Positions 1 through 64,000 of a stretch of 64,000 nt of DNA are shown one piece after another. A program made the translations under genes and the position numbers. Numbering within the stretch: position 1 is the first letter of the stretch; each line of letters begins with the position of its first letter. The notes below the pieces were generated by a model. It was not told the DNA's origin. It was given only the letters and a program-made list of their open reading frames with translations, and did not search any database. Where the stretch lies: the IMG/VR virus record IMGVR_UViG_3300020048_000058; one strand, 5' to 3'. This stretch comes from a virus.

Positions 1-4
1 AAGA

Positions 5-39
5 GAAAAGCCGGAAGGTTCTATCTTTTCCGGCTTTTC
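5..39. terminator. 12-bp inverted-repeat hairpin, terminator-like on either strand
   Basis: GAAAAGCCGGAA (5-16) is the exact reverse complement of TTCCGGCTTTTC (28-39), with an 11-nt loop. T-rich sequence follows the stem on both strands. Confidence 0.4.
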
Positions 40-72
40 TCAAAAAACATTACAACTCACCAAAAAGTTCTT

Positions 73-408
73 ATGTCTAATATAGCATTATCTGGCAATC
101 AAGATCATAATCAATCGAAATCTCCATTCGACTCCATCAAGCGTATTGACCGTGAAGGGCGCGAGTATTGGTTAGCACGGGAGTTAATGAGGCTATTAGG
201 GTATGGACAATGGAAAAGATTTTCTGATGCGATTCAACGGGCTATTGTGTCATGTCAGATCCAGGGAGAGTTGACGGAAAACCATTTTGCCGGAGCCGAC
301 AATCTGGTGAAACGCCCACAGGGAGGGGGAAGTAAACAAGAGGATTATAAATTATCTCGTTACGCAGCATATCTTATCGCCATGAACGGATTTAGTGCTA
401 TAATATAG
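73..408 (+). CDS. DinD-like (DNA-damage-inducible protein D family), N-terminal half only, truncated
   Basis: 111-aa ORF. The string EGREYWLARELMRLLGY..W..F..AI.RA...C......HF....V.....EDYKLSRYAAYLIAMNG follows the N-terminal half of E. coli-type DinD as I remember it (LSRYACYLVVQNGDP). The ORF stops right after the NG. The roughly 160-aa C-terminal half is missing. Confidence 0.55.
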   Translation: MSNIALSGNQDHNQSKSPFDSIKRIDREGREYWLARELMRLLGYGQWKRFSDAIQRAIVSCQIQGELTENHFAGADNLVKRPQGGGSKQEDYKLSRYAAYLIAMNGFSAII

Positions 409-430
409 CAGTCAGCTATCCTGGTGTTGT

Positions 431-1165
431 ATGTTTATCTATGCGTTAGTATGTCCTGTAACTGAAATAATTAGATACGTTGGAAAATCCAATAATCCCA
501 AAAGACGAGTAAGAAATCATATCAGAGAATTAAAATTAGCTGAAAAAACTGAGCAATACAACCACCGTCAATCTTGGCTTAAATCCTTAAAAGACAATGG
601 ATTAAGTCCAGTGTTGGTTATTCTTGAATCTGTTACAGAAGAAAATTGGCAAGAAAGGGAGATGTATTGGATTTCTTTCTATTTAAATTTAGGGTATAAA
701 TTGACTAACAGCACGTCAGGGGGTGATGGGGGTCTAAACCCATCTGAATTAACTCGCAAAAGAATGTCCGACAGAAAGAAAGGCAAGCCTTTATCTGTTG
801 AGCATAAAAAAAGAATGTCAGAATCTCAAAAGGCTCGCTACCAAGATCCAAATGAAAGATTAAAATCGTCGATTTATTCAAAAGAAATTAACTCTCGCCC
901 CAACGTCAAAGAGTTAAGAAAGGAATCTATGAAAAAAATCTGGAAAGACCCTGAGCATAGAGCTAAAAGGTCTTCAGCTATTTCCAGGGCAAAGCAAAAA
1001 TATATTTATACAATTATATACAGTGATGGAAGACAAGAAACTGTTTTAAATTTAAGAGAATGGTGTTCTTTAAATGGATACACATTACATTCAATGCAGC
1101 AAGTGGCTTCTGGAGGAAGAAAATCTTGTCATGGAATAAGAATATCTAGGGTAAAAAAAGAGTAA
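431..1165 (+). CDS. GIY-YIG homing endonuclease with NUMOD3-like basic repeats
   Basis: The N-terminus has FIY-x10-RYVG, then KRRVRNH, then EREMYWI and LTNSTSGG, which matches the GIY-YIG catalytic module order. The C-terminal half has repeated K-G-K-P-L-S-x-E-H-K-x-R-M-S-E-S-Q-K type motifs, as in I-TevI/Seg-type phage endonucleases. Confidence 0.75.
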   Translation: MFIYALVCPVTEIIRYVGKSNNPKRRVRNHIRELKLAEKTEQYNHRQSWLKSLKDNGLSPVLVILESVTEENWQEREMYWISFYLNLGYKLTNSTSGGDGGLNPSELTRKRMSDRKKGKPLSVEHKKRMSESQKARYQDPNERLKSSIYSKEINSRPNVKELRKESMKKIWKDPEHRAKRSSAISRAKQKYIYTIIYSDGRQETVLNLREWCSLNGYTLHSMQQVASGGRKSCHGIRISRVKKE

Positions 1166-1270
1166 AGCCAATCTACTTCGAGAATTATGGGCAAATCAGA
1201 AAGGCGATCGCCAATTACTCTTGGGCGAATAATTAACGGAATCCTATCTTAATTAAAGCCAAACACCAGA

Positions 1271-1300
1271 AAGGGTAGAGATTTAACCTCTACCCTTTTT
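1271..1300 (+). terminator. rho-independent terminator after the homing endonuclease gene
   Basis: Stem GGGTAGAG (1273-1280) pairs with CTCTACCC (1288-1295). The loop is ATTTAAC and TTTTT follows. Confidence 0.7.
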
Positions 1301-1444
1301 AATTGGCGATAATTGATTATTTCCTGCACAGCAAGCCGCAAGCTGTAAAAGTAAGTTCATTATCAGATTCTATACCCCCGAAAAGTTGTGAGTTCATCCG
1401 GCTTTCAGATCGCATTCCCTACACTTCCCAGTAAGATAGCTCCA

Positions 1445-4400
1445 CTAATTACGGGAGAGATTAACCATTTGCTGAATAACATTTTCTAATCTTGGCTCCA
1501 CTTGTTTCTTAATTGATTCCCCCACTTTTTGATCGCCGTTTACGGTAATTGGAATATTTATTGTTGGAGAGATTGTCGTCTGCCCTCTCTCCGTGGCTTG
1601 TTGCAACGCCCGTAAGAAGTCTGGGGGAATACTAGGGGACAAAACGGGAGACAGGGCAGAGGGAAGTTTGAGAGGATCGGTTAGTCGAGGACTGGGAGGC
1701 AAAGCGGAGGGAAGTTTGAGAACTCCGTTCTCCTTTCTCACCTCCATAAATTTATCAGACAGAACTGGAGTTTTAATAACAGGAGCCTCAATAACAGGAG
1801 CCTCAATAACAGGTGGGTCAATAACCGGAGTTTTAATAACAGGAGTTTCAATAACCGGAGTTTCAATAACCGGAGTTTCAATAACAGGTGGGTCAATAAC
1901 CGGAGTTTTAATAACAAGAGTTTCAATAACCGGAGTTTTAATAACAGGAGTTTCAATAACCGGAGTTTCAATAACAGGCGGGTCAATAACAGGCGGGTCA
2001 ATAACAGGAGTTTCAATAATAGGTGGGTTAATAACCGGTGGGTTAATAACAGGAGTTTCAATAATAGGTGGGTTAATAATAGGTGGGTTAATAACCGGAG
2101 TTTCAATAACAGGCGGGTCAATAATAGGTGGGTTAATAACAGGAGTTTCAATAATAGGTGGGTTAATAACAGGAGTTTCAAGAGGATCGGTTAATTTAGG
2201 GCTAAATGCCACAATAGGGGACGGGATGGGAGACAATGCAGAGGGAAGTTTGAGAGGATCTGTTAATTGAGGAGAAGGTGCTGATCCCCCTCCAAGTCCG
2301 CCAGTGAGTTTGTAGATTTCAGAAGATGCGCTACCTGTTGCACCAGAGAACTCCCCATCCCCTCTTATGCTCCGCATTGTTCCCTCTGCGGACATCCCTC
2401 CTGGCAATCTTCTGCTCCCTTTTAATCCACTTTCTCTGAGGGCTTGCTCTCCCGTCGCTGCGGCTCGACCCGTTAGATCGCTTACGCTGCCCACTTCAAA
2501 CCTATCAAGCACACTGGCTTTAATATCTGCAAAACGCTGCCGTTTTAATGATCTGTTACTGGTGTTGTTGGCCAAGTCCACCTGTGCCGAGCGAATGGCC
2601 CCTTGACTACGGAATTCCAACGCTTCTCTCTGGAGTTTGAAAACTTTTGACTGGTTAATGTCTTGTCTCCGTAATAAATCCAAGTTTTGCTCTTGGTAGC
2701 CAACGTTCTCTCCTGCTATATCTGCCGCTGTTTGCAGGTCGTCTAACTCTTCTGGAGTTGTTCTAGGATCTTTCTTGGCTGATTTAAGAGCATTATCAGC
2801 TTTTCTTTTTTCAACTTTCGCATCATTCAACGCCCTTTTAGCAGCTAGTTTATCCCGTTCTATTTCGATACCTTTCATTAATTGTTGGGATATCAGGCTT
2901 TGTTTATCAAATTCAGCTTGCTGGATTGCTGATTTTAATTTAATAGCCGAGATTAATTCAGCGAGTTGTTTTTTCTTCCGTTCAGAGCGTTCTCCTTGGA
3001 CTAAAGCATCTAATTCCCCTGAGTAAAAGCTACTAGCCGCGTCAAACACCCCTTTTTGTGCGTCCTGTAATTCCGAACGCATTTGAAGGGCTTTATTGAG
3101 AATATCGAATTTCCGACTCTGATTATCTAGTTCGTTATTCTGGCGTTTAATAGTGTTCTCATAGGCCTGTGCTTCCTTGTTTAATCCTGCTTCGTATTTC
3201 CTTACGTTTGCATCAATCAACTGCCCCTGAGCCTCAACCAACTGCAACTGGAGCTTGATTTTCTCGCCAGCATCCGTCTCTAAACTAATTTTGGTTTGTA
3301 ATGTTCTAATGGCTTGCTGTGCTATTGTTAGATCATATTCTTCCCCAAAAATCTTCCCTTGGTTTAGCAGGGTTTTTAAGGCAATTATTTCCTTAGTATT
3401 CTTAATCTCGGTTTCGGCAATCTCTAATGCTGCCCAGGCTTCTCGTTCTTCCCCGGTAGCTTTCTCTAGGGACAGTCTTAATTTGGCTTGTTTATTGACA
3501 TCTTTTTCTCGGCTAAGTTGAAATTGCAACTCCTGAACTTTATCGGTAGCACTTGAAGCCCCTTCTAGCTCCCTGAGTGCGTTACCACTATTAATCTGCT
3601 TTTCTATGCTTAATAATTGAGCATCATTCTCTTTGGCGATGTTCCCTAAAACGGTTTGAGTGTGGGCATCCCAGGCTTCCTTCTCGGCTTTCAACATCCC
3701 CAAGGATTGTTGGAGTTGTTCTTGTCTTAGCTTTCTGATTTCGGTTTGTCTGTTAGCCTCTAGTCGTGGGTCTGAGAGTGCGGGTTGAGCTTTTGTTGCC
3801 TCTAGTTTTTTAAACGTGTTATTGTATTCAGACTCAAGAGTTTTGAGGTTGTTTTTAACATTTTCCTCGTCAACTAGGTTTTGATCACCTCCAAATTCAT
3901 TAAACGACTTCTGAACTTCATTTTGTCTAATTAATTCAGCTTCTTTAACTAAATCAACAGTTTTTTTAAGTTGTTTTTCTAGTGCAGAAAGTTCTTGGTC
4001 GTAGCCATCCTTGATTGTTTTTTGACGCTGAACTTGGAGTTTTCCGATTTCGGCGTTGACAGCTTCTCGACCTTCTTTGTCAGTATCCGCTAACTTCTTT
4101 AATTTGTTCTGTTGTTGCCTGATTTGTTCATCTAACCCCTTGATTTGTAATTGTGATTTTTGGCTATTGTAGTTTTCCTCTGTGGATAGTCCTTGAGCAA
4201 GATATCCCTCGATGATTGACTGTTGCTCCTGAAAGTTTTTAACCAGTTCCTCGTTTTTTTTAGATCGTTCCTCTGCAACGACTTTAGTGATATCCGATTC
4301 TATTTTCTTAATTTCTTCCCCTGCTTTTCGGACTGCTTCAAGATTTCCAAAGGATTGTTGTTCAGACTGAATCCGTTGTTGTGCTGCCTTGCGTTCCTCT

Positions 4401-7072
4401 AATTCCTTAATTGTTAGTTCGGTGGTTAATCTCTCTGATTCTCTAATTCCTATCTCCCCATTCTTTTGTTGAGACTCTATTTCGGCTTTTTGTTTTGCGA
4501 TAGTATCGGATCGCTTTTTGCTTTCCTGCTCAATGACTTTAGTAATTGTTTCCTGTGCCTTGCGTTGAACCTCTTGATCTAACCTTGTATCATGGGCTAA
4601 TTGACGGAGTTTGCTAGTAACATCCCTATCAATCGTTTGCCCCATTTCTAATAGAGCCATGTTAAACTCAATAACCTCGGACGCTTTTTTCTTGAATACC
4701 TCCTGATCTCCAGATGGTTTTAGAATTGCATCCATAGCTTCATTTGCTTTTTTCTTTAACTGTTCTAACGCTGTTCCTAATACCGTTAAATCTTTTGGGG
4801 CAATAACCACGTTAGAGGAGGCTTGGGCTAATGCCGTTTTTAACTTTTCTAACTCGCCTATTTGAGATTGAATATTAGACTTGTTAGCATCCCCTTTGAC
4901 CGTTCTTTCTTGTTCTTTTAGTGCAGCTATCTGATCCTCGATAAGTCCAATTCTTAGCCGTGCCTGTGTTTGCAATTGCCGATTTTTCCTGTATTCTCCA
5001 TCCGTTAATCTAATACCTAATTTATCAGCTTCCTGTTGCTTTTTCTGAGCCACAGACAGTTTCTCAAGGGATTCAATAGCCAAATCCCCGTATTCCTCTG
5101 TTCGGGTTGCTAGTTCGGTTGTTGCCTTCGTAGAATCGTTTAAGGATTGACTATAAAGAACGAGTCCAACCCCTCCCAAAACCGCAGCCACAGCTAATAA
5201 AGGTGCTAATAGTGCTGCGGTTGATAGTACCAATCCTTTTATTGCAACACCCAATCCTCCGACCGTCAAAGTCCCCGCAGCCGCAGCCGATGACAATCCC
5301 AACAATGAACTCGCGGCACTCCCAGCACTTGCAGCCATCCCAGCCAAACCAAGGGAACTCAATACCCCCGACAAAATAAAAAATGCTGTGGTGGCACTAC
5401 CTACAACACTAGCCAATTGAATTTTGATGAAGGACAATATCGCAGGGATTAATTGGGCGTGGAAGGCGATCGCTAAACCAGTAACAACAACTGTTGAGGT
5501 AATTAAAGCGGACTGCCACGATCCAACCAGGATATTGACAACCTCACCTAAACCCCCGGCAACACCTCCGAGAACCTCCATCAAGGCTTTATTCTGAAGA
5601 ATAAATGTGTCAATTGCCTTAAACGCAGCAAAGGCGACAACCGCAACCCCGACACTCTTGAGGACATTCCCCAGTGCGGCGGTTGCAGCCGTGATTAGGG
5701 TCACAGATCCGGGTATCAGTCGGAGATTGGCGAATAATCGCGCCGCTCCTGTTGCACTAAAAACAGAAGCTCCCCCTAAACTTGTGAATGCTGCTGCCAA
5801 TCCCCACGCGTTCCTTGTTAACAACAGCAGTAGTTGCCCCACGCCCGGAAGGAGAATATTCCCCAAAACCCCGAAAGCGGAGGCAAGTAACTTGACCCCA
5901 AAAACGAGAGATTTAACCTGTAGAGCAACTACTAAAAACCCACCAGCTAGAGGTGCTATAGCCCCTGACAAAGCCGAAAATAGATTCAGTGCTGGACGCA
6001 ATACCGCCATTGTGAATCCCAGCCCTTGATTCAGTGCCTCCAATGCGTTCGCCAGAGAGGTAAATAAGAATAGGGGAACATCTTTAAAAACCGTCACTAC
6101 ATCCCCCAAGACGGTTTTAAAAATAGATTGAAAAGCTAGACCCGCGCGAAGGATCTGATCTGTAACCTTCCCTGATTCACCCACCAACATCTCAAGGTTC
6201 GTTTGTAAAAACTTATAGACTTCGTTTAGGGATTGAGTCAAAGGTGCTAATAGTTTTTCCCCCGATCTTTGTCCTATTAATTCAAACATTTCTTGAATAT
6301 TTGACGTTACCCCAGAAAAACTCTGTGCGGCTAATTTATTTCCAGCCCTAAACGCAGACAATCGTGTGGTTAATTCCTGAACTAAAGTCCCTTGAGCCTT
6401 CCACTTGGCAACCATCGCGTTAGTTATTCCTAACGATTTAGCCAAGATAGAATTCATGTCAATTGTTCCTAGGAAAATTGATTGAATCTCTTGTCTACTT
6501 TGATATAAAGGAACCTGTAATGTCCCCAAAGCGGCTGCAAAGTCAACGGTTAGACTCCGGGCATCGCTTAGGGTAGCCCCGATAGGTGTAGCTCCTTGTG
6601 CGACCTGTTGAAATATTGGGATTAATTGCTTTGACGTGACCCCAACTAGATCAATAGAATCAATCCTTAACTGTCTAATCTGATCATTTAAAGGTTGATT
6701 GAGAGCTAAGATAGCCTGGGTGGGATCTTTAATCACAAGCCCATTACTAATAATTTTTGAAGTTGCTGCCATCGTTGATGCGACCGATAGCAACTGCCCT
6801 TGTAGTTCGATAGTTTGTCCAATCAACAATTTAAACGGGCCGTTAGAAACCAACCCTCGAAGCGTTGACATCCCCTGCCCAAAGAATCCGATAACTGAGG
6901 TCGTTTGAACAATTGAGCTTGTCACTCCCCCAAAAGATTCACGGAATAAATCAAAAACCTGCAAAGGCTGACGTAGACCGAGGAGGCTTTCCCCTAGATC
7001 CCTGATTACATCGACAGCCTGGCTAGCGTTTGCTGTAATCGTAATGGTAGTCCCGCCAAATCCTGCCACCAT
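1445..7072 (-). CDS. tape-measure-like protein (alternatively an internal/ejection virion protein), 1875 aa
   Basis: Largest ORF of the virion block. It has an N-terminal alpha-helical region, then several Gly/Ala-rich hydrophobic segments (for example LLAPLLAVAAVLGGVGLVLY). About 900 aa of heptad-rich, charged, coiled-coil-like sequence follows, then a Pro-rich C-terminal repeat. The size, composition and position downstream of head and connector genes fit a tape-measure protein. No catalytic motif was seen. Confidence 0.6.
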   Translation of the reverse strand: MVAGFGGTTITITANASQAVDVIRDLGESLLGLRQPLQVFDLFRESFGGVTSSIVQTTSVIGFFGQGMSTLRGLVSNGPFKLLIGQTIELQGQLLSVASTMAATSKIISNGLVIKDPTQAILALNQPLNDQIRQLRIDSIDLVGVTSKQLIPIFQQVAQGATPIGATLSDARSLTVDFAAALGTLQVPLYQSRQEIQSIFLGTIDMNSILAKSLGITNAMVAKWKAQGTLVQELTTRLSAFRAGNKLAAQSFSGVTSNIQEMFELIGQRSGEKLLAPLTQSLNEVYKFLQTNLEMLVGESGKVTDQILRAGLAFQSIFKTVLGDVVTVFKDVPLFLFTSLANALEALNQGLGFTMAVLRPALNLFSALSGAIAPLAGGFLVVALQVKSLVFGVKLLASAFGVLGNILLPGVGQLLLLLTRNAWGLAAAFTSLGGASVFSATGAARLFANLRLIPGSVTLITAATAALGNVLKSVGVAVVAFAAFKAIDTFILQNKALMEVLGGVAGGLGEVVNILVGSWQSALITSTVVVTGLAIAFHAQLIPAILSFIKIQLASVVGSATTAFFILSGVLSSLGLAGMAASAGSAASSLLGLSSAAAAGTLTVGGLGVAIKGLVLSTAALLAPLLAVAAVLGGVGLVLYSQSLNDSTKATTELATRTEEYGDLAIESLEKLSVAQKKQQEADKLGIRLTDGEYRKNRQLQTQARLRIGLIEDQIAALKEQERTVKGDANKSNIQSQIGELEKLKTALAQASSNVVIAPKDLTVLGTALEQLKKKANEAMDAILKPSGDQEVFKKKASEVIEFNMALLEMGQTIDRDVTSKLRQLAHDTRLDQEVQRKAQETITKVIEQESKKRSDTIAKQKAEIESQQKNGEIGIRESERLTTELTIKELEERKAAQQRIQSEQQSFGNLEAVRKAGEEIKKIESDITKVVAEERSKKNEELVKNFQEQQSIIEGYLAQGLSTEENYNSQKSQLQIKGLDEQIRQQQNKLKKLADTDKEGREAVNAEIGKLQVQRQKTIKDGYDQELSALEKQLKKTVDLVKEAELIRQNEVQKSFNEFGGDQNLVDEENVKNNLKTLESEYNNTFKKLEATKAQPALSDPRLEANRQTEIRKLRQEQLQQSLGMLKAEKEAWDAHTQTVLGNIAKENDAQLLSIEKQINSGNALRELEGASSATDKVQELQFQLSREKDVNKQAKLRLSLEKATGEEREAWAALEIAETEIKNTKEIIALKTLLNQGKIFGEEYDLTIAQQAIRTLQTKISLETDAGEKIKLQLQLVEAQGQLIDANVRKYEAGLNKEAQAYENTIKRQNNELDNQSRKFDILNKALQMRSELQDAQKGVFDAASSFYSGELDALVQGERSERKKKQLAELISAIKLKSAIQQAEFDKQSLISQQLMKGIEIERDKLAAKRALNDAKVEKRKADNALKSAKKDPRTTPEELDDLQTAADIAGENVGYQEQNLDLLRRQDINQSKVFKLQREALEFRSQGAIRSAQVDLANNTSNRSLKRQRFADIKASVLDRFEVGSVSDLTGRAAATGEQALRESGLKGSRRLPGGMSAEGTMRSIRGDGEFSGATGSASSEIYKLTGGLGGGSAPSPQLTDPLKLPSALSPIPSPIVAFSPKLTDPLETPVINPPIIETPVINPPIIDPPVIETPVINPPIINPPIIETPVINPPVINPPIIETPVIDPPVIDPPVIETPVIETPVIKTPVIETLVIKTPVIDPPVIETPVIETPVIETPVIKTPVIDPPVIEAPVIEAPVIKTPVLSDKFMEVRKENGVLKLPSALPPSPRLTDPLKLPSALSPVLSPSIPPDFLRALQQATERGQTTISPTINIPITVNGDQKVGESIKKQVEPRLENVIQQMVNLSRN
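1760..2180 (-). repeat. 15-bp coding tandem repeat, about 28 units, encoding (T/P)P(V/I)I(E/N/D/K) pentapeptides
   Basis: The plus strand shows AATAACAGGAGTTTC-type 15-mers in tandem. The minus-strand translation is TPVINPPIIETPVINPPIIDPPVIE...APVIKTPVLS. The block is flanked on both sides by LTDPLKLPSALSP motifs. Confidence 0.9.
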
Positions 7073-7207
7073 CTAAAAATCCCCCTTTTCCTTGCTATGA
7101 TTAAGAGGCAGTTTTGATTAAATACTACGCATTGGTTTAATTGAATTGTAACAATAAAGCTCCAAGAATACCTGGGGCTTTATTGTTCTCTCTACTCGTT
7201 AGGGAAA

Positions 7208-7732
7208 TTAATTGATTGGAAACGAAGACATCTCAGCGTTTAATTGCTCTATCTGCTGTTTGATTTCCCGAAACCGTGATTCATTCAAGGACGAGGCGTT
7301 ATGGACATTTCCCTTAACCGACACTTGAATCCCCCCTAAAAGTAAAGCAATCTTCTGATCTCCAAATTGCTTCCCAATCTGGTCTGCGGCTTGTTTCAAT
7401 AGGGCAATCTTTTCTAGGATTTCAGTGGAGGATCTTTCTTCTGAAGGGAGAGCTTCAACTGCGGCAATCCGTTTGTCAATAACCGCCACTACTAATTTTG
7501 CCACAAAATCGACAATCTGATAAGTGTCAATCAATGGGTAAACATATCCCTCTGAGGAGTAGAAGAAATGTTCGGGGATTGAGGGACAGACGGCTTTTAA
7601 GGTGTTGCTAATTTTATTAAGCGACTCCGCGCTAGTGAATCCATCTTTTGTGCCTTCTATAGCCCAATTCAGCATAAAATCCACAGGTTTTTCCAGGGGA
7701 TACTCAACACCGTCCAATAAGATAGAAGCCAT
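7208..7732 (-). CDS. hypothetical protein; tail-assembly-chaperone position immediately upstream of the tape-measure-like gene
   Basis: 174-aa ORF. The function is suggested by synteny only. No slippery-site frameshift partner ORF was seen. Confidence 0.5.
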   Translation of the reverse strand: MASILLDGVEYPLEKPVDFMLNWAIEGTKDGFTSAESLNKISNTLKAVCPSIPEHFFYSSEGYVYPLIDTYQIVDFVAKLVVAVIDKRIAAVEALPSEERSSTEILEKIALLKQAADQIGKQFGDQKIALLLGGIQVSVKGNVHNASSLNESRFREIKQQIEQLNAEMSSFPIN

Positions 7733-7855
7733 ACATTTTAATCCTATAATTTCTTAACTATTCTATCAAAAAATTGGTATTATTGGAAAATTCAAACAAT
7801 TCACCAGAGAGGATGCGAAATTAGTGGGCTGTTTATTCTGATTGACCTATTAATT

Positions 7856-9433
7856 TCAGTTCCCTTGCCTAACTACAGAATAGATAAAATCAAACATTTC
7901 TGGATCGTTCTTAGCTAGGTAAATGGGGTTTCTGTACATTAATTCCAGTCCCATTGATAATACTTCTGTCCCGTAGGTATACACTTTCCCCATATAAGGA
8001 TGTAACCATTTATCAACTTTCGTTATTTCGCTTTTACTATAGCTCCGATTACCCGTCGCTTCTTTTAATGAAACGGCTGACTCCCCTGCGGTTCTTTTGT
8101 TGTAAAAATTCAACACTTTTCGACTAACTGTATTATTATTCCATTCAAGCCAATGCCCCATTTCATGTACTACCGTCGCTATAGAATTGTCGCCGGGAGC
8201 TATTACAACCCCTCCTGTATATTTCCCGTATTTTTCCTTTTTTTCCCTAAAAACTGGATCACCTCCAAAACTTCCAAAGTTCCCACCTGGATCAAACAAG
8301 CTTCTTATTTGATCAATATTGCCAGTGGAAACACTTGCCATAGAGGAAAAGCCATTTATGCCTACTAATTGAGAAAAAGCCTCAACACCTTTCTTGTAAA
8401 GAGCCTCTGATCCTTCGTCGCTTGCCTTGTAATAGACATCGACAACAATCGGGGAGTCAGATTTTACTATTTGTCTAGCTTCTTCCAATTTGTCTGATAC
8501 TGTCTTTTTGGCAGTTACAATCCGCTCCATTGTTGATTCCAGAAGAAAAGTTGCTTCCTCTGGGTTCTTTTTCGTTAGCTTGTTTACTCTCTTTTGTATT
8601 TGAGTCATCTCATCCAATAGACTTTCTATTGGTTTTTCCTCAAATAATGATACGGGCGTTTTTATCCCTTCAAATATTAACTCGTCACCAAAATCTTTTA
8701 TTAATTGCTCGCGCTTGTTTTTTGCTTCTGCCATCAATAATTTTTCTTGTTTAGCTTGCCTTTCTTCATAGGTTTCATAAAGATTAACCAGAGGAGGTGT
8801 CGTAACAATTTCCCTTGTTTTTTTCGTTTTATATTCTTCCCTTTTTCTTTGTACTTCCTCCCAGTTCTTTATTAACAAGGGTTCTGTTATTTTCTTGAGT
8901 TCATCAGCTTTTTTAAGAAATTCTTTTTCTTCTTCTGGTAAAACGCCTGATTTTATTGACCGTCTTAAATATTTCGCTCGTAATTCGTTTAATTTAAAAA
9001 GCCTGTCCTGAGAAAAATCGTCCTGAGCATTGGCTCTGCAACTTTTCTTGATATTGATACAGATACTTCCACAATTATAGGAAGTTGGCTTTACGCACTG
9101 TGCTTTCTCCCTTTTCGCTCCCCCTGCATCAATTCGGTAAGAATAACCTGCCGAGAAGTCTTCCCAATCCTTTAAATCAACACCCCGACTATCAATTCGA
9201 GGAGTAAATGGCTTATAAGTAACAGACCGCTTGTTAATCTCAAAGGAAAACACACGAGATCTGGTTAAGTCCCTAAACCGCCCTGTTATCTTTTCATTCT
9301 CCAGGGTTCCAGGATCGAAATCTAGCACAATGACCAGAGCATTATAGGCAAAAGGCATTGACAAGATTTGACCTATTGCCAATCTCATCTGAGCTTTTGT
9401 TGGAGCCGTGCTAGAGGTGAAAGATTGAACCAT
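7856..9433 (-). CDS. effector-family paralog: shared N-terminal module + 4-Cys motif + C-terminal HExxH metallopeptidase
   Basis: The N-terminus has APTKAQMRLAIGQILSMPFAYNALVIVLDFD...GRFRDLTRSRVFSFEI...YKPF...WEDFSAGYSYRID, followed by QCVKPTSYNCGSICINIKKSC. The C-terminus has VVHEMGHWLEW and the conserved tail KVDKWLHPYMGKVY...LSMGLELMYRNP...DPEMFDFIYSVVR. Confidence 0.8.
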   Translation of the reverse strand: MVQSFTSSTAPTKAQMRLAIGQILSMPFAYNALVIVLDFDPGTLENEKITGRFRDLTRSRVFSFEINKRSVTYKPFTPRIDSRGVDLKDWEDFSAGYSYRIDAGGAKREKAQCVKPTSYNCGSICINIKKSCRANAQDDFSQDRLFKLNELRAKYLRRSIKSGVLPEEEKEFLKKADELKKITEPLLIKNWEEVQRKREEYKTKKTREIVTTPPLVNLYETYEERQAKQEKLLMAEAKNKREQLIKDFGDELIFEGIKTPVSLFEEKPIESLLDEMTQIQKRVNKLTKKNPEEATFLLESTMERIVTAKKTVSDKLEEARQIVKSDSPIVVDVYYKASDEGSEALYKKGVEAFSQLVGINGFSSMASVSTGNIDQIRSLFDPGGNFGSFGGDPVFREKKEKYGKYTGGVVIAPGDNSIATVVHEMGHWLEWNNNTVSRKVLNFYNKRTAGESAVSLKEATGNRSYSKSEITKVDKWLHPYMGKVYTYGTEVLSMGLELMYRNPIYLAKNDPEMFDFIYSVVRQGN

Positions 9434-9441
9434 GATTTTAC

Positions 9442-9741
9442 TTAATAAACAATTTCAGACTCATCAACCACTTTCCCGTTAATTACCAAAGGAGGAGGAG
9501 CAATAGGTTGATCCATTACCGTCCCATCAAAGGTTTTTGCCAGTTCTGTTGCAATTAACCAATCGGGGTCGGGAGTTGCAGGGGAATTAAGCCAGAAGAA
9601 AGGCGAGTCCGGGTCTATGGCTGCTAGTTTCTCCATTGCTAAAACATTGTTCAGGATTGAGGCATAATGGGGCGTTGAGGATGTCCAAACTCCATTCTCA
9701 ATAACTGCCACTACACCATTGATTTTGACACGATAAGCCAT
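9442..9741 (-). CDS. hypothetical 99-aa protein wedged between two metallopeptidase paralogs
   Basis: The ORF is tightly packed, with a 1-nt gap to the upstream gene and an 8-nt gap to the downstream gene. No recognisable motif. Confidence 0.55.
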   Translation of the reverse strand: MAYRVKINGVVAVIENGVWTSSTPHYASILNNVLAMEKLAAIDPDSPFFWLNSPATPDPDWLIATELAKTFDGTVMDQPIAPPPLVINGKVVDESEIVY

Positions 9742-9742
9742 G

Positions 9743-10909
9743 TTAACCTCTTCTAACTACCGAATAGATAAAATCAAACATATCGGGATCTTGTTTAGCA
9801 AGTGCGACTGGATTCCTATACATTAATTCTAAACCCATTGAGAGAATTTCCGTTGACTTGTCAGGATAAACTTTTCCCATATAAGGACGCATCCATTTAT
9901 CAACCTTTGTTATTTCAGTATCTCCATACGATTTGATTCCGGTTGCGTCTCGCATTTTGACCGCTTTTTCTCCCTTTGTCCTGCGATTGTAAAACTCTAC
10001 AACTTCTTTCTTTATTTCTGGAACGGAGTATTCTATCCAGTGACTTAATTCGTGAATAACTGTACCAGGGTCATCATTCCCCATTGATACGGTTTTATCG
10101 GCACTATTGTAATAACTTCTCTTATCACCCTCTGGCAAGCCTTTAACCTTAACCTTACTCGTTAAACCAGGAATTGACACCATTAAAGACAGTGATTGAA
10201 TCCCCTCATCCCATCGGGATTTATTCTTTTTATCTTTTACTTCAATGTTAAGATTTGTAGGTAAGTCGACTTGAACTAATTTTCTAGCTTCACTTGAAAA
10301 CCTTTTGAAGTCTTCTGATGCAGCCTCTAATTCCCTTAATTTACCTTCACTTAAAATATCAGCTAATGGCGGGTTTGTTTTTAATAGTTTATCAATTTCT
10401 TTCTTTGTTCTTTTTATTAATTTGTCTAAGTATTTCTCTGGCTTTCCATCGTCAATAGCCTTTATAATAGCACTACCTTTGTGTTTAGAAGGATCAAATT
10501 TAGATATAAAATCCCCTGACATTTTATCTAATCGTCCTCTAACTTCTTTCGATTCTTCTAATAGCCTAACTTTTCTTTGTTCTGGGGTTTCTGGTTTATT
10601 TATTGGTTTCTCTTTAGCAAGCGAGGGAGTGTCGGGGGTGAAATCATTGATTGACTTCAAGTTATCGACACCAGGAGGAATAATAGGATTGGATTTAATA
10701 GCCTTTTCTTTTGCAGACCTTCTACTAATGGCAGTAGCATAATCAATTCCCATCGCTTTTAGCTTCTCAAGCCTATCCTTTGACCTAGAATCATTTGGAA
10801 CTATCCTGCAATTTTTCTTAACATTAATGCAAGATAGACCACAATTATAGGAAGTAGTCTTTACACATTGAGCTTTCTTTTCCCTCTTGTCTTCTCTATA
10901 TTTAATCAT
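9743..10909 (-). CDS. effector-family paralog lacking the N-terminal module: 4-Cys motif + HExxH metallopeptidase
   Basis: Starts MIKYREDKREKKAQCVKTTSYNCGLSCINVKKNC. It has VIHELSHWIEY and the same C-terminal tail (KVDKWMRPYMGKVY...LSMGLELMYRNP...DPDMFDFIYSVVRRG). Confidence 0.8.
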   Translation of the reverse strand: MIKYREDKREKKAQCVKTTSYNCGLSCINVKKNCRIVPNDSRSKDRLEKLKAMGIDYATAISRRSAKEKAIKSNPIIPPGVDNLKSINDFTPDTPSLAKEKPINKPETPEQRKVRLLEESKEVRGRLDKMSGDFISKFDPSKHKGSAIIKAIDDGKPEKYLDKLIKRTKKEIDKLLKTNPPLADILSEGKLRELEAASEDFKRFSSEARKLVQVDLPTNLNIEVKDKKNKSRWDEGIQSLSLMVSIPGLTSKVKVKGLPEGDKRSYYNSADKTVSMGNDDPGTVIHELSHWIEYSVPEIKKEVVEFYNRRTKGEKAVKMRDATGIKSYGDTEITKVDKWMRPYMGKVYPDKSTEILSMGLELMYRNPVALAKQDPDMFDFIYSVVRRG

Positions 10910-11991
10910 TTTCTCCTCACAACACTATAAATAAAGTCAAACATTTCAGGGTCATTCTTGGCTAGATAAGCAGGGTTTTCATACATCATTTCCATACCCA
11001 TTGAAAGGATTTCAGAGGCATTCTCGTATTCTTTACCCATATAAGGATGTAGCCATTTGTCCGTCCTCGTCTCCTCCTCCTCTCCATAAGCTGTGTTTCC
11101 CGTGACATCTCGAAGACTAACTAAATCCTCCCCTTTTGTTCGTTTTTTGTAAAAGTCCACAACCTCTTGCCTGATCCCCGGAACCTTTTCTTCTAACCAA
11201 TGACTCATCTCATGAACCACTGTACTAGAAGACTCAACCCCCATATATACATTATTGCTCCCCAAGTTGTAGAAACTCCGCCCCTGTGCTTCTGTAGGAG
11301 CGTCAACGATATTAATTGGGTCTTTTAAATCGGGGATGGAAACCATCCGAGAAAATGCTTCAACTCCTTCCTTGTGTGACGGGGAGCTTATTGAAGCGTT
11401 AATTTTGGTTGGGGAGTCTACCTCTATTAACTTTCTGGATTGAGTTAAAAAATCGGTAACTTCCTCTTTTATGACATCAAGCTTCTTATTCGCTTTTTGA
11501 GCTATCTCTTTTGCACCAGATGGGTTGATTTTGACGGCTTTGCTGATCTGTTTTTTGTAACCATTATGTATCTCCCAAAGTTTGACGTTAGGAGATGCCC
11601 ATCCTAGTACATTCGCAGTGGCTCCTTTTGTTTTCGACTTACCTTCAGATTCTCTAGATAATTTTAACAGTTGTTCTCGCTTACCTTTGGCTTCGGCTTG
11701 CAACCTTGCTTTACGCCTTGCGATGTTGATTTCATTACGGGATTCCCTTAATTCTTTGGCTTCGACTGCTCTCTTGCTTTCGATCACACTAATAAGTTTA
11801 TCGGCATTTCCCCCAAGTCTTTGAGCTTTTTTTGTACTGCTTTGAGCATAAAAAACAGCAAGTTTCTTTAACCTCTGAAGACGCGATCGCCCAAAAGATT
11901 CAGAAGGGACTTGCCGGCAATTTTTAGAGACGTTAATACAGGCGTTGCCACAGTTATAGGATGTTGGCTTTTCGCATTTGGGCTTCTTCAT
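10906..11991 (-). CDS. effector-family paralog lacking the N-terminal module: 4-Cys motif + HExxH metallopeptidase
   Basis: Starts MKKPKCEKPTSYNCGNACINVSKNC. It has VVHEMSHWLEE and the tail DKWLHPYMGKEY...LSMGMEMMYENP...DPEMFDFIYSVVRRK. Its stop overlaps the next start as ATGA. Confidence 0.8.
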   Translation of the reverse strand: MKKPKCEKPTSYNCGNACINVSKNCRQVPSESFGRSRLQRLKKLAVFYAQSSTKKAQRLGGNADKLISVIESKRAVEAKELRESRNEINIARRKARLQAEAKGKREQLLKLSRESEGKSKTKGATANVLGWASPNVKLWEIHNGYKKQISKAVKINPSGAKEIAQKANKKLDVIKEEVTDFLTQSRKLIEVDSPTKINASISSPSHKEGVEAFSRMVSIPDLKDPINIVDAPTEAQGRSFYNLGSNNVYMGVESSSTVVHEMSHWLEEKVPGIRQEVVDFYKKRTKGEDLVSLRDVTGNTAYGEEEETRTDKWLHPYMGKEYENASEILSMGMEMMYENPAYLAKNDPEMFDFIYSVVRRK

Positions 11992-12020
11992 TTCAGAACA
12001 TCACCACCGATCTAATTGGT

Positions 12021-12212
12021 TTATTTTATATTGATCTTTCTTTGAGACACCCCAGAGGTTTTATCTTTAGACTTGCCTTCTGCATTTAACTTGCTTTTCA
12101 ATGCCTTGACCTTGCGGGACGGGGCAGCAGATATCCCGTATTCAAGTTCAAGGTTATCAATTTCATCCATATCTACTAGGATTTCATCGTCTGTCTGAGG
12201 TTTGTTATTCAT
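12021..12212 (-). CDS. small hypothetical protein (63 aa) with a duplicated MNNKP start region
   Basis: The start codon and about 50 bp of upstream sequence are near-identical to the start region of ORF 12256..13656 (compare 12198-12247 with 13642-13692). The rest is acidic, then Lys-rich. Confidence 0.4.
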   Translation of the reverse strand: MNNKPQTDDEILVDMDEIDNLELEYGISAAPSRKVKALKSKLNAEGKSKDKTSGVSQRKINIK

Positions 12213-12255
12213 GTTTTTATTTTTAAATAGTGCCTATATTTTATCTTATTATATT

Positions 12256-13656
12256 TTATCCTAGTTTGGTTTTTTTCTCGTATTCCTTGACAAATGCCTT
12301 GGCTGATTTTTCTGACAGATGAAAATATTCAAGTTCATATCCATATTTAGCACCTTTTTCAATTCGTTTTTTAAACCCAACTGACTTATAAAACGGCACA
12401 GCACTTTCTAATGCCTCTAGTTTTATTTTCCCTTTAAATCCTCTTTTTACACTCTCTTGAATAGCATGATATATGATTTGTTTCCCCACTCCTTTTGTAT
12501 TGGTTATTATATTTGATGGATTAGTACCTAAATATTCTATATACATAGATTCTTTAGATCTATCGTTTCCTGTAAGGAAAAACCCCTGAGATTTCCCAGA
12601 TTCATCCTTTAAAAAAAACGCATCTTGTAATCCTGGCTTGGATTCTGTTGCCCAAGCTAGACCCTCCGCCACAGCATTTGAGTCATCAACTAAGTCTTTT
12701 TTTGCCTCCAGAACATCTCGCTCAATCACCTTGTTGCCATACTTTATAAGTTTATCATACGGGGACTGCTTTAATGCTTCCTCCGCAGTAGCAACGTACT
12801 TACTAGATTTATCAATCCATTCTTTTGCCGTTTTCTTTATCTCTTTCACGGATGCAATAGAAGGCGTTAATTTACCAACTTGTTGCCCTGGGGATTGCTG
12901 CTGTTTTTGTTTTTCTAGCTGTTTTTCTAGCTGTTTTTGTTTTTCTAGCTGTTTTTTTAGCTCCTCTTGTTTTTCTAACTCCTTTTGTTTTTCTAGCTCC
13001 CTTTGTTTTTCTAGCTCCCTTTGTTTTTCTCTTACCCTCTTGTCTCTTTGCCTTTCTCTTACACTCGAGAGTGCAAGAGAAATCTCCTTTTCTTCTTCAA
13101 GAAGATAGGACTTTCTTTCCTTTTGCTCCCCTGGCTTTATTCTGTCCAGTTTTTCGAGATACAGTTTTTTTAAATCGAGTAACTTATCAATCCGTTCCTT
13201 TGAAAAGTCATCATCAGCATCAGCACTGCAACTTTTCTTGATATTGATACAAATACTTCCACAATTGTAGGATGTAGGCTTTACACACTGGGCTTTCTTC
13301 CTTTTTACTCCCCCTGTATCAAAACGATAGGAATAACCCGACGAGAAATCTTCCCATACCTCAACATTCAAACCCGTGCTGTCAATTCGTGCCACGAAGG
13401 GTCGAGCCACGAAAGGTTTATAAACAACCGACTTCCTGTTTATCTCAAAACTAAACACACGGGCTCTAATAGCGTCCTTAAACCGCCCTGTTATCTTATC
13501 GCCGTTACTATCCCCTAAATCAAAATCAAGTACCATCACGGGCGAATTATAGGCAAATGGGAGCGATAACGTTTGAGCGATCGCCAGCCTCATTTGAGCC
13601 TCGGAAACCATAGCGTTTGGATTAATTTTCACTTCCATAGGAGGTTTGTTGTTCAT
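12256..13656 (-). CDS. effector-family paralog: N-terminal module + 4-Cys motif + (QRELEKQ)n coiled coil + C-terminal GNAT acetyltransferase
   Basis: N-terminal module: SEAQMRLAIAQTLSLPFAYNSPVMVLDFD...GRFKDAIRARVFSFEI. Cys motif: QCVKPTSYNCGSICINIKKSC. The C-terminus has the GNAT motif-A-like TKGVGKQIIYHAIQESVKRGFKGKIKLEALESAVPFYKSVGF. Confidence 0.8.
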   Translation of the reverse strand: MNNKPPMEVKINPNAMVSEAQMRLAIAQTLSLPFAYNSPVMVLDFDLGDSNGDKITGRFKDAIRARVFSFEINRKSVVYKPFVARPFVARIDSTGLNVEVWEDFSSGYSYRFDTGGVKRKKAQCVKPTSYNCGSICINIKKSCSADADDDFSKERIDKLLDLKKLYLEKLDRIKPGEQKERKSYLLEEEKEISLALSSVRERQRDKRVREKQRELEKQRELEKQKELEKQEELKKQLEKQKQLEKQLEKQKQQQSPGQQVGKLTPSIASVKEIKKTAKEWIDKSSKYVATAEEALKQSPYDKLIKYGNKVIERDVLEAKKDLVDDSNAVAEGLAWATESKPGLQDAFFLKDESGKSQGFFLTGNDRSKESMYIEYLGTNPSNIITNTKGVGKQIIYHAIQESVKRGFKGKIKLEALESAVPFYKSVGFKKRIEKGAKYGYELEYFHLSEKSAKAFVKEYEKKTKLG

Positions 13657-13677
13657 GTTCTTATCCTTAAATAGTGC

Positions 13678-14886
13678 CTATATTTTATCTTGTTTTAGTT
13701 TTTTCTCGTATTCCTTGACAAAGGCTTTAGCTGATTCTTCTGACAAATCGAAGTCCTCGGTGTATCCATCAACGCCTATTTTTGTTGTAAACCCAACTGA
13801 CTCATAAAAAGGTTCTGCGGAGGATAACGCATCTAGCTTTATTTTCCCTTTAAATCCTCGCTTCACACTCTCTTGAATAGCGTGGTATATGATTTGTTTT
13901 CCCACTCCTTTTGTATCGGTTATTATATTCGATGGATTAGTACCTAAAAATTCTATATACATAGATTCTTTAGATTTGTCATTTCCCGTAAGGAAAAAGC
14001 CTTGAGTTTTTCCAGATTCATCCTTCAAGAAAAACGTATCTTGTACTCCAGGCTCAGTTTCGCCAAACTCAATTGATTCTGCGGTCATACCTAGCCCAAA
14101 AGTTACTATCCTTGAGTCACCAACTAAACCTATTTTTTTCTCAAGAACCTTCCTTTCTATCCCTTGATTATTGCCATATTTTATGATTTCTCCAGGTGGA
14201 GACGCTTTTAACACTTTCTTTGCAATAGTGAGGTACTCCTCTGATTTGTCAAGCCATTCTTCTGTCGTTTTTAGCATTTCCTCTATAGATGCAACAGAAG
14301 GAGTTAACTTACCAACTTTTCGCACTGGAGGTTGTTGCTGTGCTTTAACTTCTTCCTGTTTAGCAGGTTTTTCCATTGGGGTCTCTGCTTTAGGCTTGGT
14401 TTGGGGCTTTTCTACAGTCGTTTTAGTCGTTTTTGCATAATCTTTCCCAACTACTTCTAACTTTTTAAGCCTATCTTTTATTGTGGGATCATCGGTTTTG
14501 ATTTTGCAACTTTTCATGATGTTGATACAGGCTTTCCCGCAGTTATAAGCCGTTGGTTTAACACACTGTGGCTTCTTATTGCCTCCTATCCCCGCATCTA
14601 CCCGATAGGAGTAGCCACTAGAGAACTCCTCCCAGTCATCTACGCTATCCATCCGTCCTGGGGTGTAAGGTTTAAAGGTTACTGACTGCCCTTTGATATT
14701 AAATGAAAAAATACGGGGACGGGTTGCATCCTTGAATTTGCCTTCAAACTCCCCTTGATCATTTACCGAAAAATCCAACATCACCACCGGAGCATTGTAG
14801 GCAAATGGTTGAGACAGAGTTTGGGCGATCGCCAACTTCATCTGTGGCTCGGTTGGCGTGGCATCTTTTCTAGTCGTTGAACTCAT
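13678..14886 (-). CDS. effector-family paralog: N-terminal module + 4-Cys motif + C-terminal GNAT acetyltransferase
   Basis: N-terminal module: TEPQMKLAIAQTLSQPFAYNAPVVMLDF...GKFKDATRPRIFSFNI. Cys motif: QCVKPTAYNCGKACINIMKSC. The C-terminal GNAT region is about 90 percent identical in the core to that of 12256..13656. Confidence 0.8.
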   Translation of the reverse strand: MSSTTRKDATPTEPQMKLAIAQTLSQPFAYNAPVVMLDFSVNDQGEFEGKFKDATRPRIFSFNIKGQSVTFKPYTPGRMDSVDDWEEFSSGYSYRVDAGIGGNKKPQCVKPTAYNCGKACINIMKSCKIKTDDPTIKDRLKKLEVVGKDYAKTTKTTVEKPQTKPKAETPMEKPAKQEEVKAQQQPPVRKVGKLTPSVASIEEMLKTTEEWLDKSEEYLTIAKKVLKASPPGEIIKYGNNQGIERKVLEKKIGLVGDSRIVTFGLGMTAESIEFGETEPGVQDTFFLKDESGKTQGFFLTGNDKSKESMYIEFLGTNPSNIITDTKGVGKQIIYHAIQESVKRGFKGKIKLDALSSAEPFYESVGFTTKIGVDGYTEDFDLSEESAKAFVKEYEKKLKQDKI

Positions 14887-14897
14887 GGTTAAATCTC

Positions 14898-17615
14898 CTA
14901 TACTTCCTCAGCTTCAACAATAATCCGTCCGTTTTCTTTTTTGACACTTTTAACTCGATGGCGAGTGTCTTTCAGCACCATAACTTCGTCTTCTTCTTTG
15001 ATATTGCTCAAATTCCTAATAGACGCACCTGACTTATTAATGGCTTTAATGACGACGGGATACCTTGGTTCATAAATATCGAAATCGTCGAAATCGTCCG
15101 AAAAATACTCTGCTGTTTCAAGGCTAGATGACCAAGAGGCGTGAGCACCTTGATTATCTAGCACTCCATCCTTGTCGCCGTTAGCCCAGTTTAAAGCCTC
15201 CTCTTTGGTTGCAAAATGAATCCCTCGGTAAACTTCGCCTTTGTATGGGGTTGAGTTCCTGACATAATTAGAGATCCGATTTGCATCTTCGTTTTCTTCC
15301 CCTGCTTTTTGATCGACTCGGATGTCACTGGAATCCCTTGTCCATTTATAGATGGCTGTAGTGGTGGCTGCTGCCTCCTTCTTAGAAATATTTACCCCTG
15401 CTTTTTCCAGTGCTTCACGATACTCATCGGGGGTTGAGGGCATGGATTCATGGTCGCCCTTCCCTACTAAATTAAGGTTTTTAGGTTTTTCTTCGGGTTG
15501 TTTAGGTGTTTTTTCTTGCTCAATACCATCAGAAGATTCAACCTCTTCTACCTGTGCATATATAACGCCACCTCTTTCCGTAAAACTTTTAATCTTGTGT
15601 CTAGTGTCTTTTAGGACAACAACCTCGTCTTGATCTTTAAAACGGGGATTGGCTAAATTACGAATAGACGCTCCCGACTTGTTCACAGCTTCAATAATAA
15701 CAGGTTGTGACCCCTTCCCGTACTGTCCATGACTGTGTGCGGAGAACCTTTCTGCGATTTCCTTTTTGGAACTCCATGATGCGTGGGCGTTTTGATTATC
15801 TAAAATCCCATCTTTATCACCTTTCAACCACTTCAGTGCTTCTTCTCTGGAGGATAAGTTTATCCCTCTATATATTTCGCCTTTGTATGGGGTTGAGTTT
15901 TTAACAAAACTTGCAATATCTTCTCCTTGCTGATTAAATTTTCCCGCTTTTTGATCGTTTCTAACTAGGTGGCTTGTATCAGTCCAGCCTGAAATAGACT
16001 GGACAACCCTTTGAGCTTCTTCTGGTGTTATTTCTCCCCCGGCTTTTGCTATTGCCTTCTGATATTCTTGGGCATTTTTTGGAACTCCCTTATGAGTCCC
16101 GTTACCCACTAATTTTGTGGATTGCTGTTTCTTGGCTTTAGGCGCTACTGTTTGCGGTTCTGGTTTTAATTCAGGAGTTGAAACAGGAGGGTTTTCTGTT
16201 TTGGCTTTAGATGTCGCTTCGGTAGCCTTTTTCTCGGATTCTTTTTGGGTTTTAGTTATTTCTGGTGACGGTTCAGGCGTTTTCTTTTCCTTGCCAGGAG
16301 AAACTTCTTCTGTCTCAACGATCAAAACACCATCTTCGTACACAACCTTTTTAACCCGATGGCGAGTGTCTTTGGCAACCACTACCTCATCTTCCGCGCC
16401 AATGTTGCTTAGGTTTTTGATGGAGGCACCCGACTTATTATTTGTTTTGATAATGACAGGTTGCGATGTAAAGTCGTTTACCGAATTGTTACCAGCAAAT
16501 CCTCTCGCTTTATCCCAATTAGAAGTCCAAGAAGCATGGGCATTCTGATTATCTAATATCCCATCCTTATCTCCCTTAGCCCAACTCAAAGCCTCATCTG
16601 TTGATCCAAAGGAGATGCCTCGGTAGATTTCACCCTTGAATGGCGTTGAACTCTTGACGTAATCAGTGATCCGGTCGGCAACGAGGCTGTATTTCCCTGC
16701 TTTTTGAGATTCTCTAATATAAGAGGCATCCTCTGTCCACTCTTTAACGGCTCCGGTAATCTTTATGGCATCGTCATAAGAGATGGGATTACCCGATGCT
16801 TTCATTGCTTCAAAGTACCCGTATGCGTCGCCAGGAACGGACTCATGATCCCCCTTTCCTACTAAATTAAGAGGCTTGGGTTCGTTTTCAGGTTCTTTAA
16901 GGGTTTCTGTTTGATCTTCACTCTTTACAGCTATTTTAGCAGCTTTCTTCCCTTCTTCAAAGTCAGATTCTTTCCCTTTTTTGCTAGGGGGAATTTCCTT
17001 TATTGTTTCTGGGATTTTATCTATTTCTGGTGGTTTTTCTACCTCTTTCTTGGTTTTTGTAGTTGATTTAGGATTGGATTTCTTGGCTTCTTTAGCGTAA
17101 TCAATACCAGCAGCTTTCAATTTCTCTAAACGATCCTTTGACTGAGCGTCATCGGGGTTTGATTTACAATTATTTTTAATATTTATACAGGCTTTCCCAC
17201 AATTATACGCTGTTGGCTTAACGCATTGAGGCTTTTTTTTGCCACCTACTCCTGCGTCAACACGGAAGCCATACCCTGCTGAAAATGCTTCCCATTCTTG
17301 GACATCTTCCTCTGATTCTAAGCTGTCCATTTTGCCAGGTTTATAAGGCTTATAGGCTACGGACTCCCCATCTAAAGTAAAGGAAAACACCCGTGGACGT
17401 GCCGCATCTTTAAATACTCCGGTAATATTCCCATTCTCGGCAACATCAAATTTAAGCACAACAACTGGGGCGTTGTAAACAAAATCCATTGACAAGGTTT
17501 GGGCAATAAGTAACCTCATTTGAGCTTCGGTTGGCGCAGTACCCTTGCCATCATCCCCAACTGATACTTCATCTTCGTCAACCCGATATAAAGAACTTGG
17601 TTTTGTTTTTAACAT
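14898..17615 (-). CDS. effector-family paralog: N-terminal module + 4-Cys motif + three tandem ADP-ribosyltransferase (R-S-E type) domains
   Basis: There are three ~200-aa repeats. Each has YRGI (Arg), AHASW(T/S)S (S-x-S) and (E/Q)DEV(V/M)V (Q/E-x-E), and each ends in VE(T/A)EEV. Before the repeats come the N-terminal module TEAQMRLLIAQTLSMDFVYNAPVVVLKFD and QCVKPTAYNCGKACINIKNNC. Confidence 0.8.
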   Translation of the reverse strand: MLKTKPSSLYRVDEDEVSVGDDGKGTAPTEAQMRLLIAQTLSMDFVYNAPVVVLKFDVAENGNITGVFKDAARPRVFSFTLDGESVAYKPYKPGKMDSLESEEDVQEWEAFSAGYGFRVDAGVGGKKKPQCVKPTAYNCGKACINIKNNCKSNPDDAQSKDRLEKLKAAGIDYAKEAKKSNPKSTTKTKKEVEKPPEIDKIPETIKEIPPSKKGKESDFEEGKKAAKIAVKSEDQTETLKEPENEPKPLNLVGKGDHESVPGDAYGYFEAMKASGNPISYDDAIKITGAVKEWTEDASYIRESQKAGKYSLVADRITDYVKSSTPFKGEIYRGISFGSTDEALSWAKGDKDGILDNQNAHASWTSNWDKARGFAGNNSVNDFTSQPVIIKTNNKSGASIKNLSNIGAEDEVVVAKDTRHRVKKVVYEDGVLIVETEEVSPGKEKKTPEPSPEITKTQKESEKKATEATSKAKTENPPVSTPELKPEPQTVAPKAKKQQSTKLVGNGTHKGVPKNAQEYQKAIAKAGGEITPEEAQRVVQSISGWTDTSHLVRNDQKAGKFNQQGEDIASFVKNSTPYKGEIYRGINLSSREEALKWLKGDKDGILDNQNAHASWSSKKEIAERFSAHSHGQYGKGSQPVIIEAVNKSGASIRNLANPRFKDQDEVVVLKDTRHKIKSFTERGGVIYAQVEEVESSDGIEQEKTPKQPEEKPKNLNLVGKGDHESMPSTPDEYREALEKAGVNISKKEAAATTTAIYKWTRDSSDIRVDQKAGEENEDANRISNYVRNSTPYKGEVYRGIHFATKEEALNWANGDKDGVLDNQGAHASWSSSLETAEYFSDDFDDFDIYEPRYPVVIKAINKSGASIRNLSNIKEEDEVMVLKDTRHRVKSVKKENGRIIVEAEEV

Positions 17616-17636
17616 GATTTTACTTTTTATAAATAG

Positions 17637-17732
17637 AAACCTTGTGAGCTAATCACAAATAAAAACCTTGTGAGTTAATCACAAATAAAAACCTTGTGAG
17701 TTAATCACAAGTAAAAACCTTGTGAGCTAATC
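17637..17732 (-). repeat. 26-bp tandem repeat x about 3.6, each unit carrying a TGTGA-N5-TCACA inverted repeat
   Basis: CCTTGTGAG(C/T)TAATCACAA(A/G)TAAAAA starts at 17640, 17666, 17692 and 17718. The last copy is the 3' end of ORF 17705..18124 (…SSQGFYL stop). The array lies directly upstream of the start of the triple-ART gene at 17615. Confidence 0.9.
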
Positions 17733-18124
17733 TTCTCAACTAACTCCATGTCCCACGTCACGATATTTTTAGTTAGTGAGACTAAGTTACAAACAACTCC
17801 ATCGGGAGGGTAAAATGTGGTGTCTGCTCCGACAATATAGTCAACCCCCTCACCCTTCAATTGTTCTTCTAAATAACGCCGTGAAATCCCTTTGACGGAA
17901 TAGGATTTAGTTATTCCCTCCACTGAGCTTAGATTTTCAATCCCTTCCTTAATCGGGAATTGATCTTGAATAACCGGAGATGGGGTAATCTCCAGATACT
18001 CGTAATCATTGCCCAATCTTGTGCGAACGACAAGGCTTCGAATATTGGGATTGCCAAATCCCCCCGCGAGAGGGGAGATCCGGTCTCTTAGGGCTATCAT
18101 TTGCTCAACAAAGGATTGACTCAT
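17705..18124 (-). CDS. hypothetical virion protein (head-tail connector region)
   Basis: 139-aa ORF, start-stop coupled to the upstream ORF. The call is by position only. Confidence 0.6.
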   Translation of the reverse strand: MSQSFVEQMIALRDRISPLAGGFGNPNIRSLVVRTRLGNDYEYLEITPSPVIQDQFPIKEGIENLSSVEGITKSYSVKGISRRYLEEQLKGEGVDYIVGADTTFYPPDGVVCNLVSLTKNIVTWDMELVEKISSQGFYL

Positions 18125-18306
18125 TTCTTCTCTTTGGGAGTATAAGCAGCCTGTGGGTGGTCTGGCTTGTCTAACTTCTTATTGATTTCCTGTAACTCAA
18201 CATAAATTGCTGCCATTGCTTGCAGTTCTGGCGAGGCAGGAGCCGCTATTCCAGCAGAAGTAACTCGACCATTATCAACGGTGAAATCAGGGAACTGTAC
18301 TTTCAT
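18121..18306 (-). CDS. small hypothetical protein (61 aa from the internal ATG)
   Basis: The tracked ORF 18121..18381 overlaps its neighbour by 79 nt. The internal MKVQFPDF start at 18306 forms an ATGA overlap with the stop of ORF 18303..18638, which makes it the more likely start. Confidence 0.5.
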   Translation of the reverse strand: MKVQFPDFTVDNGRVTSAGIAAPASPELQAMAAIYVELQEINKKLDKPDHPQAAYTPKEKK

Positions 18307-18638
18307 AAAACTAAAATAGGGGGAGTGAAGATAGTATTGCGGAGGTGGATATATTGCCTCCCGTAAGTTGTCAAAGACCAATCGTTCTCGGAGCCAGAAG
18401 GGGTAGAACTTCCTGGCCCGGATGCGATTCCCGTGACACTAGAGGCAATATCCGCCTGTTGAAACCAATCAATGCTGATTCGATGGGCAGCAATCAACAT
18501 AATTCCATCCGTTCTCTTGGGATCTGCCCAACCAGCACAGTAATTATTCTCGGCAAAGTTTAAACTGTATTGAATCACAGAAGATTCGACCACAGCGAAC
18601 TGAGGATAAACCGCTAAAAAATCGGAAGGGAGAACCAT
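18303..18638 (-). CDS. hypothetical virion protein (connector/adaptor position)
   Basis: 111-aa ORF in the packed head-completion gene string. Confidence 0.55.
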   Translation of the reverse strand: MVLPSDFLAVYPQFAVVESSVIQYSLNFAENNYCAGWADPKRTDGIMLIAAHRISIDWFQQADIASSVTGIASGPGSSTPSGSENDWSLTTYGRQYIHLRNTIFTPPILVL

Positions 18639-18641
18639 TTA

Positions 18642-19121
18642 TTACCCACGGATATTCATAGTATTAACCGATTTGATATTCTTGACTTGCTCCGCTATTG
18701 CCTTAGAAATAGCGGGACGATCTTCTCTTTTCTCGGATCGTTCTAACCAATCAATATCACTAGAATTGCGAATTAGATCTAGGGCATCTTTTTCAACATA
18801 ATCAAGGGTTGTTTCAGTAGGAAACTTCCCTTCCTCTAGGGTGGGAGAGATTACTCTGAATGCTCCGCAATTAACAAGCTGCAATCCGAGGGGATGCCGA
18901 ACAATATACTCATAGTCCTCGTCGGGAAGCTCCAAATTAGTCCCAGGCAGAATCCAACTCCCCCGTGTTTCCACCGCATCCAGGGAATTTTTCTTGGTTC
19001 CCCCACGATTAATAGGACGGGAAAAACGAATCGGCGAAGTGATAGCCTCCACTGATATTCCATAGGGAATGCGTGGATTGTGAGGATTTAGCTTTGGGTC
19101 AAAGATGATAGTTTTAGACAT
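18642..19121 (-). CDS. hypothetical virion protein immediately downstream of the capsid-like gene
   Basis: 159-aa ORF, 2 nt after the capsid-like ORF. Confidence 0.6.
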   Translation of the reverse strand: MSKTIIFDPKLNPHNPRIPYGISVEAITSPIRFSRPINRGGTKKNSLDAVETRGSWILPGTNLELPDEDYEYIVRHPLGLQLVNCGAFRVISPTLEEGKFPTETTLDYVEKDALDLIRNSSDIDWLERSEKREDRPAISKAIAEQVKNIKSVNTMNIRG

Positions 19122-19123
19122 TT

Positions 19124-20077
19124 TTATTCGGGCAATACTACAATGTGCATGGAGAATGGGCGTTTGAGGTCAATTCCCCCAAACTTAAACTTGGCACCAC
19201 GCCAGAAAGAATCAACACCAATGGGACGAGTATCAGTCCACTTTAATGGTTGATAAATCTTAGCAGAGACTTTTTTGGGATCTCGACGGAAAGCCTGAAT
19301 AAAGCGGGTAGGAGCCAAACCAATCGACTCTAAATATTCGGGAGCCATCTCGGACACCACACCGACTTCTTTGATGTTGGAGTTGACTTTTAAGAAGTGT
19401 TCTAACACCGTGCGATCTAATGCAGATGTGCCAATTTGAATGATATCCGAGGAGAGGTGTTCGTAAGTTTCCGAATCCATTAACAACGTGTCAGGCTTCT
19501 CTCGGTTATTGGTCAACCGAGTCGGAGCATTAACACAATCATTTAACACACTCAGCTTTTGCTGTGATGTTGCAGACCCGTTTAAAGGGAAGGGAGCATA
19601 AGACCGCAGGGCTTGGGGGTGATTCAAAAAACCGGGCATCCCTGTTTCTAAATCTCCGTTTGCCACCAACTGATTGATTTTTTGTTGTGCGGCTTCTTGA
19701 ATTGTCCAGATTTTGTCCTCCTCAATGCTCTCGCCCATTCGACTGACAGCCGCGATATCATCCTCGGAAACGCTATAACCTTGTCCCCATTTATGGATCG
19801 GCATCTTCATCTCGCCATAGACCAGTTCCACTTCGGGAAGGTCTGTGGTGTAGTTTCGGATTAATTTGAACTGCCCGACGTGACGGAGCCACCGATATCC
19901 CCAGGTTTTTGCCCAGGGCTTGTTTTGGATGTTGAGAGGGCAAATGACTCCAGCAGCGAAAGGATAGTCCGCAAGATCGAACTCCTTATCTACTTGAGCT
20001 TCTAAGTCCATCAGAGTGCCAAAGAACGTCCCGATTTCATCAGCATCCAACCTTGTAGTCCCGGAAAAGTTCATCAT
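19124..20077 (-). CDS. major capsid protein candidate (HK97-fold size class)
   Basis: 317 aa. It is the last gene of a scaffold/protease-like, decoration-like, capsid-like trio, and size and order are typical. I recall this trio (DUF1073-type portal, DUF2213, DUF2184-type capsid) from other phages. No search was run. Confidence 0.55.
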   Translation of the reverse strand: MMNFSGTTRLDADEIGTFFGTLMDLEAQVDKEFDLADYPFAAGVICPLNIQNKPWAKTWGYRWLRHVGQFKLIRNYTTDLPEVELVYGEMKMPIHKWGQGYSVSEDDIAAVSRMGESIEEDKIWTIQEAAQQKINQLVANGDLETGMPGFLNHPQALRSYAPFPLNGSATSQQKLSVLNDCVNAPTRLTNNREKPDTLLMDSETYEHLSSDIIQIGTSALDRTVLEHFLKVNSNIKEVGVVSEMAPEYLESIGLAPTRFIQAFRRDPKKVSAKIYQPLKWTDTRPIGVDSFWRGAKFKFGGIDLKRPFSMHIVVLPE

Positions 20078-20096
20078 AGTTTAAGTTCTTTCTATA

Positions 20097-20927
20097 TTAA
20101 GGAACATTGAAGCCGATTAAAACGCACACCGCGCCAGTGCTAGTGACCACAGGGGAACATTTGAACTCAGCCTTCGCGGAGATATTAATTGTACCACTTG
20201 TCACTTTTGTTGCTTTCCCCTCGTGTCCCGCAGCAACAGAGACGTAGACGGCATCATTGATTGTGATATCCGTCTCGACACATTCAACCCAGATCCCTGA
20301 CGATTCCCCCGTCCGGTCAACCACGTCCATCACATCCTGATAGGGGTAAGTTGTCCCACTATAGTTTGCACCTTGATAAATCAAAGGTTGCATTTCGATG
20401 TCTTTGACGATTCGAGTAATCCCTAGGATTACGTCAGTGGTAGCAGTAGGAAGTCCTGCAACTTTGGGGTCGGTTTCGGTGTTTGCTCTGGCAACAAACC
20501 GACCGAATGGTACGGGGAGAGGAATAATCATCGCCGTGGTTACAGTTGCCGTTAAACTAGCACCAGTAACTACCAGGATGTTCTCGATACCATATTCCAG
20601 TGCCGTGAATAGCACGTTATTCCCACTAACACTTGCAATCCCCCGTCGCCCAAAAGCAGGGTTTACTCGGATTGCATTCAATAAACCAGCTTGCAGTTCC
20701 GCTTGAGTAGCACTAGCATCGGTTGTAAAACGTGCCGTGCCTAGTCCATTGTTTAACCTGACGGTATATACAGTGCTAGAAGCAGGGGAGGCAGGAATCG
20801 CCAAAGTCCAGACCTCTTTAACAGCATTCTTTACAGAAACAAGGGCTTTGACTCTCGGAAAATTAATAGATCCCTCGCCCATGCCAGGAGTCGCCCGATC
20901 AAATTGAAGATTGTAGTTGTACCGCAT
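20097..20927 (-). CDS. capsid-associated structural protein (decoration-like)
   Basis: 276 aa, Ala/Thr/Val-rich and beta-rich in composition. It sits between the scaffold-like and capsid-like genes, and its start overlaps the upstream stop. Confidence 0.45.
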   Translation of the reverse strand: MRYNYNLQFDRATPGMGEGSINFPRVKALVSVKNAVKEVWTLAIPASPASSTVYTVRLNNGLGTARFTTDASATQAELQAGLLNAIRVNPAFGRRGIASVSGNNVLFTALEYGIENILVVTGASLTATVTTAMIIPLPVPFGRFVARANTETDPKVAGLPTATTDVILGITRIVKDIEMQPLIYQGANYSGTTYPYQDVMDVVDRTGESSGIWVECVETDITINDAVYVSVAAGHEGKATKVTSGTINISAKAEFKCSPVVTSTGAVCVLIGFNVP

Positions 20928-22480
20928 TATCTAGTAACCCCCATGCGTGTTTTTCCTATCGTTAAAGGCTGCTTATAGGCGTGCACCCGTCGTCTTTCCC
21001 CTTCGGTGAGTTCATCTCCGTAGGTAGATTGAGCAGGTCTTTTGAGTATCGAATCAAGGCGATGGGAGAACTCCTCTGAGTCTCCATCGTCTCCATCGTC
21101 TCTATCTTCTTCCTCCTCGTCATCCCCTTCTTCTTTATCACCTGGATCGGTAGAAGAAGAATCACGATTCTCCTGAACGTAGGCAAAAACCCCGTCTACA
21201 TAAGAATCGGATCGAAACGTCAAGTCCATATTGGGTTCGATTTCAGCTAACAAAGTGCGTTTGATGTCGCTAGTAGAGAAGCTACTATCAAACCGAGCGT
21301 CAGAGAACCCTGGCAACAAACTGTCGGCTTCCTTCCATATCGCCAAAAGATCCCCGACCGAATCACCCCGACAAGCACTCTCATCTTCATCGTTGCTATC
21401 AACACGAGGCTTGGACTTTTTTTTCTTTTTGGAAGTCGTAGTTTCTTCTTCCTCTGCAACACCCCATTCTTCCATCATTTCTTCTTCTTCATTGTCCTCC
21501 TCTTCCATCATTTCTTCTTCTTCCATCATTTCTTCTTCTTCGGGAGCAGGGGGCATCATTTTCTTTTTGCCTCCGTCAACGCGGACATACTGCCCCATGT
21601 CATTCCGGTAATAACCTAATTCACCAAGGACATTATCGGCATTGTCTACGATGATTTCCAGGTTATCTAACCGGAACTGGTAATTTTCCCGTGCGGCTTC
21701 TAGCTTCCGGTTCTCCCGACTCGTAGTATCAAACCGTGTAACAAGCGAATCGTGGCGCTCCTTTAATTCTTTCAATTCACGGAATCGAGTACCGCTAATA
21801 GAAGCGAAAGATTCAGGGATTCCTGAATACTCAACTCCATCGCATCTAACTATTGCCATACGCTGTTCATTATCTCCATTATCATTGGTTTTGTTAGGGT
21901 TACTAGGGTTTTCGACAGCTTGCCCTGCGACAGCTTGCCCAATCCCCGCAGCACTATCTAATCGGAGGCGAACATCTGCCCCTGCCCTTCCTCGGCTCGT
22001 CAAAGCCAAATGGTTGGCACGGACATTAATCTGTTCCCTGTCATAGTGTTGCCCATTCCACACCCCTTCCCCTTGCTTGATGTCGCAGGTATATCCAGCA
22101 GATAGTTGTTCCTTTTCCCTTGCATCAATTAGGGCGATCGCCTTAGCATCAAAAAACGACACCAAGCCTTTGATCACCCCTTCAGTCTTGTCATAACAAG
22201 CAGAAGAATCAGTCATCCCTACCGTATAATCCTTGTAGCTTTCGCTATTAAGAAGTCCAACATAGGGATGTTCTATCACCAGGGGGAGGAGTTTGAAACT
22301 CTCTACTGTGGCCAGTTCTGCATTGGTTTCCGGTCTCCTGAGTTCGTGGACTATGGAGCCATCAGGCTGACGATACTCCAACACCCCGTCACAACAAAAA
22401 GACCCCTCACAATGGAGACGACCATCCTCAGTTCTTATTACCCTAAATTTAGTTGGAGCATCGAGCCTGATTTCAACCAT
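20927..22480 (-). CDS. prohead scaffold/protease-like protein (DUF2213-like N-terminus) with an extreme acidic Met/Glu low-complexity core
   Basis: 517 aa. The N-terminal 170 aa (…EGSFCCDGVLEYRQPDG…LLPLVIEHP…LSAGYTCD…NHLALTSRGRAG) resembles the conserved phage DUF2213 family as I remember it. The middle has EEEEMMEEEEMMEEEDNEEEEMMEE followed by a KKKKKSK patch. Confidence 0.5.
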   Translation of the reverse strand: MVEIRLDAPTKFRVIRTEDGRLHCEGSFCCDGVLEYRQPDGSIVHELRRPETNAELATVESFKLLPLVIEHPYVGLLNSESYKDYTVGMTDSSACYDKTEGVIKGLVSFFDAKAIALIDAREKEQLSAGYTCDIKQGEGVWNGQHYDREQINVRANHLALTSRGRAGADVRLRLDSAAGIGQAVAGQAVENPSNPNKTNDNGDNEQRMAIVRCDGVEYSGIPESFASISGTRFRELKELKERHDSLVTRFDTTSRENRKLEAARENYQFRLDNLEIIVDNADNVLGELGYYRNDMGQYVRVDGGKKKMMPPAPEEEEMMEEEEMMEEEDNEEEEMMEEWGVAEEEETTTSKKKKKSKPRVDSNDEDESACRGDSVGDLLAIWKEADSLLPGFSDARFDSSFSTSDIKRTLLAEIEPNMDLTFRSDSYVDGVFAYVQENRDSSSTDPGDKEEGDDEEEEDRDDGDDGDSEEFSHRLDSILKRPAQSTYGDELTEGERRRVHAYKQPLTIGKTRMGVTR

Positions 22481-22612
22481 TTCTCAATACAAAAAACAAA
22501 TAATTCTTTTTAAATAATAACGCACCCTATCAGTCATTTGAAGATGGTGTAAAAAAATAATTTCTATACAAGAAAATAGACTAAAATTAAATCAATGATT
22601 TAGATATAAATA

Positions 22613-22987
22613 ATGACTATTACAAAAAGAGAGTACCCTTCTAAGAAAACGTTAGGATCTGGTGCATTGGCTCCCTATCGCGCTCTCGGTCGGTCAATTC
22701 GACGGGATCTTATAAATGCAAATCTTGGGATGATGGAATTTAGCGAGAAAAGTGGGTGGGACTGGCAGACAATTCGGAGGATTTTAATGGGGGAGCGGCG
22801 GACGGATTTTATAGAACTGTTGATTATTGCTTTGTTAATTTCTGAGGATCAATCGGAAACGGAAAGACTGATCCTCACCTGGACTAAGGAAACTTTGAAG
22901 ATTATTGAGGAAGGAATCCCCCAAGAAATTAACCCAGGTCTTGTCGATAATCTTGTCGAGATTAACGAAGAGAGCCCTTTAGAATAG
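22613..22987 (+). CDS. HTH (XRE/Cro-like) regulator candidate
   Basis: 124 aa. The segment LINANLGMMEFSEKSGWDWQTIRRILMGERR has a helix-turn-helix pattern. It is the only plus-strand gene in the block and diverges from the head operon. Confidence 0.45.
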   Translation: MTITKREYPSKKTLGSGALAPYRALGRSIRRDLINANLGMMEFSEKSGWDWQTIRRILMGERRTDFIELLIIALLISEDQSETERLILTWTKETLKIIEEGIPQEINPGLVDNLVEINEESPLE

Positions 22988-23381
22988 CAATAATCTCCTG
23001 ACGATTCCGTTGGCTTACTCCTAAAAATTGACGTTTAGGCATTTTCTTGGTGCCATTTTGCAAATAGGAGCCATAAGGTAATGGAGTCCCTACCTCAACC
23101 CTTCCTTTTTCAATCCGATATCGAATAGAAGATCGCAACAATCCTTGGCGTTGTAGTATTTGCATAATAAAACCCCGACTAGCCTTGTATTTAAGGGTTG
23201 ATGGGGCTAGGTGTTCCCATTTCTCCCCATAAGGACTCTGTTCCTTCTGGAAGTTCTCATCGGTTGATGCCACCATAAACTGCCCGACTTTATGCAGTTC
23301 AGGTGTGAGGTTCTGAAACTTTCTGATTAATTTATTGAGGTAATTTTGGACTTGGTTAGCAACGAATTTTAGGGATAGCAT
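22962..23381 (-). CDS. virion morphogenesis protein (Mu gpG / HK97 gp10-like)
   Basis: 139 aa. The segment SIRYRIEKGRVEVGTPLPYGSYLQNGTKKMPKRQFLGVS matches the family signature V.VGT..PYA..HQ.G....P.R.FLG as I remember it. Confidence 0.6.
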   Translation of the reverse strand: MLSLKFVANQVQNYLNKLIRKFQNLTPELHKVGQFMVASTDENFQKEQSPYGEKWEHLAPSTLKYKASRGFIMQILQRQGLLRSSIRYRIEKGRVEVGTPLPYGSYLQNGTKKMPKRQFLGVSQRNRQEIIAILKGSLR

Positions 23382-23403
23382 GGGGTTAAGAGTAGAATAT
23401 ATC
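23355..23403 (-). repeat. 49-bp direct repeat, copy 1 (promoter-proximal region + first 9 codons of the morphogenesis gene)
   Basis: GTTAGCAACGAATTTTAGGGATAGCATGGGGTTAAGAGTAGAATATATC. It recurs at 26978-27026 with 3 mismatches (GGGATAG versus GAGTTAG). Confidence 0.9.
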
Positions 23404-23465
23404 TGACTTCAGTATAACGAAACAAAAAAGGAGGCTTTAACACATGGAAACGTCCGAAACATCTA

Positions 23466-26400
23466 CTAACCTTGCGATCGCACCTCTTGAACTTTTATCG
23501 CCTTTTGTTTTATCGCCTTTTGTTTTATTGACTTTTGTTTTACTGCCTTCTGGGGTTGAGTAACTTCAGGCTTTAAGTCGTTAGGGGAACTATCAGAATC
23601 ATCTACTTTATAGCGTTTACCATCTCGGATGACGTGGGAAATCTCATCAAGAGTAGCCACACCTTCAACATCGTAAGGCTTCCCGTTTAAAGAGGTTCCT
23701 CTATTTCTAACTTTTACATTTTTAATATTAACTTTTAAAACTTCCCCTCCATCCGCAATTTTATAATCAGACGGATTACTCAATCTTTCTGAAACGTAAG
23801 ACTTAACAAAGAGTTTATCCCCAGGATTTAATGTTTTTCTTAAATCCTTGCTTGGTACACTTCCAGACAACGGCGGCGGAACATCCTTCGTTTTCATCAC
23901 GCCTTTTAATTTATCGTAATCCTTTTCGTAATCAGGGCTATCATAATATTCATGCTCTTTATAGCCTTTTTCTTTCATCTTATTAAGAACATAAACCCTC
24001 GCCTCTCCTTCTGTTTCATAGTCCCCTTTTATTGCTTTTTTTCGTCTCTCATTTATAAAGTCTTCATTATCAACAACAGGCTTAAATCTATCGACTTGCG
24101 ATTGATAATGACTTTCGTACCCTTTTGGAACAGTATTATTTTTTATTGCAGTCGAATATTCGTTATAATTATCTCTGTGAAAATCAGGAAGCCCCCGCAT
24201 TAATGCCATAGATACTTCTTCCTCTGCTCTTTTAGGATCTTTCGACTTAGCAATAATATCCTTATATTGCTGATCAACCGATTTCTCGGCTTTTTCTTTT
24301 GCATCTCTAGCATCCCGTGCAGCAACTTCTTCTTCTGCACCTTGTTTTGTCATCCCATACTGAGCCTGTACTATTCCAACTTTAACTGCGTGTAATTGTT
24401 CGTTATTTAGATCCTTGTTTTTTAAGTCTACTGATTTGATTAAATCAGTCATTTCTACTGCACTATTTTCAGCCTGTTTGAGTGTTTCATCCATCTCTCG
24501 ATAGCCGTATTTAAACGTATGGAATCGCAAGCCATTAGGAATATGTGTTACTGCATAGCCATCTATCGTGTCTGTCTGTTTTCCTGTCCACTGTTCTGCT
24601 CTATAGTTAGGGTGAATAGCTAAATCTCCCCTTGCCATAGCCTCTATCTTGGCTTCACCCGCCCCTGTTTGTATGGTTATTTCTGACTTTTTAAAACCCT
24701 TTTTCTCTAATCTTTTTACCAATAATTCCGGTACGGGTTTCATTTTTGATTCAGTTTTAATATTTTTAATATCTATTTTGCCACGATCACCAGGTTCCTC
24801 TACCCCTGTTGAATTTGGGGATGGTTTGGGTAGCTTTCCACTATCAATCATTGAATTGATATCGTCAATGTTAACGATTTGGGATTTGCCCTGAGTGATT
24901 TCTTTAACTAACCTTTTTGCTCTATTTTCTTTTTCTTTATCATTTTTAGCAAAAAGACTAAACGACATAGTACCATCGGATTTGTGCAGCGTGAGTTGTC
25001 TTTTTTCTCCATCATAACTGTCTGACACTTTTGCACCCACGATGACATCTTCCTTGCCATTAGATGATGTAACTTTCCAGGGAATACCAGTAACATCATT
25101 GTGAGCGGTTATATCCTCAGATTTGCCAGAGTAACGCCTTTTAGCATTCTCAGACCTCCATCCTTCAGACAATCCCATACCTTTTTCTAATTCAATTTTA
25201 TCGGGTTGTTTATTGTTATATTCCTGTTGTTCTTTAGTTGGCGAATTAGCTGAACGTTTCGCAATATAGTCAACTGTAGCAACATTTTTAAAATCTACAG
25301 CAACACGATAATCTGAGCTAGTTTTTTTAGTTTTTTTAACTAATTCCTCAGCCTCTAATAAAGCCTTTCCTTCTGGGGTGTTTGAATCTATAAACAACTT
25401 ATACCCCGCACCACCAAGGTATTCTCTATTAAGCGTGTATTTGGTTTCCCCTTTTTCGTACTGTTCCGCCAGAAAATCCGTAGCTTCTTTTTCAGTTAGT
25501 TTTTTTGACGTTCCGCCCTGTCTAGCTGACAGTTTTGGATCGTTTAATAGATACATCCCCCTGTCATGTTGCAATCTGTATCTCTCTTTTTCGTTAAGCA
25601 ATATCTGTCCAGACTTAACCTTTCCTATATCTGCGATCGCTCTTTCAGACATGGCGGAATTTGGGGATGGTTTAGGGTCTGATTTAGTTTCTAGCTTAGA
25701 TTTGTACTTATCAGATAGAAAATCTACGGCTTCTTTTTCTGTTAGCTTTTTCGCGTACAACCTCCCACCCTGTTGAACCGATATGTTTGGATTGCTTAAA
25801 CTAAATAGTTTATCGTTCCCTCCTGATGTTGACAATCTATATCCTTCTTTTGGATTAAGCAATATCTGTCCAGACTTGATTCTCTCTATATCTGAGATCG
25901 CTCTTTTGACTGCATCAGAATCGGGCGTCGGTTTTGCGATTGCTCTTTGTGCTACAGAGGGAATAGGGGCTGGCTTGGGTTCGGGTGTTGGTTTTGCGAT
26001 CGCCTCAACTTCCGGTGTCACCGTCACAACATCTGGTTTTGGTTGAGCTTTCTGCAACTTCTCAACCCGTGTCATCACATCATTGGCAAATTTTTCGGCT
26101 TGCTCTCTTTTCTTGAATCTATGACTCGGAGCCATGTTGCCATTTGGGGGTTCTCTCAGTACGTCCCCATTCTTATTGATAACTTGCCAACCCAAAACGG
26201 GATCGGCGGTTAATTTTAAATCTCTATAGGAATCAAGGTCGTCTGTTAGGTTAACTGATTTTTTGCCAATTTTTAAAGCGAGTTTTAACGGGGTGAGGGT
26301 ATATTTGTCTTCGGATGGCTGTTTTACAATGTCGGTGACGGGGACTTCTGTTTTATTGGGAATGGGGGTGACTTGCTTGATTTCTTCCGGTGGCTTTGGA

Positions 26401-26924
26401 GTTAACTTATTACCCTCTTGCTTCTTGGTTGGATCATCCTGAACGGCTTTAAATTTCCCTGCCATCGCCTTAACCTTGTCTATCTTTTCCTGAGATGGTT
26501 TATCGGTGGGATCTGATTTGCAGTTCTTATTCAACCCGATGCAAGCCTTCCCGCAGTTATAGGAGGTATTGCCACACTTAGGTTTTTCTTTCCTCTTGGT
26601 TTTAGCTGCGTCATACCGATAGGTGTACCCTTTAGAAAATTCTTCCCATGCCACTAGATCGATATCCGCGCTGTCTATTCTTTTCTGGGTAAACGGCTTA
26701 AAACTTATGGAGTCATCAATCTCAAATTCAAATATACGGAGTCGGGAAGCATCCTTAAATCTACCCTTGATCACATTCCTGTTGCCTACCTCAAAATCAA
26801 CGACAATTACGGGGGAGTTGTAAGCAAATGGAAGGGATAGGACTTGCGCGATCGCTAACTTCATCTGAACTTCGGTGGGAGCCGCGTTAGATTGGTTTAC
26901 TTTAATAGCGGGAGTTGTAATCAT
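23466..26924 (-). CDS. giant effector-family paralog (1152 aa): N-terminal module + 4-Cys motif + long multi-domain body of unknown function
   Basis: N-terminal module: APTEVQMKLAIAQVLSLPFAYNSPVIVVDFE...GRFKDASRLRIFEFEI. Cys motif: KCGNTSYNCGKACIGLNKNC. There is an internal ~80-aa duplicated domain (…IKSGQILLN.KE.YRL…KKLTEKEA.DFL…). The C-terminal ~330 aa is homologous to the C-terminus of 28299..31187 and ends in a KQK(S/A)IKQK repeat. Confidence 0.8.
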   Translation of the reverse strand: MITTPAIKVNQSNAAPTEVQMKLAIAQVLSLPFAYNSPVIVVDFEVGNRNVIKGRFKDASRLRIFEFEIDDSISFKPFTQKRIDSADIDLVAWEEFSKGYTYRYDAAKTKRKEKPKCGNTSYNCGKACIGLNKNCKSDPTDKPSQEKIDKVKAMAGKFKAVQDDPTKKQEGNKLTPKPPEEIKQVTPIPNKTEVPVTDIVKQPSEDKYTLTPLKLALKIGKKSVNLTDDLDSYRDLKLTADPVLGWQVINKNGDVLREPPNGNMAPSHRFKKREQAEKFANDVMTRVEKLQKAQPKPDVVTVTPEVEAIAKPTPEPKPAPIPSVAQRAIAKPTPDSDAVKRAISDIERIKSGQILLNPKEGYRLSTSGGNDKLFSLSNPNISVQQGGRLYAKKLTEKEAVDFLSDKYKSKLETKSDPKPSPNSAMSERAIADIGKVKSGQILLNEKERYRLQHDRGMYLLNDPKLSARQGGTSKKLTEKEATDFLAEQYEKGETKYTLNREYLGGAGYKLFIDSNTPEGKALLEAEELVKKTKKTSSDYRVAVDFKNVATVDYIAKRSANSPTKEQQEYNNKQPDKIELEKGMGLSEGWRSENAKRRYSGKSEDITAHNDVTGIPWKVTSSNGKEDVIVGAKVSDSYDGEKRQLTLHKSDGTMSFSLFAKNDKEKENRAKRLVKEITQGKSQIVNIDDINSMIDSGKLPKPSPNSTGVEEPGDRGKIDIKNIKTESKMKPVPELLVKRLEKKGFKKSEITIQTGAGEAKIEAMARGDLAIHPNYRAEQWTGKQTDTIDGYAVTHIPNGLRFHTFKYGYREMDETLKQAENSAVEMTDLIKSVDLKNKDLNNEQLHAVKVGIVQAQYGMTKQGAEEEVAARDARDAKEKAEKSVDQQYKDIIAKSKDPKRAEEEVSMALMRGLPDFHRDNYNEYSTAIKNNTVPKGYESHYQSQVDRFKPVVDNEDFINERRKKAIKGDYETEGEARVYVLNKMKEKGYKEHEYYDSPDYEKDYDKLKGVMKTKDVPPPLSGSVPSKDLRKTLNPGDKLFVKSYVSERLSNPSDYKIADGGEVLKVNIKNVKVRNRGTSLNGKPYDVEGVATLDEISHVIRDGKRYKVDDSDSSPNDLKPEVTQPQKAVKQKSIKQKAIKQKAIKVQEVRSQG

Positions 26925-26977
26925 AATATGAATTAATTTAATTTACTAATCTTCTTAGTTTACCAATCTTTGGAGCC

Positions 26978-27026
26978 GTTAGCAACGAATTTTAGAGTTA
27001 GCATGGGGTTAAGAGTAGAATATATC
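26978..27026 (-). repeat. 49-bp direct repeat, copy 2
   Basis: GTTAGCAACGAATTTTAGAGTTAGCATGGGGTTAAGAGTAGAATATATC. With copy 1 it brackets exactly the 1152-aa gene. Confidence 0.9.
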
Positions 27027-27056
27027 CCATACTAACCTGTTAAACAAATTTGATGT

Positions 27057-27584
27057 TTAGCCCTCTAACAGAAACTGCTCTTGTTCTCTGATTACTCTCC
27101 AATCATCGTTGTTTGCATCGAGGGCTTCTTGTAAGTCTTCCATAGTCCATTTACTATAGTGGACTATTTTCTCCAACAGAAAGTCCAACGATTGCCGGGT
27201 GAAGACTTTTTCCAATATGTCATCCAACCCCGTCTCGGCAAACGCAGCCAACAAAATAATGGAATCTTGATTATTGTTAACTACTGCATCCCATGTGATT
27301 AACTTCGTAAAGTCTCTGGATGAGATGGTCTTGCTTCGTGTCGCACCTCTGGCTATCTTAACCTCAGTGTCTTTTGTGCGACCTGTGAAACCCATACCCT
27401 GTAGCTCTTTGAGGGCTTTAGACTCCGTTTTCTGCAACCTGCCCAAATACTCTTTACCGTGTCCAATGGCAATACTCGCGCCACCAATTCCGATCCGTTT
27501 CTCCCCATCAGGGAACAAATAACAGTCAATATTTCTGTTGCCTAATACCATTTCGGCACGGATTGATCGTATAATGTCTGACAT
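27057..27584 (-). CDS. hypothetical protein, paralog of ORF 51382..51900
   Basis: 175 aa. It is alignable over its full length with the 172-aa ORF at 51382 (…YLFPDGEKRIGIGGASIAIGHGK versus YLLPDGEFRVGKVGAAIAVGYGK; …DWRVIREQEQFLL versus DWELIAEQERFLL). Confidence 0.7.
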   Translation of the reverse strand: MSDIIRSIRAEMVLGNRNIDCYLFPDGEKRIGIGGASIAIGHGKEYLGRLQKTESKALKELQGMGFTGRTKDTEVKIARGATRSKTISSRDFTKLITWDAVVNNNQDSIILLAAFAETGLDDILEKVFTRQSLDFLLEKIVHYSKWTMEDLQEALDANNDDWRVIREQEQFLLEG

Positions 27585-27618
27585 GGTGAACCATCTCCTT
27601 GAAAGCGTTGGTTTACAA

Positions 27619-27650
27619 GCCTCTCGTAGTGCGTAAACACCGCGAGAGGC
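27619..27650 (-). promoter_or_regulatory. conserved two-tier hairpin in the 5' leader of ORF 27057..27584
   Basis: On the minus strand the sequence reads GCCTCTCG-C-GGTG-TTTACG-CACT-A-CGAGAGGC. The same architecture, with compensatory changes, occurs at 51325-51354 upstream of the paralog. Confidence 0.6.
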
Positions 27651-27710
27651 AATTATTATTAAATTATATCATTTTTACTTTGGACGAACAGAAAATAAAT
27701 TTGTCCTTGA

Positions 27711-28360
27711 TTAAATTTCTTCGGTTTCTACATAGAATATGCCATTTTTCTCAGTAACACTCTTAACTTTGTGCTTGGCATCTTTTGAAACAATAACTTC
27801 CGATTCTTGAGGCTTTAGTCCTACATCCTTAATTGATACCCCGTCTTGTTTTTTGCCTTGATAATAACAGGATAAGCTCCTTCTACATATTGAGACAAAG
27901 ATGGATTTTCTTTGTAGCTAGCTTTTGAAAAATCATAAGCTACTTTGTCATCAGAAGTCCATGAAGCATGAGCTTTTTGGTTGTCTAAAACGCCGTTTTC
28001 ATCCCCTTTTAACCACGTCTCAACTTCTTCTCTACTATAGAAAAGAATCCCTCTACTTACATCCCCATCATAGGGTGTCATGCTTTTCATGAACCTATTG
28101 ATATTTTCCTCGTTTTTATTTGGCCTCCCATCTTTTTGATCGTCTCTGACCTCATCGGAGTCTGTGATCCATCTTTTGACTGATTTAATGATTTTCTCAG
28201 CCTCCTCTATAGTAATGTTTTCCCCTTTTTTAACCATCGCCTCGTAGTATTCTTGTGCGTTTTTAGGGGTTCCGTCGTGGGCTCCATCTCCTATTAATTT
28301 AGGAGTCTCTTTGACTATTTCCTCTTTCGGGACTAAAGGCGATTCTTGTGGCGATCGCAC
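27711..28360 (-). pseudogene. fourth ADP-ribosyltransferase domain, split over two frames and out of frame with the upstream 962-aa ORF
   Basis: ORF 27821..28360 carries VSRGI (Arg) and AHASWTS (S-x-S). The Q/E-x-E strand (PQESEVIVSKDAKHKVKSV…VETEEI stop at 27711) lies in another frame. The shifts map to short G-runs, at about 28360 (one extra G relative to the paralog at 23480) and about 27841-27844. Confidence 0.7.
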
Positions 28361-31187
28361 CCTCCTGAACTTTTATTGTTTTCTGTTTTACTGACTTTTG
28401 TTTTACTGACTTTTGTTTTACTGCTTTCTGGGATTTGAGGGCATCAGGCTTTAAGTCGTTAGGGGAACTATCAGAATCATCTACTTTGTAGCGCTTACCA
28501 TCTCGGATGACGTGGGTGATGTCTTTCATTGGAGTCTTAGACTCAAATGCGTTTTGTTGACCGCTATATTGCTTTTTAGCCACAACATTCGTGACAGCAA
28601 CCTTAGTTACTTCTCCCCCTTCCCTGATGTTGTACCCAGTAGGAATATTATTATTTCCCGAACTCCCCATAGAGCCATAGGTGTTTTCTTTCACCAACAA
28701 TTTATCCCCTGGGCTTAAAGTTTTCTTTAATTCACTGCGCGGGATATTGCCAGATAAAGGTGGGGGAAGTTCGTAATTATTCTTAATTATTGATTCTATT
28801 TTACTTCTTTTTTCGGTATATTCTGGGCTGTCGTAAAATTCATAACTGTTTTTATATTTCCCTTTCAATGACCCCATATAAGCCATTACTTCGGCTTCTG
28901 TTTCAAAGTCGCCATTGACTGCCTTCTGTCTTCTCTCGTTAAAGAATTGCTCTGCTTCAATAACGGGTTTATATTGATCAATATGTTCCTGATAACGTTT
29001 TTCATATCCTGGCGGGACTATTCCACTTGCCTGTGCTGCTAAATATCGCTCATAGGTTTGTTTTTTGTAATCCAAAGTGCCGGATAAAGCCTCTGCTATG
29101 GCTTCCTCTGTTCCCTTTGGATCTTTAGAACTGGCAATAATATCCTTATATTGTTGATCAGCCGATTTAACAGGGGGTTTGTCAGTCTTGGTTTTAGCGA
29201 TCACTCTTTGTGCTACAGCAGGAATAGGGGCTGACTTAGGTTCTGATAAAACAGATTCCGTTCCTCTCGATTCTCTTAACGCCTTAATTTCACCATCTAA
29301 GGAAGTTGCCCGACTTTCAGCATCTTTAATTTTGGTCTGTAATTTAGCTATTTCGCCCTTAGCACGATCTGAAGACTCTACAGCCTTTTTATCGTCTGCC
29401 AAATCTCTAATATCTTTGTTGATCTCATTAATCCTTGTCGGGATGGATACTGTCCTTTCTGGGAGATTAGATACTGGATTTCTGACTTCTACCATGTCAT
29501 TCGGGTTTCGCATCGTAAGGAGCCTAAGCTCATTATAATTATTGTCAATCGCCGTTTCACGAAATTGTTTTGAATTATTTAATATCACAGCCTCGTTATA
29601 AGATTTTTCTTGTTTTAGGCTATTTAACTCTTTTTGTACCCGTTGTTTTTTATCAAATAATTCATAGTCCTTGGCAACGGTTTTGTTAATACGTTGCATG
29701 ATTGGTCTAAAGTTGGGGTGAGCTTTTTCTAAGTTTTCTTGTGTTAACGGGTTGAGACTATCTGCTTTATTAAGAATCCTAGAAATAGATCCCGTAATCT
29801 TTTTGAATTCAACATTGCCACCACCACCTAATCTATCTAAATTATCCGTCATTTCCAACCATTCATTTAAGTTGATATCTTTAGGAATCCCTTCCCCTGA
29901 TTCTAATTTACTTACAACTTGCTTCCACTGCTCAAGATTTTTTGAGACGGCTTCTTTATCTTTTGATGCAATATTTGCCCGTGACTCTCTTACTAAACCA
30001 ACAATATCAAGTGTATTGTTAGATTCTGATTTAGCGATCGCATTCTTAGCTTCTGTTGGTGCGGGGGTTGGTTTGGGGTCTTCAGGTAGTGATAGACCTT
30101 TCCTTTTTCTTGACTCCTGAGCCCTTTCTTCAATCCGAGTATTTTCAAATTCTTCTGTAATTTTCTTTCTAGTCTCAGGGTCTAGTTTTCTAAGTCCTTT
30201 CTCTGTAACATTTTTAGATTCTAAAAAGTCAGACCATTTTTTGTCAGCATTAATTGTTGTTTGACTTGGTTCTTTTTTCTGATTTTTTAGTTGACCGCCT
30301 GACGAATTAATTTCAATTTGTTTCCCATTATTTAAAAGGTCGTTAATTCTTCCCCCTAATTCTTTATCAACAGATACAGCATTAGACCCTCCTAGTCCAA
30401 CAGCTTCTCTAAGTCCGTTAATTCTAGCTACAGCAGTGGCGTGGGGGATTTGATATAAATTAGCGATAGACCGAGATGATAAACCTTCTGCTTCATTTTT
30501 TAGTCCGTTTTGATACTGGTGGTATTTTTGATAAGCTGTTTCTGCTAAACTTTTATTCAACTCATTTTCCGCGATAGCTTTCTTTAGTGTATCGCGCATT
30601 TTATCTTCGTTCGCTAGTGTCGGTTTTGTTTCCGGTGGCTTTGGAGTTAATTTATTATCTTCTTGCTTCTTGGTTGGGTCATCCTGAACGGCTTTAAATT
30701 TCCCTGCTGCGGCTCTGAGTTTATCGACTTTTTCTTGGGAGGGTTTATCGGTGGGATCTGATTTGCAGTTTTTGTTCAACCCAATACAGGCTTTGCCACA
30801 ATTGTAGGAGGTATTGCCACACTTAGGTTTTTCCTTCCTAACGGTCTTAGCTACATCGAATCGGTAGCAATACCCCCTTGAGTAGTCTTCCCACGCCACA
30901 GGGTCAACGTCGATGCTGTCCGTTCGTTTCCAGGTAAACGGTTTGAAGGTAATGGAATCCCCAATCTCAAACTCAAAAACACGGGATCTAATGGCGTCCT
31001 TAAACCGTCCTTTGATGATGTTTTTGTTGCCTACTTCAAAATCCAGAACGATAACCGGAGAGTTGTAGGCAAATGGCATCGACAAGACTTGAGAAATACC
31101 AAGTTTCATCTGCACTTCTGTTGGGGCAGTATCAAGGCGGAGGGGTGTTTGATAACTTGAAATTGTGATCATGTTTTTAAAAATCAA
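28299..31187 (-). CDS. giant effector-family paralog (962 aa as tracked): N-terminal module + 4-Cys motif + long body, originally fused to the ART domain downstream
   Basis: N-terminal module: APTEVQMKLGISQVLSMPFAYNSPVIVLDFE...GRFKDAIRSRVFEFEI. Cys motif: KCGNTSYNCGKACIGLNKNC. The first ~185 aa and the last ~330 aa are homologous to 23466..26924. The middle is unrelated. Confidence 0.8.
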   Translation of the reverse strand: MIFKNMITISSYQTPLRLDTAPTEVQMKLGISQVLSMPFAYNSPVIVLDFEVGNKNIIKGRFKDAIRSRVFEFEIGDSITFKPFTWKRTDSIDVDPVAWEDYSRGYCYRFDVAKTVRKEKPKCGNTSYNCGKACIGLNKNCKSDPTDKPSQEKVDKLRAAAGKFKAVQDDPTKKQEDNKLTPKPPETKPTLANEDKMRDTLKKAIAENELNKSLAETAYQKYHQYQNGLKNEAEGLSSRSIANLYQIPHATAVARINGLREAVGLGGSNAVSVDKELGGRINDLLNNGKQIEINSSGGQLKNQKKEPSQTTINADKKWSDFLESKNVTEKGLRKLDPETRKKITEEFENTRIEERAQESRKRKGLSLPEDPKPTPAPTEAKNAIAKSESNNTLDIVGLVRESRANIASKDKEAVSKNLEQWKQVVSKLESGEGIPKDINLNEWLEMTDNLDRLGGGGNVEFKKITGSISRILNKADSLNPLTQENLEKAHPNFRPIMQRINKTVAKDYELFDKKQRVQKELNSLKQEKSYNEAVILNNSKQFRETAIDNNYNELRLLTMRNPNDMVEVRNPVSNLPERTVSIPTRINEINKDIRDLADDKKAVESSDRAKGEIAKLQTKIKDAESRATSLDGEIKALRESRGTESVLSEPKSAPIPAVAQRVIAKTKTDKPPVKSADQQYKDIIASSKDPKGTEEAIAEALSGTLDYKKQTYERYLAAQASGIVPPGYEKRYQEHIDQYKPVIEAEQFFNERRQKAVNGDFETEAEVMAYMGSLKGKYKNSYEFYDSPEYTEKRSKIESIIKNNYELPPPLSGNIPRSELKKTLSPGDKLLVKENTYGSMGSSGNNNIPTGYNIREGGEVTKVAVTNVVAKKQYSGQQNAFESKTPMKDITHVIRDGKRYKVDDSDSSPNDLKPDALKSQKAVKQKSVKQKSVKQKTIKVQEGAIATRIAFSPERGNSQRDS

Positions 31188-31240
31188 TTAATTCTAGTTT
31201 TTTGATTGGATCTGTTTTAGTTTACTTTTAAAATATTAAT

Positions 31241-32329
31241 CTAGTTCCACTGAAACAACTCTTCTCCTTTCTCCGTTACCGTGAATATTTTACCATTGGT
31301 TTTAAGATTTTCAAAATGACCATCTAATTGCTGTTGAGAAATTCCATTTTTTTTGGCATAATCACTTAACAACTTATTACGTTTAATTGCTACAACCCCC
31401 TGTAGTTCCTGTTTTCTTTTTTCTTCGTTATAAAATTCTTTAAAATCTTTCTCGAATTTAGTATAAGATATCTGTTTTTCTTTGATCGCTTTTTGTCCTG
31501 CACCCAAGTCTTTTGTTTTAGAAGATTTGGTTGCAGGTTGTTTTTTCTGCTCTTTGGGTGTCTGTCCTCCAGCCCAAGATAATAATTCTTCTCCTTTCTC
31601 CATTACTGAGAATATTTTTTTATTATCTTTTAATTTCTCGAAATAATCCTCTAACTGTTCACGGGGAACATTGTACTTCCTTTCGGCAATATCTAACATC
31701 TGCCGGCGTTTGATTGCTACAACACCTTTTAATTCTTGCTTCCTTTGCTCCTCAAAATAAAGGTCTTCAAAGTCGCTCTCAAAATTAGAGTAAGAAAGTT
31801 TCTTGTCCTTTGATTCAGAAACTTTTGGTTCCTTCTGTTTTTCTCCCCCTTTTTGCCCATCTTTAAAATCCTTCGCCAGAGACTTTAGTTTATCTATTCT
31901 ATCTTTTGAGTTAGCATCATCGGGGTTGCGCCTGCAATTTTTCTTAATATTTATACAAGATTTACCACAATTATAAGATGTGGGCTTCACGCACTGCGGC
32001 TTTTTTTTAGCCCCTCCGGGTGTATCAAAGCGAAAGCTATAACCAAGGGAAAAATCCTCCCATTCCTCCTCATTGTCCAGTCGCCCAATCTTAAAAGGGC
32101 TAAAACGGATATCGTCCAAAATCTCGAAGCTAAACACACGAGGACGATCAGCATCCTTAAACCGTCCCGTAATTTTACCATCATCACCCACCTCAAAGTC
32201 CAAAACAATAACCGGAGAATTATAAATTGATGGGAGGGATAGTGTTTGGGCGATCGCTAACCGCATCTGTTCCTTGGTAGGAGCAGCATCAAAGCTAGGG
32301 GGATTTTGACGGTTTAAGGTAGTGACCAT
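31241..32329 (-). CDS. effector-family paralog: N-terminal module + 4-Cys motif + two copies of an ~85-aa domain
   Basis: N-terminal module: APTKEQMRLAIAQTLSLPSIYNSPVIVLDFE...GRFKDADRPRVFSFEI. Cys motif: QCVKPTSYNCGKSCINIKKNC. Then come two repeats: LSYSNFESDFEDLYFEEQRKQELKGVVAIKRRQMLD…KIFSVMEKGEELLSW and ISYTKFEKDFKEFYNEEKRKQELQGVVAIKRNKLLS…KIFTVTEKGEELFQW. Confidence 0.8.
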   Translation of the reverse strand: MVTTLNRQNPPSFDAAPTKEQMRLAIAQTLSLPSIYNSPVIVLDFEVGDDGKITGRFKDADRPRVFSFEILDDIRFSPFKIGRLDNEEEWEDFSLGYSFRFDTPGGAKKKPQCVKPTSYNCGKSCINIKKNCRRNPDDANSKDRIDKLKSLAKDFKDGQKGGEKQKEPKVSESKDKKLSYSNFESDFEDLYFEEQRKQELKGVVAIKRRQMLDIAERKYNVPREQLEDYFEKLKDNKKIFSVMEKGEELLSWAGGQTPKEQKKQPATKSSKTKDLGAGQKAIKEKQISYTKFEKDFKEFYNEEKRKQELQGVVAIKRNKLLSDYAKKNGISQQQLDGHFENLKTNGKIFTVTEKGEELFQWN

Positions 32330-32381
32330 TGTTTTTGAGAATAGATTTACCGAGTCTTTCTGTACGGGTGCAGGTCGGGGT

Positions 32382-32606
32382 TTACCAGTCTTCCGGCCCT
32401 TGAGCTACAAAACGCTTGGCACGTTCTCGTTTTTCCTCTTCTGTCAAATCGTCATAACTTCTTTTTGGATATTTCTTAGCCATTCTTTTATCAAATTCCT
32501 GTAATGTCTCCCCTTCCCCTAAAGCATCCTCATCTTCGGATACAACAGCAGGAGGAACGGTTTTAATTTTTTTTTGTCCTTCAACAGCAGTTTTTTTGGC
32601 TTTCAT
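32382..32606 (-). CDS. small charged hypothetical protein
   Basis: 74-aa ORF, Lys/Glu-rich, with no motif. Confidence 0.45.
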   Translation of the reverse strand: MKAKKTAVEGQKKIKTVPPAVVSEDEDALGEGETLQEFDKRMAKKYPKRSYDDLTEEEKRERAKRFVAQGPEDW

Positions 32607-32656
32607 AATTGATTTTCGTTTTTAATGCTAATAGGTCTATTATACTTTGTTTTTGC

Positions 32657-32760
32657 TTAATTAAGTTTACTTCTACCAATATCAAAATGTGCTTGGGTGA
32701 TCGCTAATTTCGCCTGGATTTCTGTTGGCGGAGCATCAAATCTTAATTTTGTCCATAAAG
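32657..32760 (-). pseudogene. relic of the effector-family N-terminal module (no start codon, early stop)
   Basis: The minus-strand translation gives …RFDAPPTEIQAKLAITQAHFDIGRSKLN stop. The DNA (…TTGGGTGATCGCTAATTTCGCCTGGATTTCTGTTGGCGGAGCATC) aligns with the start of 31241..32329 (…TTGGGCGATCGCTAACCGCATCTGTTCCTTGGTAGGAGCAGCATC). Confidence 0.55.
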
Positions 32761-32833
32761 TACAGATGTCATCTTTTATACATAAATTTAGGGGGTTACT
32801 ACCTAAGCCTTGATTGACTTAGATAGTATAAGA

Positions 32834-33226
32834 TTAAACGTAAACACGGGAAGCAAACTCTAGCTCAATCGTGTCAAACAAGGTTTTCCCTGACACGGTA
32901 ATTGGGGCAGTGGGTGTCACTTTTCGCAAGTAAGCACTATAAATAATATAGCTTGCAAAAGCCATGTTCGCACCGACTGGCTGATTGTCGAGTAAATTTT
33001 GGACGTTTTGGGTTCTCTCGGATTCAAACGTATCAAGATCAGCGTCAACAGCACCCTGAATTGTTAGCGTCACGGATTTCTTTACAAGAGGGATGACCGC
33101 TATATCTCCCCCTTGATTTAATTTAACCTCAAGAGTTTCGTCGTCCCCGAACGAGATGTCTTCAGGCTTGAAGGCGTAATCCTTTCCGGCTCTTGTAATC
33201 TTGAAAAAACTAACAGGAATTGGCAT
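32834..33226 (-). CDS. hypothetical structural protein (130 aa)
   Basis: Well-delimited ORF with beta-rich composition. Its role is unknown (tube-like or connector-like by size only). Confidence 0.5.
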   Translation of the reverse strand: MPIPVSFFKITRAGKDYAFKPEDISFGDDETLEVKLNQGGDIAVIPLVKKSVTLTIQGAVDADLDTFESERTQNVQNLLDNQPVGANMAFASYIIYSAYLRKVTPTAPITVSGKTLFDTIELEFASRVYV

Positions 33227-33397
33227 GATAAAACCCTTCTGATCAGAAGTTATTACTATAATTTTAAAGTTAGATTCTTATAGATCAACGGGACTTTATA
33301 AAATAATTTCTATATAAGAAAATCACACCTTTTTTTATTTCATTGATTTCTTGATGAATAGACGGGAGGCAGACCGTTTTAGTGGGCCTGGGCATCC

Positions 33398-35296
33398 TTA
33401 TATCAAATCTTCTACATCTTGGCAATATTGGTTTAACTCCGTAGGATCGCACTTCTCTACTCCCCCAAAACGATCTAATCCTGCATGGTAGTAGTAGCAA
33501 TCGCGCACTTCTTTTGGGGAATCAAAGCCCAAAAAATACTTTGTTTCGTCAATCTCCCCTGTTGCTGTGTTAAGTTGCCGAACCTTCCAGAGACTTGGTG
33601 AGTTCGGGTTTTTGATGTAAACGTCGATTGCTTTCGCGTCCTCTGCGTGTCCGTAGCTGCGTCTAATATGCCCATACCCTGCCTTCATTGTTTTGTTATA
33701 GCGAAGATCCCCTTTGTCGTGAGTAACCCCAATAGATAGCCCGTGCCAATTAAGAACCCGTTTTATTGGGGTGTAAACAGCACTGTCCATTTGAGTTGTA
33801 GGTTCTTCGGTGGGTGAGGCAGCTTCCTCTCCTCCTAATGCCCCCATATCAAAACCACCGAGGGAGTTTGCTTGTTCTTCTGCTTTCTTCTTGGCTTCTT
33901 CCCATGCTTTTTGATCGATGTTAAACTCTGGCCACCAATCGGAGTTAGAAGGTACTGTCCGAGCTTCATCGGGCGTAATAAATCCGGCTTGAATCCCTGA
34001 AGCTAAGGCTTGAATGTCAGATGAGCGTCCAGAGCGAAGATCCTCAATGGTCATTCTCAAAATTGAGGGATACTGCCTTTGATAGTCGTCGGGGATTTTG
34101 CCTTTTGTGGGGCCGTCTTTGGCTAAGAAGATATAGCGATCAAGAATAGCCGCACTAGGATCTAAATTCTCTCCCTGGTACTCTGCTACCGAGTTAGCGT
34201 AGTTTATTTGGGTTTCCTTGCCATCACGCCCCAAACCCCCAGGGCTTTCCCCCCAAACTATCGTGTGAGGCATTCCAGAGGCTCCCGTAACCCCATCCTT
34301 TTGTACTTGCACAAGTGAATCCATCCCGGCGAGGGGACGGGCGTTCCAGTTGAATTGTTCACGGGAGTCATGGAGAACCATGCCATATAAATCAAACATT
34401 AATCGAATTGATTTCATGGTTTGCTTAATAGCTGCAATACTTTCTTCATCAGATGCCATCATCAGTTCCCGTAGCCCTTCAAAAGAATGCTGTAAAACCG
34501 ATTGGGTTTTAATCAATTCACCTACTGCATTGAGTCCATTTGTATAGTTTTTGTAATACTTCCAAACCTCGTCAAAGACACTCAACCCCCATCCATTATT
34601 GTAAGAAATCATCCAATCATCAGGCATTAATGTTCCATTAAACCGGAGGATTCGAGACCGATGAATAAGGCGATCATCCTGCTTAGAGTTTGTTTCGTTA
34701 AACAGTAATTTTTGTTTTATTTGTTGGTCAATTGTTAGGATTTCATAATGTTCAATATCATCAAGGTCAAATATACTCGCAGCCGTTCTCACCGAAGGAG
34801 CAACTTGCCATCGGTGACGAACAATTAACCCAGAAATTGATTTAATCTTGCCTTCGTTAACAGGCTCGGAATAATGTCTCCCGTCATTAATTTTGAGAAT
34901 AATAACTGTCCCGCCGTGAGAACGAGAGAACTGTAAGGCTTTTCTAAATTGTGATCTAGTTTTTAGTCTTTCGTGATAAGCATAGTAATCGCGGACTAAT
35001 TTAGAACCCACCTTACTAGAGAAATCATCCCCCAAGGATAACTGCCACATCTTTTGGGTTGACGAAGATGGAAGGCTCCACGCTATCCGCTTTAAGATCG
35101 CGTCCGCCAAGCAATTCTCGACCTGTTGTTGGGAGAAAGGTTGGATTCTTCCCGTTACAGGGAGAGGATTTCGCATCGAATTTGCGTCGGCACTCTCCGC
35201 CAACGCTTGCATCATGACGCGAGAGTCTTCCCGATAACGGTTCGCAGTCTCTGTGGTGGTTTCTTTTTTTGTTGTCTCGGATGATTGGGCGGTCAT
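33398..35296 (-). CDS. portal protein candidate with a ~130-aa C-terminal extension
   Basis: 632 aa, divergent from the terminase-containing plus-strand block. The size and overall pattern resemble DUF1073-type portals as I remember them. The C-terminal part (…GLSIGVTHDKGDLRYNKTMKAGYGHIRRSYGHAEDAKAIDVYI…) looks like a separate domain after an acidic linker. Confidence 0.55.
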   Translation of the reverse strand: MTAQSSETTKKETTTETANRYREDSRVMMQALAESADANSMRNPLPVTGRIQPFSQQQVENCLADAILKRIAWSLPSSSTQKMWQLSLGDDFSSKVGSKLVRDYYAYHERLKTRSQFRKALQFSRSHGGTVIILKINDGRHYSEPVNEGKIKSISGLIVRHRWQVAPSVRTAASIFDLDDIEHYEILTIDQQIKQKLLFNETNSKQDDRLIHRSRILRFNGTLMPDDWMISYNNGWGLSVFDEVWKYYKNYTNGLNAVGELIKTQSVLQHSFEGLRELMMASDEESIAAIKQTMKSIRLMFDLYGMVLHDSREQFNWNARPLAGMDSLVQVQKDGVTGASGMPHTIVWGESPGGLGRDGKETQINYANSVAEYQGENLDPSAAILDRYIFLAKDGPTKGKIPDDYQRQYPSILRMTIEDLRSGRSSDIQALASGIQAGFITPDEARTVPSNSDWWPEFNIDQKAWEEAKKKAEEQANSLGGFDMGALGGEEAASPTEEPTTQMDSAVYTPIKRVLNWHGLSIGVTHDKGDLRYNKTMKAGYGHIRRSYGHAEDAKAIDVYIKNPNSPSLWKVRQLNTATGEIDETKYFLGFDSPKEVRDCYYYHAGLDRFGGVEKCDPTELNQYCQDVEDLI

Positions 35297-35390
35297 TTTA
35301 TATTAAAGTTATTGGTATTTTTTTGCAGAATTATCTTCAATTTTAAGGCATAATTATAATATTGTTAATTTATATCTAATCTCAAAACCA

Positions 35391-36047
35391 ATGACTTCTT
35401 CAATTGGCTCAATCAGCTATCCCGCTTCCCAACCCGACCTGGTAGTGACAATCCCCTTCAAAAAGGTGCGGAAACAAATTACCGAAGGGGGAGTAGTAAA
35501 AGATGTGTTAGAGGCCTGGGCAGATTTTGGTGGTGCGGTATCTCAAGTGAATACCATCACCATCACAGCCGGGAGTACGGGAAATGATTACTTGATAGAC
35601 GTCAGTGATGGGACAAACGACGCTATTGTCTCCTACGTTCAACAATCGGGAGATACTGCCACCGTAATTGCAGCAAGACTTTTAGAGGAGATTAATGGGG
35701 TTCCTTCCGCATCTGCTTTGGTTTCGGGAACGGCATTGGCCAACGTTTTAACCATTACCTCTGACTTACCTGGGGTAACAATTACTTACGATGTAAGTGG
35801 GTCTACCACACCCGGAAATATTGTCGTGGCTCAAACTACAGCAGCTTCGGGAACCGCAAAAATGCGAAAAATAGGAGAGATAAAAACGTACTTCATTCTC
35901 CCTGTTGGTGGGCGGAATATTGCCGGGGTTTCACAAGTCGTTTTTTATGATGGTGCGAATCCTCCTGTTATTGCACGAACAGGCTCCGAAGCCAGCGCAA
36001 ATCACCCCACAAGTATGGAGGCGATCTCCGCTTCTGTTAATGGGTAA
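35391..36047 (+). CDS. hypothetical structural protein
   Basis: 218 aa, Thr/Ser/Ala/Gly-rich, first gene of the plus-strand virion block. Confidence 0.55.
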   Translation: MTSSIGSISYPASQPDLVVTIPFKKVRKQITEGGVVKDVLEAWADFGGAVSQVNTITITAGSTGNDYLIDVSDGTNDAIVSYVQQSGDTATVIAARLLEEINGVPSASALVSGTALANVLTITSDLPGVTITYDVSGSTTPGNIVVAQTTAASGTAKMRKIGEIKTYFILPVGGRNIAGVSQVVFYDGANPPVIARTGSEASANHPTSMEAISASVNG

Positions 36048-36681
36048 AGTTTGCCGAGCTTGGGTAAAAGAATCAGGAGGCGAGTTGTACACCCCTCCTG
36101 ATTTGGTGCTACCTTCTTTCATCAAGGTTGACGAAGAAAAAATCGAATTAAAATTAGCTGGTCATCCATTAGTTGCGGCATTGTGCAGAAAAAAACGATG
36201 GGCAATTACTCCCGAATTTCCAGACTTTACGCTCTTAGAGGCGAGGCTATCGGGGAATAGTGGGCAATTATCCCTCTCTGGTAATGCTTCAAAATACGAT
36301 ATTAAAATCCCTAAGCCAGATAGCGAGGCGATCGCTTATTACTTCCCAAACGCCGATAATAAATCGCCTCTAACAGTAGAATTAGTGGACAGGATTACGG
36401 GTCAATCTCAAATCGTGGTTGAAGAAGGTGGGAAAATCTATGCTTCTCCTAATCTTTCTGGGCAAACTGTAAAAATTAGGACGCAGGTGATTTACCGTGA
36501 AGCGACACAAGAGCTACAGGAACCCATAGAAAAGTTAGATGCTCATCTTGTCTTCAAAGAAGGGGAATCCTTAGATCGAAGATGGCGATATTTGGAGTTA
36601 AAACAATGTGAATTCGAGCCATTGTTTGGCAATAGAATCAAGTTAGTTAATTGGCAGGGTAGTCGGGAGGAGTGGCTTTAA
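36040..36681 (+). CDS. hypothetical protein (start taken at the MGKVCRAW ATG)
   Basis: The tracked ORF 35905..36681 overlaps the upstream gene by 143 nt. The in-frame ATG at 36040 overlaps only the upstream stop. Confidence 0.5.
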   Translation: MGKVCRAWVKESGGELYTPPDLVLPSFIKVDEEKIELKLAGHPLVAALCRKKRWAITPEFPDFTLLEARLSGNSGQLSLSGNASKYDIKIPKPDSEAIAYYFPNADNKSPLTVELVDRITGQSQIVVEEGGKIYASPNLSGQTVKIRTQVIYREATQELQEPIEKLDAHLVFKEGESLDRRWRYLELKQCEFEPLFGNRIKLVNWQGSREEWL

Positions 36682-37331
36682 TGTTACACTTCCGATTAAA
36701 TTATCAGACTGGGGATTTCGTCTTGGTTTTCCCTGTGCCTATTAGAGAGTCTAGGAAACTATCTGCATATCTTTTAGACTTACGAAAGTCCATTGCAGGG
36801 CTTCATATTTACCCAGAGGAAATGGATGATTACCTTTTCCCTCGGTTTCGTTATCATTATTTAAAAATAGCCCATTTTTTTGAGTTTGATCCTGACCAAT
36901 TAACTCAAGAATCACGCCATCATTTTTTTATAGCAACGGAGCCAATCACCTATCGTGGGCAGCTAATCCCAGGTTTAAGTTTACTAGAACAATTATTAGG
37001 TTATAAATATCCCGAAGAGGGAACAGACCCCAAGGTATTTCCCCAGGAACCCATTACAACGGGAGATTTAGCACTTGATATTATCGCGGATGCTATCTTA
37101 ATATTTAAAGTGGGAGGACTTGAGAATCATTACTCTTTAGACGATCTGGCAAAGCTGTGTAAACAAGCAAATGATAGACTGAAACAGGCGGAGGAGTTGG
37201 CAAAAGGGGAAACAACGGGTGGGGATGAGAACTTGGAAAACGAACCACTAGAGGATGATTTTGTTAAGGATAGGTCTAGGTTGTATCACTGGTTAATTAA
37301 TTTAGGGGTAACTGTTCCTATGGAGTTTTAG
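36681..37331 (+). CDS. hypothetical protein in the small-terminase position
   Basis: 216 aa counted from the ATG that overlaps the upstream TAA. It lies directly upstream of the large terminase. The function is guessed from position only. Confidence 0.4.
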   Translation: MLHFRLNYQTGDFVLVFPVPIRESRKLSAYLLDLRKSIAGLHIYPEEMDDYLFPRFRYHYLKIAHFFEFDPDQLTQESRHHFFIATEPITYRGQLIPGLSLLEQLLGYKYPEEGTDPKVFPQEPITTGDLALDIIADAILIFKVGGLENHYSLDDLAKLCKQANDRLKQAEELAKGETTGGDENLENEPLEDDFVKDRSRLYHWLINLGVTVPMEF

Positions 37332-37416
37332 GTACGGAGTTTTAAAATGGAAAGAATTGTTATATATCGTGAAACCAGACCATCTCCAAAGGGACGTATA
37401 AAAATTAAAATCACAA

Positions 37417-39045
37417 TTGGTTACACAGGGAGGATGGGTGACAAAACAAAGACAACATAGTGGCTATCCTTCGATCTTGGATAAGTTAGGATTTGTGGGG
37501 CAAAGTATTGCAAACTGGAACCCCTGGGAACCCAAGAGTGAACCGCAAAAAATGGCTCTGTCTTCTCCTGCTGACATTATCGGGTTTGGAGGGAGTGCAG
37601 GTGGGGGGAAAACCGCAATTATTCAGATTATGGCGGTGACACAACACCGGAAATCAATTGTTTTCCGACGAGAGTATCCTCGATTGCTGGATATTATCGA
37701 AAAATCACGACTACTGTTGCGGGGTAGTGGGGCTACTTACAACAGTAACGAAAAGCTATGGAGGAAGATACCAGGAAGGAGAACTCTAAAGTTTGGCGCG
37801 GCACAGTATGAAAGTGATATTGAAAATTGGCGAGGGATTGAGCACGATCTCAAGGCAATAGACGAGGTGACAGAATTCTCCCTTGAGCAATTTCTCTTTT
37901 TAACGGGTTGGTGCAGAAGTCCAGATCCCCATCAGAAATGTAGGGTAATCTTTACTTTTAACCCACCTAGCCAGGTAAGTGGGCGATGGATTATTGGGTA
38001 TCTTGCTCCCTGGCTTGATCCAAAATACGAATCTCAAACAGGGAGACACTTTGCCGAACCAGGTGAGTTACGTTGGTTCGTGGGGGTGAATGGGAAAGAC
38101 CAAGAAGTAGATGTTGATAGCTTTTATCTCACGATTGGCAAGGAAAACCACGAGGTTTCTTCTCTTGATCCTGTAAAGGTTGAAGGAAAACTCTATTATC
38201 CCAAACCCAAGAAGATCAGAATCGGAGATGAAGACTTAGAACCTCGTTCCCGCACATTTATTCGCGCGACACTAGACGATAATCCCTTCCTGAGAGATTC
38301 AGGGTATAGAGGGGTACTACAATCTCTCCCTGAACCTTTGCGATCGCAACTTCTCTATGGTGATATGACTATCGAGCCAGAGTCAGACCCCTATCAAGTT
38401 ATTCCTGGGGATTGGGTCACTTTGGCAATGCAGCGATGGGTTGACTATCCTCAAGTCTTAAAAATGTCCCATATTGGCGTGGATGTGGCACGGGGTGGGA
38501 TAGATAAGACGGTATTGGCTTTACGATGGGATAACTGGCTAGATAAACTCAGGGAATTTGATGGAAGCCAGACCCCAGACAGCAATATTGTCGCGCAGCA
38601 AATTGCCTCCTGTATGGCAAATACAGGGATAAAGGTACAAATTGACGTGATTGGGGTGGGTGCTGCGGTTCACGATACCTGCCGGGGGATGAAAATGCAC
38701 GTTATTCCCTTGAAAGGAAGTGAAGCCGCGAAGGATGGAAACGGCGAGTATTTAAAGGACAAAAGTGGGCTCTTAACCTTTGCCAATATGCGGACTTATT
38801 GGTATTGGAATCTGCGAGACTTATTAGATCCCAAAAATCAAATCCCGATCTCCTTACCTCCCGACGATCAATTAAAAGAAGAACTCTGTGCCTTCCGGTG
38901 GTGGGAAAGCGGGAAAACAATCATGATTACCAAAAAAGATGATATTAAAAGCATTATCGGGCGATCGCCTAACTTAGCCGATGCGGTATGCTATGCGTTC
39001 GCCAAAACTTACCGAGAAGGATTAGCCGATTGGATGAAAAAATAG
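37417..39045 (+). CDS. terL: terminase large subunit
   Basis: Walker A is GFGGSAGGGKTA and Walker B-like is LKAIDEVTEF. The C-terminal RNase-H-like nuclease part has IGVDVARGGIDKTVLAL. The start codon is uncertain: TTG at 37417 as tracked, with the next in-frame Met about 44 codons later. Confidence 0.85.
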   Translation: MVTQGGWVTKQRQHSGYPSILDKLGFVGQSIANWNPWEPKSEPQKMALSSPADIIGFGGSAGGGKTAIIQIMAVTQHRKSIVFRREYPRLLDIIEKSRLLLRGSGATYNSNEKLWRKIPGRRTLKFGAAQYESDIENWRGIEHDLKAIDEVTEFSLEQFLFLTGWCRSPDPHQKCRVIFTFNPPSQVSGRWIIGYLAPWLDPKYESQTGRHFAEPGELRWFVGVNGKDQEVDVDSFYLTIGKENHEVSSLDPVKVEGKLYYPKPKKIRIGDEDLEPRSRTFIRATLDDNPFLRDSGYRGVLQSLPEPLRSQLLYGDMTIEPESDPYQVIPGDWVTLAMQRWVDYPQVLKMSHIGVDVARGGIDKTVLALRWDNWLDKLREFDGSQTPDSNIVAQQIASCMANTGIKVQIDVIGVGAAVHDTCRGMKMHVIPLKGSEAAKDGNGEYLKDKSGLLTFANMRTYWYWNLRDLLDPKNQIPISLPPDDQLKEELCAFRWWESGKTIMITKKDDIKSIIGRSPNLADAVCYAFAKTYREGLADWMKK

Positions 39046-39047
39046 GT

Positions 39048-39464
39048 TCATAACCCAATAAAACAGTCAATTTGAAACGTGGAGATTGCTACCCAAAGCC
39101 GAGAAGAAGTCTGTTGCACCGTTGTAGCGTTAACTTCCCCTTTTAGCTGTACCTTTGCAGTTGAAAGCTCTAGCGCTCTAACAACCTCCTCGTTAATGGA
39201 GAATATCCCGTGTCTGGCATAGATAGCCTCGGTTGCCTTTTCGATCTCCGCATTTAAACGGGAGCTACAACCCATCGAAATCATCACGTTCCCCGTGAGA
39301 GATCCTAGATCGGATGTGTACCAATCTATCGCACCCGTCCGTTCCCCTACCATTAAGTCCCGCCCAAAGTCGAGGTCTTTTAAATAGAATGCTTTAAGAA
39401 ATGCTTGTTCAACTTGAGGGACAAACAATTCTATGGTCTGTTTTAATTCTTGGCGATAATTCAT
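39048..39464 (-). CDS. hypothetical protein, lone minus-strand gene inside the plus-strand block
   Basis: 138-aa ORF that fills the gap between terL and the next gene. Confidence 0.5.
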   Translation of the reverse strand: MNYRQELKQTIELFVPQVEQAFLKAFYLKDLDFGRDLMVGERTGAIDWYTSDLGSLTGNVMISMGCSSRLNAEIEKATEAIYARHGIFSINEEVVRALELSTAKVQLKGEVNATTVQQTSSRLWVAISTFQIDCFIGL

Positions 39465-39494
39465 GCAATAATATTGTTATTAGTCTTTAATTTT

Positions 39495-40214
39495 ATGTTC
39501 ACCCTCTCTAATTCTAACCTACCTGAAACAATCCTGAGTCCATTCAATCTATTGGCTCCTATTTTGTCTGCACAAGGAAGTCAGGTATTAGCTCCTTTGT
39601 TTCAAACTAAAACATTTCATAAATATCCTGGCGTTAACCCTTCCCCAATAGAGCTAACAACCCCTGATGCCATCTTTACCCTCTATAAAATAGACCTGCC
39701 TTTTTTAGCCGTTTTGCGAGTCGGGATAAACAATTTCATTCAAACTACTAACCCAGATAGATTGACTGGGCAGAGATTCTATTTAGAGAATACCACCGTC
39801 TATTTTGCGACCAATACCGTCCCCGATAGTATTAATTTAACCGTAGAATTTAACGCGCCTATCCCCAGGGTAATGTGTGAGTTGATAGTATCTGTTCCCT
39901 TGGGAATGATTGTATCTCAAGTTTTAAATAGAGGTGTCCCTCTTAGTTTTGGACAAGTAGGAGAGCGAATTGTGATCGATTGCTCTGATTCCTGCTGCCG
40001 GATTAGAGGAGGGGAAACTTTAGAGATGACAGGGCAATATACCGCACCCCAGAAGTTAATTGGTCAACTCAATGTCTTTGATATTGGGGAGGACTTAGGG
40101 TTTATCGACTATGTAGAATGGAGAGGTAGACGGTTCGTTGAACCGCAGGGGGAATTTGCTCCTGGTCAGTTTTTCTGGGATGATGCCATTCAATCTTTGA
40201 AACTAATCACTTGA
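39495..40214 (+). CDS. hypothetical structural protein
   Basis: The in-frame ATG (MFTLSNSN) at 39495 avoids overlap with the divergent gene. 239 aa. Confidence 0.5.
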   Translation: MFTLSNSNLPETILSPFNLLAPILSAQGSQVLAPLFQTKTFHKYPGVNPSPIELTTPDAIFTLYKIDLPFLAVLRVGINNFIQTTNPDRLTGQRFYLENTTVYFATNTVPDSINLTVEFNAPIPRVMCELIVSVPLGMIVSQVLNRGVPLSFGQVGERIVIDCSDSCCRIRGGETLEMTGQYTAPQKLIGQLNVFDIGEDLGFIDYVEWRGRRFVEPQGEFAPGQFFWDDAIQSLKLIT

Positions 40215-40218
40215 TACC

Positions 40219-42573
40219 ATGCCTATTGTTTCCCGTCGATTGTTTAAAAATAACATTGTCAAAAACCCTCCTAGCCTTCCAGTTCCGATAAAACTGGGAT
40301 CATTAACTGTTACAAAGAGTTTCCAAGATCATCCCAGTGCCTCAATTACCTATGAAGGGATTTTAGAAGAGGATATTAGCAGTTACGAACAGGTTTATGA
40401 ACCTTCTAGGAGTACAAGAATCAGTATAGACGGGATTCCATTTAGAGTCGCTCCCGATGGAGGCTATAGCTATGAAAGAACTGGATATTTATATAAAGGA
40501 ACCAAAAAAATAAATGTTTATACTGTCTCAATCAACCTAGAAGGATGGTGGAAGGTTTATTGTTCACGGTCGGTGAAAATTAAGCCTTTGGTTAATATGG
40601 CTACAGGGACATTATCAGCGAGTCGGTTGGCATCCAAAGCGGGTGTCAATCTGTCTGGCGGGTTTGACATCTTCCTTGATGAAGTTGGTGAAGACTCCAT
40701 GATGTCTCTGGATGATGTATTGGAGGAATATGCCTTAGTAGAGGGCTGTTACGTCCATTATGGGCAGTTTGTTGCGTTAAAAAACATCAATTCCGGCTCC
40801 TCTTATAGTTTTAGTTGGGAAGAACAACTATCGGACGGTTCTAACCAGCTAGGAGTTGCACCCTATTACAATGGAGCCGCGCTAACCTGGACTCCAAGGG
40901 AAAGCAACAAAGAGCAAGTTGACCCGAATGCACCCCCCGAATTCAAGGAAAAAGAACCCGAATTTAAAACTGAATATGAATATGACCAAGACGTAACAAA
41001 CCCACCAAGAGGAACAGCTATTTTAAGGAGTTTAGACAGCAACTTAGACCAATCTGGCCCTAAGAAAGTTAGGAGGACAACCTACTCAATTGACGGACAA
41101 ACAGACAGAGAAGTGATTGAAACATGGGGATTTGCTTATTACTTAAAAGATTTTCAAGAGACTCCAGATGGTTTTATGATATTAAGGCCTTGGCTATATT
41201 GGACATTAATCGAATTTCAGGAAACTCGTTATTATTATCAGGAGGTGGTTTCACCGATTTACACACTTGCTAAACCTCAAAACACACAAGAAATAAAGTA
41301 TGAATTAGTTGTGCATCCAGATTATGAAGATTATGTAGAAAGTGTGGGGTTTGATGGGATTAAGTTTAAGGCTTCAAAGGCTAAATATTTAACAAGTATT
41401 GTCACGTCTGGATGGAAATTAAGCCGATTTCAACAAGAAGAAATAGGAGGAGACACCGATACAAGTCAGATGGATGTAGATGATAATGGGAATATAATAG
41501 ATCCTTGGTGGAAAGTAGTTAAATTTCAAAAAATAAACAGGCAAGATGTAACCAACTTTTATCTAAAATCAATGCGCGCAGATTACGAACAGGATGCAGT
41601 TCCCTATAGCATTGAGTGGGTTTTTTGGGATGAAATGGACGAGCAGATGCAGCGAATGATGTTCTCAAAAGTTACACCCCCAAGAGAGGGTTCTAATCAA
41701 AGGTTGAAAGTGGGCTTAATTACTGCCGACATGGATTTTGTAGAGCCAATGCTGGCGTGGACAGAATCTAGGCAAGCGTCTTCGATTGCAACAATGGCTC
41801 ACCCTGACTCAACCGACGAAGATCCCCTCCCCGCTTTGGTAACGGGAGAAGAAAGCTATTATCAATCAATTTGGACTAAAAAGAACGACGAATATTCAAC
41901 CGAGAAAATAGTGGAGTTAACCGCATCGGGAGCCGGGTTTGTGGATGGGGTTGAGAATATTCGATATCGAGAGATTCAGGGTAGGCCACCAGAAGCTCAA
42001 TACAGGAAAACAACATGGGAGCAACAACAACCAAAAGCCACAACAACACTTACAATAACAAAGAGCACCGTAAAACGATATTTTGTCTACTCTGATTCAA
42101 TCCCTAAATGGGCATCAGAAGGGGGAGAAAGTCTAAGTTTTGGGGCTGCCTCTACACTTAGTCAAGCAGAAAAAGCAGCTAAAACTCAACTTACAATTAA
42201 CACCCTTCAAAGTACCCAAGAAACCCGGACAGTTAGCTGGCACTTCCCGAACATTGAGGGGGGAGATTTTTGCACTTTCAGTGGGGATAGATTTCGGGGG
42301 AGATTTAGGGTGTTGTCGGCTTCTTATACCCTGGAATATGACGGAAGCCAAAATGCCTATGGACTAGATCCAATCTGCAAAACGGACGGAACAAAGTTGA
42401 CACTGGGATTGTGGGACAGTCGCTCTATTCGTGTTGAGACAAGAAAAGATATTGTTCCGTCTAACGAAGGTTCAGATAACAACCAAGGAGAAGATCCAAA
42501 AGTAGACAATAATGCCACTATAATTACTTTAGGAGGGGTTTTGCCCTCAACTGTCCCCGGTCGGAGAAATTAA
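40219..42573 (+). CDS. large structural protein (784 aa), tail/baseplate or nozzle candidate
   Basis: Long ORF upstream of the fibre-like genes. No motif was recognised. Confidence 0.6.
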   Translation: MPIVSRRLFKNNIVKNPPSLPVPIKLGSLTVTKSFQDHPSASITYEGILEEDISSYEQVYEPSRSTRISIDGIPFRVAPDGGYSYERTGYLYKGTKKINVYTVSINLEGWWKVYCSRSVKIKPLVNMATGTLSASRLASKAGVNLSGGFDIFLDEVGEDSMMSLDDVLEEYALVEGCYVHYGQFVALKNINSGSSYSFSWEEQLSDGSNQLGVAPYYNGAALTWTPRESNKEQVDPNAPPEFKEKEPEFKTEYEYDQDVTNPPRGTAILRSLDSNLDQSGPKKVRRTTYSIDGQTDREVIETWGFAYYLKDFQETPDGFMILRPWLYWTLIEFQETRYYYQEVVSPIYTLAKPQNTQEIKYELVVHPDYEDYVESVGFDGIKFKASKAKYLTSIVTSGWKLSRFQQEEIGGDTDTSQMDVDDNGNIIDPWWKVVKFQKINRQDVTNFYLKSMRADYEQDAVPYSIEWVFWDEMDEQMQRMMFSKVTPPREGSNQRLKVGLITADMDFVEPMLAWTESRQASSIATMAHPDSTDEDPLPALVTGEESYYQSIWTKKNDEYSTEKIVELTASGAGFVDGVENIRYREIQGRPPEAQYRKTTWEQQQPKATTTLTITKSTVKRYFVYSDSIPKWASEGGESLSFGAASTLSQAEKAAKTQLTINTLQSTQETRTVSWHFPNIEGGDFCTFSGDRFRGRFRVLSASYTLEYDGSQNAYGLDPICKTDGTKLTLGLWDSRSIRVETRKDIVPSNEGSDNNQGEDPKVDNNATIITLGGVLPSTVPGRRN

Positions 42574-42575
42574 GA

Positions 42576-42749
42576 ATGTCATCCCCAAAAGAAAGAGAAT
42601 TAGCAGCTAAACTTTTAAGGATATTAAGCAATGGACAGCCAACTTGGAATATTTCAGGAAGTTCCATTACGGGCAGATATAGAGGGAAAACAGTAAGAGC
42701 AACAAACCAAACCAGAACGTTAAGGGAGTCAGTAGCATGGCGACGGTAA
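42576..42749 (+). CDS. small unlisted ORF (57 aa)
   Basis: The ATG at 42576 lies 2 nt after the stop of the 784-aa gene. Translation: MSSPKERELAAKLLRILSNGQPTWNISGSS…WRR stop at 42747-42749. It is below the size cutoff of the ORF track. Confidence 0.35.
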   Translation: MSSPKERELAAKLLRILSNGQPTWNISGSSITGRYRGKTVRATNQTRTLRESVAWRR

Positions 42750-42943
42750 ATCAAATCGCATCTCAGACTTTAAGTAGATTAAATGGTCGTAACAAATCAG
42801 TGTTAATTGGCAAGGCTTACCCCCTAGGGAATAGTGGATCTGTATTCTCTGGGATGGGTAAAAGTTTTGTAGCCAAAGGGGTGGTTACTGGTAAGGCGAT
42901 CGCCTTTAAGCACAATGGTAAATGGCAAGTTGTACAAGGTTAA
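42737..42943 (+). CDS. small hypothetical protein (68 aa)
   Basis: ORF ending …KWQVVQG stop. Its last 12 nt (GTACAAGGTTAA) seed the downstream 16-bp tandem repeat. Confidence 0.45.
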   Translation: MATVNQIASQTLSRLNGRNKSVLIGKAYPLGNSGSVFSGMGKSFVAKGVVTGKAIAFKHNGKWQVVQG

Positions 42944-43103
42944 ATGAGTACAAGGTTAAATGAGTACAAGGTTAAATGAGTACAAGGTTGAATGAGTACA
43001 AGGTTGAATGAGTACAAGGTTAAATGAGTACAAGGTTAAATGAGTACAAGGTTAAATGAGTACAAGGTTGAATGAGTACAAGGTTGAATGAGTACAAGGT
43101 TAA
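42944..43103 (+). repeat. 16-bp tandem repeat x10 (ATGAGTACAAGGTT[A/G]A) immediately upstream of the fibre-like gene
   Basis: Ten exact units start at 42944 and every 16 bp thereafter. The only variable base gives the pattern A A G G A A A G G A, so there is an 80-bp higher-order period. Each unit has AAGG, 5 nt, then ATG. The real start at 43107 follows the last unit. Confidence 0.95.
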
Positions 43104-43106
43104 AAT

Positions 43107-44834
43107 ATGCTGACTTACGCTGGTATTCCCTCTCAAATTCCTGCTCCGGTTGTCTCGGTAATTTCGGGAAGCCTAACGGGTTCGGTAGCAGGATCTCTAT
43201 ATTGGCAGATGCGGAACCGCCAAGGATTTAACCTGTATTCCCCACCAACCGCCATTAGTTTAACAACAGGTCAAGGGTTGACTGTAATTGTGCCTGACTG
43301 TAATTGTGATGGGTATGATCCGGTCTCCTATGTGTTGTCATTCTCCCCGACAAATACCTATTTTGCTGCTTACGTGATCGCTACTTACTCGGCTTCAGAC
43401 ACTTTACCTGGAACGTTAACAATTAACAAAAATGAATATTTTGTCACTCAAAGAAGTGTGGCAAATACATCCCAAATCCCTGCCAACAAAATCAATGGGA
43501 TGCGGGTTTACGTTGACGAATGGGGAGAAATCAGGGAATGGCAAGACGGTCAATGGTTAAAAGTTTATCCCCAGGAATTCCAAACCTTAATTACATCGAC
43601 TCGCTCAGTAAACGGCTGTGATAGGTTGCTTTCTGATTTCACGGATGAGCAAAAAGAAATTATTATCCGTCCCGATTATGCGGTTGACAGAAGTTACTCG
43701 GAACCCGTCAAGTTTTGGCTCAGGAATGAAACGACATCTCCCTATTTTGCAGGGAGATCCATATCAGTAGGGATATCGTGGGGAGATACGGACTTAACTG
43801 ATCTGTTTTTTGGTGCGGGTGCGGTCAATTTGACATTTTTAGGATACGTTAACTTAACTAATGGATCTCTGGACACCTCCGCGTCAGGCGGTGGGGAGAT
43901 GACGGGAATTAATCAAAGAATTACTTATACCAACAACAATTCGGGATTGATCTTGGAGAAAGATTTGCCACCAGGATATGCCTATCTAGTTGCTGTCGAG
44001 ATTCAGGTTGACGTGGCAAGTTTAGGGGGGAGAGTAGCTGAGAATGCCCAGATAGAGGTCAGCTTGTCAATTGGGGAACGGGTTGGCTACTATTCGGGTG
44101 TAGCTGCAATCATTGGCAATTTAATTAGTGCGGGGTTGGATCTACGTCGAATTGTCCCTGATACGGGTTTAAGCGCGATCGCCTTATCGGGATCGGGAAT
44201 TGTCAATGGGCGATCATTTATTGGAGTAGGAGAGCGTGGGGTCTTTGGTTTAGTTGCCAACGCTGCCAATCAAATCGTTGCTATTAACGGGAATGGGACT
44301 TGTTTCGCAGTTTCGGAGTTAGGATCGGGTCAAGTATTGAGGGCTAAAGTCGGGACATTAAATGGTTGTGGAAAAGCAATTGTGGCAGGGAGTGTAACGT
44401 TAAGCCCTTCAACACAATTACAGGTTGAACTAACGCATCCCGCAAATATCAGATCCGACTATCTTGATGTCATTGCAGGAAATTCAAAAGGGAATTTCAA
44501 TGCAACAGATATATGGATCTGGATAGGGGGAAATAAGTTTAGCACTCCAGTGCAGTTAGGCGAAGCAACTCAAACTATTGTCTTAACTGGATCAGGAGGA
44601 GAGGCAACTACTGTTCCTAATTCGGAACTGGGATTGTACAGCCCTGTAATTAACTCTGTAGCTGCCGTCAGTGGGGCTTCAGGCTTCGCTAGTGGGAGTT
44701 ATTTGGTCACAGTCGCATATTACTACACAAACACTGTGACAGCCATTTCTCACCAAGGGATTTTAGAGATGGATTCTGATATTTTGAGTTTTATTGAAAA
44801 CTCGGCTAAAAAATATGCCTTAGTCTTAGGATAA
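43107..44834 (+). CDS. tail fibre/spike-like structural protein (575 aa)
   Basis: Large Gly/Ser/Thr/Asn-rich ORF in the distal structural block. Assignment is by composition and position. Confidence 0.5.
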   Translation: MLTYAGIPSQIPAPVVSVISGSLTGSVAGSLYWQMRNRQGFNLYSPPTAISLTTGQGLTVIVPDCNCDGYDPVSYVLSFSPTNTYFAAYVIATYSASDTLPGTLTINKNEYFVTQRSVANTSQIPANKINGMRVYVDEWGEIREWQDGQWLKVYPQEFQTLITSTRSVNGCDRLLSDFTDEQKEIIIRPDYAVDRSYSEPVKFWLRNETTSPYFAGRSISVGISWGDTDLTDLFFGAGAVNLTFLGYVNLTNGSLDTSASGGGEMTGINQRITYTNNNSGLILEKDLPPGYAYLVAVEIQVDVASLGGRVAENAQIEVSLSIGERVGYYSGVAAIIGNLISAGLDLRRIVPDTGLSAIALSGSGIVNGRSFIGVGERGVFGLVANAANQIVAINGNGTCFAVSELGSGQVLRAKVGTLNGCGKAIVAGSVTLSPSTQLQVELTHPANIRSDYLDVIAGNSKGNFNATDIWIWIGGNKFSTPVQLGEATQTIVLTGSGGEATTVPNSELGLYSPVINSVAAVSGASGFASGSYLVTVAYYYTNTVTAISHQGILEMDSDILSFIENSAKKYALVLG

Positions 44835-44938
44835 TTTTAAAAAATATGCTTTAGTCCTGGGGTGAATTTTCTTAAATTAAAAATGCAATCAATAAAAGAG
44901 GGGTTAAAATTAATTATAAATCCTTCTGTTTTTAAAAG

Positions 44939-45394
44939 ATGCCTGATATTAGTACACAGCAAACGGAGGCGGCTGCTTTAATTAAAGAGCAAATAGAGGC
45001 CCTGGAGAACCCGGCACAGACACTTCCCTACTGGGAGATTTATCGTGCTATCTCAAACGACGGGGGATCTGCGGATGTTTCCACACTTGCCAAAGAAGCA
45101 ACACTTGGTGCGATCAACGCAAAACTTCCATCTTTATCAAGTGGTAGAGTCCCAGTCTCTTTACCAACAATAACAGCCGAGTTAGATTGTAGATTGCTAA
45201 CAACAAATACAACAATTGCAACTGGTAGTTATTTCATTTATTTAAAGGTACTCGTAGGGGATGTAACTATTAATGGATTAACATTTTCATCCGGTGAAAA
45301 TCTAAACTTTGAAGCCATTAATAATGTTCTATACCCCGCCATTGAGTTAGTAATTTCTAATGGTAAATCAGTCCGATTAGTGAGAGGATATTAA
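44939..45394 (+). CDS. hypothetical protein between the two fibre-like genes (151 aa)
   Basis: ORF with a good intergenic gap. A chaperone or adaptor role is possible by position. Confidence 0.5.
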   Translation: MPDISTQQTEAAALIKEQIEALENPAQTLPYWEIYRAISNDGGSADVSTLAKEATLGAINAKLPSLSSGRVPVSLPTITAELDCRLLTTNTTIATGSYFIYLKVLVGDVTINGLTFSSGENLNFEAINNVLYPAIELVISNGKSVRLVRGY

Positions 45395-45395
45395 C

Positions 45396-47090
45396 ATGGG
45401 AATGTTTTCGGATATTGATTATTCTTTGATTGTTTTGCAATTAGAGAAGGCAATGGCTAATGGTGTGGCTACCTTGGATTCAAATACTAAGGTTCCTAAA
45501 GCTCAGATTAGTTTAACCGCTTCTGATGTTGGTGCGATCGCGTCTACTGGCAACGAAGTTTTAACAAGTTTAAACGCCGCGTCTGGCACAATTTCATCTG
45601 GGCTTTTACCGTCTTATGTTGATGATGTCCTGAGTTATACAAACCTTGCCGGGTTCCCAGGTACTGGCGAAGCTGGAAAGATTTACGTTGCAGAAGATTC
45701 CAATAAAGTTTACCGATGGTCGGGTTCTGTTTATGTTGAGATATCGAGTTCTGCTACTGCGGGAGAGGCTTTAAAACTAACCACGCCACGGACAATTGAA
45801 GCGACGGGAGATGCAAGTTATTCGGCATCTTTTGATGGTTCAACCAATGTTACAAGTGCGATAACACTGGCAACGGTCAATAATAATACTGGTTCTTTCG
45901 GTAGCGCTAGTTCAATTCCTGCTATTACTGTCAATGCTAAGGGTCAAGTAACTGCGGTTTCAACTAACAGTATCGGGAATGAATTAATTGCATTACAATC
46001 TTTAGCTGACACCCCAGGATTTTTAAAGAAAACTGGTAACGGGACTTATTCTATTGATGTTAATTCCTATCTTTCATTGGCAGGTGGGACTATCACGGGG
46101 GACTTGATTTCAACTAGCGCAACGGCATCAACATCAACAACTACAGGGGCTTTAAGGGTCGCTAGTTTAGGGGTTACGGGTGCTATTTTTGCTGGTACTG
46201 TTAGTGCCAATTCTTACAATTTGATTCCTATTTGGAGAGGAGAGGGAAACATAGGCACAAATACAGTAACAGGAGTTAGTGCGCTTTTGTCCAATACAAC
46301 AGGAGGGAATTTATCTGCCTTTGGAGTTAATTCGCTTCTGTCCAATACCACAGGATGGAATTTATCTGCCTTTGGAGTTAATTCGCTTCTGTCCAATACC
46401 ACAGGATGGAATTTATCTGCCTTTGGAGCTTTTTCGCTTCAGTCCAATACAACAGGAGGGAATTTATCTGCTTTTGGAGTTAGTGCCGGACGCTTTATTT
46501 CCGATGGCGTTACGGGGCTAACAATATCAAATAACTCTTGTTTCTTCGGCATGAACACCAAAGGAACCCAGAACGCAACCAATGAGAACGTATTTGGCTA
46601 CAACGCCACCGGAAACGGCTCAAACACCGTAACAATTGGTGATTCAAATATTACCAATACCTACCTAAGAGGTGTGATATCAACTAATTCCACAACACCT
46701 TCAACCTCTCCCACCACGGGAGCTAGTGTAATTCCTGGGGGTCAAGGGGTTCAGGGAAATCAATATGTTGGGGGTTTTAGTTCTTTGGGTGGGGACGCAA
46801 GTCATCCAGGGATTAAGATTAAGGTGCTAACGGGAACTACGGCAGCAACACAAGGGGGGGGTGTAGGAATAGCTCATGGAATAGCTGATATAAACAAAAT
46901 AATTTCAGTTAATCTTTGGGTGAATACAGGTCAGGGGTTGGGGTTATTTGCACCCCCTAATTATACAAATGGAGCCATCCAATATAATTTTATGCTTTAT
47001 GGGGGTCATATTTCTGTAGAAAATCACCCATCAAACAGTTACAACCTTTTGTCAAAACCAGTCACAATAACAATAATTTACACGGCATAA
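45396..47090 (+). CDS. tail fibre protein candidate with 17-aa tandem repeats
   Basis: 564 aa. The N-terminus (…ANGVATLDSNTKVPKAQI…) and the G-x-rich repeats (LLSNTTGGNLSAFGVNS x4) are typical of phage fibre shafts. Confidence 0.6.
   Translation: MGMFSDIDYSLIVLQLEKAMANGVATLDSNTKVPKAQISLTASDVGAIASTGNEVLTSLNAASGTISSGLLPSYVDDVLSYTNLAGFPGTGEAGKIYVAEDSNKVYRWSGSVYVEISSSATAGEALKLTTPRTIEATGDASYSASFDGSTNVTSAITLATVNNNTGSFGSASSIPAITVNAKGQVTAVSTNSIGNELIALQSLADTPGFLKKTGNGTYSIDVNSYLSLAGGTITGDLISTSATASTSTTTGALRVASLGVTGAIFAGTVSANSYNLIPIWRGEGNIGTNTVTGVSALLSNTTGGNLSAFGVNSLLSNTTGWNLSAFGVNSLLSNTTGWNLSAFGAFSLQSNTTGGNLSAFGVSAGRFISDGVTGLTISNNSCFFGMNTKGTQNATNENVFGYNATGNGSNTVTIGDSNITNTYLRGVISTNSTTPSTSPTTGASVIPGGQGVQGNQYVGGFSSLGGDASHPGIKIKVLTGTTAATQGGGVGIAHGIADINKIISVNLWVNTGQGLGLFAPPNYTNGAIQYNFMLYGGHISVENHPSNSYNLLSKPVTITIIYTA
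46275..46478 (+). repeat. 51-bp coding tandem repeat x4 inside the fibre gene
   Basis: The units are VSALLSNTTGGNLSAFG, VNSLLSNTTGWNLSAFG, VNSLLSNTTGWNLSAFG and AFSLQSNTTGGNLSAFG. Units 2 and 3 are identical at the DNA level. Confidence 0.9.
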
Positions 47091-47094
47091 AATC

Positions 47095-47430
47095 ATGACT
47101 ATTGAGAAAAAAGACCATTTTTTTGTATTGCAAAGCCAACAGATTCCCGTGAGTGGGATTTTATTGGATGTTGTAATTGAATTGTGTCACCAATATTCAA
47201 TTGTTGACACGGAAACTGGAGAAGTTTTGGGGACAAGTCCAGGTGAAGGTATCTTAAATTTGGGAACACCCAATGAATTAGAAGTCGAGTTTCCTGGATT
47301 TTCAGAGCGGATGGAATGGATAAAAATTGCTTTGGTTACTAAGGCAATGGGAATAATAGCCACCAGAAAAGCTGCGGAATTAGCTGCAATTGAAGCGTCA
47401 AAAAACAACCCAATAACACCAATAGAATGA
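47095..47430 (+). CDS. hypothetical protein (111 aa)
   Basis: ORF 4 nt after the fibre gene. Its stop overlaps the next start. Confidence 0.5.
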   Translation: MTIEKKDHFFVLQSQQIPVSGILLDVVIELCHQYSIVDTETGEVLGTSPGEGILNLGTPNELEVEFPGFSERMEWIKIALVTKAMGIIATRKAAELAAIEASKNNPITPIE

Positions 47431-47804
47431 TATCAATTTTCTCGCTCCCGTTTAATCAGTCCGGTTATGCTTTCTTGCTTTTCTTTGCCGGACTGATTTC
47501 TATTATTAATGGATTTTCCTTGATATTCGATAACCGAAAGTTGAATCAATACTTGTCATCTACTCTGTTGATAAATAACGGATTGATGTTGATATTTGAT
47601 GGTTTTTATAGGCTTGGGCATTACAAATTCGGTTATATTAAAATAACCACTTTGGTTATCCAGGTTTTTATCAGTTTTTTATCATTACTATTAATTTGGT
47701 CATATCACCATGAACAGAATGAACAGAACACGCACATCGCAAAACGGGAAAAAGGTTCAGGATGGGGATTTTTTAGATTTAAAAAACCTACCAGAAGGGA
47801 ATAA
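47427..47804 (+). CDS. small membrane protein, holin-like topology
   Basis: 125 aa, three hydrophobic segments and a highly basic C-terminal tail (KREKGSGWGFFRFKKPTRRE). Confidence 0.4.
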   Translation: MISIFSLPFNQSGYAFLLFFAGLISIINGFSLIFDNRKLNQYLSSTLLINNGLMLIFDGFYRLGHYKFGYIKITTLVIQVFISFLSLLLIWSYHHEQNEQNTHIAKREKGSGWGFFRFKKPTRRE

Positions 47805-47859
47805 ATATTGCAACATCCCACGCCCCCTTTTTAAGTTGAGATATTTAGAGCAGGCGTTA

Positions 47860-48246
47860 ATGTTCAATCATCACTTTTTTGTGATGATTTTGGTAGGCAT
47901 ATCTAGTAGTGTCTTTGGCCCACTGAAAACACCTATTATTTGGATTAATGCAAACATTGATTTTTTTAACGCCTTCTTTTTTGGCGTGGGAGTCAGTGGC
48001 GTTATTTGTTGGACTTTTGTTTATAAACTCAAGAAAGAGTTTCGTAGAGAAGTTAGTGATTTTGCCTGGACTGGGTGTTACATTCTACTGAACATTTGCC
48101 ACATATTATCGGTGGTTTTTGTTATCGGATTTTTTCTTAGTGTGGGGATTAAACAAAGCGGTCAGATTTCCTCTTTGGCTTGCGGTATCTTTTCTTCTAT
48201 GTTGATAGGAATTATATTAAGTATTAAATATGCCTACAAATCTTGA
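47860..48246 (+). CDS. membrane protein (about 4 hydrophobic segments)
   Basis: The start is taken at the MFNHHFF ATG (47860) to avoid the 95-nt overlap of the tracked ORF 47710..48246. Confidence 0.45.
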   Translation: MFNHHFFVMILVGISSSVFGPLKTPIIWINANIDFFNAFFFGVGVSGVICWTFVYKLKKEFRREVSDFAWTGCYILLNICHILSVVFVIGFFLSVGIKQSGQISSLACGIFSSMLIGIILSIKYAYKS

Positions 48247-48698
48247 TTGCGAGGGTAATTACAATGTTAATGTCTTACATTTTCCAATTCCAACAATCAA
48301 GCAGCATCCCAGTGCCAGCAGACCAAAGCATCCAGGCTATATTGGGATTTTTTGGTATTCTATTGAGTGGTAGCAGCGTCATTGGAATCGCCGTTAATAG
48401 AATCTTTGACGCTAAAAATATCAAGATAATGGTGGAACTTCAGAGTGAAATCAAGTCCCTTCAAAGGGAGGCGAAATATAGGGAGAATGATTTAAGCAGA
48501 CTTGAAACTGAGAATAACGAACTCAAGGAAAAGATAGCCGCGTTACAGGAGAAAGCTAACTCTAAATTTTCTGAACAGCTAGTCAATATACAGGAGAAAT
48601 ATCAGCATCTGGCAACGGAACATCAAAAAGCTATTGCAACAATAAAGAAGCTAAAGGGGGCATCTACCAATACAAGTAACGACGGCAATCAAACCTGA
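48243..48698 (+). CDS. single-pass membrane protein with a coiled-coil C-terminus
   Basis: 151 aa. One hydrophobic segment (ILGFFGILLSGSSVIGIAV) is followed by a heptad-rich region (LQREAKYRENDLSRLETENNELKEKIAALQEK). Confidence 0.5.
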   Translation: MIARVITMLMSYIFQFQQSSSIPVPADQSIQAILGFFGILLSGSSVIGIAVNRIFDAKNIKIMVELQSEIKSLQREAKYRENDLSRLETENNELKEKIAALQEKANSKFSEQLVNIQEKYQHLATEHQKAIATIKKLKGASTNTSNDGNQT

Positions 48699-48780
48699 GA
48701 CAATCTCTTACACGGAAGGGCATTAGATTGTATTTAATGCAACATCAACACCAACACCAACATAGGAATCTTATTGATTA

Positions 48781-48825
48781 TTGGGTTATTTTTATTAGTG
48801 AAGATATTGGGCTTGTATTATAATA
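48781..48825 (+). promoter_or_regulatory. repeated promoter-like element, copy 1 (TATAAT at 48819-48824)
   Basis: TTGGGTTATTTTTATTAGTGAAGATATTGGGCTTGTATTATAATA. It recurs at 50216-50260 with 2 mismatches. Both copies lie upstream of plus-strand genes. Confidence 0.5.
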
Positions 48826-48864
48826 TTAATAGGCAATTGTAAATCTCGAAACAGTAACAACAAT

Positions 48865-49494
48865 ATGACTGAAGACGCTCTAAGAAAAACATGGGAACAT
48901 ATTGATTTAGTTGTCCGACTGCTAACCTCGGCTCAGATTGAGTTGATGAAAAGAGCAGTCACCCATGATAGAAGTAAGTTATCATCCCCTGAGTGGGAAA
49001 TGTTTGCAGAGATTACTCATAAATTAGAGGGATTAACTTATGGTTCCCCTGAATATGAAAAACAAAGAAAGGAAATGTTAAATAGTGCGCTAGGGCATCA
49101 CTATGAACATAATAGACATCACCCTGAGTTTTTTGAGTCAAGAAAACCTAGCAATGTTATTAACAATCATATTCTTACAACCCAATGGGCTATAAAGAAT
49201 GGCTGTATAATGCCTGATGATATTTTTGGGTATGAGCAGGTTGAAAATTATCTGATTCAAAAGCAAAATGAGCATCAAAGCTCAATAAATAACATGAACC
49301 TTTTTGACATACTTGAGATGTTGATTGATTGGGTTGCAGCTTGTAATCGTCATGCTGATGGGGATATAAACAAAAGCATTGAGATAAACACGAAAAGATT
49401 CAATTTATCTCCACAATTGGTAAACATCTTTAAAAATACAATTCCCTCTATTAAGGATGGATTTGAGGATTTACATACGCAAAAAGATATTTAA
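48865..49494 (+). CDS. hypothetical protein with a His-rich HD-like metal-binding pattern
   Basis: 209 aa. It has H..V…, HDRSK, then GHHYEHNRHHPEFF. It may be a metal-dependent hydrolase; the family was not identified. Confidence 0.4.
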   Translation: MTEDALRKTWEHIDLVVRLLTSAQIELMKRAVTHDRSKLSSPEWEMFAEITHKLEGLTYGSPEYEKQRKEMLNSALGHHYEHNRHHPEFFESRKPSNVINNHILTTQWAIKNGCIMPDDIFGYEQVENYLIQKQNEHQSSINNMNLFDILEMLIDWVAACNRHADGDINKSIEINTKRFNLSPQLVNIFKNTIPSIKDGFEDLHTQKDI

Positions 49495-49501
49495 TATTAC
49501 T

Positions 49502-49521
49502 GGGGCTGCAAAGCCCTTTTT
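49502..49521 (+). terminator. rho-independent terminator
   Basis: Stem GGGCT (49503-49507) pairs with AGCCC (49512-49516) around the loop GCAA. TTTTT follows. Confidence 0.55.
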
Positions 49522-49524
49522 ATT

Positions 49525-49752
49525 ATGAATAATTCAACTAAAATTAAACTGATTGCATTGAATAGAGGTGTCACGGCATCCGAGGAAACTTTCACGATTA
49601 AGGAATTGAAAGTTAAGTATCCTAAACAATGGCTACAATCTCGTAATGATTATCCTGTTTTTATTAATTCGTGTATGGACAAATGGATATCAGAACAGGT
49701 AGAATTACAGGTAGAATTGAAGTGGAATGTTGTTACTTTTGAGGTGGGATGA
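49525..49752 (+). CDS. hypothetical protein (75 aa)
   Basis: ORF; its stop overlaps the next start. Confidence 0.45.
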   Translation: MNNSTKIKLIALNRGVTASEETFTIKELKVKYPKQWLQSRNDYPVFINSCMDKWISEQVELQVELKWNVVTFEVG

Positions 49753-50177
49753 TGGATACGGAAGCATTAAAAAATTTAATAACCGAGTACGAGAATGCTA
49801 CGGATTCAGGGTACAAGATGAGATTAGCTAATCAGATGAACGACATTATTAAAAAAGATATCTGGGAACTTCAAGGAAAAATTAGAGAGGAAATGATGTT
49901 GCGAATGCAAACAAAAACAGAACAATTAAATAATTTAATAGCCAAAACAACGGGAGAAAATACCCAATATGGTTATTGGTATATTGAGTTCAGAGGTCGG
50001 TCTGGGTGGTGGGCGGTTTCTGGTATCCCTGTTAGTTTTGGAGAGAATGGAACATACCTCGGTAAGTCTTATATTGATGCTGTCAGGTCAATTAAAGAAT
50101 TGTTTCCAGGAAGAAAACCTTTGGTTTCAGCAATGGTTAATGATGAAATAGGGTGCTATAATAATGATGCACACTGA
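49749..50177 (+). CDS. hypothetical protein (142 aa)
   Basis: ORF translationally coupled to the upstream ORF. Confidence 0.5.
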   Translation: MMDTEALKNLITEYENATDSGYKMRLANQMNDIIKKDIWELQGKIREEMMLRMQTKTEQLNNLIAKTTGENTQYGYWYIEFRGRSGWWAVSGIPVSFGENGTYLGKSYIDAVRSIKELFPGRKPLVSAMVNDEIGCYNNDAH

Positions 50178-50215
50178 TAAAATTGGACGACACTAACCCG
50201 ATGATTTATTAATTG

Positions 50216-50260
50216 TTGGGTTATTTTTATTGGTGAAGATATTGGGTTTGTATTATAATA
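50216..50260 (+). promoter_or_regulatory. repeated promoter-like element, copy 2 (TATAAT at 50254-50259)
   Basis: TTGGGTTATTTTTATTGGTGAAGATATTGGGTTTGTATTATAATA. It ends 11 bp before the methyltransferase ATG. Confidence 0.5.
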
Positions 50261-50270
50261 TAAATAGACA

Positions 50271-51284
50271 ATGGCAACTAATATTATTATGCTAAATCAA
50301 ATTATTCATGGGGATTGTTTTGAGGTAATGAAAGATATTCCTGACAATTCTATTAATTTAATTTGCACCGATCCGCCATATTTTAAAGTTAAAAAAGACA
50401 GTTGGGATAGACAATGGGATAAACCCGAACACTTCTTAGAATGGATAGACAGGGCGGCGGAGCAATGGCAAAGAGTCTTAAAACCTAATGGATCATTATA
50501 TTGTTTTGCCAGTCCCAAAATGTCTGCTAGGGTTGAGGTTAAGTTGGGAGAAAGGTTAAATATAATTAATCGAGTCACTTGGCAAAAACCACCATTCTCA
50601 ACTAAGGCGGAAATGTTTGTTAAAGAGGATTTAAGGAGATTCTTCCCTACTTCAGAATCAATAATATTCTGTGAACACTACGGAGCAGAAAAAAGGGGGG
50701 TTGTTGGGGAGTTTCTAAGAGCTAGGAGATTAAAGGCACAAACAACTTGCGATGCCATAGAAAAAACATTAGGATATATAGATAGCAAAGGAAGGGGGTC
50801 TCGGCTTTTCTATAGATGGGAGACTGGCGACTCCTTGCCGACTAGCGAAGATTTTTGCAACGCACTAAAAGCACTTAGAGATACTCGTCCGCTTGAGGAA
50901 ATTAAGCGGGAATACGAAGAATTACGCCGTCCATTCAACGTAACTGCCAATGTTCCCTATACAGATGTTTGGACGTTTCCAACAGTATCAGCTTACAAAG
51001 GAAAGCACCCATGCGAGAAGCCATTAGAGCTAATTAAGCACATTATAAAGTCATCAAGCCGTGAGGGTGATTTAGTTTTAGATCCGTTTTGCGGTAGTGG
51101 CACGACGGCAGTAGCCTGCAAAGAATTAAATCGTAATTATATTTGTATTGAAAAGGAAAAGGAATATTTTGATATAGCTTGTGATCGCATCTCCCAGCCT
51201 AGAGAATATTCAGAAACAGAGTTAGAAATTATGGAATTAAATAAACCGGAATTTGAACAATTAAGTTTGTTGGATTTGGTTTGA
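50271..51284 (+). CDS. DNA N6-adenine (N6/N4 class, beta-type) methyltransferase
   Basis: Motif IV is LICTDPPYF near the N-terminus. Motif I is LDPFCGSGTTAVAC near the C-terminus. This IV-then-I order is typical of beta-class amino-methyltransferases. Confidence 0.85.
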   Translation: MATNIIMLNQIIHGDCFEVMKDIPDNSINLICTDPPYFKVKKDSWDRQWDKPEHFLEWIDRAAEQWQRVLKPNGSLYCFASPKMSARVEVKLGERLNIINRVTWQKPPFSTKAEMFVKEDLRRFFPTSESIIFCEHYGAEKRGVVGEFLRARRLKAQTTCDAIEKTLGYIDSKGRGSRLFYRWETGDSLPTSEDFCNALKALRDTRPLEEIKREYEELRRPFNVTANVPYTDVWTFPTVSAYKGKHPCEKPLELIKHIIKSSSREGDLVLDPFCGSGTTAVACKELNRNYICIEKEKEYFDIACDRISQPREYSETELEIMELNKPEFEQLSLLDLV

Positions 51285-51324
51285 GGATTTGGACATCACC
51301 AAAAAATAAGATACAATTAATAAA

Positions 51325-51354
51325 TCCCCTCGCGGTACGGAAATACCCAGGGGA
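51325..51354 (+). promoter_or_regulatory. conserved two-tier hairpin in the 5' leader of ORF 51382..51900
   Basis: TCCCCT-CGC-GGTA-CGGAAA-TACC-C-AGGGGA. It shares the linear core CTCGCGGT and the stem architecture with 27619-27650. Confidence 0.6.
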
Positions 51355-51381
51355 GGTAACCATTAATTAGGAAATAGCCAC

Positions 51382-51900
51382 ATGAATAATATTATCAGAG
51401 CCGAGCGTGCAACTGTCAAGTTTTGTGAGGGTGTCGAAGTTGACGGGTATTTGTTGCCAGATGGTGAGTTTAGGGTTGGGAAGGTCGGAGCCGCGATCGC
51501 CGTGGGGTACGGAAAAGACTGGGTAGGACAACTCAAGGGAAAACCACTAAAAGCCTTGCAGGATAAGGGGTTCACCGGGTCTGAAAAACCTGTGCAGCTA
51601 AACTCTATCAATGGCGGTGGGACTGAAGCAAAAACACTTAGTCTCCTTGACTTCAGAAAATTAATTGTTTTTGCAGCAAAGAAGGAAAGACCTGAAGCCG
51701 AGGCGTTACTGGATGCTATTGTCGATGTGTCACTTGAGGATTATTTTAGAATAGCGTTTGGACAGCAAACATTAACCCTAGAGGAAAAGCGCGACAAATT
51801 TTTCAAAGCCTATTCAGCGACCATTGACTGGCTCACAGAAGACCGATCTGACTGGGAACTGATAGCTGAACAGGAAAGGTTTTTACTGAGTCTGAACTAA
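51382..51900 (+). CDS. hypothetical protein, paralog of ORF 27057..27584
   Basis: 172 aa, with full-length similarity to the 175-aa ORF at 27057. Confidence 0.7.
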   Translation: MNNIIRAERATVKFCEGVEVDGYLLPDGEFRVGKVGAAIAVGYGKDWVGQLKGKPLKALQDKGFTGSEKPVQLNSINGGGTEAKTLSLLDFRKLIVFAAKKERPEAEALLDAIVDVSLEDYFRIAFGQQTLTLEEKRDKFFKAYSATIDWLTEDRSDWELIAEQERFLLSLN

Positions 51901-51911
51901 TCAAAAAAAAA

Positions 51912-51931
51912 CCCTCTAAATATTTAGAGGG
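51912..51931. terminator. perfect 20-bp palindrome between convergent genes, bidirectional terminator
   Basis: CCCTCTAAATATTTAGAGGG. An A9 run precedes it, which gives a U-run for the minus-strand transcript. Confidence 0.65.
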
Positions 51932-51938
51932 TTAAAAA

Positions 51939-52130
51939 TTAGAATAATTTTGAACAATCCTTGCATTTCATTCGGCGGCGACCGTGTTCGGTGTAACCGT
52001 ATTTGACTATCCTATGGCTACCACACCGGGGGCAACCGTCACCAACAATCAGGGCTTTTGCAAAAAAAGACAGCCTAACACCTCTGATGGGTTGGCAGAA
52101 TTGCGGACTAGCGCACCCGGAGCTAGGCAA
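51939..52130 (-). CDS. small zinc-ribbon protein (start uncertain)
   Basis: The C-terminal CPRCGSHRIVKYGYTEHGRRRMKCKDCSKLF is a CxxC…CxxC ribbon resembling InsA/ISXO2-type transposase zinc ribbons. The tracked start overlaps the upstream gene by 82 nt. Confidence 0.4.
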   Translation of the reverse strand: MPSSGCASPQFCQPIRGVRLSFFAKALIVGDGCPRCGSHRIVKYGYTEHGRRRMKCKDCSKLF

Positions 52131-52429
52131 TCAGTCCGGTTCACTTTAACGGCGGCTGCTGCTACCAGTCCCGACACTACATAATAAACATCGGGAGACG
52201 CAGGGGGGAGTCCCTCAATCTCGCCATATTGAACGCTTTGGACTGGAATACCTAAAATGGGTTCGGCTTCGGTATTCCCCATCGCCACGCGGGGGATGAT
52301 TCCCGATGGGGGCAGGGTGAACAATGCGATCACGGATTCAGCCGTGAACTGTTTGGTTTTAGGATCTTGAGTTACCCCTTCTTTTGAACAGATGACGATT
52401 TGTACGTTAGTGGCGTTGATGATTTTCAT
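52049..52429 (-). CDS. hypothetical protein (126 aa)
   Basis: ORF with a plausible start and no recognised motif. Confidence 0.5.
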   Translation of the reverse strand: MKIINATNVQIVICSKEGVTQDPKTKQFTAESVIALFTLPPSGIIPRVAMGNTEAEPILGIPVQSVQYGEIEGLPPASPDVYYVVSGLVAAAAVKVNRTDCLAPGALVRNSANPSEVLGCLFLQKP

Positions 52430-52474
52430 TTGATTTTTTCCTTAGAATAATGTGTCAATGCGACTGCAAATGGG

Positions 52475-53278
52475 TCATATCAGGTCACATTTTCCTACCA
52501 TTTTGTTTCCGCAAGGGAAATCCGCGCAAACGGACTGGTAAACGGGGTTTTTAGTCCCGAAAGCCTTTGTTACAAGCCCCTGCCCATATACAGGGTGATT
52601 GACAATGTCACCGACCTTTAACAGCCCTTCAACGGGTTTATCTAAATTGTCAAGGTATTCTTTGACAACCTTGATTGCCTCTCCATAGAGGTGTTTTCGT
52701 TGGTCTGTGTAGACCTTCTCGGTTTTTTCCGATGGCAAGTCTAACACTGCCAAATCGGTCACAGAATATTCTGTGGTTTCTCCATAGCCTGTCTCATAAG
52801 CCACTGTTGTGGCACTGGGAAATTTAGGCTTCCCTTCCACAGCTTCCCCGAATTGATTTACGGCTTTGGTTGCCATATAGGTGATTGCCACCTGAAATTC
52901 GTCAGCCACAAAATGGGCTTTGGGGCCAGAAACTTCGCCCCATTGAGAAGCACCGCCACGCATTCCATCGGGGGATTCTTTACGACGGGCGGGAGTCGCA
53001 GTTTTTTTGTGGCTACCTGTTAATTTTTGACAGGTAATAATTTCCTGTCTTTGTTCGTGGGTGACAACCCATTCCAGTTTTGTCACCCGAACTCCGTTCG
53101 GTAACGCAGCAACAAATCCGATTGGGTTAAACCCATCGTTGCCGTTGTAGACAACTCCATTGTTGTCTACAACAAAGCCTTTTTGCAGGGTTAAGGCGTC
53201 ACGACTGATGCTGTTGTTCCATTTCCATTCAGGGGTTTTTTTAGTGACTTTGGTTTTTGCTGTGGTTGCGGTTGTCAT
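52475..53278 (-). CDS. hypothetical protein (267 aa)
   Basis: ORF; function unknown. Confidence 0.55.
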   Translation of the reverse strand: MTTATTAKTKVTKKTPEWKWNNSISRDALTLQKGFVVDNNGVVYNGNDGFNPIGFVAALPNGVRVTKLEWVVTHEQRQEIITCQKLTGSHKKTATPARRKESPDGMRGGASQWGEVSGPKAHFVADEFQVAITYMATKAVNQFGEAVEGKPKFPSATTVAYETGYGETTEYSVTDLAVLDLPSEKTEKVYTDQRKHLYGEAIKVVKEYLDNLDKPVEGLLKVGDIVNHPVYGQGLVTKAFGTKNPVYQSVCADFPCGNKMVGKCDLI

Positions 53279-53372
53279 GGTGCTTGCTCCGTGTGTTGCT
53301 TGCTCCTGTCTACATTTCTAATACTACACAAAATATCAACAGGTGTCAACAGGTAAAGCAAACTATTTTAGA

Positions 53373-53416
53373 TTTTGTATCCCCCTGATACAAAACGATT
53401 GTTTTTTTGATATAAT
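53373..53416 (+). promoter_or_regulatory. 9-bp inverted repeat (TTTTGTATC-N5-GATACAAAA) followed by TATAAT, upstream of nblA-tmk
   Basis: The palindrome arms lie at 53373-53381 and 53387-53395. TATAAT is at 53411-53416. The right arm sits where a -35 box would be. Confidence 0.4.
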
Positions 53417-53497
53417 ATATATAGAATCAATTTTCTATAGTATTGCAATGTCCAGAAGTAATATAGTCCATAATCAACTAATCAAAAGAGTAAAACA

Positions 53498-53662
53498 ATG
53501 GAACCCGTACAATTAACGATGGAGCAACAATTCAAACTCGCAGTAATCAGGCAAAATGTTGACAGCCTAACCTTGGAACAAGCCAAGGAACACATTATCG
53601 AATTGGTCATACAGAGTATGATTAAGGATGATTTGATTAAAAATTGGATGAGGATGAAATGA
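53498..53662 (+). CDS. nblA: NblA-like phycobilisome degradation protein (54 aa, not in the ORF track)
   Basis: The translation is MEPVQLTMEQQFKLAVIRQNVDSLTLEQAKEHIIELVIQSMIKDDLIKNWMRMK. It fits the NblA pattern L(S/T)LEQQF…(M/L)S.(E/D)QAK…L…QM as in cyanobacterial NblA. Its stop overlaps the tmk ATG. Confidence 0.7.
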   Translation: MEPVQLTMEQQFKLAVIRQNVDSLTLEQAKEHIIELVIQSMIKDDLIKNWMRMK

Positions 53663-54264
53663 GTAAATTAATTGTATTTGAAGGCATTGACCGCAGTGGC
53701 AAAACCACTCAGATGTCCAGACTCAAGGAATACTTAGAAGCGACAACTAGCTTGGCTGTGTGGGCTACCAGAGAACCCTATGGAGAAGATTGCAGGAATA
53801 AGATTAAAACCGTCAACCTAAGTCCCCAGGAACAGCTAGATTTGATTCTTGAAGACAGGCGGGTGCATTGTCATTACATTCGGGAAAAGATGGGAGAATT
53901 TGATATTGTTTTATGCGATCGCTTCACCCCCTCTACACTCGCCTATCAAGGTTACGGCCACGGGATTGACCCTGATATCCTTATCAAAGCTAATGAAGCC
54001 GTCACGGGGGGACTAACACCCGATATGGTGATTATTTTCGATCTACCAATTCGGGCGGCTGTGGCGAGATTAGAGAATAGACCCCTTGATGCAATTGAAA
54101 GAAATATCTTGTTTTTGGAGAGGGTGAGGTGGGGTTATTTGGACATTGCCAAAAGATACAAATACCACCTGATTAATTCCAATCAGTCATCTGAGTTGGT
54201 GTTTAGCAAGGTGGTAAATCAGGTGTTACGGGCCCTGGAAATTGAGAGCTTGGTTAAGATATAA
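53659..54264 (+). CDS. tmk: thymidylate kinase
   Basis: The P-loop is LIVFEGIDRSGKTTQ. The DR(F)..S..AYQG motif is present as CDRFTPSTLAYQGYG. The start is taken at the ATG at 53659 rather than the tracked TTG at 53644. Confidence 0.85.
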   Translation: MSKLIVFEGIDRSGKTTQMSRLKEYLEATTSLAVWATREPYGEDCRNKIKTVNLSPQEQLDLILEDRRVHCHYIREKMGEFDIVLCDRFTPSTLAYQGYGHGIDPDILIKANEAVTGGLTPDMVIIFDLPIRAAVARLENRPLDAIERNILFLERVRWGYLDIAKRYKYHLINSNQSSELVFSKVVNQVLRALEIESLVKI

Positions 54265-54268
54265 ATAA

Positions 54269-54297
54269 AGCAGGGTATTTTGCAACCCTGCTTTTTC
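54269..54297 (+). terminator. rho-independent terminator after tmk
   Basis: AGCAGGGT (54269-54276) pairs with ACCCTGCT (54285-54292). A T-run follows. Confidence 0.75.
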
Positions 54298-54403
54298 TTC
54301 CCCTACAAACTCAGGGAATTGGTTGTAGAATCGTGTCAATGCTTCCAACTTATTTGGAGCGTCTAAATAGCATTTGTTTCATCTTTTTGATAATGGGTGT
54401 GGT

Positions 54404-55291
54404 TTAATCGACACAAGCGCATAGCTTGTTATTCTCTCCAGCTTCAATAAGTGCTTTTTCCATCGGGGTTAATGTTCCAACATCTCCCCAAGCGTATTTA
54501 GTCCGCCCCAAACCTTTCAAAGACCTTAGATCGGCATTTTGTTCCATATCTACTGCCCTTTGATATAGTTCGGGGTGTTTTTCCTTTAGTTCAATAATCT
54601 CGCTAATTTTCCGGTTTGGGCAAAAGAAACAAGATGATTTTGAAGGAACTGGGAGATTAACGGATCTAATTAGAGCATTGCAGTTTTCTTGGTTTAGACC
54701 CCAGTCAATTAAGGGGTATTCTTGTCTGATTCCCTCAAAAAGAAAGTCTCTCGTTGATCCGGTTTTGTCTAGCAACCTAGATAATTCTCCCGTATGTATT
54801 CCGATTAATTGGCGTGGGGTAGAGGTGATTTGTTTTTCCTTGCAATAAATTTTTATCCGCTTATGAACTGGTTGAACCTTCCACTTCATTGAACAAGTTG
54901 AATATCCATAGGCTTTGCTGGGTAACATATTTTTAGTTAAGCATTCTTCTTCAAGATTTGAGTAATCAAACTTTTGTCGTGATGTTCCCATCTGTTTATA
55001 TTTCACCCATTCAATCCCAGGGAATCCTTCTACTAAAAGCCAATTAGAAAAAGTCTCTACCCATTCGTAGGTTTCCGGTAGCTCCGCCCCCGTGTCAGCA
55101 AACAAGATTAAATCGGGTTTAATCCCTTTCAGAATCATTGCTATCAACATGGCGGTGCTATTGGTTCCCCCACCATAGGAAACAACGATAGGAGAGTTTG
55201 GATCGGGTGCGGGTCTATTCTTTAAAATCCAAATAGGGTCTTTAGCCTGAACATCAACATGATCACCAAATAAATCCAATTGAGTTGTCAT
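54404..55291 (-). CDS. PAPS-reductase/PP-loop family protein
   Basis: 295 aa. The N-terminal PP-loop-like VVSYGGGTNSTAMLI and the C-terminal Cys cluster (SSCFFCPN… LCACVD) are typical of phage PAPS-reductase-like proteins. Confidence 0.65.
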   Translation of the reverse strand: MTTQLDLFGDHVDVQAKDPIWILKNRPAPDPNSPIVVSYGGGTNSTAMLIAMILKGIKPDLILFADTGAELPETYEWVETFSNWLLVEGFPGIEWVKYKQMGTSRQKFDYSNLEEECLTKNMLPSKAYGYSTCSMKWKVQPVHKRIKIYCKEKQITSTPRQLIGIHTGELSRLLDKTGSTRDFLFEGIRQEYPLIDWGLNQENCNALIRSVNLPVPSKSSCFFCPNRKISEIIELKEKHPELYQRAVDMEQNADLRSLKGLGRTKYAWGDVGTLTPMEKALIEAGENNKLCACVD

Positions 55292-55471
55292 ATAGCAATC
55301 CTATTTGAGTTGTAGGGATAAATGAGCCTGAAACTGGTTAACTGTTTACCAACAAACTACATCGGTAAATGGGGATTATTCACCATCTGGAAATAAATCT
55401 GGCAACGACGGGCGGTGGATCGTGGATCTAAAAAAGCCGAATCCCTTACAGAATCCGGCTTTTACCTCTAT

Positions 55472-55517
55472 CGGAGCGATAGGATTTGAACCTGCGCCCC
55501 CTACCACCCCAATGTAG
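55472..55517 (-). other. tRNA-like 3' fragment (anticodon-arm-like + T-arm + acceptor 3' strand), not a complete tRNA
   Basis: The minus strand reads CTACA-TTGGGGT-GGTAG-GGGGC-GCAGG-TTCAAAT-CCTAT-CGCTCCG. The T-loop GGTTCAAATCC is canonical, but the T-stem has one mismatch and one wobble pair. I could not find a matching 5' acceptor strand or D-arm upstream. Confidence 0.35.
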
Positions 55518-55587
55518 TATCGGTATTGTTTAATCCTTATATAGTAGGACTTTTGGAAGTTTGGGAACTTGAGATCCCAATTGTTGA

Positions 55588-55845
55588 TCAATCAAATGCT
55601 CTTGATTCCCAATATTGTTTCGCAGCTTCCCACTGTTCAGAAGTAGCAGCGACATGAACCTGATGCCCAATATCACTCTTGGCTTTATGATGGTAGGCGA
55701 TACAATTAGTCGGAAACCAAGTATCTGCATATTCCGCCATAATTTGAATAACCTCTAGCCCGAACCCGTGGGGGTCATACGATGCTTTATTGTCTGCTTT
55801 TCCTTTAGACTGAAAAAATCGAGCGTGTAGTAGTTTCTCATTCAT
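55588..55845 (-). CDS. hypothetical protein (85 aa from MNEKLLH)
   Basis: The internal ATG at 55845 abuts the stop of the upstream ORF. The tracked start would overlap that ORF. Confidence 0.45.
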   Translation of the reverse strand: MNEKLLHARFFQSKGKADNKASYDPHGFGLEVIQIMAEYADTWFPTNCIAYHHKAKSDIGHQVHVAATSEQWEAAKQYWESRAFD

Positions 55846-56054
55846 AAAGTTTCTACTTCCACAACTTGCGCTTTCCATCCCTTACGGGTCAATGCCAGAG
55901 CGTCTCTCGCCGCAACTTCGTTATCTTTGTATGTGATAAATTCGTCATCAGGATGGACGGCAATAAAGTCCGCGCCCGTACCTCCTGCATACAAACCTTC
56001 TGTGACTTGATCGTTGTAACGATTCCATAGCTTCACCGCAAATTTTAGTGCCAT
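55842..56054 (-). CDS. hypothetical protein (70 aa from MALKFAV)
   Basis: The ATG at 56054 is preceded by AAGGA. The tracked start at 56132 is TTG. Confidence 0.45.
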   Translation of the reverse strand: MALKFAVKLWNRYNDQVTEGLYAGGTGADFIAVHPDDEFITYKDNEVAARDALALTRKGWKAQVVEVETL

Positions 56055-56135
56055 TGTTTTGTCCTTAATGCTTAATGTCGTTAACTTTTTGCGCGGATTT
56101 AAGGCGTCGCGCCCAGCCAAAAACAATACCAAGAC

Positions 56136-56519
56136 TTAGTTTCCTACAAGAGTAAAGCCGTAAGTCCGTGCCAACTCTTTGGGAGTGCCACTGTCAACAA
56201 CCAAATGATTGCGATAATAAACATAGGTCTTTGTCGGAGTTTCTTGGATTAAATGCGTGCGAGTATCATCTTCCCAGTAGTTAAATTTCTTGTTGGCAGT
56301 CAGTCCATGTGTAAGATTCATTGATGCGTCCCAAATTGTTAACTGTATTGGTTTCTCCACAACCGCCACCGCTTTCAGGGCTTCCAACCGACCTTCAAGT
56401 TGAGTCAATTCAAAAGCCCACTTCCGAACTAAAGACCGGACGCGGGCAAACTTGACTATTAAACTGTTCAGTTGAGAAATTCTTTTAGAAAGTTGGTCGG
56501 CGGTTGTGGAGTTTTTCAT
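56136..56519 (-). CDS. hypothetical protein (127 aa)
   Basis: ORF with a coiled-coil N-terminus. Confidence 0.5.
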   Translation of the reverse strand: MKNSTTADQLSKRISQLNSLIVKFARVRSLVRKWAFELTQLEGRLEALKAVAVVEKPIQLTIWDASMNLTHGLTANKKFNYWEDDTRTHLIQETPTKTYVYYRNHLVVDSGTPKELARTYGFTLVGN

Positions 56520-56590
56520 GTTTTACGCCCGATTTGACGGCGGCGTCCCTGTTTTGCTTATACTAAATATTGTAGCTACAAAATCAAAAT

Positions 56591-56746
56591 ATGTCAACCC
56601 CTAAATCAAAAAAACTTTTCAACCGCCCAACCGTTGTCAGGGTGAGGCTTTCAGAAGTTGAGAGGGAGAGGATAGAGGCGATCGCATCTTCAAGAAATCT
56701 ATCCCTCTCGGAATTGATAAGGTATTGGATCAATAATAGAGGATGA
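56591..56746 (+). CDS. ribbon-helix-helix (CopG/MobC-like) small DNA-binding protein, 51 aa, not in the ORF track
   Basis: The translation is MSTPKSKKLFNRPTVVRVRLSEVERERIEAIASSRNLSLSELIRYWINNRG. It has the beta-strand (VVRVRLS), helix and SLSELIR pattern of RHH regulators. Confidence 0.55.
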   Translation: MSTPKSKKLFNRPTVVRVRLSEVERERIEAIASSRNLSLSELIRYWINNRG

Positions 56747-56779
56747 CGATACAGCTTTCCTTATTCCAGAAAGCAGAAA

Positions 56780-57499
56780 TTAGGGAGCAAGCCGAGCTTT
56801 CCCTAATCTATTTTTTTCATACCAAGCTGAAATCTCAGGAACCCAATCCTGAGTATGGGCCCACATCATTTCAGAGAGTTTTTGAATCTCTAACTGGGCA
56901 TCTTTTTTAAATCTTAAATCGAGAAAATGTAACAGTGAACGCAGGTTACAAGACATAACAAAATGCTGTCTGAAATCGAACGGGATTAAACCTCTAGCGT
57001 GTTCTTCTGACATTCCATTTAAGATATTATTTTTATACATTTCACAAGCATCTAAACAATATCTTAAATGGAAATCTCTTTCAAAATGAGAATATTTATA
57101 TTTTTTCCCTTGGCGGTCAACATATTCACCAACGGGTCTTAGGTAAAATACATCCTCAATATCACGTTTACCATCAACAACATCAATTATTCTTTGACCT
57201 GAATAACGCATCGACTCAACGCTAAAACTCATTATCCTGTGTCGCGTTGCTTGCTGCATTACACTGTGAGGGAAATAGCCAACATTAAATACTATGTAAG
57301 CTGTTTCGGCACAACTCCAATGCCCTCTATCACCTGCTAATAATCTTTTAACTGCTATCTCGCCACACTCTTTTTCTGGGGGGATTTTATCAATGCCTTC
57401 AAACACATAATTCTCGCTATAACATTGATGCAATGCCAGATAAATCATCTGTTGGGGATTAGCTGTTTTTGATAAAACCTCAACCTTGAATTTGTCCAT
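56780..57499 (-). CDS. thyX: flavin-dependent thymidylate synthase ThyX
   Basis: The ThyX signature is present as QQATRHRIMSFSVESMRYS (RHR…S…S.RY). The start is taken at MDKFKVEVL (ATG 57499), which is preceded by GAGGAGG. Confidence 0.9.
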   Translation of the reverse strand: MDKFKVEVLSKTANPQQMIYLALHQCYSENYVFEGIDKIPPEKECGEIAVKRLLAGDRGHWSCAETAYIVFNVGYFPHSVMQQATRHRIMSFSVESMRYSGQRIIDVVDGKRDIEDVFYLRPVGEYVDRQGKKYKYSHFERDFHLRYCLDACEMYKNNILNGMSEEHARGLIPFDFRQHFVMSCNLRSLLHFLDLRFKKDAQLEIQKLSEMMWAHTQDWVPEISAWYEKNRLGKARLAP

Positions 57500-57546
57500 T
57501 AGCCTCCTCTTTTGTGCATCTTTAGTCAAGAAACAATGCAATCGTT

Positions 57547-58314
57547 ATTTCAATCCATAAAATAGGCAATCGTCTATTGCGGGATGGATACTTAAATCAT
57601 CATCAACTAAACAGGGATGTTTCAATCCATAAAATAGGCAATCGTCTATTGCGGGTTTAAACGGGGAACCCAATTGTTTTTAGTCAGGATGTTTCAATCC
57701 ATAAAATAGGCAATCGTCTATTGCGGGTTTTGCTAAGTCGGAATGGTAATTAGCATCAAAATCGTTTCAATCCATAAAATAGGCAATCGTCTATTGCGGG
57801 TTCCCTTTACTTTTAAACTGATAATAGCTATCAGGGTTTCAATCCATAAAATAGGCAATCGTCTATTGCGGGAAAAAGCATACGATACAGCTATAAAAGA
57901 AGGTTATCTATTAGTTTCAATCCATAAAATAGGCAATCGTCTATTGCGGGAAAACCCCTGCATAGGCTTTTCTACCATAGAACGGTTTCAATCCATAAAA
58001 TAGGCAATCGTCTATTGCGAGATCAAAGCCATTAAGAATAGGATAAAAAACATCCAAGTTTCAATCCATAAAATAGGCAATCGTCTATTGCGGGTTTGGG
58101 TCTATCTGTTGGGTTACGACCGGGGGATTAGTGTTTCAATCCATAAAATAGGCAATCGTCTATTGCGGGTTCCGTTTACTCTGGGAACCATTCAAGGCAT
58201 CATTGTTTCAATCCATAAAATAGGCAATCGTCTATTGCGGGTTTATAACCATGTTCTGGGGATGATGCCAGAAGAAGGTTTCAATCCATAAAATAGGCAA
58301 TCGTCTATTGCGGG
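57547..58314 (-). CRISPR. CRISPR array, 11 repeats of 37 bp, 10 spacers of 34-41 bp
   Basis: The repeat on the plus strand is GTTTCAATCCATAAAATAGGCAATCGTCTATTGCGGG. Repeats start at 57547, 57619, 57691, 57764, 57836, 57914, 57985, 58058, 58133, 58205 and 58278. Repeat 1 has A for G at position 1, and repeat 7 ends GCGAG. The spacers are unique. I assign the minus strand for three reasons: the degenerate repeat is distal to the nuclease gene, the nuclease gene is on the minus strand, and in that orientation the repeat ends GGATTGAAAC next to the spacer. Confidence 0.95.
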
Positions 58315-58333
58315 AGCTTAATCCGCAATTGTT

Positions 58334-60007
58334 TCAGGCGTTTCTATCGAAATCACCTAAGCTCATTCGATTTATTATAGCATGAGTTTTGGCGGTTTCG
58401 GCAACTAAAAAATCGTGAACCCCGTTTTTAAACAAATCATCTGGAATTGTTATGGTGTCTGACTTTTTGGTTTTTTTCTTGGTTGCCTTTTTAGAAGAGC
58501 TAGGGGTTGCCGAATTTTTATTAATCAGGAATTTATACCAGAAATTATCGGACAATTCCACACCTTGATTGATTGCCATTTGAGCTAAACCTTTTAACTT
58601 AATGTTCTGTCCTGAGTTGACATCACGAGCAACGGTATAACCACAATTAGAGCATTTGTGAGTGCGTTGAGATAGCTTTTTCTTCTCTTGATGTCCACAC
58701 TTCGCACAACATAAAGTAGTTCCCCAATTATCAACCCGAATCACTAATTTTCCGTGTTCCTTTGCTTTGGTTTCTAATAAATCAATAGCTTGACCAATAG
58801 CTACGTCACTCCCTGTTCTGTTACTTCCTCGTTTGCGTTTTTGATTATTTTTATCGTAGATAACTGTACCATTTTCGGCAACCACTGGATTTCCTTCTGT
58901 GTCTAATTTTGCCTTGGCTTTAGCTTTTCGGTAGACGTTGGCGGGTTTGTAATCCTCAACAAAAATCACGTCAAACCAATTGATTAAATTGGTAGAATGC
59001 CAGTGATTGAATGATCGGCGGTGACGGGCGATTTTCTCATGAAGTTTAGCAATTTTATTATTGAGTTTCTCCCAATTCTTAGTTTTCCCCTCGTTCATTC
59101 GATACTTGCGAGATAATTGTTGCTGCATTTTCCTTAGACGTTTTAGCGATCGCTTTAAAGGTTGTGCAGCCTCAATAGTATGACCATTATCCAATGCCAT
59201 AACAAACTGATGTCCGGGGTCAATTCCACAACATAACCCTGTCTTCTTGGCTTGCTTGACAGGGACGGACGCAGTTAATTGTACATACCACCCCGACGCT
59301 TTTTTGCAAATTTTCATCGGGTTAAAATCGCAACCATACCACCGTTTATCAAATCCAATTACCTCGATATAACCCAATTTTGGAATATTGATCTTACTGT
59401 CCTTAACACCTAGATCCTTAGCGTTGTAATGGATTAAAGTCATTACCTTATCTTTAGCTGTTTTGAAACGTGGACGGCTGTGGCGACCCGCTAGAAATCC
59501 CTCCCAAGCCTTTGATAGTTCATGCGCTACACCTTGAATGAATTTTGCCGGGCAATCGGTGAAATTAACTTTTCGCTCCTCACCTCTAACTAAATAAGTC
59601 ACAATCCGATCCTTGTGGTGCTGATGTCCAAATACCTTTAGGAACCCGTATAGTACCGACTTTTTAGAATCCAGTGAGTCAATAATAGGGCTATTTTCAT
59701 CAATGGCGACGGGATGGATTAACCCCCTTTTCTTCTCGACTCGCTCAATCCCCATCTTCCAATCTGGGATCTCAATTCGTACCCATTGCTTGAGCTTGCG
59801 GTCGTATCGTTGCAGGGGAGTTGCAGGGACGTTAGACTTTGACAGTTTATCGTAAGGGTTCCACTCGTTAAATTCCTCTATCAGTCCTAATGAGCGATTC
59901 CAAACCCACTTACAAACTAGCATCCAATCTTCTAGGGTTCGCTCTTGTTCTGAAGATAGAATGAGTTTAAACTCCTTTGTTCGCACATTTTCGCTAAAAT
60001 TAGACAT
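58334..60007 (-). CDS. compact TnpB-like / Cas12-type RuvC nuclease (557 aa) adjacent to the CRISPR array
   Basis: The N-terminus KEFKLILSSEQERTLEDWMLVCKWVWNRSL follows the TnpB/OrfB pattern. RuvC-I is CCGIDPGHQF, RuvC-II is IFVEDYKP and RuvC-III is VARDVNSGQNIK. The zinc finger is CCAKCGH…HKCSNCGY. A ~95-aa Lys-rich C-terminal extension follows RuvC-III. Confidence 0.8.
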   Translation of the reverse strand: MSNFSENVRTKEFKLILSSEQERTLEDWMLVCKWVWNRSLGLIEEFNEWNPYDKLSKSNVPATPLQRYDRKLKQWVRIEIPDWKMGIERVEKKRGLIHPVAIDENSPIIDSLDSKKSVLYGFLKVFGHQHHKDRIVTYLVRGEERKVNFTDCPAKFIQGVAHELSKAWEGFLAGRHSRPRFKTAKDKVMTLIHYNAKDLGVKDSKINIPKLGYIEVIGFDKRWYGCDFNPMKICKKASGWYVQLTASVPVKQAKKTGLCCGIDPGHQFVMALDNGHTIEAAQPLKRSLKRLRKMQQQLSRKYRMNEGKTKNWEKLNNKIAKLHEKIARHRRSFNHWHSTNLINWFDVIFVEDYKPANVYRKAKAKAKLDTEGNPVVAENGTVIYDKNNQKRKRGSNRTGSDVAIGQAIDLLETKAKEHGKLVIRVDNWGTTLCCAKCGHQEKKKLSQRTHKCSNCGYTVARDVNSGQNIKLKGLAQMAINQGVELSDNFWYKFLINKNSATPSSSKKATKKKTKKSDTITIPDDLFKNGVHDFLVAETAKTHAIINRMSLGDFDRNA

Positions 60008-60008
60008 A

Positions 60009-60028
60009 CCTATTTAAGAAATTGAAAC
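60009..60028 (-). ncRNA. anti-repeat-like element (candidate 3' end of a tracrRNA, or part of the nuclease mRNA leader)
   Basis: The minus strand reads GTTTCAATTTCTTAAATAGG, which matches the first 20 nt of the plus-orientation repeat at 16 of 20 positions. As RNA it would pair with the spacer-proximal CCUAUUUUAUGGAUUGAAAC of a minus-strand crRNA at 18 of 20 positions (16 Watson-Crick, 2 G-U). It ends 1 nt before the nuclease ATG. Confidence 0.5.
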
Positions 60029-60195
60029 GTATGTATTGACATTTCCATTATATACAACTATAGTGGAATCACCGACGTTTAGATCGGCAAGCCAAAAGCT
60101 GCCCTTGGAGCCGAAAGGATTAACGATTAGGCGATGAAGAGGGAATATTCTCTAGCCAGATATGGTTAGCAATTTTAAAAATAGGTAATCAACTT

Positions 60196-60217
60196 AAAGG
60201 GGCTCCGGCCCCTTTTT
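60196..60217. terminator. bidirectional terminator hairpin separating the methyltransferase operon from the nuclease locus
   Basis: AAAGGGGC (60196-60203) pairs with GCCCCTTT (60208-60215) around the loop TCCG. T-runs or A-runs lie on both sides. Confidence 0.65.
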
Positions 60218-60229
60218 AGTAGACTCCAT

Positions 60230-60664
60230 CTATTTTTGAAACCGAAATAAAGAGTCAGCCTTGACAATCTCAATCTCAACACAAAGGGCTTTCAATCTCT
60301 CAAAAGCCACCACCGGATCGGCTTCAAAATCAACTGGACTAGATCCGGTCATCGGAGCGTCGGACACCGCCCCCAATGGCTCAAAGGCACGGGATTTGTT
60401 ATTCCAAAAAAACACTCTGTTAATATGTCGCTCTATTGCTTCCGGTGTTTCGAGAAAACAATAGATAAGTCCTGCGACAATAGCCTGCCTGACATCGGTT
60501 CTGAATCGCCTTTTATCGAGTTTAATTGTCCATAATTCAGATAGAAATTCCTCGTCGGTTTCTACATCATACCAAAGGCACTCACAGGAAAATGTATGTA
60601 GGTCGTTGTCGTGAATCTTTGGGGTAGTTTGAAAGCCTTTTTTAGCGAGTTTAGTTGTTTTCAT
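60230..60664 (-). CDS. hypothetical protein (144 aa)
   Basis: ORF overlapping the 3' end of the C5-methyltransferase gene by 14 nt. Confidence 0.55.
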   Translation of the reverse strand: MKTTKLAKKGFQTTPKIHDNDLHTFSCECLWYDVETDEEFLSELWTIKLDKRRFRTDVRQAIVAGLIYCFLETPEAIERHINRVFFWNNKSRAFEPLGAVSDAPMTGSSPVDFEADPVVAFERLKALCVEIEIVKADSLFRFQK

Positions 60665-61694
60665 GGTTAATTGATTTTAAGATTGCCAGACCTAATTCTT
60701 TAGCCAACAACGGGGGGACGGCATTCCCGATGATTTGCTGAGTCAGGGTTTTTGATTCTGAGAATTTGTAATCATCGGGAAAAGTTTGCAGCCGTGCCGT
60801 CGCCCGTTGGTTGATTCGTTTAATTTGACTTCCCTGTACGATGTCCGCCCAATGGGTAGAGACACCCGCCATAGCTCTAATTGTTGGACAAGGCTTGTTT
60901 TGTGGAGTCGGTAAAATATTCTTGATACAGGCTCCCGCACGGGGGATTAACAAAACGGGTGAATGGGAATTACAGTGACCCGATACGATAGTAAAACTTG
61001 GATCGTTTGACTCCCGAACTGTAGCCTGTCTAATGAGTTGTTTACCAATATCAATTAAGGCTTTTTCTGGCAAATAACCCAGTTCATTCAGTCGTTTAAT
61101 CTGCCAGTCTGCAAGTTCGCAGTCCTGCATTTCTGGGATTAAATCACTAATGGCTTGATACCATCCCTTTTTAGGTTTTGATTCGGGGAAATAGGGGAGG
61201 GGTTCTGAATTTTTAACTGCCCACATAATCAACCGTTTCCGATTTTGGGGAACCCCATAATCCGCCGCGTCTAAAATTAACCAATGATAGCGATATCCGT
61301 TACGGATCAATGATTGTAGGATTTTCTCAAAAGTTGGTGATTTTGAATATCCTGGGACGTTTTCAAGAATCACCCATCGAGGGGATAATATGGCAATATA
61401 ATCACAGCAATAAAGCCCCGCATCTTTATCTTTATGGTCAGGAATATCACCCCGCCGTGCGTTTGAATATTGTTGACAGGGGGGACTCATCCAAAGTAGA
61501 TCAACCCGCTCCATGAGATGAGTGCGAATTTCGCCAACACAAGAGTTGAATACTTTGGTATTGGGAAAATTTAATCGTGCTACTTCTGCAATTTTAGGAT
61601 CTCGCTCAATCCCCCAAATGGACTTAAAACCTGCGGCTTCTAACCCCTTATCTGCACCGCCTCCGCCCATGAATAATGTTGCGAATGTTGGCAT
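60651..61694 (-). CDS. DNA (cytosine-5)-methyltransferase
   Basis: Motif I is FATLFMGGGGADKG, motif IV is MSPPCQQYS, motif VI is ILENVPG, motif VIII is QNRKRL and motif X is GNAVPPLL. Confidence 0.9.
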   Translation of the reverse strand: MPTFATLFMGGGGADKGLEAAGFKSIWGIERDPKIAEVARLNFPNTKVFNSCVGEIRTHLMERVDLLWMSPPCQQYSNARRGDIPDHKDKDAGLYCCDYIAILSPRWVILENVPGYSKSPTFEKILQSLIRNGYRYHWLILDAADYGVPQNRKRLIMWAVKNSEPLPYFPESKPKKGWYQAISDLIPEMQDCELADWQIKRLNELGYLPEKALIDIGKQLIRQATVRESNDPSFTIVSGHCNSHSPVLLIPRAGACIKNILPTPQNKPCPTIRAMAGVSTHWADIVQGSQIKRINQRATARLQTFPDDYKFSESKTLTQQIIGNAVPPLLAKELGLAILKSINHENN

Positions 61695-62263
61695 TAGAAA
61701 CCCTCCTCAACAATTGTTAAGCCACAGCCGGGAAGTAATAAATTAGGATCGTTTGATGAACTCAACACCACCATTCCAGAGGGTAAGCATTCTTTTACAG
61801 TGAGGATTACATTGCCAAAATTCTTGTCTGTAGTTTTGACATGATCGCCTTTCTGGAAAGCGTAATTTCCGAGGGGGATTTGTTCCCCTTTGACCATCTG
61901 AATAAATAGTTTTATCTTGTCCGAGTTAAGAGATTCAGTTCCTTTTGCCCACTGAATCTTGATTTTATTTCCCCGGCACATAATCACCCGCCCGATGTAA
62001 CGGCTATCCTTTTTTAGTTGCACAATATCAGTTTTTTTGTAGGGGGATGAATCGGAAATCTCCTCAAAGTCTAGGGTTTCTGATCTGTGCCAACTTCCGG
62101 TTTTTTCGTTAGTTACTTGACAGGTTTGTTTTAATACATTGAAACTTTCAACTCGCCATGCTGTACCTCCTATTAGATAAGATGGGCGGCGTTTATGTGG
62201 GTCAATCTCTACCCACTCACCAACTTTTAAAACTCTTTCAAATATCTTGGTTGTTGCGGTCAT
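61694..62263 (-). CDS. hypothetical protein (189 aa)
   Basis: The ORF ends where the methyltransferase gene starts. It may contain repeated small beta-barrel-like segments; its function is unknown. Confidence 0.5.
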   Translation of the reverse strand: MTATTKIFERVLKVGEWVEIDPHKRRPSYLIGGTAWRVESFNVLKQTCQVTNEKTGSWHRSETLDFEEISDSSPYKKTDIVQLKKDSRYIGRVIMCRGNKIKIQWAKGTESLNSDKIKLFIQMVKGEQIPLGNYAFQKGDHVKTTDKNFGNVILTVKECLPSGMVVLSSSNDPNLLLPGCGLTIVEEGF

Positions 62264-62283
62264 GTTATTGATTCCTTACGTTT

Positions 62284-62478
62284 TTAAAAGTTGAAAAGAT
62301 TTTTCAGCTTAACTCTTTTTTGTCTATCAAGAGGGTTTCCAGTCCGATAAACAATCTCAATAGTTGTAAATCGAAACTCACAAACTGGGCATTTTCGTCT
62401 TCGGGTTTCCCCTACTTGTCGATCCTTTCTCGTAGCTAAAACGGATGTTTTATTGTGCTTACATTTGGGGCAATCCAT
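62284..62478 (-). CDS. NrdR-like zinc-ribbon protein lacking the ATP-cone
   Basis: MDCPKCKHNKTSVLATRKDRQVGETRRRKCPVCEFRFTTIE matches the NrdR N-terminal ribbon (M.CP.C…T.V.D(S/T)R……RRRR.C..C..RFTT.E). The protein is only 64 aa. Confidence 0.6.
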   Translation of the reverse strand: MDCPKCKHNKTSVLATRKDRQVGETRRRKCPVCEFRFTTIEIVYRTGNPLDRQKRVKLKNLFNF

Positions 62479-62481
62479 ATC

Positions 62482-63792
62482 CTAATAAGACCTCGCCATA
62501 TTCTTGAACTGAGTAAACTGGGAATCAAATAATAACTTAACCGTTCCGGTGGGGCCGTTGCGATGTTTGGTTAAAATAATTTCAGCTACCCCTGCTTCTG
62601 AACTGTTGGGATTATAGTAATCATCTCGGTAAATCATCATTATCAAATCCGCGTCCTGTTCCGTTGATCCCGATTCTCTCAAGTCGGACATCATTGGGCG
62701 TTTATTAGTACGAGATTCAACACTTCGATTTAACTGAGATAAGACAATAACAGGGACGTTTAAATCTTTTGCCATTCCCTTTAATCCCCGTGTAATTCTT
62801 GACAATTCCTGCACACGGTTATCGCTTCCCCCATCCATTAATTGCAGATAATCTATTAGGATTAAGCCTAATCCATCGTTTTCGGCTTGCAGTTTTTGAG
62901 CTTTTTTCTTAATTTCATTGACCGTAGGGTTCGATGTGTCATCAATATAAATCGGCAATTCTGCTAACTTGCTAATCGCCTCTGTTAACGGCTCCCATTC
63001 TTCCTGTTGGATATTTCCCGACCGCAGCCGAGTCGATTCGATTTTTGCTTCACCCGCTAACAACCTTTGGACTAACTGACCTTTGGACATTTCTAAACTG
63101 AACACCGCAACGGGTAGCCCTTTTTTAGCGATCTTAAAACCGAACTGGACTGCTAAGGCTGTTTTGCCCATTGACGGTCTACCAGCCACAATAATTAAGT
63201 CCGACCGTTGAAAACCCCCAGTCATTGCATCCAAATCATAAAATCCAGAGGGAACACCGGGCGGGATTTTACTTTCACTCCGATCTTCTATTTCTTGAAA
63301 GGCATCGATCAGGGTTTCACCAATCGAAACTAAATCCTCTGAGGATTTGCCCTGGGAAATATTGGCAATTTGTTCTTCTGATTTTTGAATTACAGTTTCT
63401 AAAGGTTGACTGGTATCTTCTGCTAGTTTGATAATTTCGTAAGCAGATTCAATCAGGTTTCTTCGGGTTTGTTTATCCGAGATTAATAGACCGTATTGAT
63501 CAATATTAACCGCCGAAACGGTAGACTCGACAAGTTGGGTTAATCCTAATTGTCCTCCGACTTTGTCAAGTAATTTATGATCGGATAACCAAGTTGTGAC
63601 GGTCATCAAATCCGTGGGTTTTCCCTCAGAATGCAGGGTTAATACTGCCTTGTAAATCGTTTGATGCGATCGCAGGGAGAATGATTCAGGTTGCAACATT
63701 TCTGCAACTCGACCAATGGCTTCTGGGTCTAATAGAATCCCCCCTAAAACGGCTTGTTCTGCCTCGACATTTTCCATGATTACTGTTTCCAT
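62482..63792 (-). CDS. dnaB: replicative DNA helicase DnaB
   Basis: The N-terminus AEQAVLGGILLDPEAI is DnaB-like. Walker A is GRPSMGKTALAV, Walker B is LILIDYLQLM, and SQLNRSVESR is present. Confidence 0.9.
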   Translation of the reverse strand: METVIMENVEAEQAVLGGILLDPEAIGRVAEMLQPESFSLRSHQTIYKAVLTLHSEGKPTDLMTVTTWLSDHKLLDKVGGQLGLTQLVESTVSAVNIDQYGLLISDKQTRRNLIESAYEIIKLAEDTSQPLETVIQKSEEQIANISQGKSSEDLVSIGETLIDAFQEIEDRSESKIPPGVPSGFYDLDAMTGGFQRSDLIIVAGRPSMGKTALAVQFGFKIAKKGLPVAVFSLEMSKGQLVQRLLAGEAKIESTRLRSGNIQQEEWEPLTEAISKLAELPIYIDDTSNPTVNEIKKKAQKLQAENDGLGLILIDYLQLMDGGSDNRVQELSRITRGLKGMAKDLNVPVIVLSQLNRSVESRTNKRPMMSDLRESGSTEQDADLIMMIYRDDYYNPNSSEAGVAEIILTKHRNGPTGTVKLLFDSQFTQFKNMARSY

Positions 63793-63793
63793 T

Positions 63794-64000
63794 ATTTCGC
63801 TCCGTTTAAGTTTTTACTCATTTTTGTGGCGATCAAATCATTCAGAAGTTGTTGATTTTTTAATTTTTGTTCCTCTGAAAGCTGCGGCTTGAGTCCATCG
63901 GGTTTGAACTCGATTTGTTCAGGGGGAATCACCATGACAGGGCGGTTAAATTCCTTGGGCGCTTTTCGGTACGCTTGCCAGTGGGTCTTAAAATCGAAGT
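63794..64000 (-). CDS. 3' end of an upstream gene that continues beyond the window
   Basis: The open minus-strand frame reads …HWQAYRKAPKEFNRPVMVIPPEQIEFKPDGLKPQLSEEQKLKNQQLLNDLIATKMSKNLNGAK stop. The stop lies next to the dnaB start. Confidence 0.4.

Follow-up and report, generated by a model that had tools for sequence, protein, structure and literature searches.

The locus examined here raises the question of what a phage does with a series of related genes that share an N-terminus and end in unrelated domains. The window, i.e. the whole stretch of viral DNA that we analysed (64,000 nucleotides; IMG/VR record IMGVR_UViG_3300020048_000058), belongs to a relative of Planktothrix cyanophage PaV-LD, with a nucleotide identity of 89%. 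A first-pass annotation had described a family of at least nine paralogs in it. We found all nine ORFs, on the minus strand and spanning 7856-32329, and a six-frame profile scan revealed exactly nine family members within the window. All of them contain a basic four-Cys (C4) unit, which in seven is preceded by an alpha/beta domain of about 95-100 aa (7856-9433, 12256-13656, 13678-14886, 14898-17615, 23466-26924, 28299-31187 and 31241-32329). The N-terminal ~150-160 aa common to these seven ORFs showed 44-82% identity in BLASTP (pairwise E ~1e-36 to 1e-92), in agreement with the common module that the annotation had proposed, and the two ORFs said to start at the Cys motif, 9743-10909 and 10906-11991, indeed open there. 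The summed length of the family genes is about 17 kb, not the ~19 kb first estimated, and several paralogues abut or overlap (13656/13678, 14886/14898 and 10909/10906). The Cys spacing is C-x7(6)-C-G-x2-C-I-x5-C, with the four Cys and the Gly invariant across the nine members. Apart from C107 of the 28299 ORF, these four are the only Cys in the family proteins, even in the 1152-aa member.

Behind the shared region, each window member carries one cargo type. Three proteins end in a predicted HExxH zincin-like metallopeptidase, recognised by homologue alignment: 7856-9433 has the full module and C4 unit, 9743-10909 a YRxD start and C4 unit, and 10906-11991, which also matched phrog_33618, starts with the C4 unit. 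An alignment of 14 homologues of this cargo showed full conservation of H75, E76, H79 and several Glu further downstream. Its Pfam matches were weak and confined to zincin families (M90, E 8e-4; MPTase-PolyVal, E 0.22), and a sequence search of the PDB gave no match. Two proteins join the module and C4 unit to a putative GNAT acetyltransferase, directly in 13678-14886 and through a K/E/Q-rich coiled linker in 12256-13656. Acetyltransf_10 matched with E 3e-4 at 21 bits, just below the cut-off of 23.6, and a profile of this cargo family matched GNAT structures (E 4e-4), with the match confined to the motif A region. In 14898-17615, the module and C4 unit are followed by three tandem R-S-E type ADP-ribosyltransferase (ART) domains, a single cargo type that is repeated. 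PF03496 matched marginally below its cut-off (E 6e-5; 22.9 against 23.4 bits) and XopAI with E 6e-5. Judging by sequence, the three repeats carry YRG, SWT/SWS and EDE/QDE/EDE, which correspond to the R, S-x-S and E(Q)-x-E catalytic motifs of Alt/VIP2/C3-like R-S-E ARTs. The other three full-module proteins bear a duplicated ~85-aa domain, possibly a winged helix (31241-32329; repeat visible in the sequence, weak SAMD1_WH match), a ~990-aa body of unassigned function (23466-26924), and a ~790-aa body that originally ended in an ART now out of frame (28299-31187; BLASTP and homologues). Over its last ~270 aa, the 23466-26924 product shares 50% identity with the 28299 ORF. The first-pass catalogue of three HExxH proteins, two putative GNATs, one protein with three ART domains and a duplicated domain was thereby reproduced.

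The pattern extends well beyond the window. PaV-LD has the family too, but its cargo set differs: the GNAT genes of the window are missing, a Cys-ART gene (ORF085R) is additional, 078R and 079R replace the single triple-ART protein, and 083R is truncated. The annotation had suggested a survey of related phages for the same head with other C-termini. In our exhaustive profile search, the module was found in 193 representative protein clusters at E<=1e-3 (105 at E<=1e-10), mostly at the N-terminus. Fusion partners were InPase (9 homologues; PF18823), ART (5), PARP-like, GNAT, ParB_N, Pkinase, DnaJ, LRAT, a DUF676/lipase esterase, pentapeptide and LPD1 (PF18796, E 2e-12) domains. A constant N-terminus with exchanged enzymatic C-termini, as first described in the window, holds across these clusters and at least a dozen Pfam cargo types. 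Repeated units occurred in ~18 homologues and an N-terminal C4 unit alone in ~14.

We then considered where these genes lie. On the same strand of the window, the portal protein (33398-35296) has a C-terminal InPase domain (aa 501-625), and relatives fuse the same InPase to the module. One group of family genes, cluster B (23466-32329), is directly downstream of the portal. The DUF2213 prohead protease/scaffold (20927-22480), with a very acidic poly-E/M tail and a pI of 4.57, and the PF09950 major capsid protein (19124-20077) are encoded between cluster B and cluster A (7856-17615), which is flanked by neck genes on one side and the tape-measure gene on the other. In distant phages, family genes come straight after the genes for the protease and capsid protein and a trio of small head-completion genes (in L004, L005 and L054) or directly follow the portal (in L053), with 3-5 paralogues each in L005, L053 and L054. 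Family genes were located in the head operon or its neighbourhood in every phage examined. The module also occurs in contigs where the next gene encodes a podophage GP4-type fibre protein.

Evidence on the particle itself came from Aphanizomenon phage CL131, in which profile searches matched gp044 (C4 unit only, E 3e-10), gp045 (module, E 2e-12), gp047 (C4 unit only, E 1e-8) and gp048 (five C4 units and one full module, E 2e-22). All four were detected by LC-MS/MS in CsCl-purified virions, gp045 with 123 PSMs and gp048 with 175 PSMs and the highest score of all (PMC6293099 SI Table 5). The PSM count per residue of gp045 was about equal to that of the capsid protein, an abundance that would fit a major tail protein too. 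The pI of gp044-048 is 9.1-10.2. In addition, the CL131 portal combines portal, InPase, a module-like segment and MuF in a single virion protein. The C-terminus of a portal faces the capsid interior.

Taken together, we assign a probability of about 0.68 to the reading that the family members are basic cargo proteins, packaged in the virion and probably ejected from it, which follow the known logic of MuF toxins, polyvalent proteins and T4 Alt with a new type of adaptor. PaV-LD-like and CL131-like cyanophages and wider relatives would form one clade with a common head module of portal, DUF2213 protease and PF09950 capsid protein. The shared N-terminus would most likely bring the protein into the particle during assembly by docking, and the candidate docking partners are the portal and the very acidic protease/scaffold. 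The C4 unit and its helix appear to be the minimal element for incorporation, because C4-only proteins are also found in virions. The payload would be the variable C-termini, i.e. the predicted ARTs, GNAT acetyltransferases and zincin peptidases and, in relatives, ParB, InPase, kinase, esterase, NlpC/P60-like and pentapeptide domains. It would reside inside the capsid, travel with the DNA and enter the host at infection, where it may modify host proteins, counter defences or aid envelope crossing. Fast cargo exchange would proceed through domain shuffling and gene fusion or fission, and units encoded by individual genes in the window occur joined in multi-unit polyproteins elsewhere.

The annotation had not recognised the N-terminal module from known delivery systems and had proposed profile searches and structure prediction. 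Sequence searches of Pfam, NCBIfam and the PDB gave no match to the module, and Foldseek with its model (pLDDT 86) found no fold match in the PDB (best E 0.19), be it tail tube, Hcp, Ig or other. The model predicts an alpha-beta4-alpha domain, a flexible Lys-rich linker with R-x-D-A, a three-stranded four-Cys knuckle and a long helix; the linker ahead of the knuckle is its sole low-confidence segment. The four Cys are placed on three short strands, with a C-x7-C-x3-C-x6-C spacing rather than CxxC pairs, and the knuckle probably binds zinc. Among 135 homologues, two of the Cys never varied in either alignment, and each of the remaining two did not vary in one alignment and reached at least 90% conservation in the other. 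Eight of the nine window members have a pI of 8.65-9.5 with 10-15% Lys, and the C4 region has a pI of 9.2-10 in all. Elsewhere in the structural block, most ORF products are acidic (pI 4.2-6.2), and only the neck protein 22962-23381 is basic (pI 10.4). T4 internal proteins are also basic, which the window family parallels. Since homologues are abundant in purified virions of a related phage, the module and C4 knuckle are probably a previously undescribed N-terminal loading tag for a known effector-packaging strategy.

We compared the family with established systems. MuF (SPP1 gp7 / Mu gp30)-fused toxins of temperate phages, reportedly described by Jamet et al. in 2017, likewise have a constant head-associated N-terminus, a variable C-terminal toxin or enzyme, frequently an ART as in the window, and a gene near the portal. 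However, they carry PF04233 and occur once per genome, whereas the window family has many paralogues and a different, unrecognised fold with a C4 knuckle. No family member matched MuF in Pfam at E<0.1, and the MuF region of CL131, where MuF and a module-like segment occur together, retrieved nothing from the window or PaV-LD with phmmer or jackhmmer. The head-packaged anti-restriction Dar proteins of P1 (DarA, DarB, DdrA, DdrB and Hdf) are encoded together and include a ParB+MPTase protein, but lack the shared N-terminal module of the window family; their incorporation is hierarchical via DarA/Hdf. Bacterial polymorphic toxins (Rhs, CDI, MafB etc.) share with the window a constant N-terminal trafficking part, swapped toxins and start-less relics, but come with cognate immunity genes and a secretion system, while the vehicle here would be the virion. 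The polymorphic-toxin logic invoked by the annotation applies to the constant N-terminus and swapped C-termini, and the comparison is only partial because paired immunity-like small ORFs were not seen beside the paralogues in the window, where 9442-9741 is the one small ORF lying between them.

T4 Alt and the internal proteins IPI-III are directed to the head by a capsid targeting sequence (CTS) (PMC9503650, PMC7697877). These basic proteins, including an R-S-E ART, have an N-terminal signal, are loaded into the head and are injected with the DNA, a route that the window family may share, and in both cases the cargo varies between related phages. The T4 CTS is a ~10-20-residue peptide cut off by the prohead protease, whereas the shared part in the window is predicted to be a folded region of ~150 aa. 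Head-packaged ARTs, metallopeptidases (MPTases), ParB and InPase are already established as polyvalent proteins or MuF fusions (PMC5512222, PMC9503650, which also describe MuF fusions). Polyvalent proteins (Iyer, Burroughs, Anand, de Souza and Aravind, 2017) are predicted to be packaged and injected, and are scarce in cyanobacteria (PMC5512222). Like the window family, they place effector domains among the virion genes of portal-terminase phages, and the window and its relatives use the same vocabulary of zincin MPTase, ART, ParB, InPase (also portal-fused), GNAT and LPD1. In contrast, a polyvalent protein is one giant polypeptide, while the window has nine genes, each with its own copy of the N-terminal module, and the module and C4 unit are not among the polyvalent-protein domains described. 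The combination of at least two unrelated effectors in one polypeptide, typical of polyvalent proteins, is absent from the window and present in CL131 gp048, P0059, P0064 and P0127.

Could the module instead be a structural block of tail or neck, such as a tube, tail-lumen or decoration subunit, with C-terminal domains that the particle displays instead of delivering? Cluster A occupies the interval between neck and tape-measure genes, where siphophages normally encode their tail tube and chaperones, and none of the genes in the window could be recognised as a tail tube gene. The capsid-like PSM density of gp045 agrees with such a role, as do homologues that appear to be the module alone (e.g. 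P0128, 154 aa), so the module may have a role of its own beyond that of a tag. Nevertheless, we regard a structural block as decidedly improbable: the model resembled no tube, Hcp or Ig fold, the module also follows portal/InPase and occurs next to podophage fibre genes, there are nine divergent paralogues with unrelated C-termini, and their strong basic charge is unlike that of the other structural proteins. Moreover, ART needs NAD+ and GNAT needs acetyl-CoA, and because of these cytoplasmic cofactors both could act solely inside a cell.

The detection of all four CL131 members in purified virions, with high scores, makes it very unlikely that the proteins are late-expressed, unpackaged intracellular toxins for take-over, anti-defence or inter-phage competition, with an N-terminus that regulates or inhibits them as a pro-domain or mediates oligomerisation. 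Shuffling as in polymorphic toxins would suit such toxins, and the MPTase paralogues could process pro-forms (PMC5512222), but every phage examined has the genes within its head operon, and in the window they abut or overlap without paired immunity-like small ORFs. A further reading, unlikely but one that could hold alongside packaging, is that the R-x-D-A/Lys-rich/C4 unit is mainly a polyprotein cleavage mark for the prohead protease or the HExxH paralogues, with the alpha/beta domain shed at maturation like the T4 CTS. Long proteins repeat the unit at intervals of ~300-450 aa (five times in CL131 gp048; also P0059, P0060, P0064, P0112, P0113 and P0120), the low-confidence linker precedes the knuckle, the window has three MPTase paralogues, and P1 DdrB is processed ahead of packaging (PMC5512222). 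On the other side, CL131 gp048 was identified at 54.6% coverage over 1811 aa.

Degraded copies are present as well. The start-less relic noted in the annotation is real: an N-module remnant occupies an open stretch on the minus strand (32657-32818), which reads ...LRFDAPPTEIQAKLAITQA before divergence and a stop, and also …FDAPPTEIQAKLAITQA…. The annotation had listed a frameshifted ART as a separate family item; the frameshift was confirmed, with two of them, whereas the item proved to be the domain in which the 28299-31187 gene originally ended. This broken domain (27714-28360, minus strand) is split into a fragment at 27821-28360, covering ART profile positions 2-156, and one at ~27714-27917, covering positions 147-195 and including E-S-E. 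Many relatives keep module, body and ART together in a single ORF (885-1194 aa); L020 (1173 aa) and L044 (1194 aa) are among the intact homologues. With one ART of the window frameshifted, the cargo is not all maintained. From the alignment with P0004, the true start of the 28299 ORF is likely an ATG 15 nt inside the TTG.

By sequence, the window is a relative of the Planktothrix agardhii cyanophage PaV-LD. In a megablast search, positions 12000-33000 matched PaV-LD alone (89% identity across 48% of the query); the head genes of the two shared 86-98% protein identity. All genes of the family studied here lay on the minus strand inside the virion block. This block, likewise on the minus strand, comprised the portal gene (33398-35296), ending in an InPase domain (PF18823, aa 501-625); three family members forming cluster B (31241-32329, 28299-31187 and 23466-26924); genes for a neck protein (22962-23381, pI 10.4), a DUF2213 protease/scaffold (20927-22480), a cement-like protein (20097-20927) and the capsid protein (19124-20077); four small head-completion genes (17705-19121); the six family members of cluster A (14898-17615 down to 7856-9433); and the tape-measure gene (1445-7072). 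The tape-measure protein had 1875 aa, compared with 1584 aa in PaV-LD, contained zero cysteines, and carried ~28 P-P-(V/I)-I-(E/D/N/K)-T-like pentapeptides encoded by a 15/45-nt tandem array at 1763-2181. A homing-endonuclease-like ORF (431-1165, plus strand; phrog_314, E 3e-15) adjoined the 3' end of its gene on the opposite strand. No recognisable tail tube gene was found despite this long protein; PaV-LD has been described in print as tailless. The candidates at 32834-33226 and 35391-36047 gave no informative match.

The first-pass annotation had proposed a family of at least nine paralogues with a common N-terminus and exchanged C-termini. A six-frame profile scan recovered exactly nine members in the window. 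Seven ORFs had ~150-160 N-terminal aa in common (44-82% identity, BLASTP E 1e-36 to 3e-92), two began at the Cys unit as described, and the start-less relic upstream of 32329 proved to be real. The extent of the family had been overestimated at ~19 kb, nearly a third of the window; its genes total ~17 kb, about a quarter of the 64 kb. The members shared the motif K-K-P-x-C-x7(6)-C-G-x2-C-I-x5-C, with an S-K-(D/E)-R-(L/I)-x-K-L helix directly after it, and the four Cys of the motif were the only cysteines of each member, with the sole exception of C107 in the 28299-31187 product. The proposed ADP-ribosyltransferase (ART), GNAT and HExxH zincin-like C-termini held at the level of motifs and of sub-threshold or weak profile matches. 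Between two HExxH paralogues lay an ORF (9442-9741, minus strand) for an acidic protein of 99 aa (pI 4.2), 92% identical to PaV-LD ORF082R and with no family match found; its product might act as a chaperone, or inhibit the adjoining peptidases. Eight of the nine members had a pI of 8.65-9.5 and 10-15% Lys, and the region of the four-Cys (C4) unit had a pI of 9.2-10 in every one. The other ORFs of the virion block were mostly acidic (pI 4.2-6.2), the neck protein being the only basic one. The DUF2213 protease/scaffold (pI 4.57) had a poly-Glu/Met tract in a long acidic tail of E/M-rich repeats, with a TRF tandem repeat at 21446-21541.

We modelled the shared N-terminal module with AlphaFold2 from a 52-sequence alignment (pLDDT 86, pTM 0.77). 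The model comprised a helix (19-30), four antiparallel strands (40-78) and a second helix (87-95), then a Lys-rich linker modelled with low confidence, and beyond it three short strands holding the four Cys (118-134) and a long helix (139-159). Foldseek searches of the PDB with the pLDDT-75 and pLDDT-86 models gave nothing better than E 0.1 (best E 0.19), and against BFVD the only matches were in PaV-LD, the Aphanizomenon phage CL131 and a Nodularia phage. The module matched no annotated family in Pfam, NCBIfam or PHROG, and its profile matched no PDB sequence. The matches to phrog_16619 ("minor head protein") and phrog_33618 are uninformative on function; both families derive mostly from PaV-LD paralogues and ART/MuF neighbours. 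The negative Foldseek, Pfam, NCBIfam and PDB sequence searches indicate that the module is an undescribed domain; a literature search likewise found no description of it. Profile and fold searches agreed with the first-pass annotation, which had not recognised the module or its Cys motif from known delivery systems. Its identity as a tail tube, Ig domain or MuF was rejected on the fold and sequence searches, a MuF hidden in the long bodies found no support in searches, and no MuF/SPP1 gp7 homologue was recognisable in the window or the PaV-LD structural region.

The same N-terminal head with other C-termini was found in related phages, namely in PaV-LD, in 43 IMG/VR loci of PaV-LD-like phages and in 193 protein clusters. 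PaV-LD carried the family members ORF061R, 065R, 078R, 079R, 080R, 081R, 083R and 085R, plus the ART ORFs 062R and 066R. Compared with the window, it had no GNAT, an extra Cys-ART protein, two proteins in place of the triple ART, and a module-only stump in place of the module-HExxH protein. Since cargo repertoires, that is, the variable C-terminal domains, differ while head genes are nearly identical, cargo turns over between such phages. The 43 loci added ParB-like cargo and contained one to three ARTs per protein. Word-indexed homology searches reached close relatives only; the distant ones required an exhaustive HMM search, which covered 1.84 billion representatives and gave the 193 clusters at E<=1e-3. 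The module was usually N-terminal; ~18 proteins had at least two units, ~14 began with the C4 unit only, and in long proteins the unit recurred every 300-450 aa, which suggests bead-like cassettes. Pfam cargo among 135 homologues included InPase (9), ART (5), PARP-like, GNAT, ParB_N, protein kinase, DnaJ, LRAT/NlpC-P60, DUF676/lipase-type hydrolases, pentapeptide repeats, LPD1 and Rho_N. These Pfam counts were used in place of single-linkage clustering of the C-terminal tails, which was uninformative because Lys/Glu/Pro-rich linkers and repeated units merged unrelated cargo. In four distant contigs, module genes occupied the same two sites: behind the genes for protease, capsid and small head-completion proteins (L004, L005 and L054), in some cases with a ~2000-aa tape-measure-like gene as the next one, or directly after the portal (L053). 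L005, L053 and L054 carried 3-5 paralogues each.

Published proteomics of the Aphanizomenon siphophage CL131, whose structural genes are PaV-LD-like, placed family members in particles. Profile matches identified the module in gp045 (E 2e-12), the C4 unit only in gp044 (E 3e-10) and gp047 (E 1e-8), and one full module together with five C4 units in gp048 (E 2e-22). All four were among the 23 structural proteins detected by LC-MS/MS in CsCl-purified virions; gp048 scored highest (175 PSMs at 54.6% coverage), and gp045, with 123 PSMs on 453 aa, equalled the capsid protein in PSM density (PMC6293099 SI Table 5). The presence of gp044 and gp047 indicates that C4-unit-only proteins are also virion-associated. 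The pI of gp044-048 was 9.1-10.2. A homologue of the DUF2213 protease/scaffold, gp038, was retained in mature virions (90 PSMs). In papers citing PaV-LD, no ORF-level virion data were found. In the 1393-aa portal protein of CL131, likewise detected in virions, the portal part was followed by InPase, then by a segment that matched the module's beta part (E 1e-5), then by MuF, and in L053 the gene for an InPase-module-X protein overlapped the end of the portal gene. The C-terminus of a portal faces the capsid interior, which would by inference tie the module to the head interior.

We propose that the family is virion cargo loaded via its shared N-terminus, the minimal loading element being the C4 unit and its helix. 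The proteins might dock electrostatically, either on the acidic scaffold or close to the portal, and would accompany the DNA until infection, when they would be released into the host. "Unit + cargo" cassettes would fuse and split, and it may be, as speculation, that the three HExxH paralogues process such multi-unit proteins. Because no tail tube gene was identified in the window or the PaV-LD structural region, some members, notably CL131 gp045, may instead have a structural tail role. Four points speak against such a role: the fold of the module, its linkage to the portal, the GP4-type podophage fibre context and the cargo's need for cofactors. We favour packaged cargo. A bolder and rather doubtful extension, which we rate at about three chances in ten, is that the ~50-aa unit of R-x-D-A, Lys-rich stretch, four-Cys knuckle and helix is a self-sufficient, portable "zip code" that would carry whatever protein follows it into particles throughout a whole clade of cyanophages and release it in the host. 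In that case the alpha/beta domain would be accessory, and genes and giant polyproteins would interconvert by fusing or splitting "unit + cargo" cassettes.

T4 (Alt and internal proteins), P1 (Dar), MuF-toxin fusions and polyvalent proteins already provide examples of head-packaged effectors; to our knowledge, few devices for loading them have been described, and cyanophages had been regarded as poor in such proteins. The T4, MuF-toxin and polyvalent-protein examples follow the same packaging logic, whereas the adaptor here is new (PMC5512222, PMC9503650). A survey of polyvalent proteins noted their paucity in cyanobacteria (PMC5512222). What appears new is a widespread predicted loading module (193 clusters, no database annotation) that organises as many as nine cargo genes in a genome. 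The host is a bloom-forming, toxin-producing cyanobacterium. If packaging is correct, it would give a name and role to the largest "hypothetical" structural-protein block in PaV-LD, CL131 and related phages, predict that host proteins are ADP-ribosylated, acetylated and proteolysed as soon as infection starts, account for the fast cargo turnover between near-identical phages, and offer a tag for engineering foreign proteins into cyanophage particles. The "zip code", if true, would add a new, modular grammar of protein delivery to those of phages and give a practical handle for putting foreign proteins into cyanophage particles.

The ART recorded as frameshifted (27714-28360, minus strand) was indeed so, but it represents the original C-terminus of the 28299-31187 gene. 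Two frameshifts divided it into 27821-28360 and ~27714-27917, and many related contigs encoded module, body and ART in one ORF of 885-1194 aa. The PaV-LD ART had one shift, at another position. A programmed frameshift joining body and ART was rejected as the main reading, since the shift site differs between the window and PaV-LD, the second shift breaks the window ART, and most relatives have one ORF. Either genuine decay or an error in the sequencing accounts for the split. Its upstream junction contained a HIP1 octamer (GCGATCGC), which occurred in 24 copies in the 64-kb window versus <1 expected from base composition. L004 and L005 had 20 and 14 copies, and this enrichment hints that they are also cyanophages. 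At 17631-17732, a 26-bp unit repeated 3.9 times (94% identity) and absent from the rest of the window was the end of ORF 17705-18124 (ISSQGFYL plus the stop) re-duplicated three times, its copies occupying the spacer directly upstream of the triple-ART gene ATG.

What the first reader, a model, noticed from the sequence alone, without database searches (positions are those of the whole stretch)
14898..17615. One polypeptide carrying three tandem R-S-E ADP-ribosyltransferase domains
After the family N-terminal module, the 905-aa protein contains three ~200-aa repeats. Each has:
- a helical lead-in (…(W/Y)T.D.S.(I/V)R..QKAG…);
- STP(F/Y)KGE(I/V)YRGI (the catalytic Arg);
- DNQ.AHASW(T/S)S (the S-x-S motif);
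- SGASI(K/R)NL……(E/Q)DEV(V/M)V (the Q/E-x-E motif).

Each repeat ends in VE(T/A)EEV. Lys/Pro/Glu-rich linkers separate them.

All three copies retain the full catalytic triad pattern but have diverged, especially between the S-x-S and E-x-E strands. This region usually shapes target recognition. The divergence suggests three different substrates delivered by one protein, or proteolytic release of three enzymes.

I am not aware of triple-ART phage proteins as a described feature. T4 uses three separate ART genes (alt, modA, modB).
Basis: partly seen in the sequence, partly recalled or inferred. Interest (0 to 1): 0.65.

Follow-up and report, generated by a model that had tools for sequence, protein, structure and literature searches.

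The report
Cyanophage protein with three ADP-ribosyltransferase domains
A relative of the Planktothrix cyanophage PaV-LD encodes one 905-residue protein with three intact but diverged toxin-type ADP-ribosyltransferase domains behind a lineage-specific N-terminal module; it is real, but it is a new variant of the already described multi-enzyme phage effector proteins, not a new kind of thing.

Summary
ORF 14898..17615 (minus strand, 905 aa) carries three ~190-aa repeats (49-58% identical) separated by K/P/E-rich linkers, with every quoted motif present.

A profile of 20 non-redundant repeats hits the arginine ADP-ribosyltransferase (ART) Vis (E=2.9e-7) with R, S-x-S and E-x-E aligned. The AlphaFold model (pLDDT 92) matches only R-S-E ARTs (Tre1, Vis, HopU1, XopAI, C3, ExoS). 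All three copies keep the catalytic residues and evolve under purifying selection. They belong to three old repeat lineages. They differ most in the post-S-x-S helix and loop and in the loop before E-x-E, and copy 2 has Q-x-E instead of E-x-E.

The gene is a mosaic of PaV-LD ORF078R and ORF079R plus an inserted middle cassette. Its N-terminal module has no Pfam or PDB match and heads nine paralogs in the structural gene block, with ART, GNAT, HExxH or unknown cargo.

The novelty claim is weakened. Iyer et al. 2017 described phage polyvalent proteins with up to 12 ART copies, of another clade. A search of 1.84 billion proteins found MuF- or portal-fused proteins with 3-6 R-S-E ART domains.

Virion packaging, processing and targets remain inferred.

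The parts
14898..17615 (-). Whole ORF, 905 aa: N-module, then three ART domains separated by linkers
17082..17615 (-). N-terminal family module (aa 1-178). It has a helix plus 4-stranded sheet core, a 4-Cys motif QCVKPTAYNCGKACINIKNNC, and a long helix. No known family or fold matches it.
16872..17081 (-). Linker 1 (aa 179-248), 56% K/P/E, low complexity
16302..16871 (-). ART domain 1 (aa 249-438): R332, S362-W-T364, E408-D-E410. It is the ortholog of PaV-LD ORF079R repeat 1 (94% aa, 92% nt).
16119..16301 (-). Linker 2 (aa 439-499), 52% K/P/E
15540..16118 (-). ART domain 2 (aa 500-692): R583, S613-W-S615, Q662-D-E664 (Q-x-E). This is an inserted cassette with no PaV-LD counterpart; its nearest relative is repeat 2 of P0002 (75% aa).
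15477..15539 (-). Linker 3 (aa 693-713), 57% K/P/E
14901..15476 (-). ART domain 3 (aa 714-905): R797, S827-W-S829, E875-D-E877. It is the ortholog of PaV-LD ORF079R repeat 2 (80% aa, 84% nt).
13678..14886 (-). Paralog: N-module plus a GNAT-like acetyltransferase domain (402 aa). It starts 12 nt downstream of the ART gene.
12256..13656 (-). Paralog: N-module, coiled coil, then a GNAT-like domain (466 aa)
10906..11991 (-). Paralog with only the Cys-rich core of the N-module plus an HExxH (HEMSHW) C-terminal domain (361 aa)
9743..10909 (-). Paralog with the Cys-rich core plus an HExxH (HELSHW) domain (388 aa). It is the counterpart of PaV-LD ORF081R, which is labelled 'virion structural protein'.
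7856..9433 (-). Paralog: full N-module plus an HExxH (HEMGHW) domain (525 aa)
31241..32329 (-). Paralog: N-module plus two copies of an unknown ~85-aa domain (362 aa), located just downstream of the portal gene
28299..31187 (-). Paralog: N-module with the variant Cys motif, plus ~800 aa of unknown sequence (962 aa). It is the homolog of the front part of P0011.
23466..26924 (-). Paralog: N-module with the variant Cys motif, plus ~1000 aa of unknown sequence (1152 aa)
27714..28372 (-). Fourth ART domain of the same family. It is out of frame with the upstream 962-aa ORF and is interrupted by a 1-nt deletion in a G5 run (27839-27842).

Best explanation
The 905-aa protein is a polyvalent effector of a PaV-LD-like Planktothrix cyanophage. 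It is expressed with the virion genes.

Shown here: it has three independently folding R-S-E (C3/VIP2/Vis/Tre1-like) mono-ADP-ribosyltransferase domains. All are catalytically intact by sequence and each is kept by purifying selection. They are strung on disordered K/P/E-rich linkers behind a lineage-specific ~175-aa N-terminal module.

Inferred: the N-module plays the role that MuF or portal fusions play in other phages. It would load or anchor the cargo in the capsid so that the enzymes enter the host cytoplasm with the DNA. There, using host NAD+, each domain would mono-ADP-ribosylate its own set of host proteins, as T4 Alt does, to reprogram or disarm the cell at the start of infection.

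The three domains probably differ in acceptor preference. They differ most in the substrate-facing loops, and domain 2 has Q-x-E where domains 1 and 3 have E-x-E. The array arose by cassette shuffling (recombination within the conserved N-module and between repeats), not by recent tandem duplication.
For: ART identity:
- Profile A1 hits Vis (4xzj) at E=2.9e-7 with YRG/STS/ExE in register. Tre1 and XopAI are the next hits.
- The AF2 model has pLDDT 91.9 and pTM 0.87. The top 50 Foldseek PDB hits are all ARTs, with Tre1 at 3e-10 followed by Vis, HopU1, XopAI, C3 and ExoS/T.
- Weak Pfam PF03496 and PF01129 hits and a weak NCBIfam XopAI hit agree.

Intactness and selection:
- R84, W115, S117 and E162 are invariant, and S114 is nearly invariant, across 20 non-redundant repeats.
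- dN/dS against orthologs is 0.15-0.28 for all three copies.

Different specificities:
- The three copies fall in three deep clades, and synonymous sites between them are saturated.
- 0-33% of columns are identical in the post-STS helix, the variable loop and the ARTT-like loop, against 63-77% in the catalytic strands.
- Copies 1 and 3 read E-D-E and copy 2 reads Q-D-E.

Shuffling:
- The gene is a mosaic of ORF078R and ORF079R plus a 710-nt insert.
- Homologs carry 1, 2 or 3 ARTs, with or without GNAT or other cargo.
- P0011 carries 3 ARTs at another locus.

Virion association (contextual only):
- Nine N-module paralogs sit between portal, protease, major capsid protein and tape measure, all on one strand.
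- No immunity-sized ORF lies beside the gene.
- The PaV-LD paralog ORF081R is labelled 'virion structural protein' by its authors.
- The nearest viral structural matches are ARTs fused to portal, MuF or minor capsid proteins, and Alt-like enzymes.
- PMC5512222 and PMC9503650 document head-packaged ARTs and polyvalent proteins.
Against: - There is no direct evidence that this protein is in virions, is ejected, or has enzymatic activity.
- The N-module has no similarity to MuF, portal or any solved fold, so its loading role is inferred from position and analogy only.
- The basis of the ORF081R 'virion structural protein' label could not be checked, because the paper is not held.
- Individual repeats fall below the Pfam gathering thresholds (22.9 vs 23.4 bits for the whole protein).
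- Q-x-E is not conserved across the whole clade of domain 2 (P0010_r3 has E-K-E), so the specificity argument is soft.
- Late-operon expression is equally compatible with action inside the producing cell.
Confidence: 0.6

Rival explanations
1. The protein is not packaged. It is a late-expressed intracellular enzyme array that modifies host or phage proteins in the producing cell, as T4 ModA and ModB act after expression. The N-module would be an oligomerisation or localisation domain unrelated to the virion.
For: The gene lies in the late structural block, so it is made when the cell is already infected. The N-module has no detectable relation to MuF, portal or known capsid-targeting sequences. 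No virion proteomics could be consulted.
Against: Nine paralogs are embedded among portal, protease, capsid and tape-measure genes. A paralog is labelled 'virion structural protein' in PaV-LD. Homologous ART arrays elsewhere are physically fused to MuF or portal. Effector types such as ART, GNAT and metallopeptidase on a shared N-terminal module are the pattern described for head-delivered polyvalent proteins (PMC5512222).
Confidence: 0.2
2. Only one of the three domains is a working transferase. The others would be adaptor or binding domains, as in the binary toxins (VIP2, iota Ia, C2I), where a duplicated ART fold has lost catalysis. Alternatively, the domains act as NAD+ glycohydrolases that deplete NAD+ rather than modify targets.
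For: Duplicated ART folds with one inactive copy are well known in the VIP2/iota family (my own knowledge). ART-fold NADase effectors exist (Tne5, PMC13285283, listed). Sequence alone cannot separate transferase from NADase activity.
Against: All three copies keep R, S-x-S and [E/Q]-x-E. These positions are invariant or nearly so in 20 non-redundant repeats. Each copy shows dN/dS of 0.15-0.28. Nothing suggests decay of catalytic residues in any copy.
Confidence: 0.12
3. The three-domain architecture is an assembly or annotation artefact, for example repeat mis-assembly or a read-through of separate genes.
For: The window is probably a metagenome assembly. Another ART gene in the same window carries a homopolymer frameshift, so some sequence errors are possible.
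Against: The DNA repeats are only ~70% identical, too diverged to mis-assemble. The ORF is uninterrupted over 2718 nt. The identical protein is seen on 2 contigs. An independent contig, L005, is colinear over nt 369-2718 at 91% identity. Other three-ART proteins exist (P0010, P0011).
Confidence: 0.03

Closest known systems
Polyvalent proteins of phages and conjugative elements (Iyer, Burroughs, Anand, de Souza, Aravind 2017, PMC5512222)
   Same: Both are single polypeptides that combine several effector domains and are encoded with head or late genes. ART is the commonest protein-modifying domain in that class and can occur in multiple copies (up to 12 in one prophage protein). GNAT and zincin-like metallopeptidase domains are in the same repertoire. 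Delivery with the DNA is predicted.
   Different: The multi-copy ARTs described there belong to the H-Y-D (Tox-ART-HYD2) clade, whereas these are R-S-E. Here the enzymes are spread over about nine paralogs that share a new N-module instead of being packed into one giant protein. No MuF, portal or N4-vRNAP module is present in this protein.
MuF (SPP1 gp7 / Mu F) polymorphic toxins and MuF- or portal-fused Alt/VIP2-type ARTs (Jamet et al. 2017, PMC5576092; Iyer et al. 2022, PMC9503650)
   Same: Both have a conserved N-terminal head-associated module followed by variable C-terminal toxin domains, including ADP-ribosyltransferases and metallopeptidases. Injection with the DNA is hypothesised. Database relatives P0053, P0063 and P0091 are MuF proteins with 3-5 tandem R-S-E ARTs of this same family.
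   Different: The N-module here is not MuF: there is no PF04233 hit and no fold match. MuF toxins were reported almost only in temperate phages and prophages. PaV-LD was isolated as a lytic cyanophage (my own knowledge, not tested here). Tandem ART arrays were not described in the MuF paper.
T4 Alt (head-packaged, injected R-S-E ADP-ribosyltransferase), with ModA and ModB
   Same: Alt is an R-S-E clade phage ART. It is packaged in the head and injected, and it modifies RNA polymerase and many other host proteins. T4 uses three ART paralogs with different targets.
   Different: T4's three ARTs are separate genes with different timing, whereas here three are fused in one chain. Sequence similarity is only at fold level (Alt-like hits at 1e-8 to 1e-7 in BFVD). 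No capsid-targeting sequence or gp21-type processing has been demonstrated.
Bacterial R-S-E ART toxins Vis (Vibrio splendidus), Tre1 (Serratia T6SS effector), HopU1, XopAI and the C3 exoenzymes
   Same: These are the best sequence and structure matches. They share the N-terminal helical region, the Arg strand, the S-T-S strand and the ARTT loop with [E/Q]-x-E.
   Different: They are single-domain toxins delivered by secretion systems, often with an immunity protein (Tre1-Tri1). Identity is only 11-20%. No immunity gene lies next to the phage gene.
Binary-toxin enzymatic components (VIP2, iota Ia, C2I, CDTa)
   Same: They have two ART folds in tandem in one chain, produced by duplication.
   Different: In those toxins the N-terminal copy has lost its catalytic residues and serves as an adaptor. 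Here all three copies keep them.

Membership tests
R-S-E (cholera-toxin-like / C3-VIP2-Alt type) mono-ADP-ribosyltransferase fold | Split beta-sheet ART fold, with the N-terminal helical region typical of C3/VIP2-like enzymes | tested here: met
   AF2 model of domain 1 has pLDDT 91.9 and four helices followed by beta strands. The top 50 Foldseek PDB hits are all ARTs, E from 3e-10 down to about 3e-7, TM 0.5-0.63. Domains 2 and 3 match the same HMM end to end.
R-S-E (cholera-toxin-like / C3-VIP2-Alt type) mono-ADP-ribosyltransferase fold | Catalytic Arg on beta-1 (aromatic-R-G) | tested here: met
   R332, R583 and R797 sit in (I/V)YRG. The Arg is invariant in 20 non-redundant repeats and aligns to YRG of Vis.
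R-S-E (cholera-toxin-like / C3-VIP2-Alt type) mono-ADP-ribosyltransferase fold | S-x-S (STS) motif on the next strand | tested here: met
   S362-W-T364, S613-W-S615 and S827-W-S829 are present. AHASWTS aligns to AFTSTST of Vis. W and the following S are invariant; the first S is present in at least 90% of repeats. The middle residue is Trp rather than Thr.
R-S-E (cholera-toxin-like / C3-VIP2-Alt type) mono-ADP-ribosyltransferase fold | [E/Q]-x-E at the end of the ARTT loop, with an invariant catalytic Glu | tested here: met
   The motifs are E408-D-E410, Q662-D-E664 and E875-D-E877. The second Glu is invariant across the 20 repeats. The first position is E or Q in 19 of 20.
R-S-E (cholera-toxin-like / C3-VIP2-Alt type) mono-ADP-ribosyltransferase fold | NAD+-dependent ADP-ribosyl transfer to an acceptor | not testable with these tools
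   This needs a biochemical assay.
Pfam PF03496 ADPrib_exo_Tox / PF01129 ART | Score at or above the curated gathering threshold | tested here: not met
   The whole protein scores 22.9 bits against a cutoff of 23.4 (PF03496) and 18.7 against 22.3 (PF01129). Single repeats score 12-14 bits. 7 of 20 repeats hit PF03496 and 5 of 20 hit PF01129 at E<0.1. This is a near-miss: the family is a divergent branch that current Pfam models capture poorly.
MuF polymorphic toxins (Phage_Mu_F, PF04233, N-terminal domain) | N-terminal MuF / SPP1 gp7 head-morphogenesis domain | tested here: not met
   No PF04233 hit in the protein or in its N-module alone. There is no PDB sequence or fold match for the N-module. 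In contrast, the relatives P0053, P0063 and P0091 do have PF04233.
MuF polymorphic toxins (Phage_Mu_F, PF04233, N-terminal domain) | Conserved N-terminal module with variable C-terminal toxin domains among paralogs and orthologs | tested here: met
   Nine paralogs in the window carry ART, GNAT, HExxH or unknown cargo. Homologs carry 1-3 ARTs with or without GNAT or other domains. A recombination junction lies inside the N-module.
Polyvalent proteins (Iyer et al. 2017) | Two or more effector domains in one polypeptide of a phage or conjugative element, encoded with virion or transfer genes | tested here: met
   Three ART domains sit in one ORF within the portal-to-tape-measure block. Homologs combine ART and GNAT domains.
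Polyvalent proteins (Iyer et al. 2017) | Packaging into the head and delivery into the host with the DNA | not testable with these tools
   Only contextual evidence is available. This needs virion proteomics and an infection assay.
Polymorphic toxin systems (toxin plus cognate immunity) | An adjacent immunity gene | tested here: not met
   The neighbouring genes are 12 nt (GNAT paralog) and 89 nt (139-aa head-tail gene) away. No small ORF lies between them on the coding strand.

The most novel reading that the evidence does not exclude
The ~175-aa Cys-containing N-module defines a previously unrecognised, cyanophage-specific cargo-loading system that is functionally analogous to MuF but unrelated to it. 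Through this system a PaV-LD-like phage would pack about nine different effector proteins (four ART domains, two GNATs, three HExxH peptidases and several unknown domains) into the capsid. The three ART domains of this one protein would hit three different host targets or residue types (Arg for E-x-E, another acceptor for Q-x-E) in the first moments of infection of Planktothrix.
Probability: 0.3. Interest if true: 0.6.

Novelty: new variant of a known kind. Interest (0 to 1): 0.45.

Why it matters
Phage-delivered ADP-ribosyltransferases are a classic way of taking over a host (T4 Alt), and they are being looked at again as counter-defence tools.

This locus offers a compact natural experiment. 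Three diverged and apparently active ART domains sit in one chain, with one-, two- and three-domain versions in sister phages. That makes it suitable for asking how ART loops set target choice, and whether multi-domain effectors are processed.

The shared N-module, which is not MuF, not a portal fusion and matches no known fold, could be a new handle for loading proteins into capsids in a phage that infects a bloom-forming toxic cyanobacterium.

The value lies mainly in extending a known theme to cyanophages and to the R-S-E clade. It does not reveal a new principle.

Tried and rejected
1. Single-sequence Pfam and NCBIfam scans of the protein and of each repeat gave only sub-threshold ART hits. 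I therefore relied on a 20-repeat profile and on structure.
2. The N-module gave nothing: no significant PDB sequence hit, no significant Foldseek PDB hit (best E 0.14), and no Pfam hit. A profile search of 5.8 billion proteins returned only 26 mostly short fragments from the same phage group, so its function stays inferred.
3. I tried to read the original PaV-LD paper (PMC3255931) for virion proteomics, but it is not held. The Sandusky Bay paper mentions only ORF081R as a virion structural protein and says nothing about ARTs.
4. Phrase searches for tandem or multiple ART domains found no relevant paper.
5. I considered the conserved 'LVGxGxH' start and 'EE[VI]' end of each repeat as protease sites. 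I rejected them as evidence because AF2 places both inside the folded domain at high confidence, and 'EE[VI]' is also the natural C-terminus.
6. I considered a recent tandem duplication. This is rejected because the copies belong to three deep clades and synonymous sites are saturated.
7. I considered mis-assembly and rejected it.
8. I considered a binary-toxin-like inactive adaptor copy. This is disfavoured by motif retention and by dN/dS.
Full report
**1. What is there**

The window is a relative of Planktothrix phage PaV-LD: 65% of a 10-kb probe aligns at about 90% nt identity. ORF 14898..17615 on the minus strand encodes 905 aa.

The repeats are aa 249-438, 500-692 and 714-905, and they are 49-58% identical pairwise. 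An HMM of the repeat matches each copy over its full length with i-Evalues near 1e-87. The intervening segments are 52-57% Lys/Pro/Glu with 5-13% hydrophobic residues, so they are probably flexible linkers.

At DNA level the copies are only about 70% identical. The same protein is recorded on two contigs. An independent contig (L005) is colinear at 91% nt identity over nt 369-2718.

**2. What the repeats are**

Individual repeats score below the Pfam thresholds. The whole protein scores 22.9 bits against 23.4 for PF03496.

A profile of 20 non-redundant repeats (alignment A1) hits the NAD+:arginine ADP-ribosyltransferase Vis at E=2.9e-7. In that alignment YKGeiYRG pairs with YKGTAYRG, AHASWTS pairs with AFTSTST, and EikeEDEVvv pairs with EYSKEAEVLF. 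Tre1 and XopAI are the next hits.

AlphaFold2 on A1 gives pLDDT 91.9 and pTM 0.87, with four N-terminal helices followed by the beta core. Foldseek against the PDB returns only ADP-ribosyltransferases (ARTs) among the top 50: Tre1 at 3e-10, then Vis, HopU1, XopAI, C3bot, ExoS/T, Plx2A, C3larvin and Certhrax.

The repeats are therefore R-S-E-clade mono-ART domains of the C3/VIP2/Vis/Tre1 type. The catalytic Arg (R332/R583/R797), the S-W-[T/S] motif, and the terminal Glu of [E/Q]-x-E (E410/E664/E877) are present in all three copies. They are invariant or nearly invariant across the 20 repeats.

**3. Are all three copies functional and different?**

Nei-Gojobori dN/dS against orthologous repeats:

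| Comparison | dN/dS |
|---|---|
| Domain 1 vs PaV-LD | 0.15 |
| Domain 1 vs L005 | 0.20 |
| Domain 2 vs L005 | 0.28 |
| Domain 3 vs PaV-LD | 0.20 |
| Domain 3 vs L005 | 0.65 (only 27 substitutions) |

Between the paralogous copies, synonymous sites are saturated.

In a neighbour-joining tree the three copies fall into three deep clades, each with orthologs in other phages. The array is therefore old and maintained, not a fresh duplication.

The fraction of alignment columns identical in all three copies varies by region:

| Region | Columns identical in all three |
|---|---|
| Arg strand | 71% |
| S-x-S strand | 77% |
| NKSGASI strand | 63% |
| Helix after S-x-S | 18% |
| Following indel-rich loop | 0% |
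| ARTT-like loop before E-x-E | 33% |

Domain 2 has Q-D-E where domains 1 and 3 have E-D-E. From my own knowledge of C3-like enzymes, E-x-E goes with arginine and Q-x-E with other acceptors such as asparagine, and a Gln-to-Glu exchange in C3 switches the acceptor to arginine. These facts make different acceptor preferences plausible but do not prove them. The Q is also not fixed across the whole clade of domain 2.

**4. How the gene was built**

- Nt 1-505 match the N-module of PaV-LD ORF078R (84%).
- Nt 737-1391 match ORF079R repeat 1 (92%).
- Nt 2101-2718 match ORF079R repeat 2 (84%).
- The roughly 710 nt in between (domain 2 plus linkers) have no PaV-LD counterpart.

L005 has the same three domains behind the ORF079R-type N-module.

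Homologs from the 5.8-billion-protein search show every combination: N-module plus 1, 2 or 3 ARTs, 2 ARTs plus GNAT, 1 ART plus GNAT, and 1 ART plus an unknown repeat domain. In a related 78-kb phage contig the three-ART protein P0011 sits at a different locus, between portal and protease, and another ART protein occupies the locus studied here. ART cassettes are evidently shuffled by recombination within the conserved N-module and between repeats.

**5. Context and likely mode of action**

The N-module is about 175 aa. It has a helix plus four-stranded sheet, a C-x7-C-x3-C-x6-C motif and a long helix. The AF2 model has pLDDT 70 overall and above 85 in the core.

This module heads nine ORFs in the window:
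- 31241-32329, 28299-31187 and 23466-26924, just after the portal gene;
- 14898-17615, 13678-14886 (GNAT) and 12256-13656 (GNAT);
- 10906-11991, 9743-10909 and 7856-9433 (HExxH domains), between the head-tail connector genes and the tape measure.

All nine lie on one strand, together with portal (33398-35296), the DUF2213 protease (20927-22480), the major capsid protein (19124-20077) and the tape measure (1445-7072).

The N-module has no Pfam hit, no PDB sequence hit and no PDB fold hit, and it is confined to this phage group. No immunity-like ORF flanks the gene. The PaV-LD authors label ORF081R, a paralog, as 'virion structural protein'; I could not check the basis for this.

In BFVD the nearest non-PaV-LD structural matches are ARTs fused to portal, MuF or minor capsid proteins, and Alt-type enzymes.

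By analogy with T4 Alt, MuF toxins and polyvalent proteins (PMC5512222, PMC5576092, PMC9503650), the most likely mechanism runs as follows:
1. The N-module recruits the protein into the capsid.
2. The protein enters the cell with the DNA.
3. The three ART domains use host NAD+ to modify different host proteins.

Steps 1 and 2 and the target identities are inferred. Only the enzyme identity, its integrity and the modular family are shown.

**6. Novelty**

That premise is not correct in general.

[quoted passage not shown] Those ARTs are of the H-Y-D clade, and the paper contrasts them with the R-S-E Alt/VIP2 clade.

For the R-S-E clade I ran the repeat profile against 1.84 billion representative proteins. 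There were 1748 hits at E<=1e-3. Nine of the best 150 had three or more matched stretches. Inspection showed true arrays, mostly with intact R and [E/Q]-x-E motifs:

| Protein | Architecture |
|---|---|
| P0051 | 6 ARTs |
| P0053 | MuF + 4 ARTs |
| P0063 | MuF + HExxH + 5 ARTs; cluster annotated 'SPP1 gp7 family putative phage head morphogenesis protein' |
| P0091 | MuF + 3 ARTs |
| P0070, P0074 | 3 ARTs |
| P0111 | 3 ARTs |
| P0046 | portal + 2 ARTs; WP_190450554.1 from Phormidium sp. FACHB-592 |

Tandem R-S-E ART arrays on head-associated proteins are therefore recurrent in nature. I found no paper that describes them explicitly.

What is specific here is the non-MuF, lineage-restricted N-module with its large paralog family, and the occurrence in a cyanophage. 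I classify the finding as a new variant of a known kind, with interest 0.45.

**7. Caveats**

- No activity, packaging or processing data exist for this protein.
- The conserved 'LVGxGxH' start and 'EE[VI]' end of each repeat are modelled as part of the fold. They should not be read as cleavage sites.
- NADase activity rather than transferase activity cannot be excluded from sequence.

Noticed in passing
window 27714-28372 (- strand); G-run at 27839-27842: There is a fourth ART domain of the same family. It is 97% nt-identical to repeat 2 of P0011 (L002). It is out of frame with the upstream 962-aa N-module ORF and is broken by a single-G deletion in a G5 run. Adding one G restores a full domain ending ...VETEEI*. 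It is either a very recent pseudogene or a homopolymer sequencing error. In PaV-LD the equivalent (ORF066R, 170 aa) is an intact stand-alone ART.
   Followed up: partly
window 7856-9433, 9743-10909, 10906-11991, 12256-13656, 13678-14886, 23466-26924, 28299-31187, 31241-32329 (all - strand): Eight further paralogs share the N-module or its Cys-rich core. They carry different cargo: two GNAT-like, three HExxH metallopeptidase-like, a two-repeat unknown domain, and two proteins of about 1000 aa with unknown content. Together with the ART gene they take up about 17 kb of the structural region.
   Followed up: partly
window 33398-35296 (- strand): The portal protein (PF06381) has a C-terminal inorganic-pyrophosphatase-type domain (PF18823 InPase, E=2e-26). 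This is another enzyme fused to a head component, and the same fusion is present in the related contig L002.
   Followed up: no
window 23466-26924 and 28299-31187 (- strand), C-terminal ~250 aa: The 1152-aa and 962-aa paralogs share a conserved C-terminal region (…SVDQQYKDIIAxSKDPK … HVIRDGKRYKVDDSDSSPNDLKP) followed by a KAVKQKS(V/I)KQK repeat. In P0011 this type of linker leads directly into the ART array.
   Followed up: no
window 12256-13656 (- strand), aa ~200-250: The 466-aa GNAT paralog contains a long, highly regular E/K/Q coiled-coil-like repeat (REKQRELEKQRELEKQKELEKQEELKKQLEKQKQLEKQLEKQKQQQ) between the N-module and the cargo. In the other paralogs a K/P/E linker occupies this position.
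   Followed up: no
L002 21946-23627 (JGI Ga0453719_0000022) and L002 10001-13627: The related 78-kb phage contig carries two ART-bearing N-module genes. P0011, with 3 ARTs, lies after the portal gene, and a second gene lies at the position equivalent to the window's 905-aa gene. That genome therefore encodes at least four ART domains too, distributed differently.
   Followed up: partly
PaV-LD (NC_016564): BFVD entries G9BW46 (360 aa) and G9BWG9 (170 aa): PaV-LD itself has two more proteins with this ART fold at 41% identity, in addition to ORF079R. All are annotated as hypothetical or 'minor head protein', and none is annotated as an ADP-ribosyltransferase.
   Followed up: no

Follow-up and report, generated by a model that had tools for sequence, protein, structure and literature searches.

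We describe a compact CRISPR locus on a 64,000-nucleotide stretch of viral DNA (hereafter the window), which is very probably a self-contained, tracrRNA-dependent type V-U2 (C2c8) cassette of a PaV-LD-like, Planktothrix-type cyanophage. Sequence comparisons present it as a real, functional-looking system: a Cas12 nuclease gene, a divergent tracrRNA and an array whose spacers match sibling phages beside a consistent PAM.

Organization of the cassette

The window is of phage origin (PHROGs for portal, protease, major head and DnaB); over 55-58% of 50 kb it aligns with Planktothrix phage PaV-LD at 87-89% nucleotide identity. PaV-LD has no cassette at the corresponding site and related phages carry it at different sites, which indicates that the cassette moves. 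The initial annotation had described a miniature type V locus carried by a phage, lacking adaptation genes, with the RuvC site intact and thyX and a C5-methyltransferase gene on either side. This description is supported: Pfam recognizes both neighbours (Table 1) and neither cas1, cas2 nor cas4 was found. PADLOC gave no Cas1, Cas2 or Cas4 match in 54 of the 63 window ORFs (at least 60 aa), and for the other nine no such model was among the best 25 of 159 families matched. Pfam identified three of these nine as Cas12, the C5-methyltransferase and an N6/N4-methyltransferase; one had no match and the five others were covered by PADLOC only. The window contains neither tnpA nor a second cas12 copy, and no transposition genes were seen adjoining the cassette.

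Table 1. Features of the locus; positions are counted from the first nucleotide of the window.
Feature	Position	Strand	Basis or remark
thyX	56780-57541		Pfam Thy1, E = 5e-42
Whole cassette (tracrRNA, cas12, array)	57547-60234	.	One block, common to phage contigs with different flanks
CRISPR array	57547-58314	-	11 repeats of 37 nt, 10 spacers
Spacer 8, 36 nt	57728-57763	-	36/36 to metagenome contig L069; PAM GTA
Spacer 7, 35 nt	57801-57835	-	35/35 to a 166-aa ORF of sibling-phage contigs L054 and L087; PAM GTT
Spacers 2, 3, 4	58022-58204	-	33/35, 33/38 and 34/36 to the sibling-phage group; PAMs GTT, GTC, GTA
Array leader	58315-58382	-	Overlaps the last cas12 codons
Putative extended -10 promoter in array leader, TGcTATAAT	58374-58382	-	Site kept in relatives; promoter inferred
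cas12 gene, type V-U2/C2c8 kind, 557 aa	58334-60007	-	Profile matches, motifs
Inverted degenerate copy of the 3' part of the repeat (ACCTATTTAAGAAATTGAAAC)	60008-60029	+	Between cas12 start codon and tracrRNA promoter
tracrRNA promoter, TTGACA-17 nt-TATAGT	60036-60064	+	11/12 consensus positions; kept in relatives
tracrRNA, about 147 nt, divergent from cas12	60071-60217	+	Conservation, covariation, promoter, terminator
tracrRNA pseudoknot motif GUUU	60077-60080	+	Covariation with repeat end
tracrRNA anti-repeat	60170-60190	+	Complementarity to repeat
tracrRNA terminator hairpin and U-run	60199-60217	+	Sequence
C5-methyltransferase	60651-61694		Pfam DNA_methylase, E = 3e-53

The Cas12 protein carries all the TnpB/type V motifs and the three catalytic acids first read from its translation: an N-terminal KEFKLILSSEQ at residue 11, an intact RuvC triad composed of D263 (GIDPG at 261), E351 (VEDY at 350) and D462 (RDVNSGQNI at 461), and a zinc finger made of C434, C437, C452 and C455 (CAKC at 434, CSNC at 452). 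D263 and D462 are invariant throughout the family; the canonical RuvC-II glutamate is lost in one related subclade (P0007-P0011). An insertion occupies residues 50-150, at the position corresponding to the thioredoxin-binding domain of Cas12p, and this region failed to align with Cas12p. The Lys-rich C-terminal extension (about 470 to 557), initially considered unusual, is no anomaly: the DNA that encodes it also serves as the array leader and contains the putative array promoter, and the C-terminal domain of Cas12p is likewise poorly ordered or disordered.

The array has the dimensions first reported, with 10 spacers of 34-41 nt, all unique, beginning 19 bp beyond the stop codon of the 557-aa cas12 ORF. 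The repeat (37 nt) reads GTTTCAATCCATAAAATAGGCAATCGTCTATTGCGGG on the + strand and CCCGCAATAGACGATTGCCTATTTTATGGATTGAAAC in the direction of the gene; start-to-start spacing is 71-78 nt. One internal repeat has a single change, and the gene-distal repeat (57547-57583) is a degenerate trailer ending in ...GAAAT in the gene direction, the leader end of the array being 58314. The 5' PAM and the complementarity to the tracrRNA orient the array in the gene direction, in which it would be transcribed from a promoter within the 3' end of cas12. On the + strand the repeat can fold a 5-bp hairpin adjoining the spacer (GCAAT-CGTCT-ATTGC).

Upstream of cas12, what had been taken for a terminator insulating the locus (60196-60217) corresponds to the 3' end of a divergent tracrRNA missed in the initial annotation. 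This RNA of 147 nt would have its own sigma-70-type promoter, which is the best promoter-like site of the region, and sequence conservation across relatives ends right after its terminator. Compensatory changes are present in 16 of the 26 predicted stem pairs, and the stems pair at 92% compared to 44-59% in controls with slid partners. Many stem pairs are G.U when read on the + strand and would become C.A on the other; together with the lower folding energy (-41.2 versus -35.0 kcal/mol) this favours the + strand. The shuffle z-score of the single fold is weak (-1.56), and an Rfam scan of 56500-61000 returned nothing relevant. We also considered this conserved element as a 5'UTR or tracrRNA of the - strand; this was rejected, as G.U pairs, promoter, U-run and better fold are all on the + strand.

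The anti-repeat co-varies with the repeat across loci and is predicted to pair with repeat nucleotides 13-33. Cognate repeat:anti-repeat duplexes average -23.1 kcal/mol versus -13.6 kcal/mol for non-cognate ones, and all cognate duplexes stop at repeat nucleotide 33-34. The last four bases of the repeat (AAAC) are likewise predicted to form a pseudoknot with tracrRNA G7-U10 (GUUU), as in Cas12p; this pairing covaries in silico, AAAC going with GUUU and, in three other lineages, AAAG with CUUU. The inverted pseudo-repeat of Table 1 forms a 5'UTR on the cas12 mRNA and is complementary to the crRNA repeat. It was examined as a CreR-like mini-crRNA directed against its own promoter, a role we rejected: its sole match is its own template, which has no GTN PAM.

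Relation to known type V systems

Profile searches, one of the checks proposed in the initial annotation, rank V-U2 above the TnpB models. The best PADLOC model is Cas12u2 (E = 2.6e-107, 358 bits) and the best NCBIfam model is V_cas_c2c8 (7.9e-90, 302 bits, below its strict cut-off of 350), the two profiles that define type V-U2; the generic TnpB model gives 175 bits and IS200_TnpB 151 bits for a cut-off of 425. Pfam identifies OrfB_IS605 and TNB domains, and TnpB structures 8iaz and 8h1j are among the top structural matches. Genomic relatives are present in Floridaenema, Geitlerinema, Leptolyngbyaceae, Dolichospermum and Nostoc. We checked 44 related loci, with identities down to 28%; in all but three, a same-strand array with 36-37-nt repeats directly follows the gene. 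Two of the exceptions (L028 and L044, the other being L037) end 34-341 bp past the gene. Since nearly all relatives share this arrangement, the adjacency of gene and array is not incidental. By its best profiles, its effector-array organization without adaptation or other cas genes and its distribution among cyanobacteria and their phages, the locus belongs to V-U2. The suggestion of a new Cas12 lineage is not retained: judged from these comparisons the locus is a V-U2 system related to Cas12p, of a kind described before, and not a new class or lineage.

A V-U2 (C2c8) locus was published in 2018 for cyanophage vB_AphaS-CL131 (PMC6293099). CL131 is also a PaV-LD-related cyanophage in which a TnpB-like effector, scoring best on the PADLOC Cas12u2 model, precedes an array (10 spacers, 36-nt repeats) with no other cas gene. 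Its effector is 30% identical to ours over 84% of the protein; it was left out of the alignment used for the structural work. The two loci differ in their gene-array gap (about 256 bp in CL131, 19 bp here), in the end of the repeat (GGTAAG versus GAAAC) and in the RNA: CL131 has a candidate anti-repeat in the gene-array gap on the gene strand, whereas in the window the tracrRNA lies upstream of cas12 and diverges from it. The CL131 paper describes no tracrRNA and does not settle the direction of the array (PMC6293099).

The nearest solved CRISPR effector is Cas12p or "Cas12 hacker" (type V-P; PDB 9jfs, 9jg3), described in 2025 as a phage-encoded miniature Cas12 of 500-700 aa that cuts double-stranded DNA and protects against phages (bioRxiv 10.1101/2025.01.20.633832). 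The source assigns it no hosts and links it neither to cyanophages nor to V-U2 (bioRxiv 10.1101/2025.01.20.633832). In the PDB, our family profile finds its best match in Cas12p (E = 3.7e-57), and Cas12u2 is the top model for the RuvC half of Cas12p. Both systems are phage-encoded, have a 37-nt repeat ending in AAAC and a 5'-GTN PAM, and pair tracrRNA nucleotides 7-10 (GUUU) with the repeat AAAC in a pseudoknot, given as AAAC:UUUG for Cas12p; no adaptation genes are mentioned for Cas12p either. Their proteins are more distant: phmmer with the single window sequence reaches 9jfs at E = 7e-7, and none of the relatives found exceeds 38% identity to Cas12p in its RuvC half. Of the 12 described Cas12p proteins, 11 share pairwise identities above 70% (bioRxiv 10.1101/2025.01.20.633832), a level below which the window protein falls in the comparison with 9jfs, which did not include the divergent "hacker-2". 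Cas12p further differs by about 60 additional residues in its N-terminal half, as estimated from the PDB alignment, and by its thioredoxin-binding domain and TrxA dependence. At only about 25-30% identity, properties of Cas12p are extrapolated when applied to the window protein.

The initial annotation had compared the end of the repeat with type V-K repeats. The resemblance is real; it is not specific, and reflects a 37-nt family common to cyanobacterial I-D, III, V-K and V-U2 arrays. Cas12k (V-K, formerly V-U5) also shares the cyanobacterial setting, the GTN PAM, the tracrRNA dependence, the lack of adaptation genes of its own and a proposed I-D adaptation in trans. It is however nuclease-dead, its RuvC site being inactivated, and acts together with Tn7-like transposition proteins (tnsB, tnsC, tniQ), whereas the RuvC triad of the window is whole; no Cas12k model occurred among the NCBIfam and PADLOC matches of the protein, the V-K model itself being outside the set run. 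The IS200/IS605 TnpB proteins (ISDra2, ISFba1) have in common with it the core fold (WED, short REC, RuvC, zinc finger), a guide located 3' of the RNA scaffold and a guide locus downstream of the gene. A TnpB gene of this kind lies in an IS bounded by LE and RE ends, often beside tnpA and usually as one of several copies, and its guiding omega RNA comes from the 3' end of the gene. The TnpB proteins have no counterpart of the roughly 100-aa insertion at residues 50-150. In the window an array and a separate tracrRNA replace the omega RNA, tnpA and IS ends are missing, and a 3-nt PAM stands where TnpB has a transposon-derived TAM.

Targets and spacer turnover

The spacer search proposed initially found protospacers in sibling phages, and the PAM derived from them is 5'-GTN. 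Among spacers whose match reaches 95% identity, all 10 have GT at positions -3/-2; at a threshold of 90% the count is 17 of 18 (background 0.056, P about 1e-20). Protospacers are found on both target strands. A target was identified for 27 of the 119 spacers of the clade. Half of the window spacers (2, 3, 4, 7 and 8) match one mosaic group of sibling phages; spacer 8 is also present in four sister arrays. In an 87-kb contig of the target group the structural genes are 92-97% identical to those of the window, and the targeted module is not shared. The 166-aa ORF matched by spacer 7 was labelled by eye as Rad52/SSAP-type; this label was dropped, as Pfam gave no match.

No match at E up to 1 was found between the 119 spacers and GenBank phages, and exact IMG/VR scans for window spacers 1 and 2 found nothing. 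Degenerate patterns of two "hot" spacer families returned arrays only, plus a distant homologue (23/35), with no true protospacer. Compared with the window and every cassette locus, the 119 spacers gave nothing beyond chance matches of 15 nt, which argues against self-targeting there. The complex of Cas12, tracrRNA and crRNA would recognize double-stranded DNA by the 5'-GTN PAM and cut it through RuvC, cleavage being predicted from the catalytic residues and the Cas12p experiments. The protospacer matches point to modules of mosaic sibling phages that are absent from the carrier (within the 64 kb read), so the system most likely serves inter-phage competition in co-infection. The weapon against competing phages imagined in the initial annotation is directly supported by these matches.

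Sixteen loci with 99%-identical Cas12 share their trailer spacers and, except for one which ends at a contig edge, the degenerate last repeat; they differ in gene-proximal spacers. These differences between sister phages indicate that arrays turn over in nature, and new spacers would enter at the gene-proximal end. Sister arrays also share internal blocks and a truncated spacer of 16 nt, so that part of the differences could be due to recombination between arrays and not to new acquisition.

As for the supply of spacers, adaptation genes could be present in the phage genome outside the 64 kb. The most likely supplier, from repeat comparison, is a host type I-D-like Cas1-Cas2(-Cas4) acting in trans. 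Host arrays of Tychonema, Microcoleus, Lyngbya and Nostoc share with the phage repeat the termini (..CGCAAT and GGATTGAAAC) and the 37-nt length, and these termini, matching arrays of the type I-D kind, suggest adaptation in trans. One such host array is preceded by cas1 and cas2, the best model for cas2 being Cas2d. The V-U2 arrays L062 and L063 carry the host leader motif, which the leader of the window weakly resembles. The PAM is also that of type I-D, GTN (PMC5896167), and adaptation shared among I-D, III, V-K and V-U2 arrays has been proposed earlier. The phage repeat differs from those of the host in its hairpin: the Cas6 hairpin CCCTATCAGGG, which precedes the ATTGAAAC handle, is disrupted to GCCTATTTTATGG in the phage, so that crRNAs would stay private to Cas12.

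Alternative explanations and biological meaning

The initial annotation had left room for an ordinary IS200/IS605 TnpB. A TnpB transposon with its own omega RNA, standing by chance beside an unrelated orphan array, would account for the Pfam domains, the TnpB structural neighbours and the mobility of the cassette among related phages; it deserves hardly any credence and is largely refuted by the constant place and orientation of the array in nearly all relatives checked, by the covariation of anti-repeat and pseudoknot with the repeat across loci, by the low IS200_TnpB score and by the single copy without tnpA in the window. A repeat belonging to a host CRISPR system had also been envisaged. 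Cyanophage N-1 carries an orphan array whose repeats resemble those of its host; it is effectorless and thought to use host Cas proteins (PMC6293099), whereas the window encodes an effector and a tracrRNA. That the present array similarly borrows class 1 effectors (I-D/III) of the host, beside an unrelated Cas12-like gene, is most unlikely. The termini, the length and the ATTGAAAC 3' end common to host arrays are what such borrowing would lead one to expect, as is the I-D PAM; against this stand the disrupted Cas6-type hairpin, the dedicated tracrRNA covarying with the repeat, the gene-array linkage throughout the family and the exact repeat, found in none of the other genomes among 185,579 species representatives.

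The intact D263, E351 and D462 of the window, two of them family-invariant, bear on another reading in which the effector binds without cutting and acts as a transcriptional regulator or silencer. Cas12m is a demonstrated case of such binding. This role has been suggested for V-U systems and for CL131 (PMC6293099), and the subclade without the canonical RuvC-II glutamate would fit it; we consider it unlikely here, since Cas12p, a relative, cuts double-stranded DNA and confers protection from phages, and spacers match rival-phage genes on either strand, always under a strict PAM. A crRNA-only system of Cas12a type, with + strand transcription of the array and the repeat hairpin as handle without tracrRNA, is scarcely credible. 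The hairpin does adjoin the spacer on that strand, and a V-A-like hairpin was noted by the CL131 authors (PMC6293099), but the conserved GTN would then fall 3' of the protospacer, where no type V system has its PAM, the degenerate trailer repeat and the turnover polarity place the leader at the gene end, and the tracrRNA-repeat covariation would be left unexplained.

Returning to the tracrRNA-dependent V-U2 cassette, one extension of it can be offered tentatively, as somewhat less probable than even: the host I-D Cas1-Cas2-Cas4 would refill the array in trans during infection, the phage hijacking host adaptation to arm its private Cas12 against siblings and keeping only spacers to modules that it lacks, while the pseudo-repeat at 60008-60029 would let cas12 expression sense crRNA/tracrRNA levels.

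The locus joins three lines that are treated separately in the papers cited: the uncharacterized V-U2/C2c8 systems of cyanobacteria, the V-U2 locus of CL131 and the phage-encoded Cas12p, for which biochemistry is available. Their common PAM, pseudoknot and best profile suggest one broad family with a cyanophage/cyanobacterial home. At 557 aa, and with its tracrRNA and GTN PAM defined, the nuclease is also a candidate for compact genome editing. The sister contigs provide evidence from natural populations that a phage array without adaptation genes acquires spacers in a polarized manner, aimed at mosaic relatives of its carrier, and this opens to test both spacer acquisition by V-U arrays and the use that phages make of the CRISPR systems they encode.

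Phage setting and mobility of the cassette

The window is a phage. PHROGs matches comprise portal, maturation protease, major head, head decoration and DnaB proteins, and comparison of Planktothrix phage PaV-LD with the first 50 kb of the window gave 87-89% identity over about 55-58%. The array, the ORF and all the motifs named in the initial annotation were found at the positions it gave, and the thyX and C5-methyltransferase genes that it placed on either side of the locus were borne out. The 557-aa protein carries GIDPG (D263), VEDY (E351) and RDVNSGQNI (D462), together with two CxxC pairs (C434/C437 and C452/C455). No adaptation gene came to light in the window either: of its 63 ORFs, 54 gave no cas1, cas2 or cas4 match with PADLOC, and for the other nine none was present among the best 25 families, three of these nine having a Pfam identity (Cas12 and two methyltransferases) and one being without a Pfam match.

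Features of the CRISPR-Cas12 cassette (window coordinates)
Feature	Coordinates	Strand	Description
CRISPR array	57547-58314	-	37-nt repeat x 11; 10 unique spacers of 34-41 nt; repeat spacing 71-78 nt
cas12 ORF	58334-60007	-	557 aa; stop 19 bp from the nearest repeat
Inverted pseudo-repeat	60008-60029		degenerate copy of the repeat's 3' part (ACCTATTTAAGAAATTGAAAC); between cas12 ATG and tracrRNA promoter
tracrRNA promoter	60036-60064	+ (opposite to cas12)	TTGACA-17 nt-TATAGT; 11/12 consensus positions
Anti-repeat	60170-60190	+	just 5' of the terminator; can pair with repeat nucleotides 13-33 at 19/21 positions
Terminator	60199-60217	+	hairpin and U-run, about 147 nt downstream of the promoter

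The block that the window has in common with sibling phages is the cassette itself (57547-60234), which is missing from PaV-LD. In the window, thyX and the cassette (56737-60266) occupy the position of a 370-bp stretch of PaV-LD (7849-8219) holding ORF012R, a 106-aa hypothetical gene; in L018, one of the related loci, the cassette adjoins a homologue of window 2211-3906, and an 87-kb IMG/VR contig holds the same cassette at yet another, third site.

Elsewhere in the window, ORFs at 431-1165, 50271-51284 and 54404-55291 encode other phage features: a GIY-YIG domain protein, an N6/N4 DNA methyltransferase besides the C5 enzyme, and a PAPS-reductase domain protein, possibly the source of a PADLOC SspD match. 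A small ORF matches the PADLOC model "Unk_01, sometimes fused to CARF" (E = 3.8e-11). The array finder also reported short direct repeats at 1767-1916 and 46306-46428, in three copies each (15-21-nt cores, spacing 50-100 nt), the former falling within a 1875-aa structural gene.

Effector family and tracrRNA

Pfam identifies only OrfB_IS605 and Cas12f1-like TNB domains in the protein. The libraries that work at subtype level agree with each other: the best NCBIfam model is V_cas_c2c8 (7.9e-90; 302 bits, under the strict cut-off of 350), against 175 bits for the generic guided_TnpB model and 151 bits for IS200_TnpB (cut-off 425), and the best PADLOC model is Cas12u2 (2.6e-107). An AlphaFold2 model (mean pLDDT 82.6) is closest to structures of TnpB (8iaz, 8h1j), Cas12p-TrxA (9jfs, 9jg3), LaTranC and Cas12f.

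Relatives were gathered from 35 IMG/VR viral contigs, 8 genome contigs (cyanobacteria or mis-binned MAGs), the cyanophage vB_AphaS-CL131 (CL131) and several metagenome contigs; protein identity to the window ranges from 28% to 99%. Of the 44 loci first checked, 41 have an array of 36-37-nt repeats directly 3' of the gene and in the same orientation; in two of the other three the sequence runs out a few hundred bases or less past the gene. The linkage of gene and array therefore characterises the family and is no chance adjacency. Repeats of the relatives end in TTGAAAC, TTGAAAG, TTGCAAG or TGGCAAG. D263, D462 and the four zinc-finger cysteines do not vary in the alignments; the RuvC-II glutamate is kept in the window clade and is a glycine in a subclade of proteins 39-42% identical to that of the window (P0007-P0011, e.g. 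loci L064 and L065; alignment A1). This subclade has FVGD, FLGD or FLGEG where the window clade has FVEDY, and may have a rearranged or inactive catalytic site; it retains arrays and, in L064, a tracrRNA. Two other loci deserve mention: the metagenome contig L062 encodes, at 1-406 and about 2 kb upstream of its V-U2 gene, a second, larger TnpB/Cas12-like protein (664 aa, TNB domain), and L041 (JBIPMB010000293.1), a 3.4-kb contig with the phage cassette, is binned in a "Gammaproteobacteria" MAG from Lake Mendota, probably by error.

No site in the region looks more like a promoter than one within the 220 bp upstream of cas12. The initial annotation had read the terminator further upstream as an insulator of the locus; the hairpin and U-run instead end a divergent tracrRNA that had been overlooked. 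The promoter-to-terminator block is kept in relatives, and similarity ends immediately past the terminator. Fifteen versions were aligned, including those of L042, L062, L063 and L064, four loci with protein identities of only about 36-43%. RNAalifold predicted 26 pairs, with compensatory changes in 16 of them; 92% of cells are paired on the predicted structure versus 44-59% when partners are slid, and 500 shuffles all fell short of the observed covariation. Many stem pairs are G.U on the + strand, which also folds better than the - strand (-41.2 versus -35.0 kcal/mol), so the tracrRNA is read divergently from cas12. Complementarity between repeat and anti-repeat requires that the crRNA be transcribed in the gene direction. 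The mean energy of repeat:anti-repeat duplexes over seven repeat types is -23.1 kcal/mol for cognate pairs versus -13.6 for non-cognate ones. Every cognate duplex stops at repeat nucleotide 33-34; the AAAC or AAAG that stays unpaired covaries with a motif at the tracrRNA 5' end: AAAC with GUUU (window clade, L064), AAAG with CUUU (L042, L062, L063).

On the cas12 mRNA, the inverted pseudo-repeat forms a 5'UTR able to base-pair at 19 positions with the last 21 bases of the repeat. Copies matching the repeat of their own locus are present in L002 (two copies), L042, L062 and L064, and none is clearly present in L063 or L066. This element may serve autoregulation, or may be a relic of the origin of the tracrRNA.

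Array turnover, spacer supply and targets

In sixteen loci that encode a Cas12 with 99% identity to that of the window, the arrays have 4 to 11 repeats each and largely different spacers. Gene-proximal spacers differ most, gene-distal spacers are common to these loci, and the gene-distal repeat is degenerate in all but one of them, the exception ending at a contig edge; together these features place the leader at the gene end and indicate a polarised turnover. Other arrays are irregular. L002 (7691-8745) has ten repeats of the form CTGAGAATTCTAATTTTTGCC... followed by five variant repeats CTCGAAATTCCTTTTAATGCC..., which match the repeat of L023; this composite suggests recombination between arrays or repeat replacement. 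In L010, L011, L012 and L015 an identical truncated 16-nt spacer (AGAGATATTCTTGATG) precedes a variant repeat (GACAATTG) at differing array positions, and one spacer is duplicated in L013, both being signs of deletion or recombination within arrays.

A search of 185,579 species representatives showed the exact phage repeat in no other genome. In Tychonema, Microcoleus, Lyngbya and Nostoc, the 37-nt repeats of large arrays read GCCGCAAT...CCCTATCAGGGATTGAAAC; they have both termini in common with the phage repeat and carry in addition a Cas6-type hairpin that it does not have. A Lyngbya array of this type is preceded by cas1 and cas2 (best model of the latter Cas2d). The leader motif of the host arrays (GAACCTTGAAAACCA...) is also found in the V-U2 arrays L062 and L063, and the window leader, inside the cas12 coding region, bears only a weak likeness to it. 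Type I-D Cas4-Cas1-Cas2 selects a GTN PAM, which I-D interference uses too (PMC5896167). Hsieh and Peters earlier suggested that V-K and V-U2 arrays draw on I-D adaptation. Host adaptation acting in trans would be the most likely source of the spacers, a reading given even or slightly better than even odds.

The 119 spacers of the window clade gave no match to the window, to any cassette locus or to GenBank phages. Window spacer 7 matches the 87-kb contig at 35 of 35 positions, and the ORF it targets was used to gather 25 further metagenome loci and four viral loci (137 kb in total). In this set 27 of the 119 spacers have a target of at least 80% identity, seven of them perfect. In the gene direction, GT occupies positions -3/-2 of the 5' flank for all ten spacers matching at 95% or more and for 17 of 18 at 90% or more (background frequency 0.056; P about 1e-20); the 3' flank shows no motif, and protospacers fall on both target strands. 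Window spacers 2, 3, 4, 7 and 8 all match the sibling-phage group of the 87-kb contig, which has structural genes in common with the window (92-97% nucleotide identity) and whose targeted module is absent from the window. The picture from these matches is that mosaic sibling phages would direct the system at one another's variable modules.

Relation to known type V systems

Type V-U2 (C2c8) is a predicted subtype common in cyanobacteria, and a V-U2 locus was reported in 2018 in CL131, a relative of PaV-LD; in that study no tracrRNA was detected, and the direction of the array was not decided (PMC6293099). The CL131 effector is 30% identical to the window protein. Unlike the window's upstream divergent tracrRNA, the candidate anti-repeat found here in CL131 sits between gene and array, on the gene's strand. 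Within the CL131 clade these candidates lie at 4477-4516 in CL131 itself (L001), 4986-5025 in L032, where the candidate spans about 29 nt, and 2643-2682 in L036.

Cas12p ("Cas12 hacker", type V-P), the subject of a 2025 preprint, is phage-encoded (500-700 aa), with a 37-nt repeat, a tracrRNA, an AAAC:UUUG pseudoknot at tracrRNA nucleotides 7-10 and a GTN PAM; it cuts double-stranded DNA and depends on host thioredoxin, and it was described with no known hosts (bioRxiv 10.1101/2025.01.20.633832). It is the best PDB match of the family profile (3.7e-57, versus 1e-41 to 1e-49 for TnpB) and the best model for its RuvC half is likewise Cas12u2, although its sequence similarity to the window protein is low. 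The window system therefore belongs to the V-U2 assemblage and, given its Cas12p-like features, would work like Cas12p; as far as tested, it appears to lie outside the narrow Cas12p cluster.

In sum, the window holds a genuine phage CRISPR-Cas12 system of an already known type, tracrRNA-dependent and functional in appearance. To this type the present analysis adds a defined, predicted tracrRNA with its pseudoknot, a GTN PAM from natural protospacers, direct evidence of sibling-phage targeting and of array turnover, and a link among V-U2, Cas12p and the host I-D repeat/leader family.
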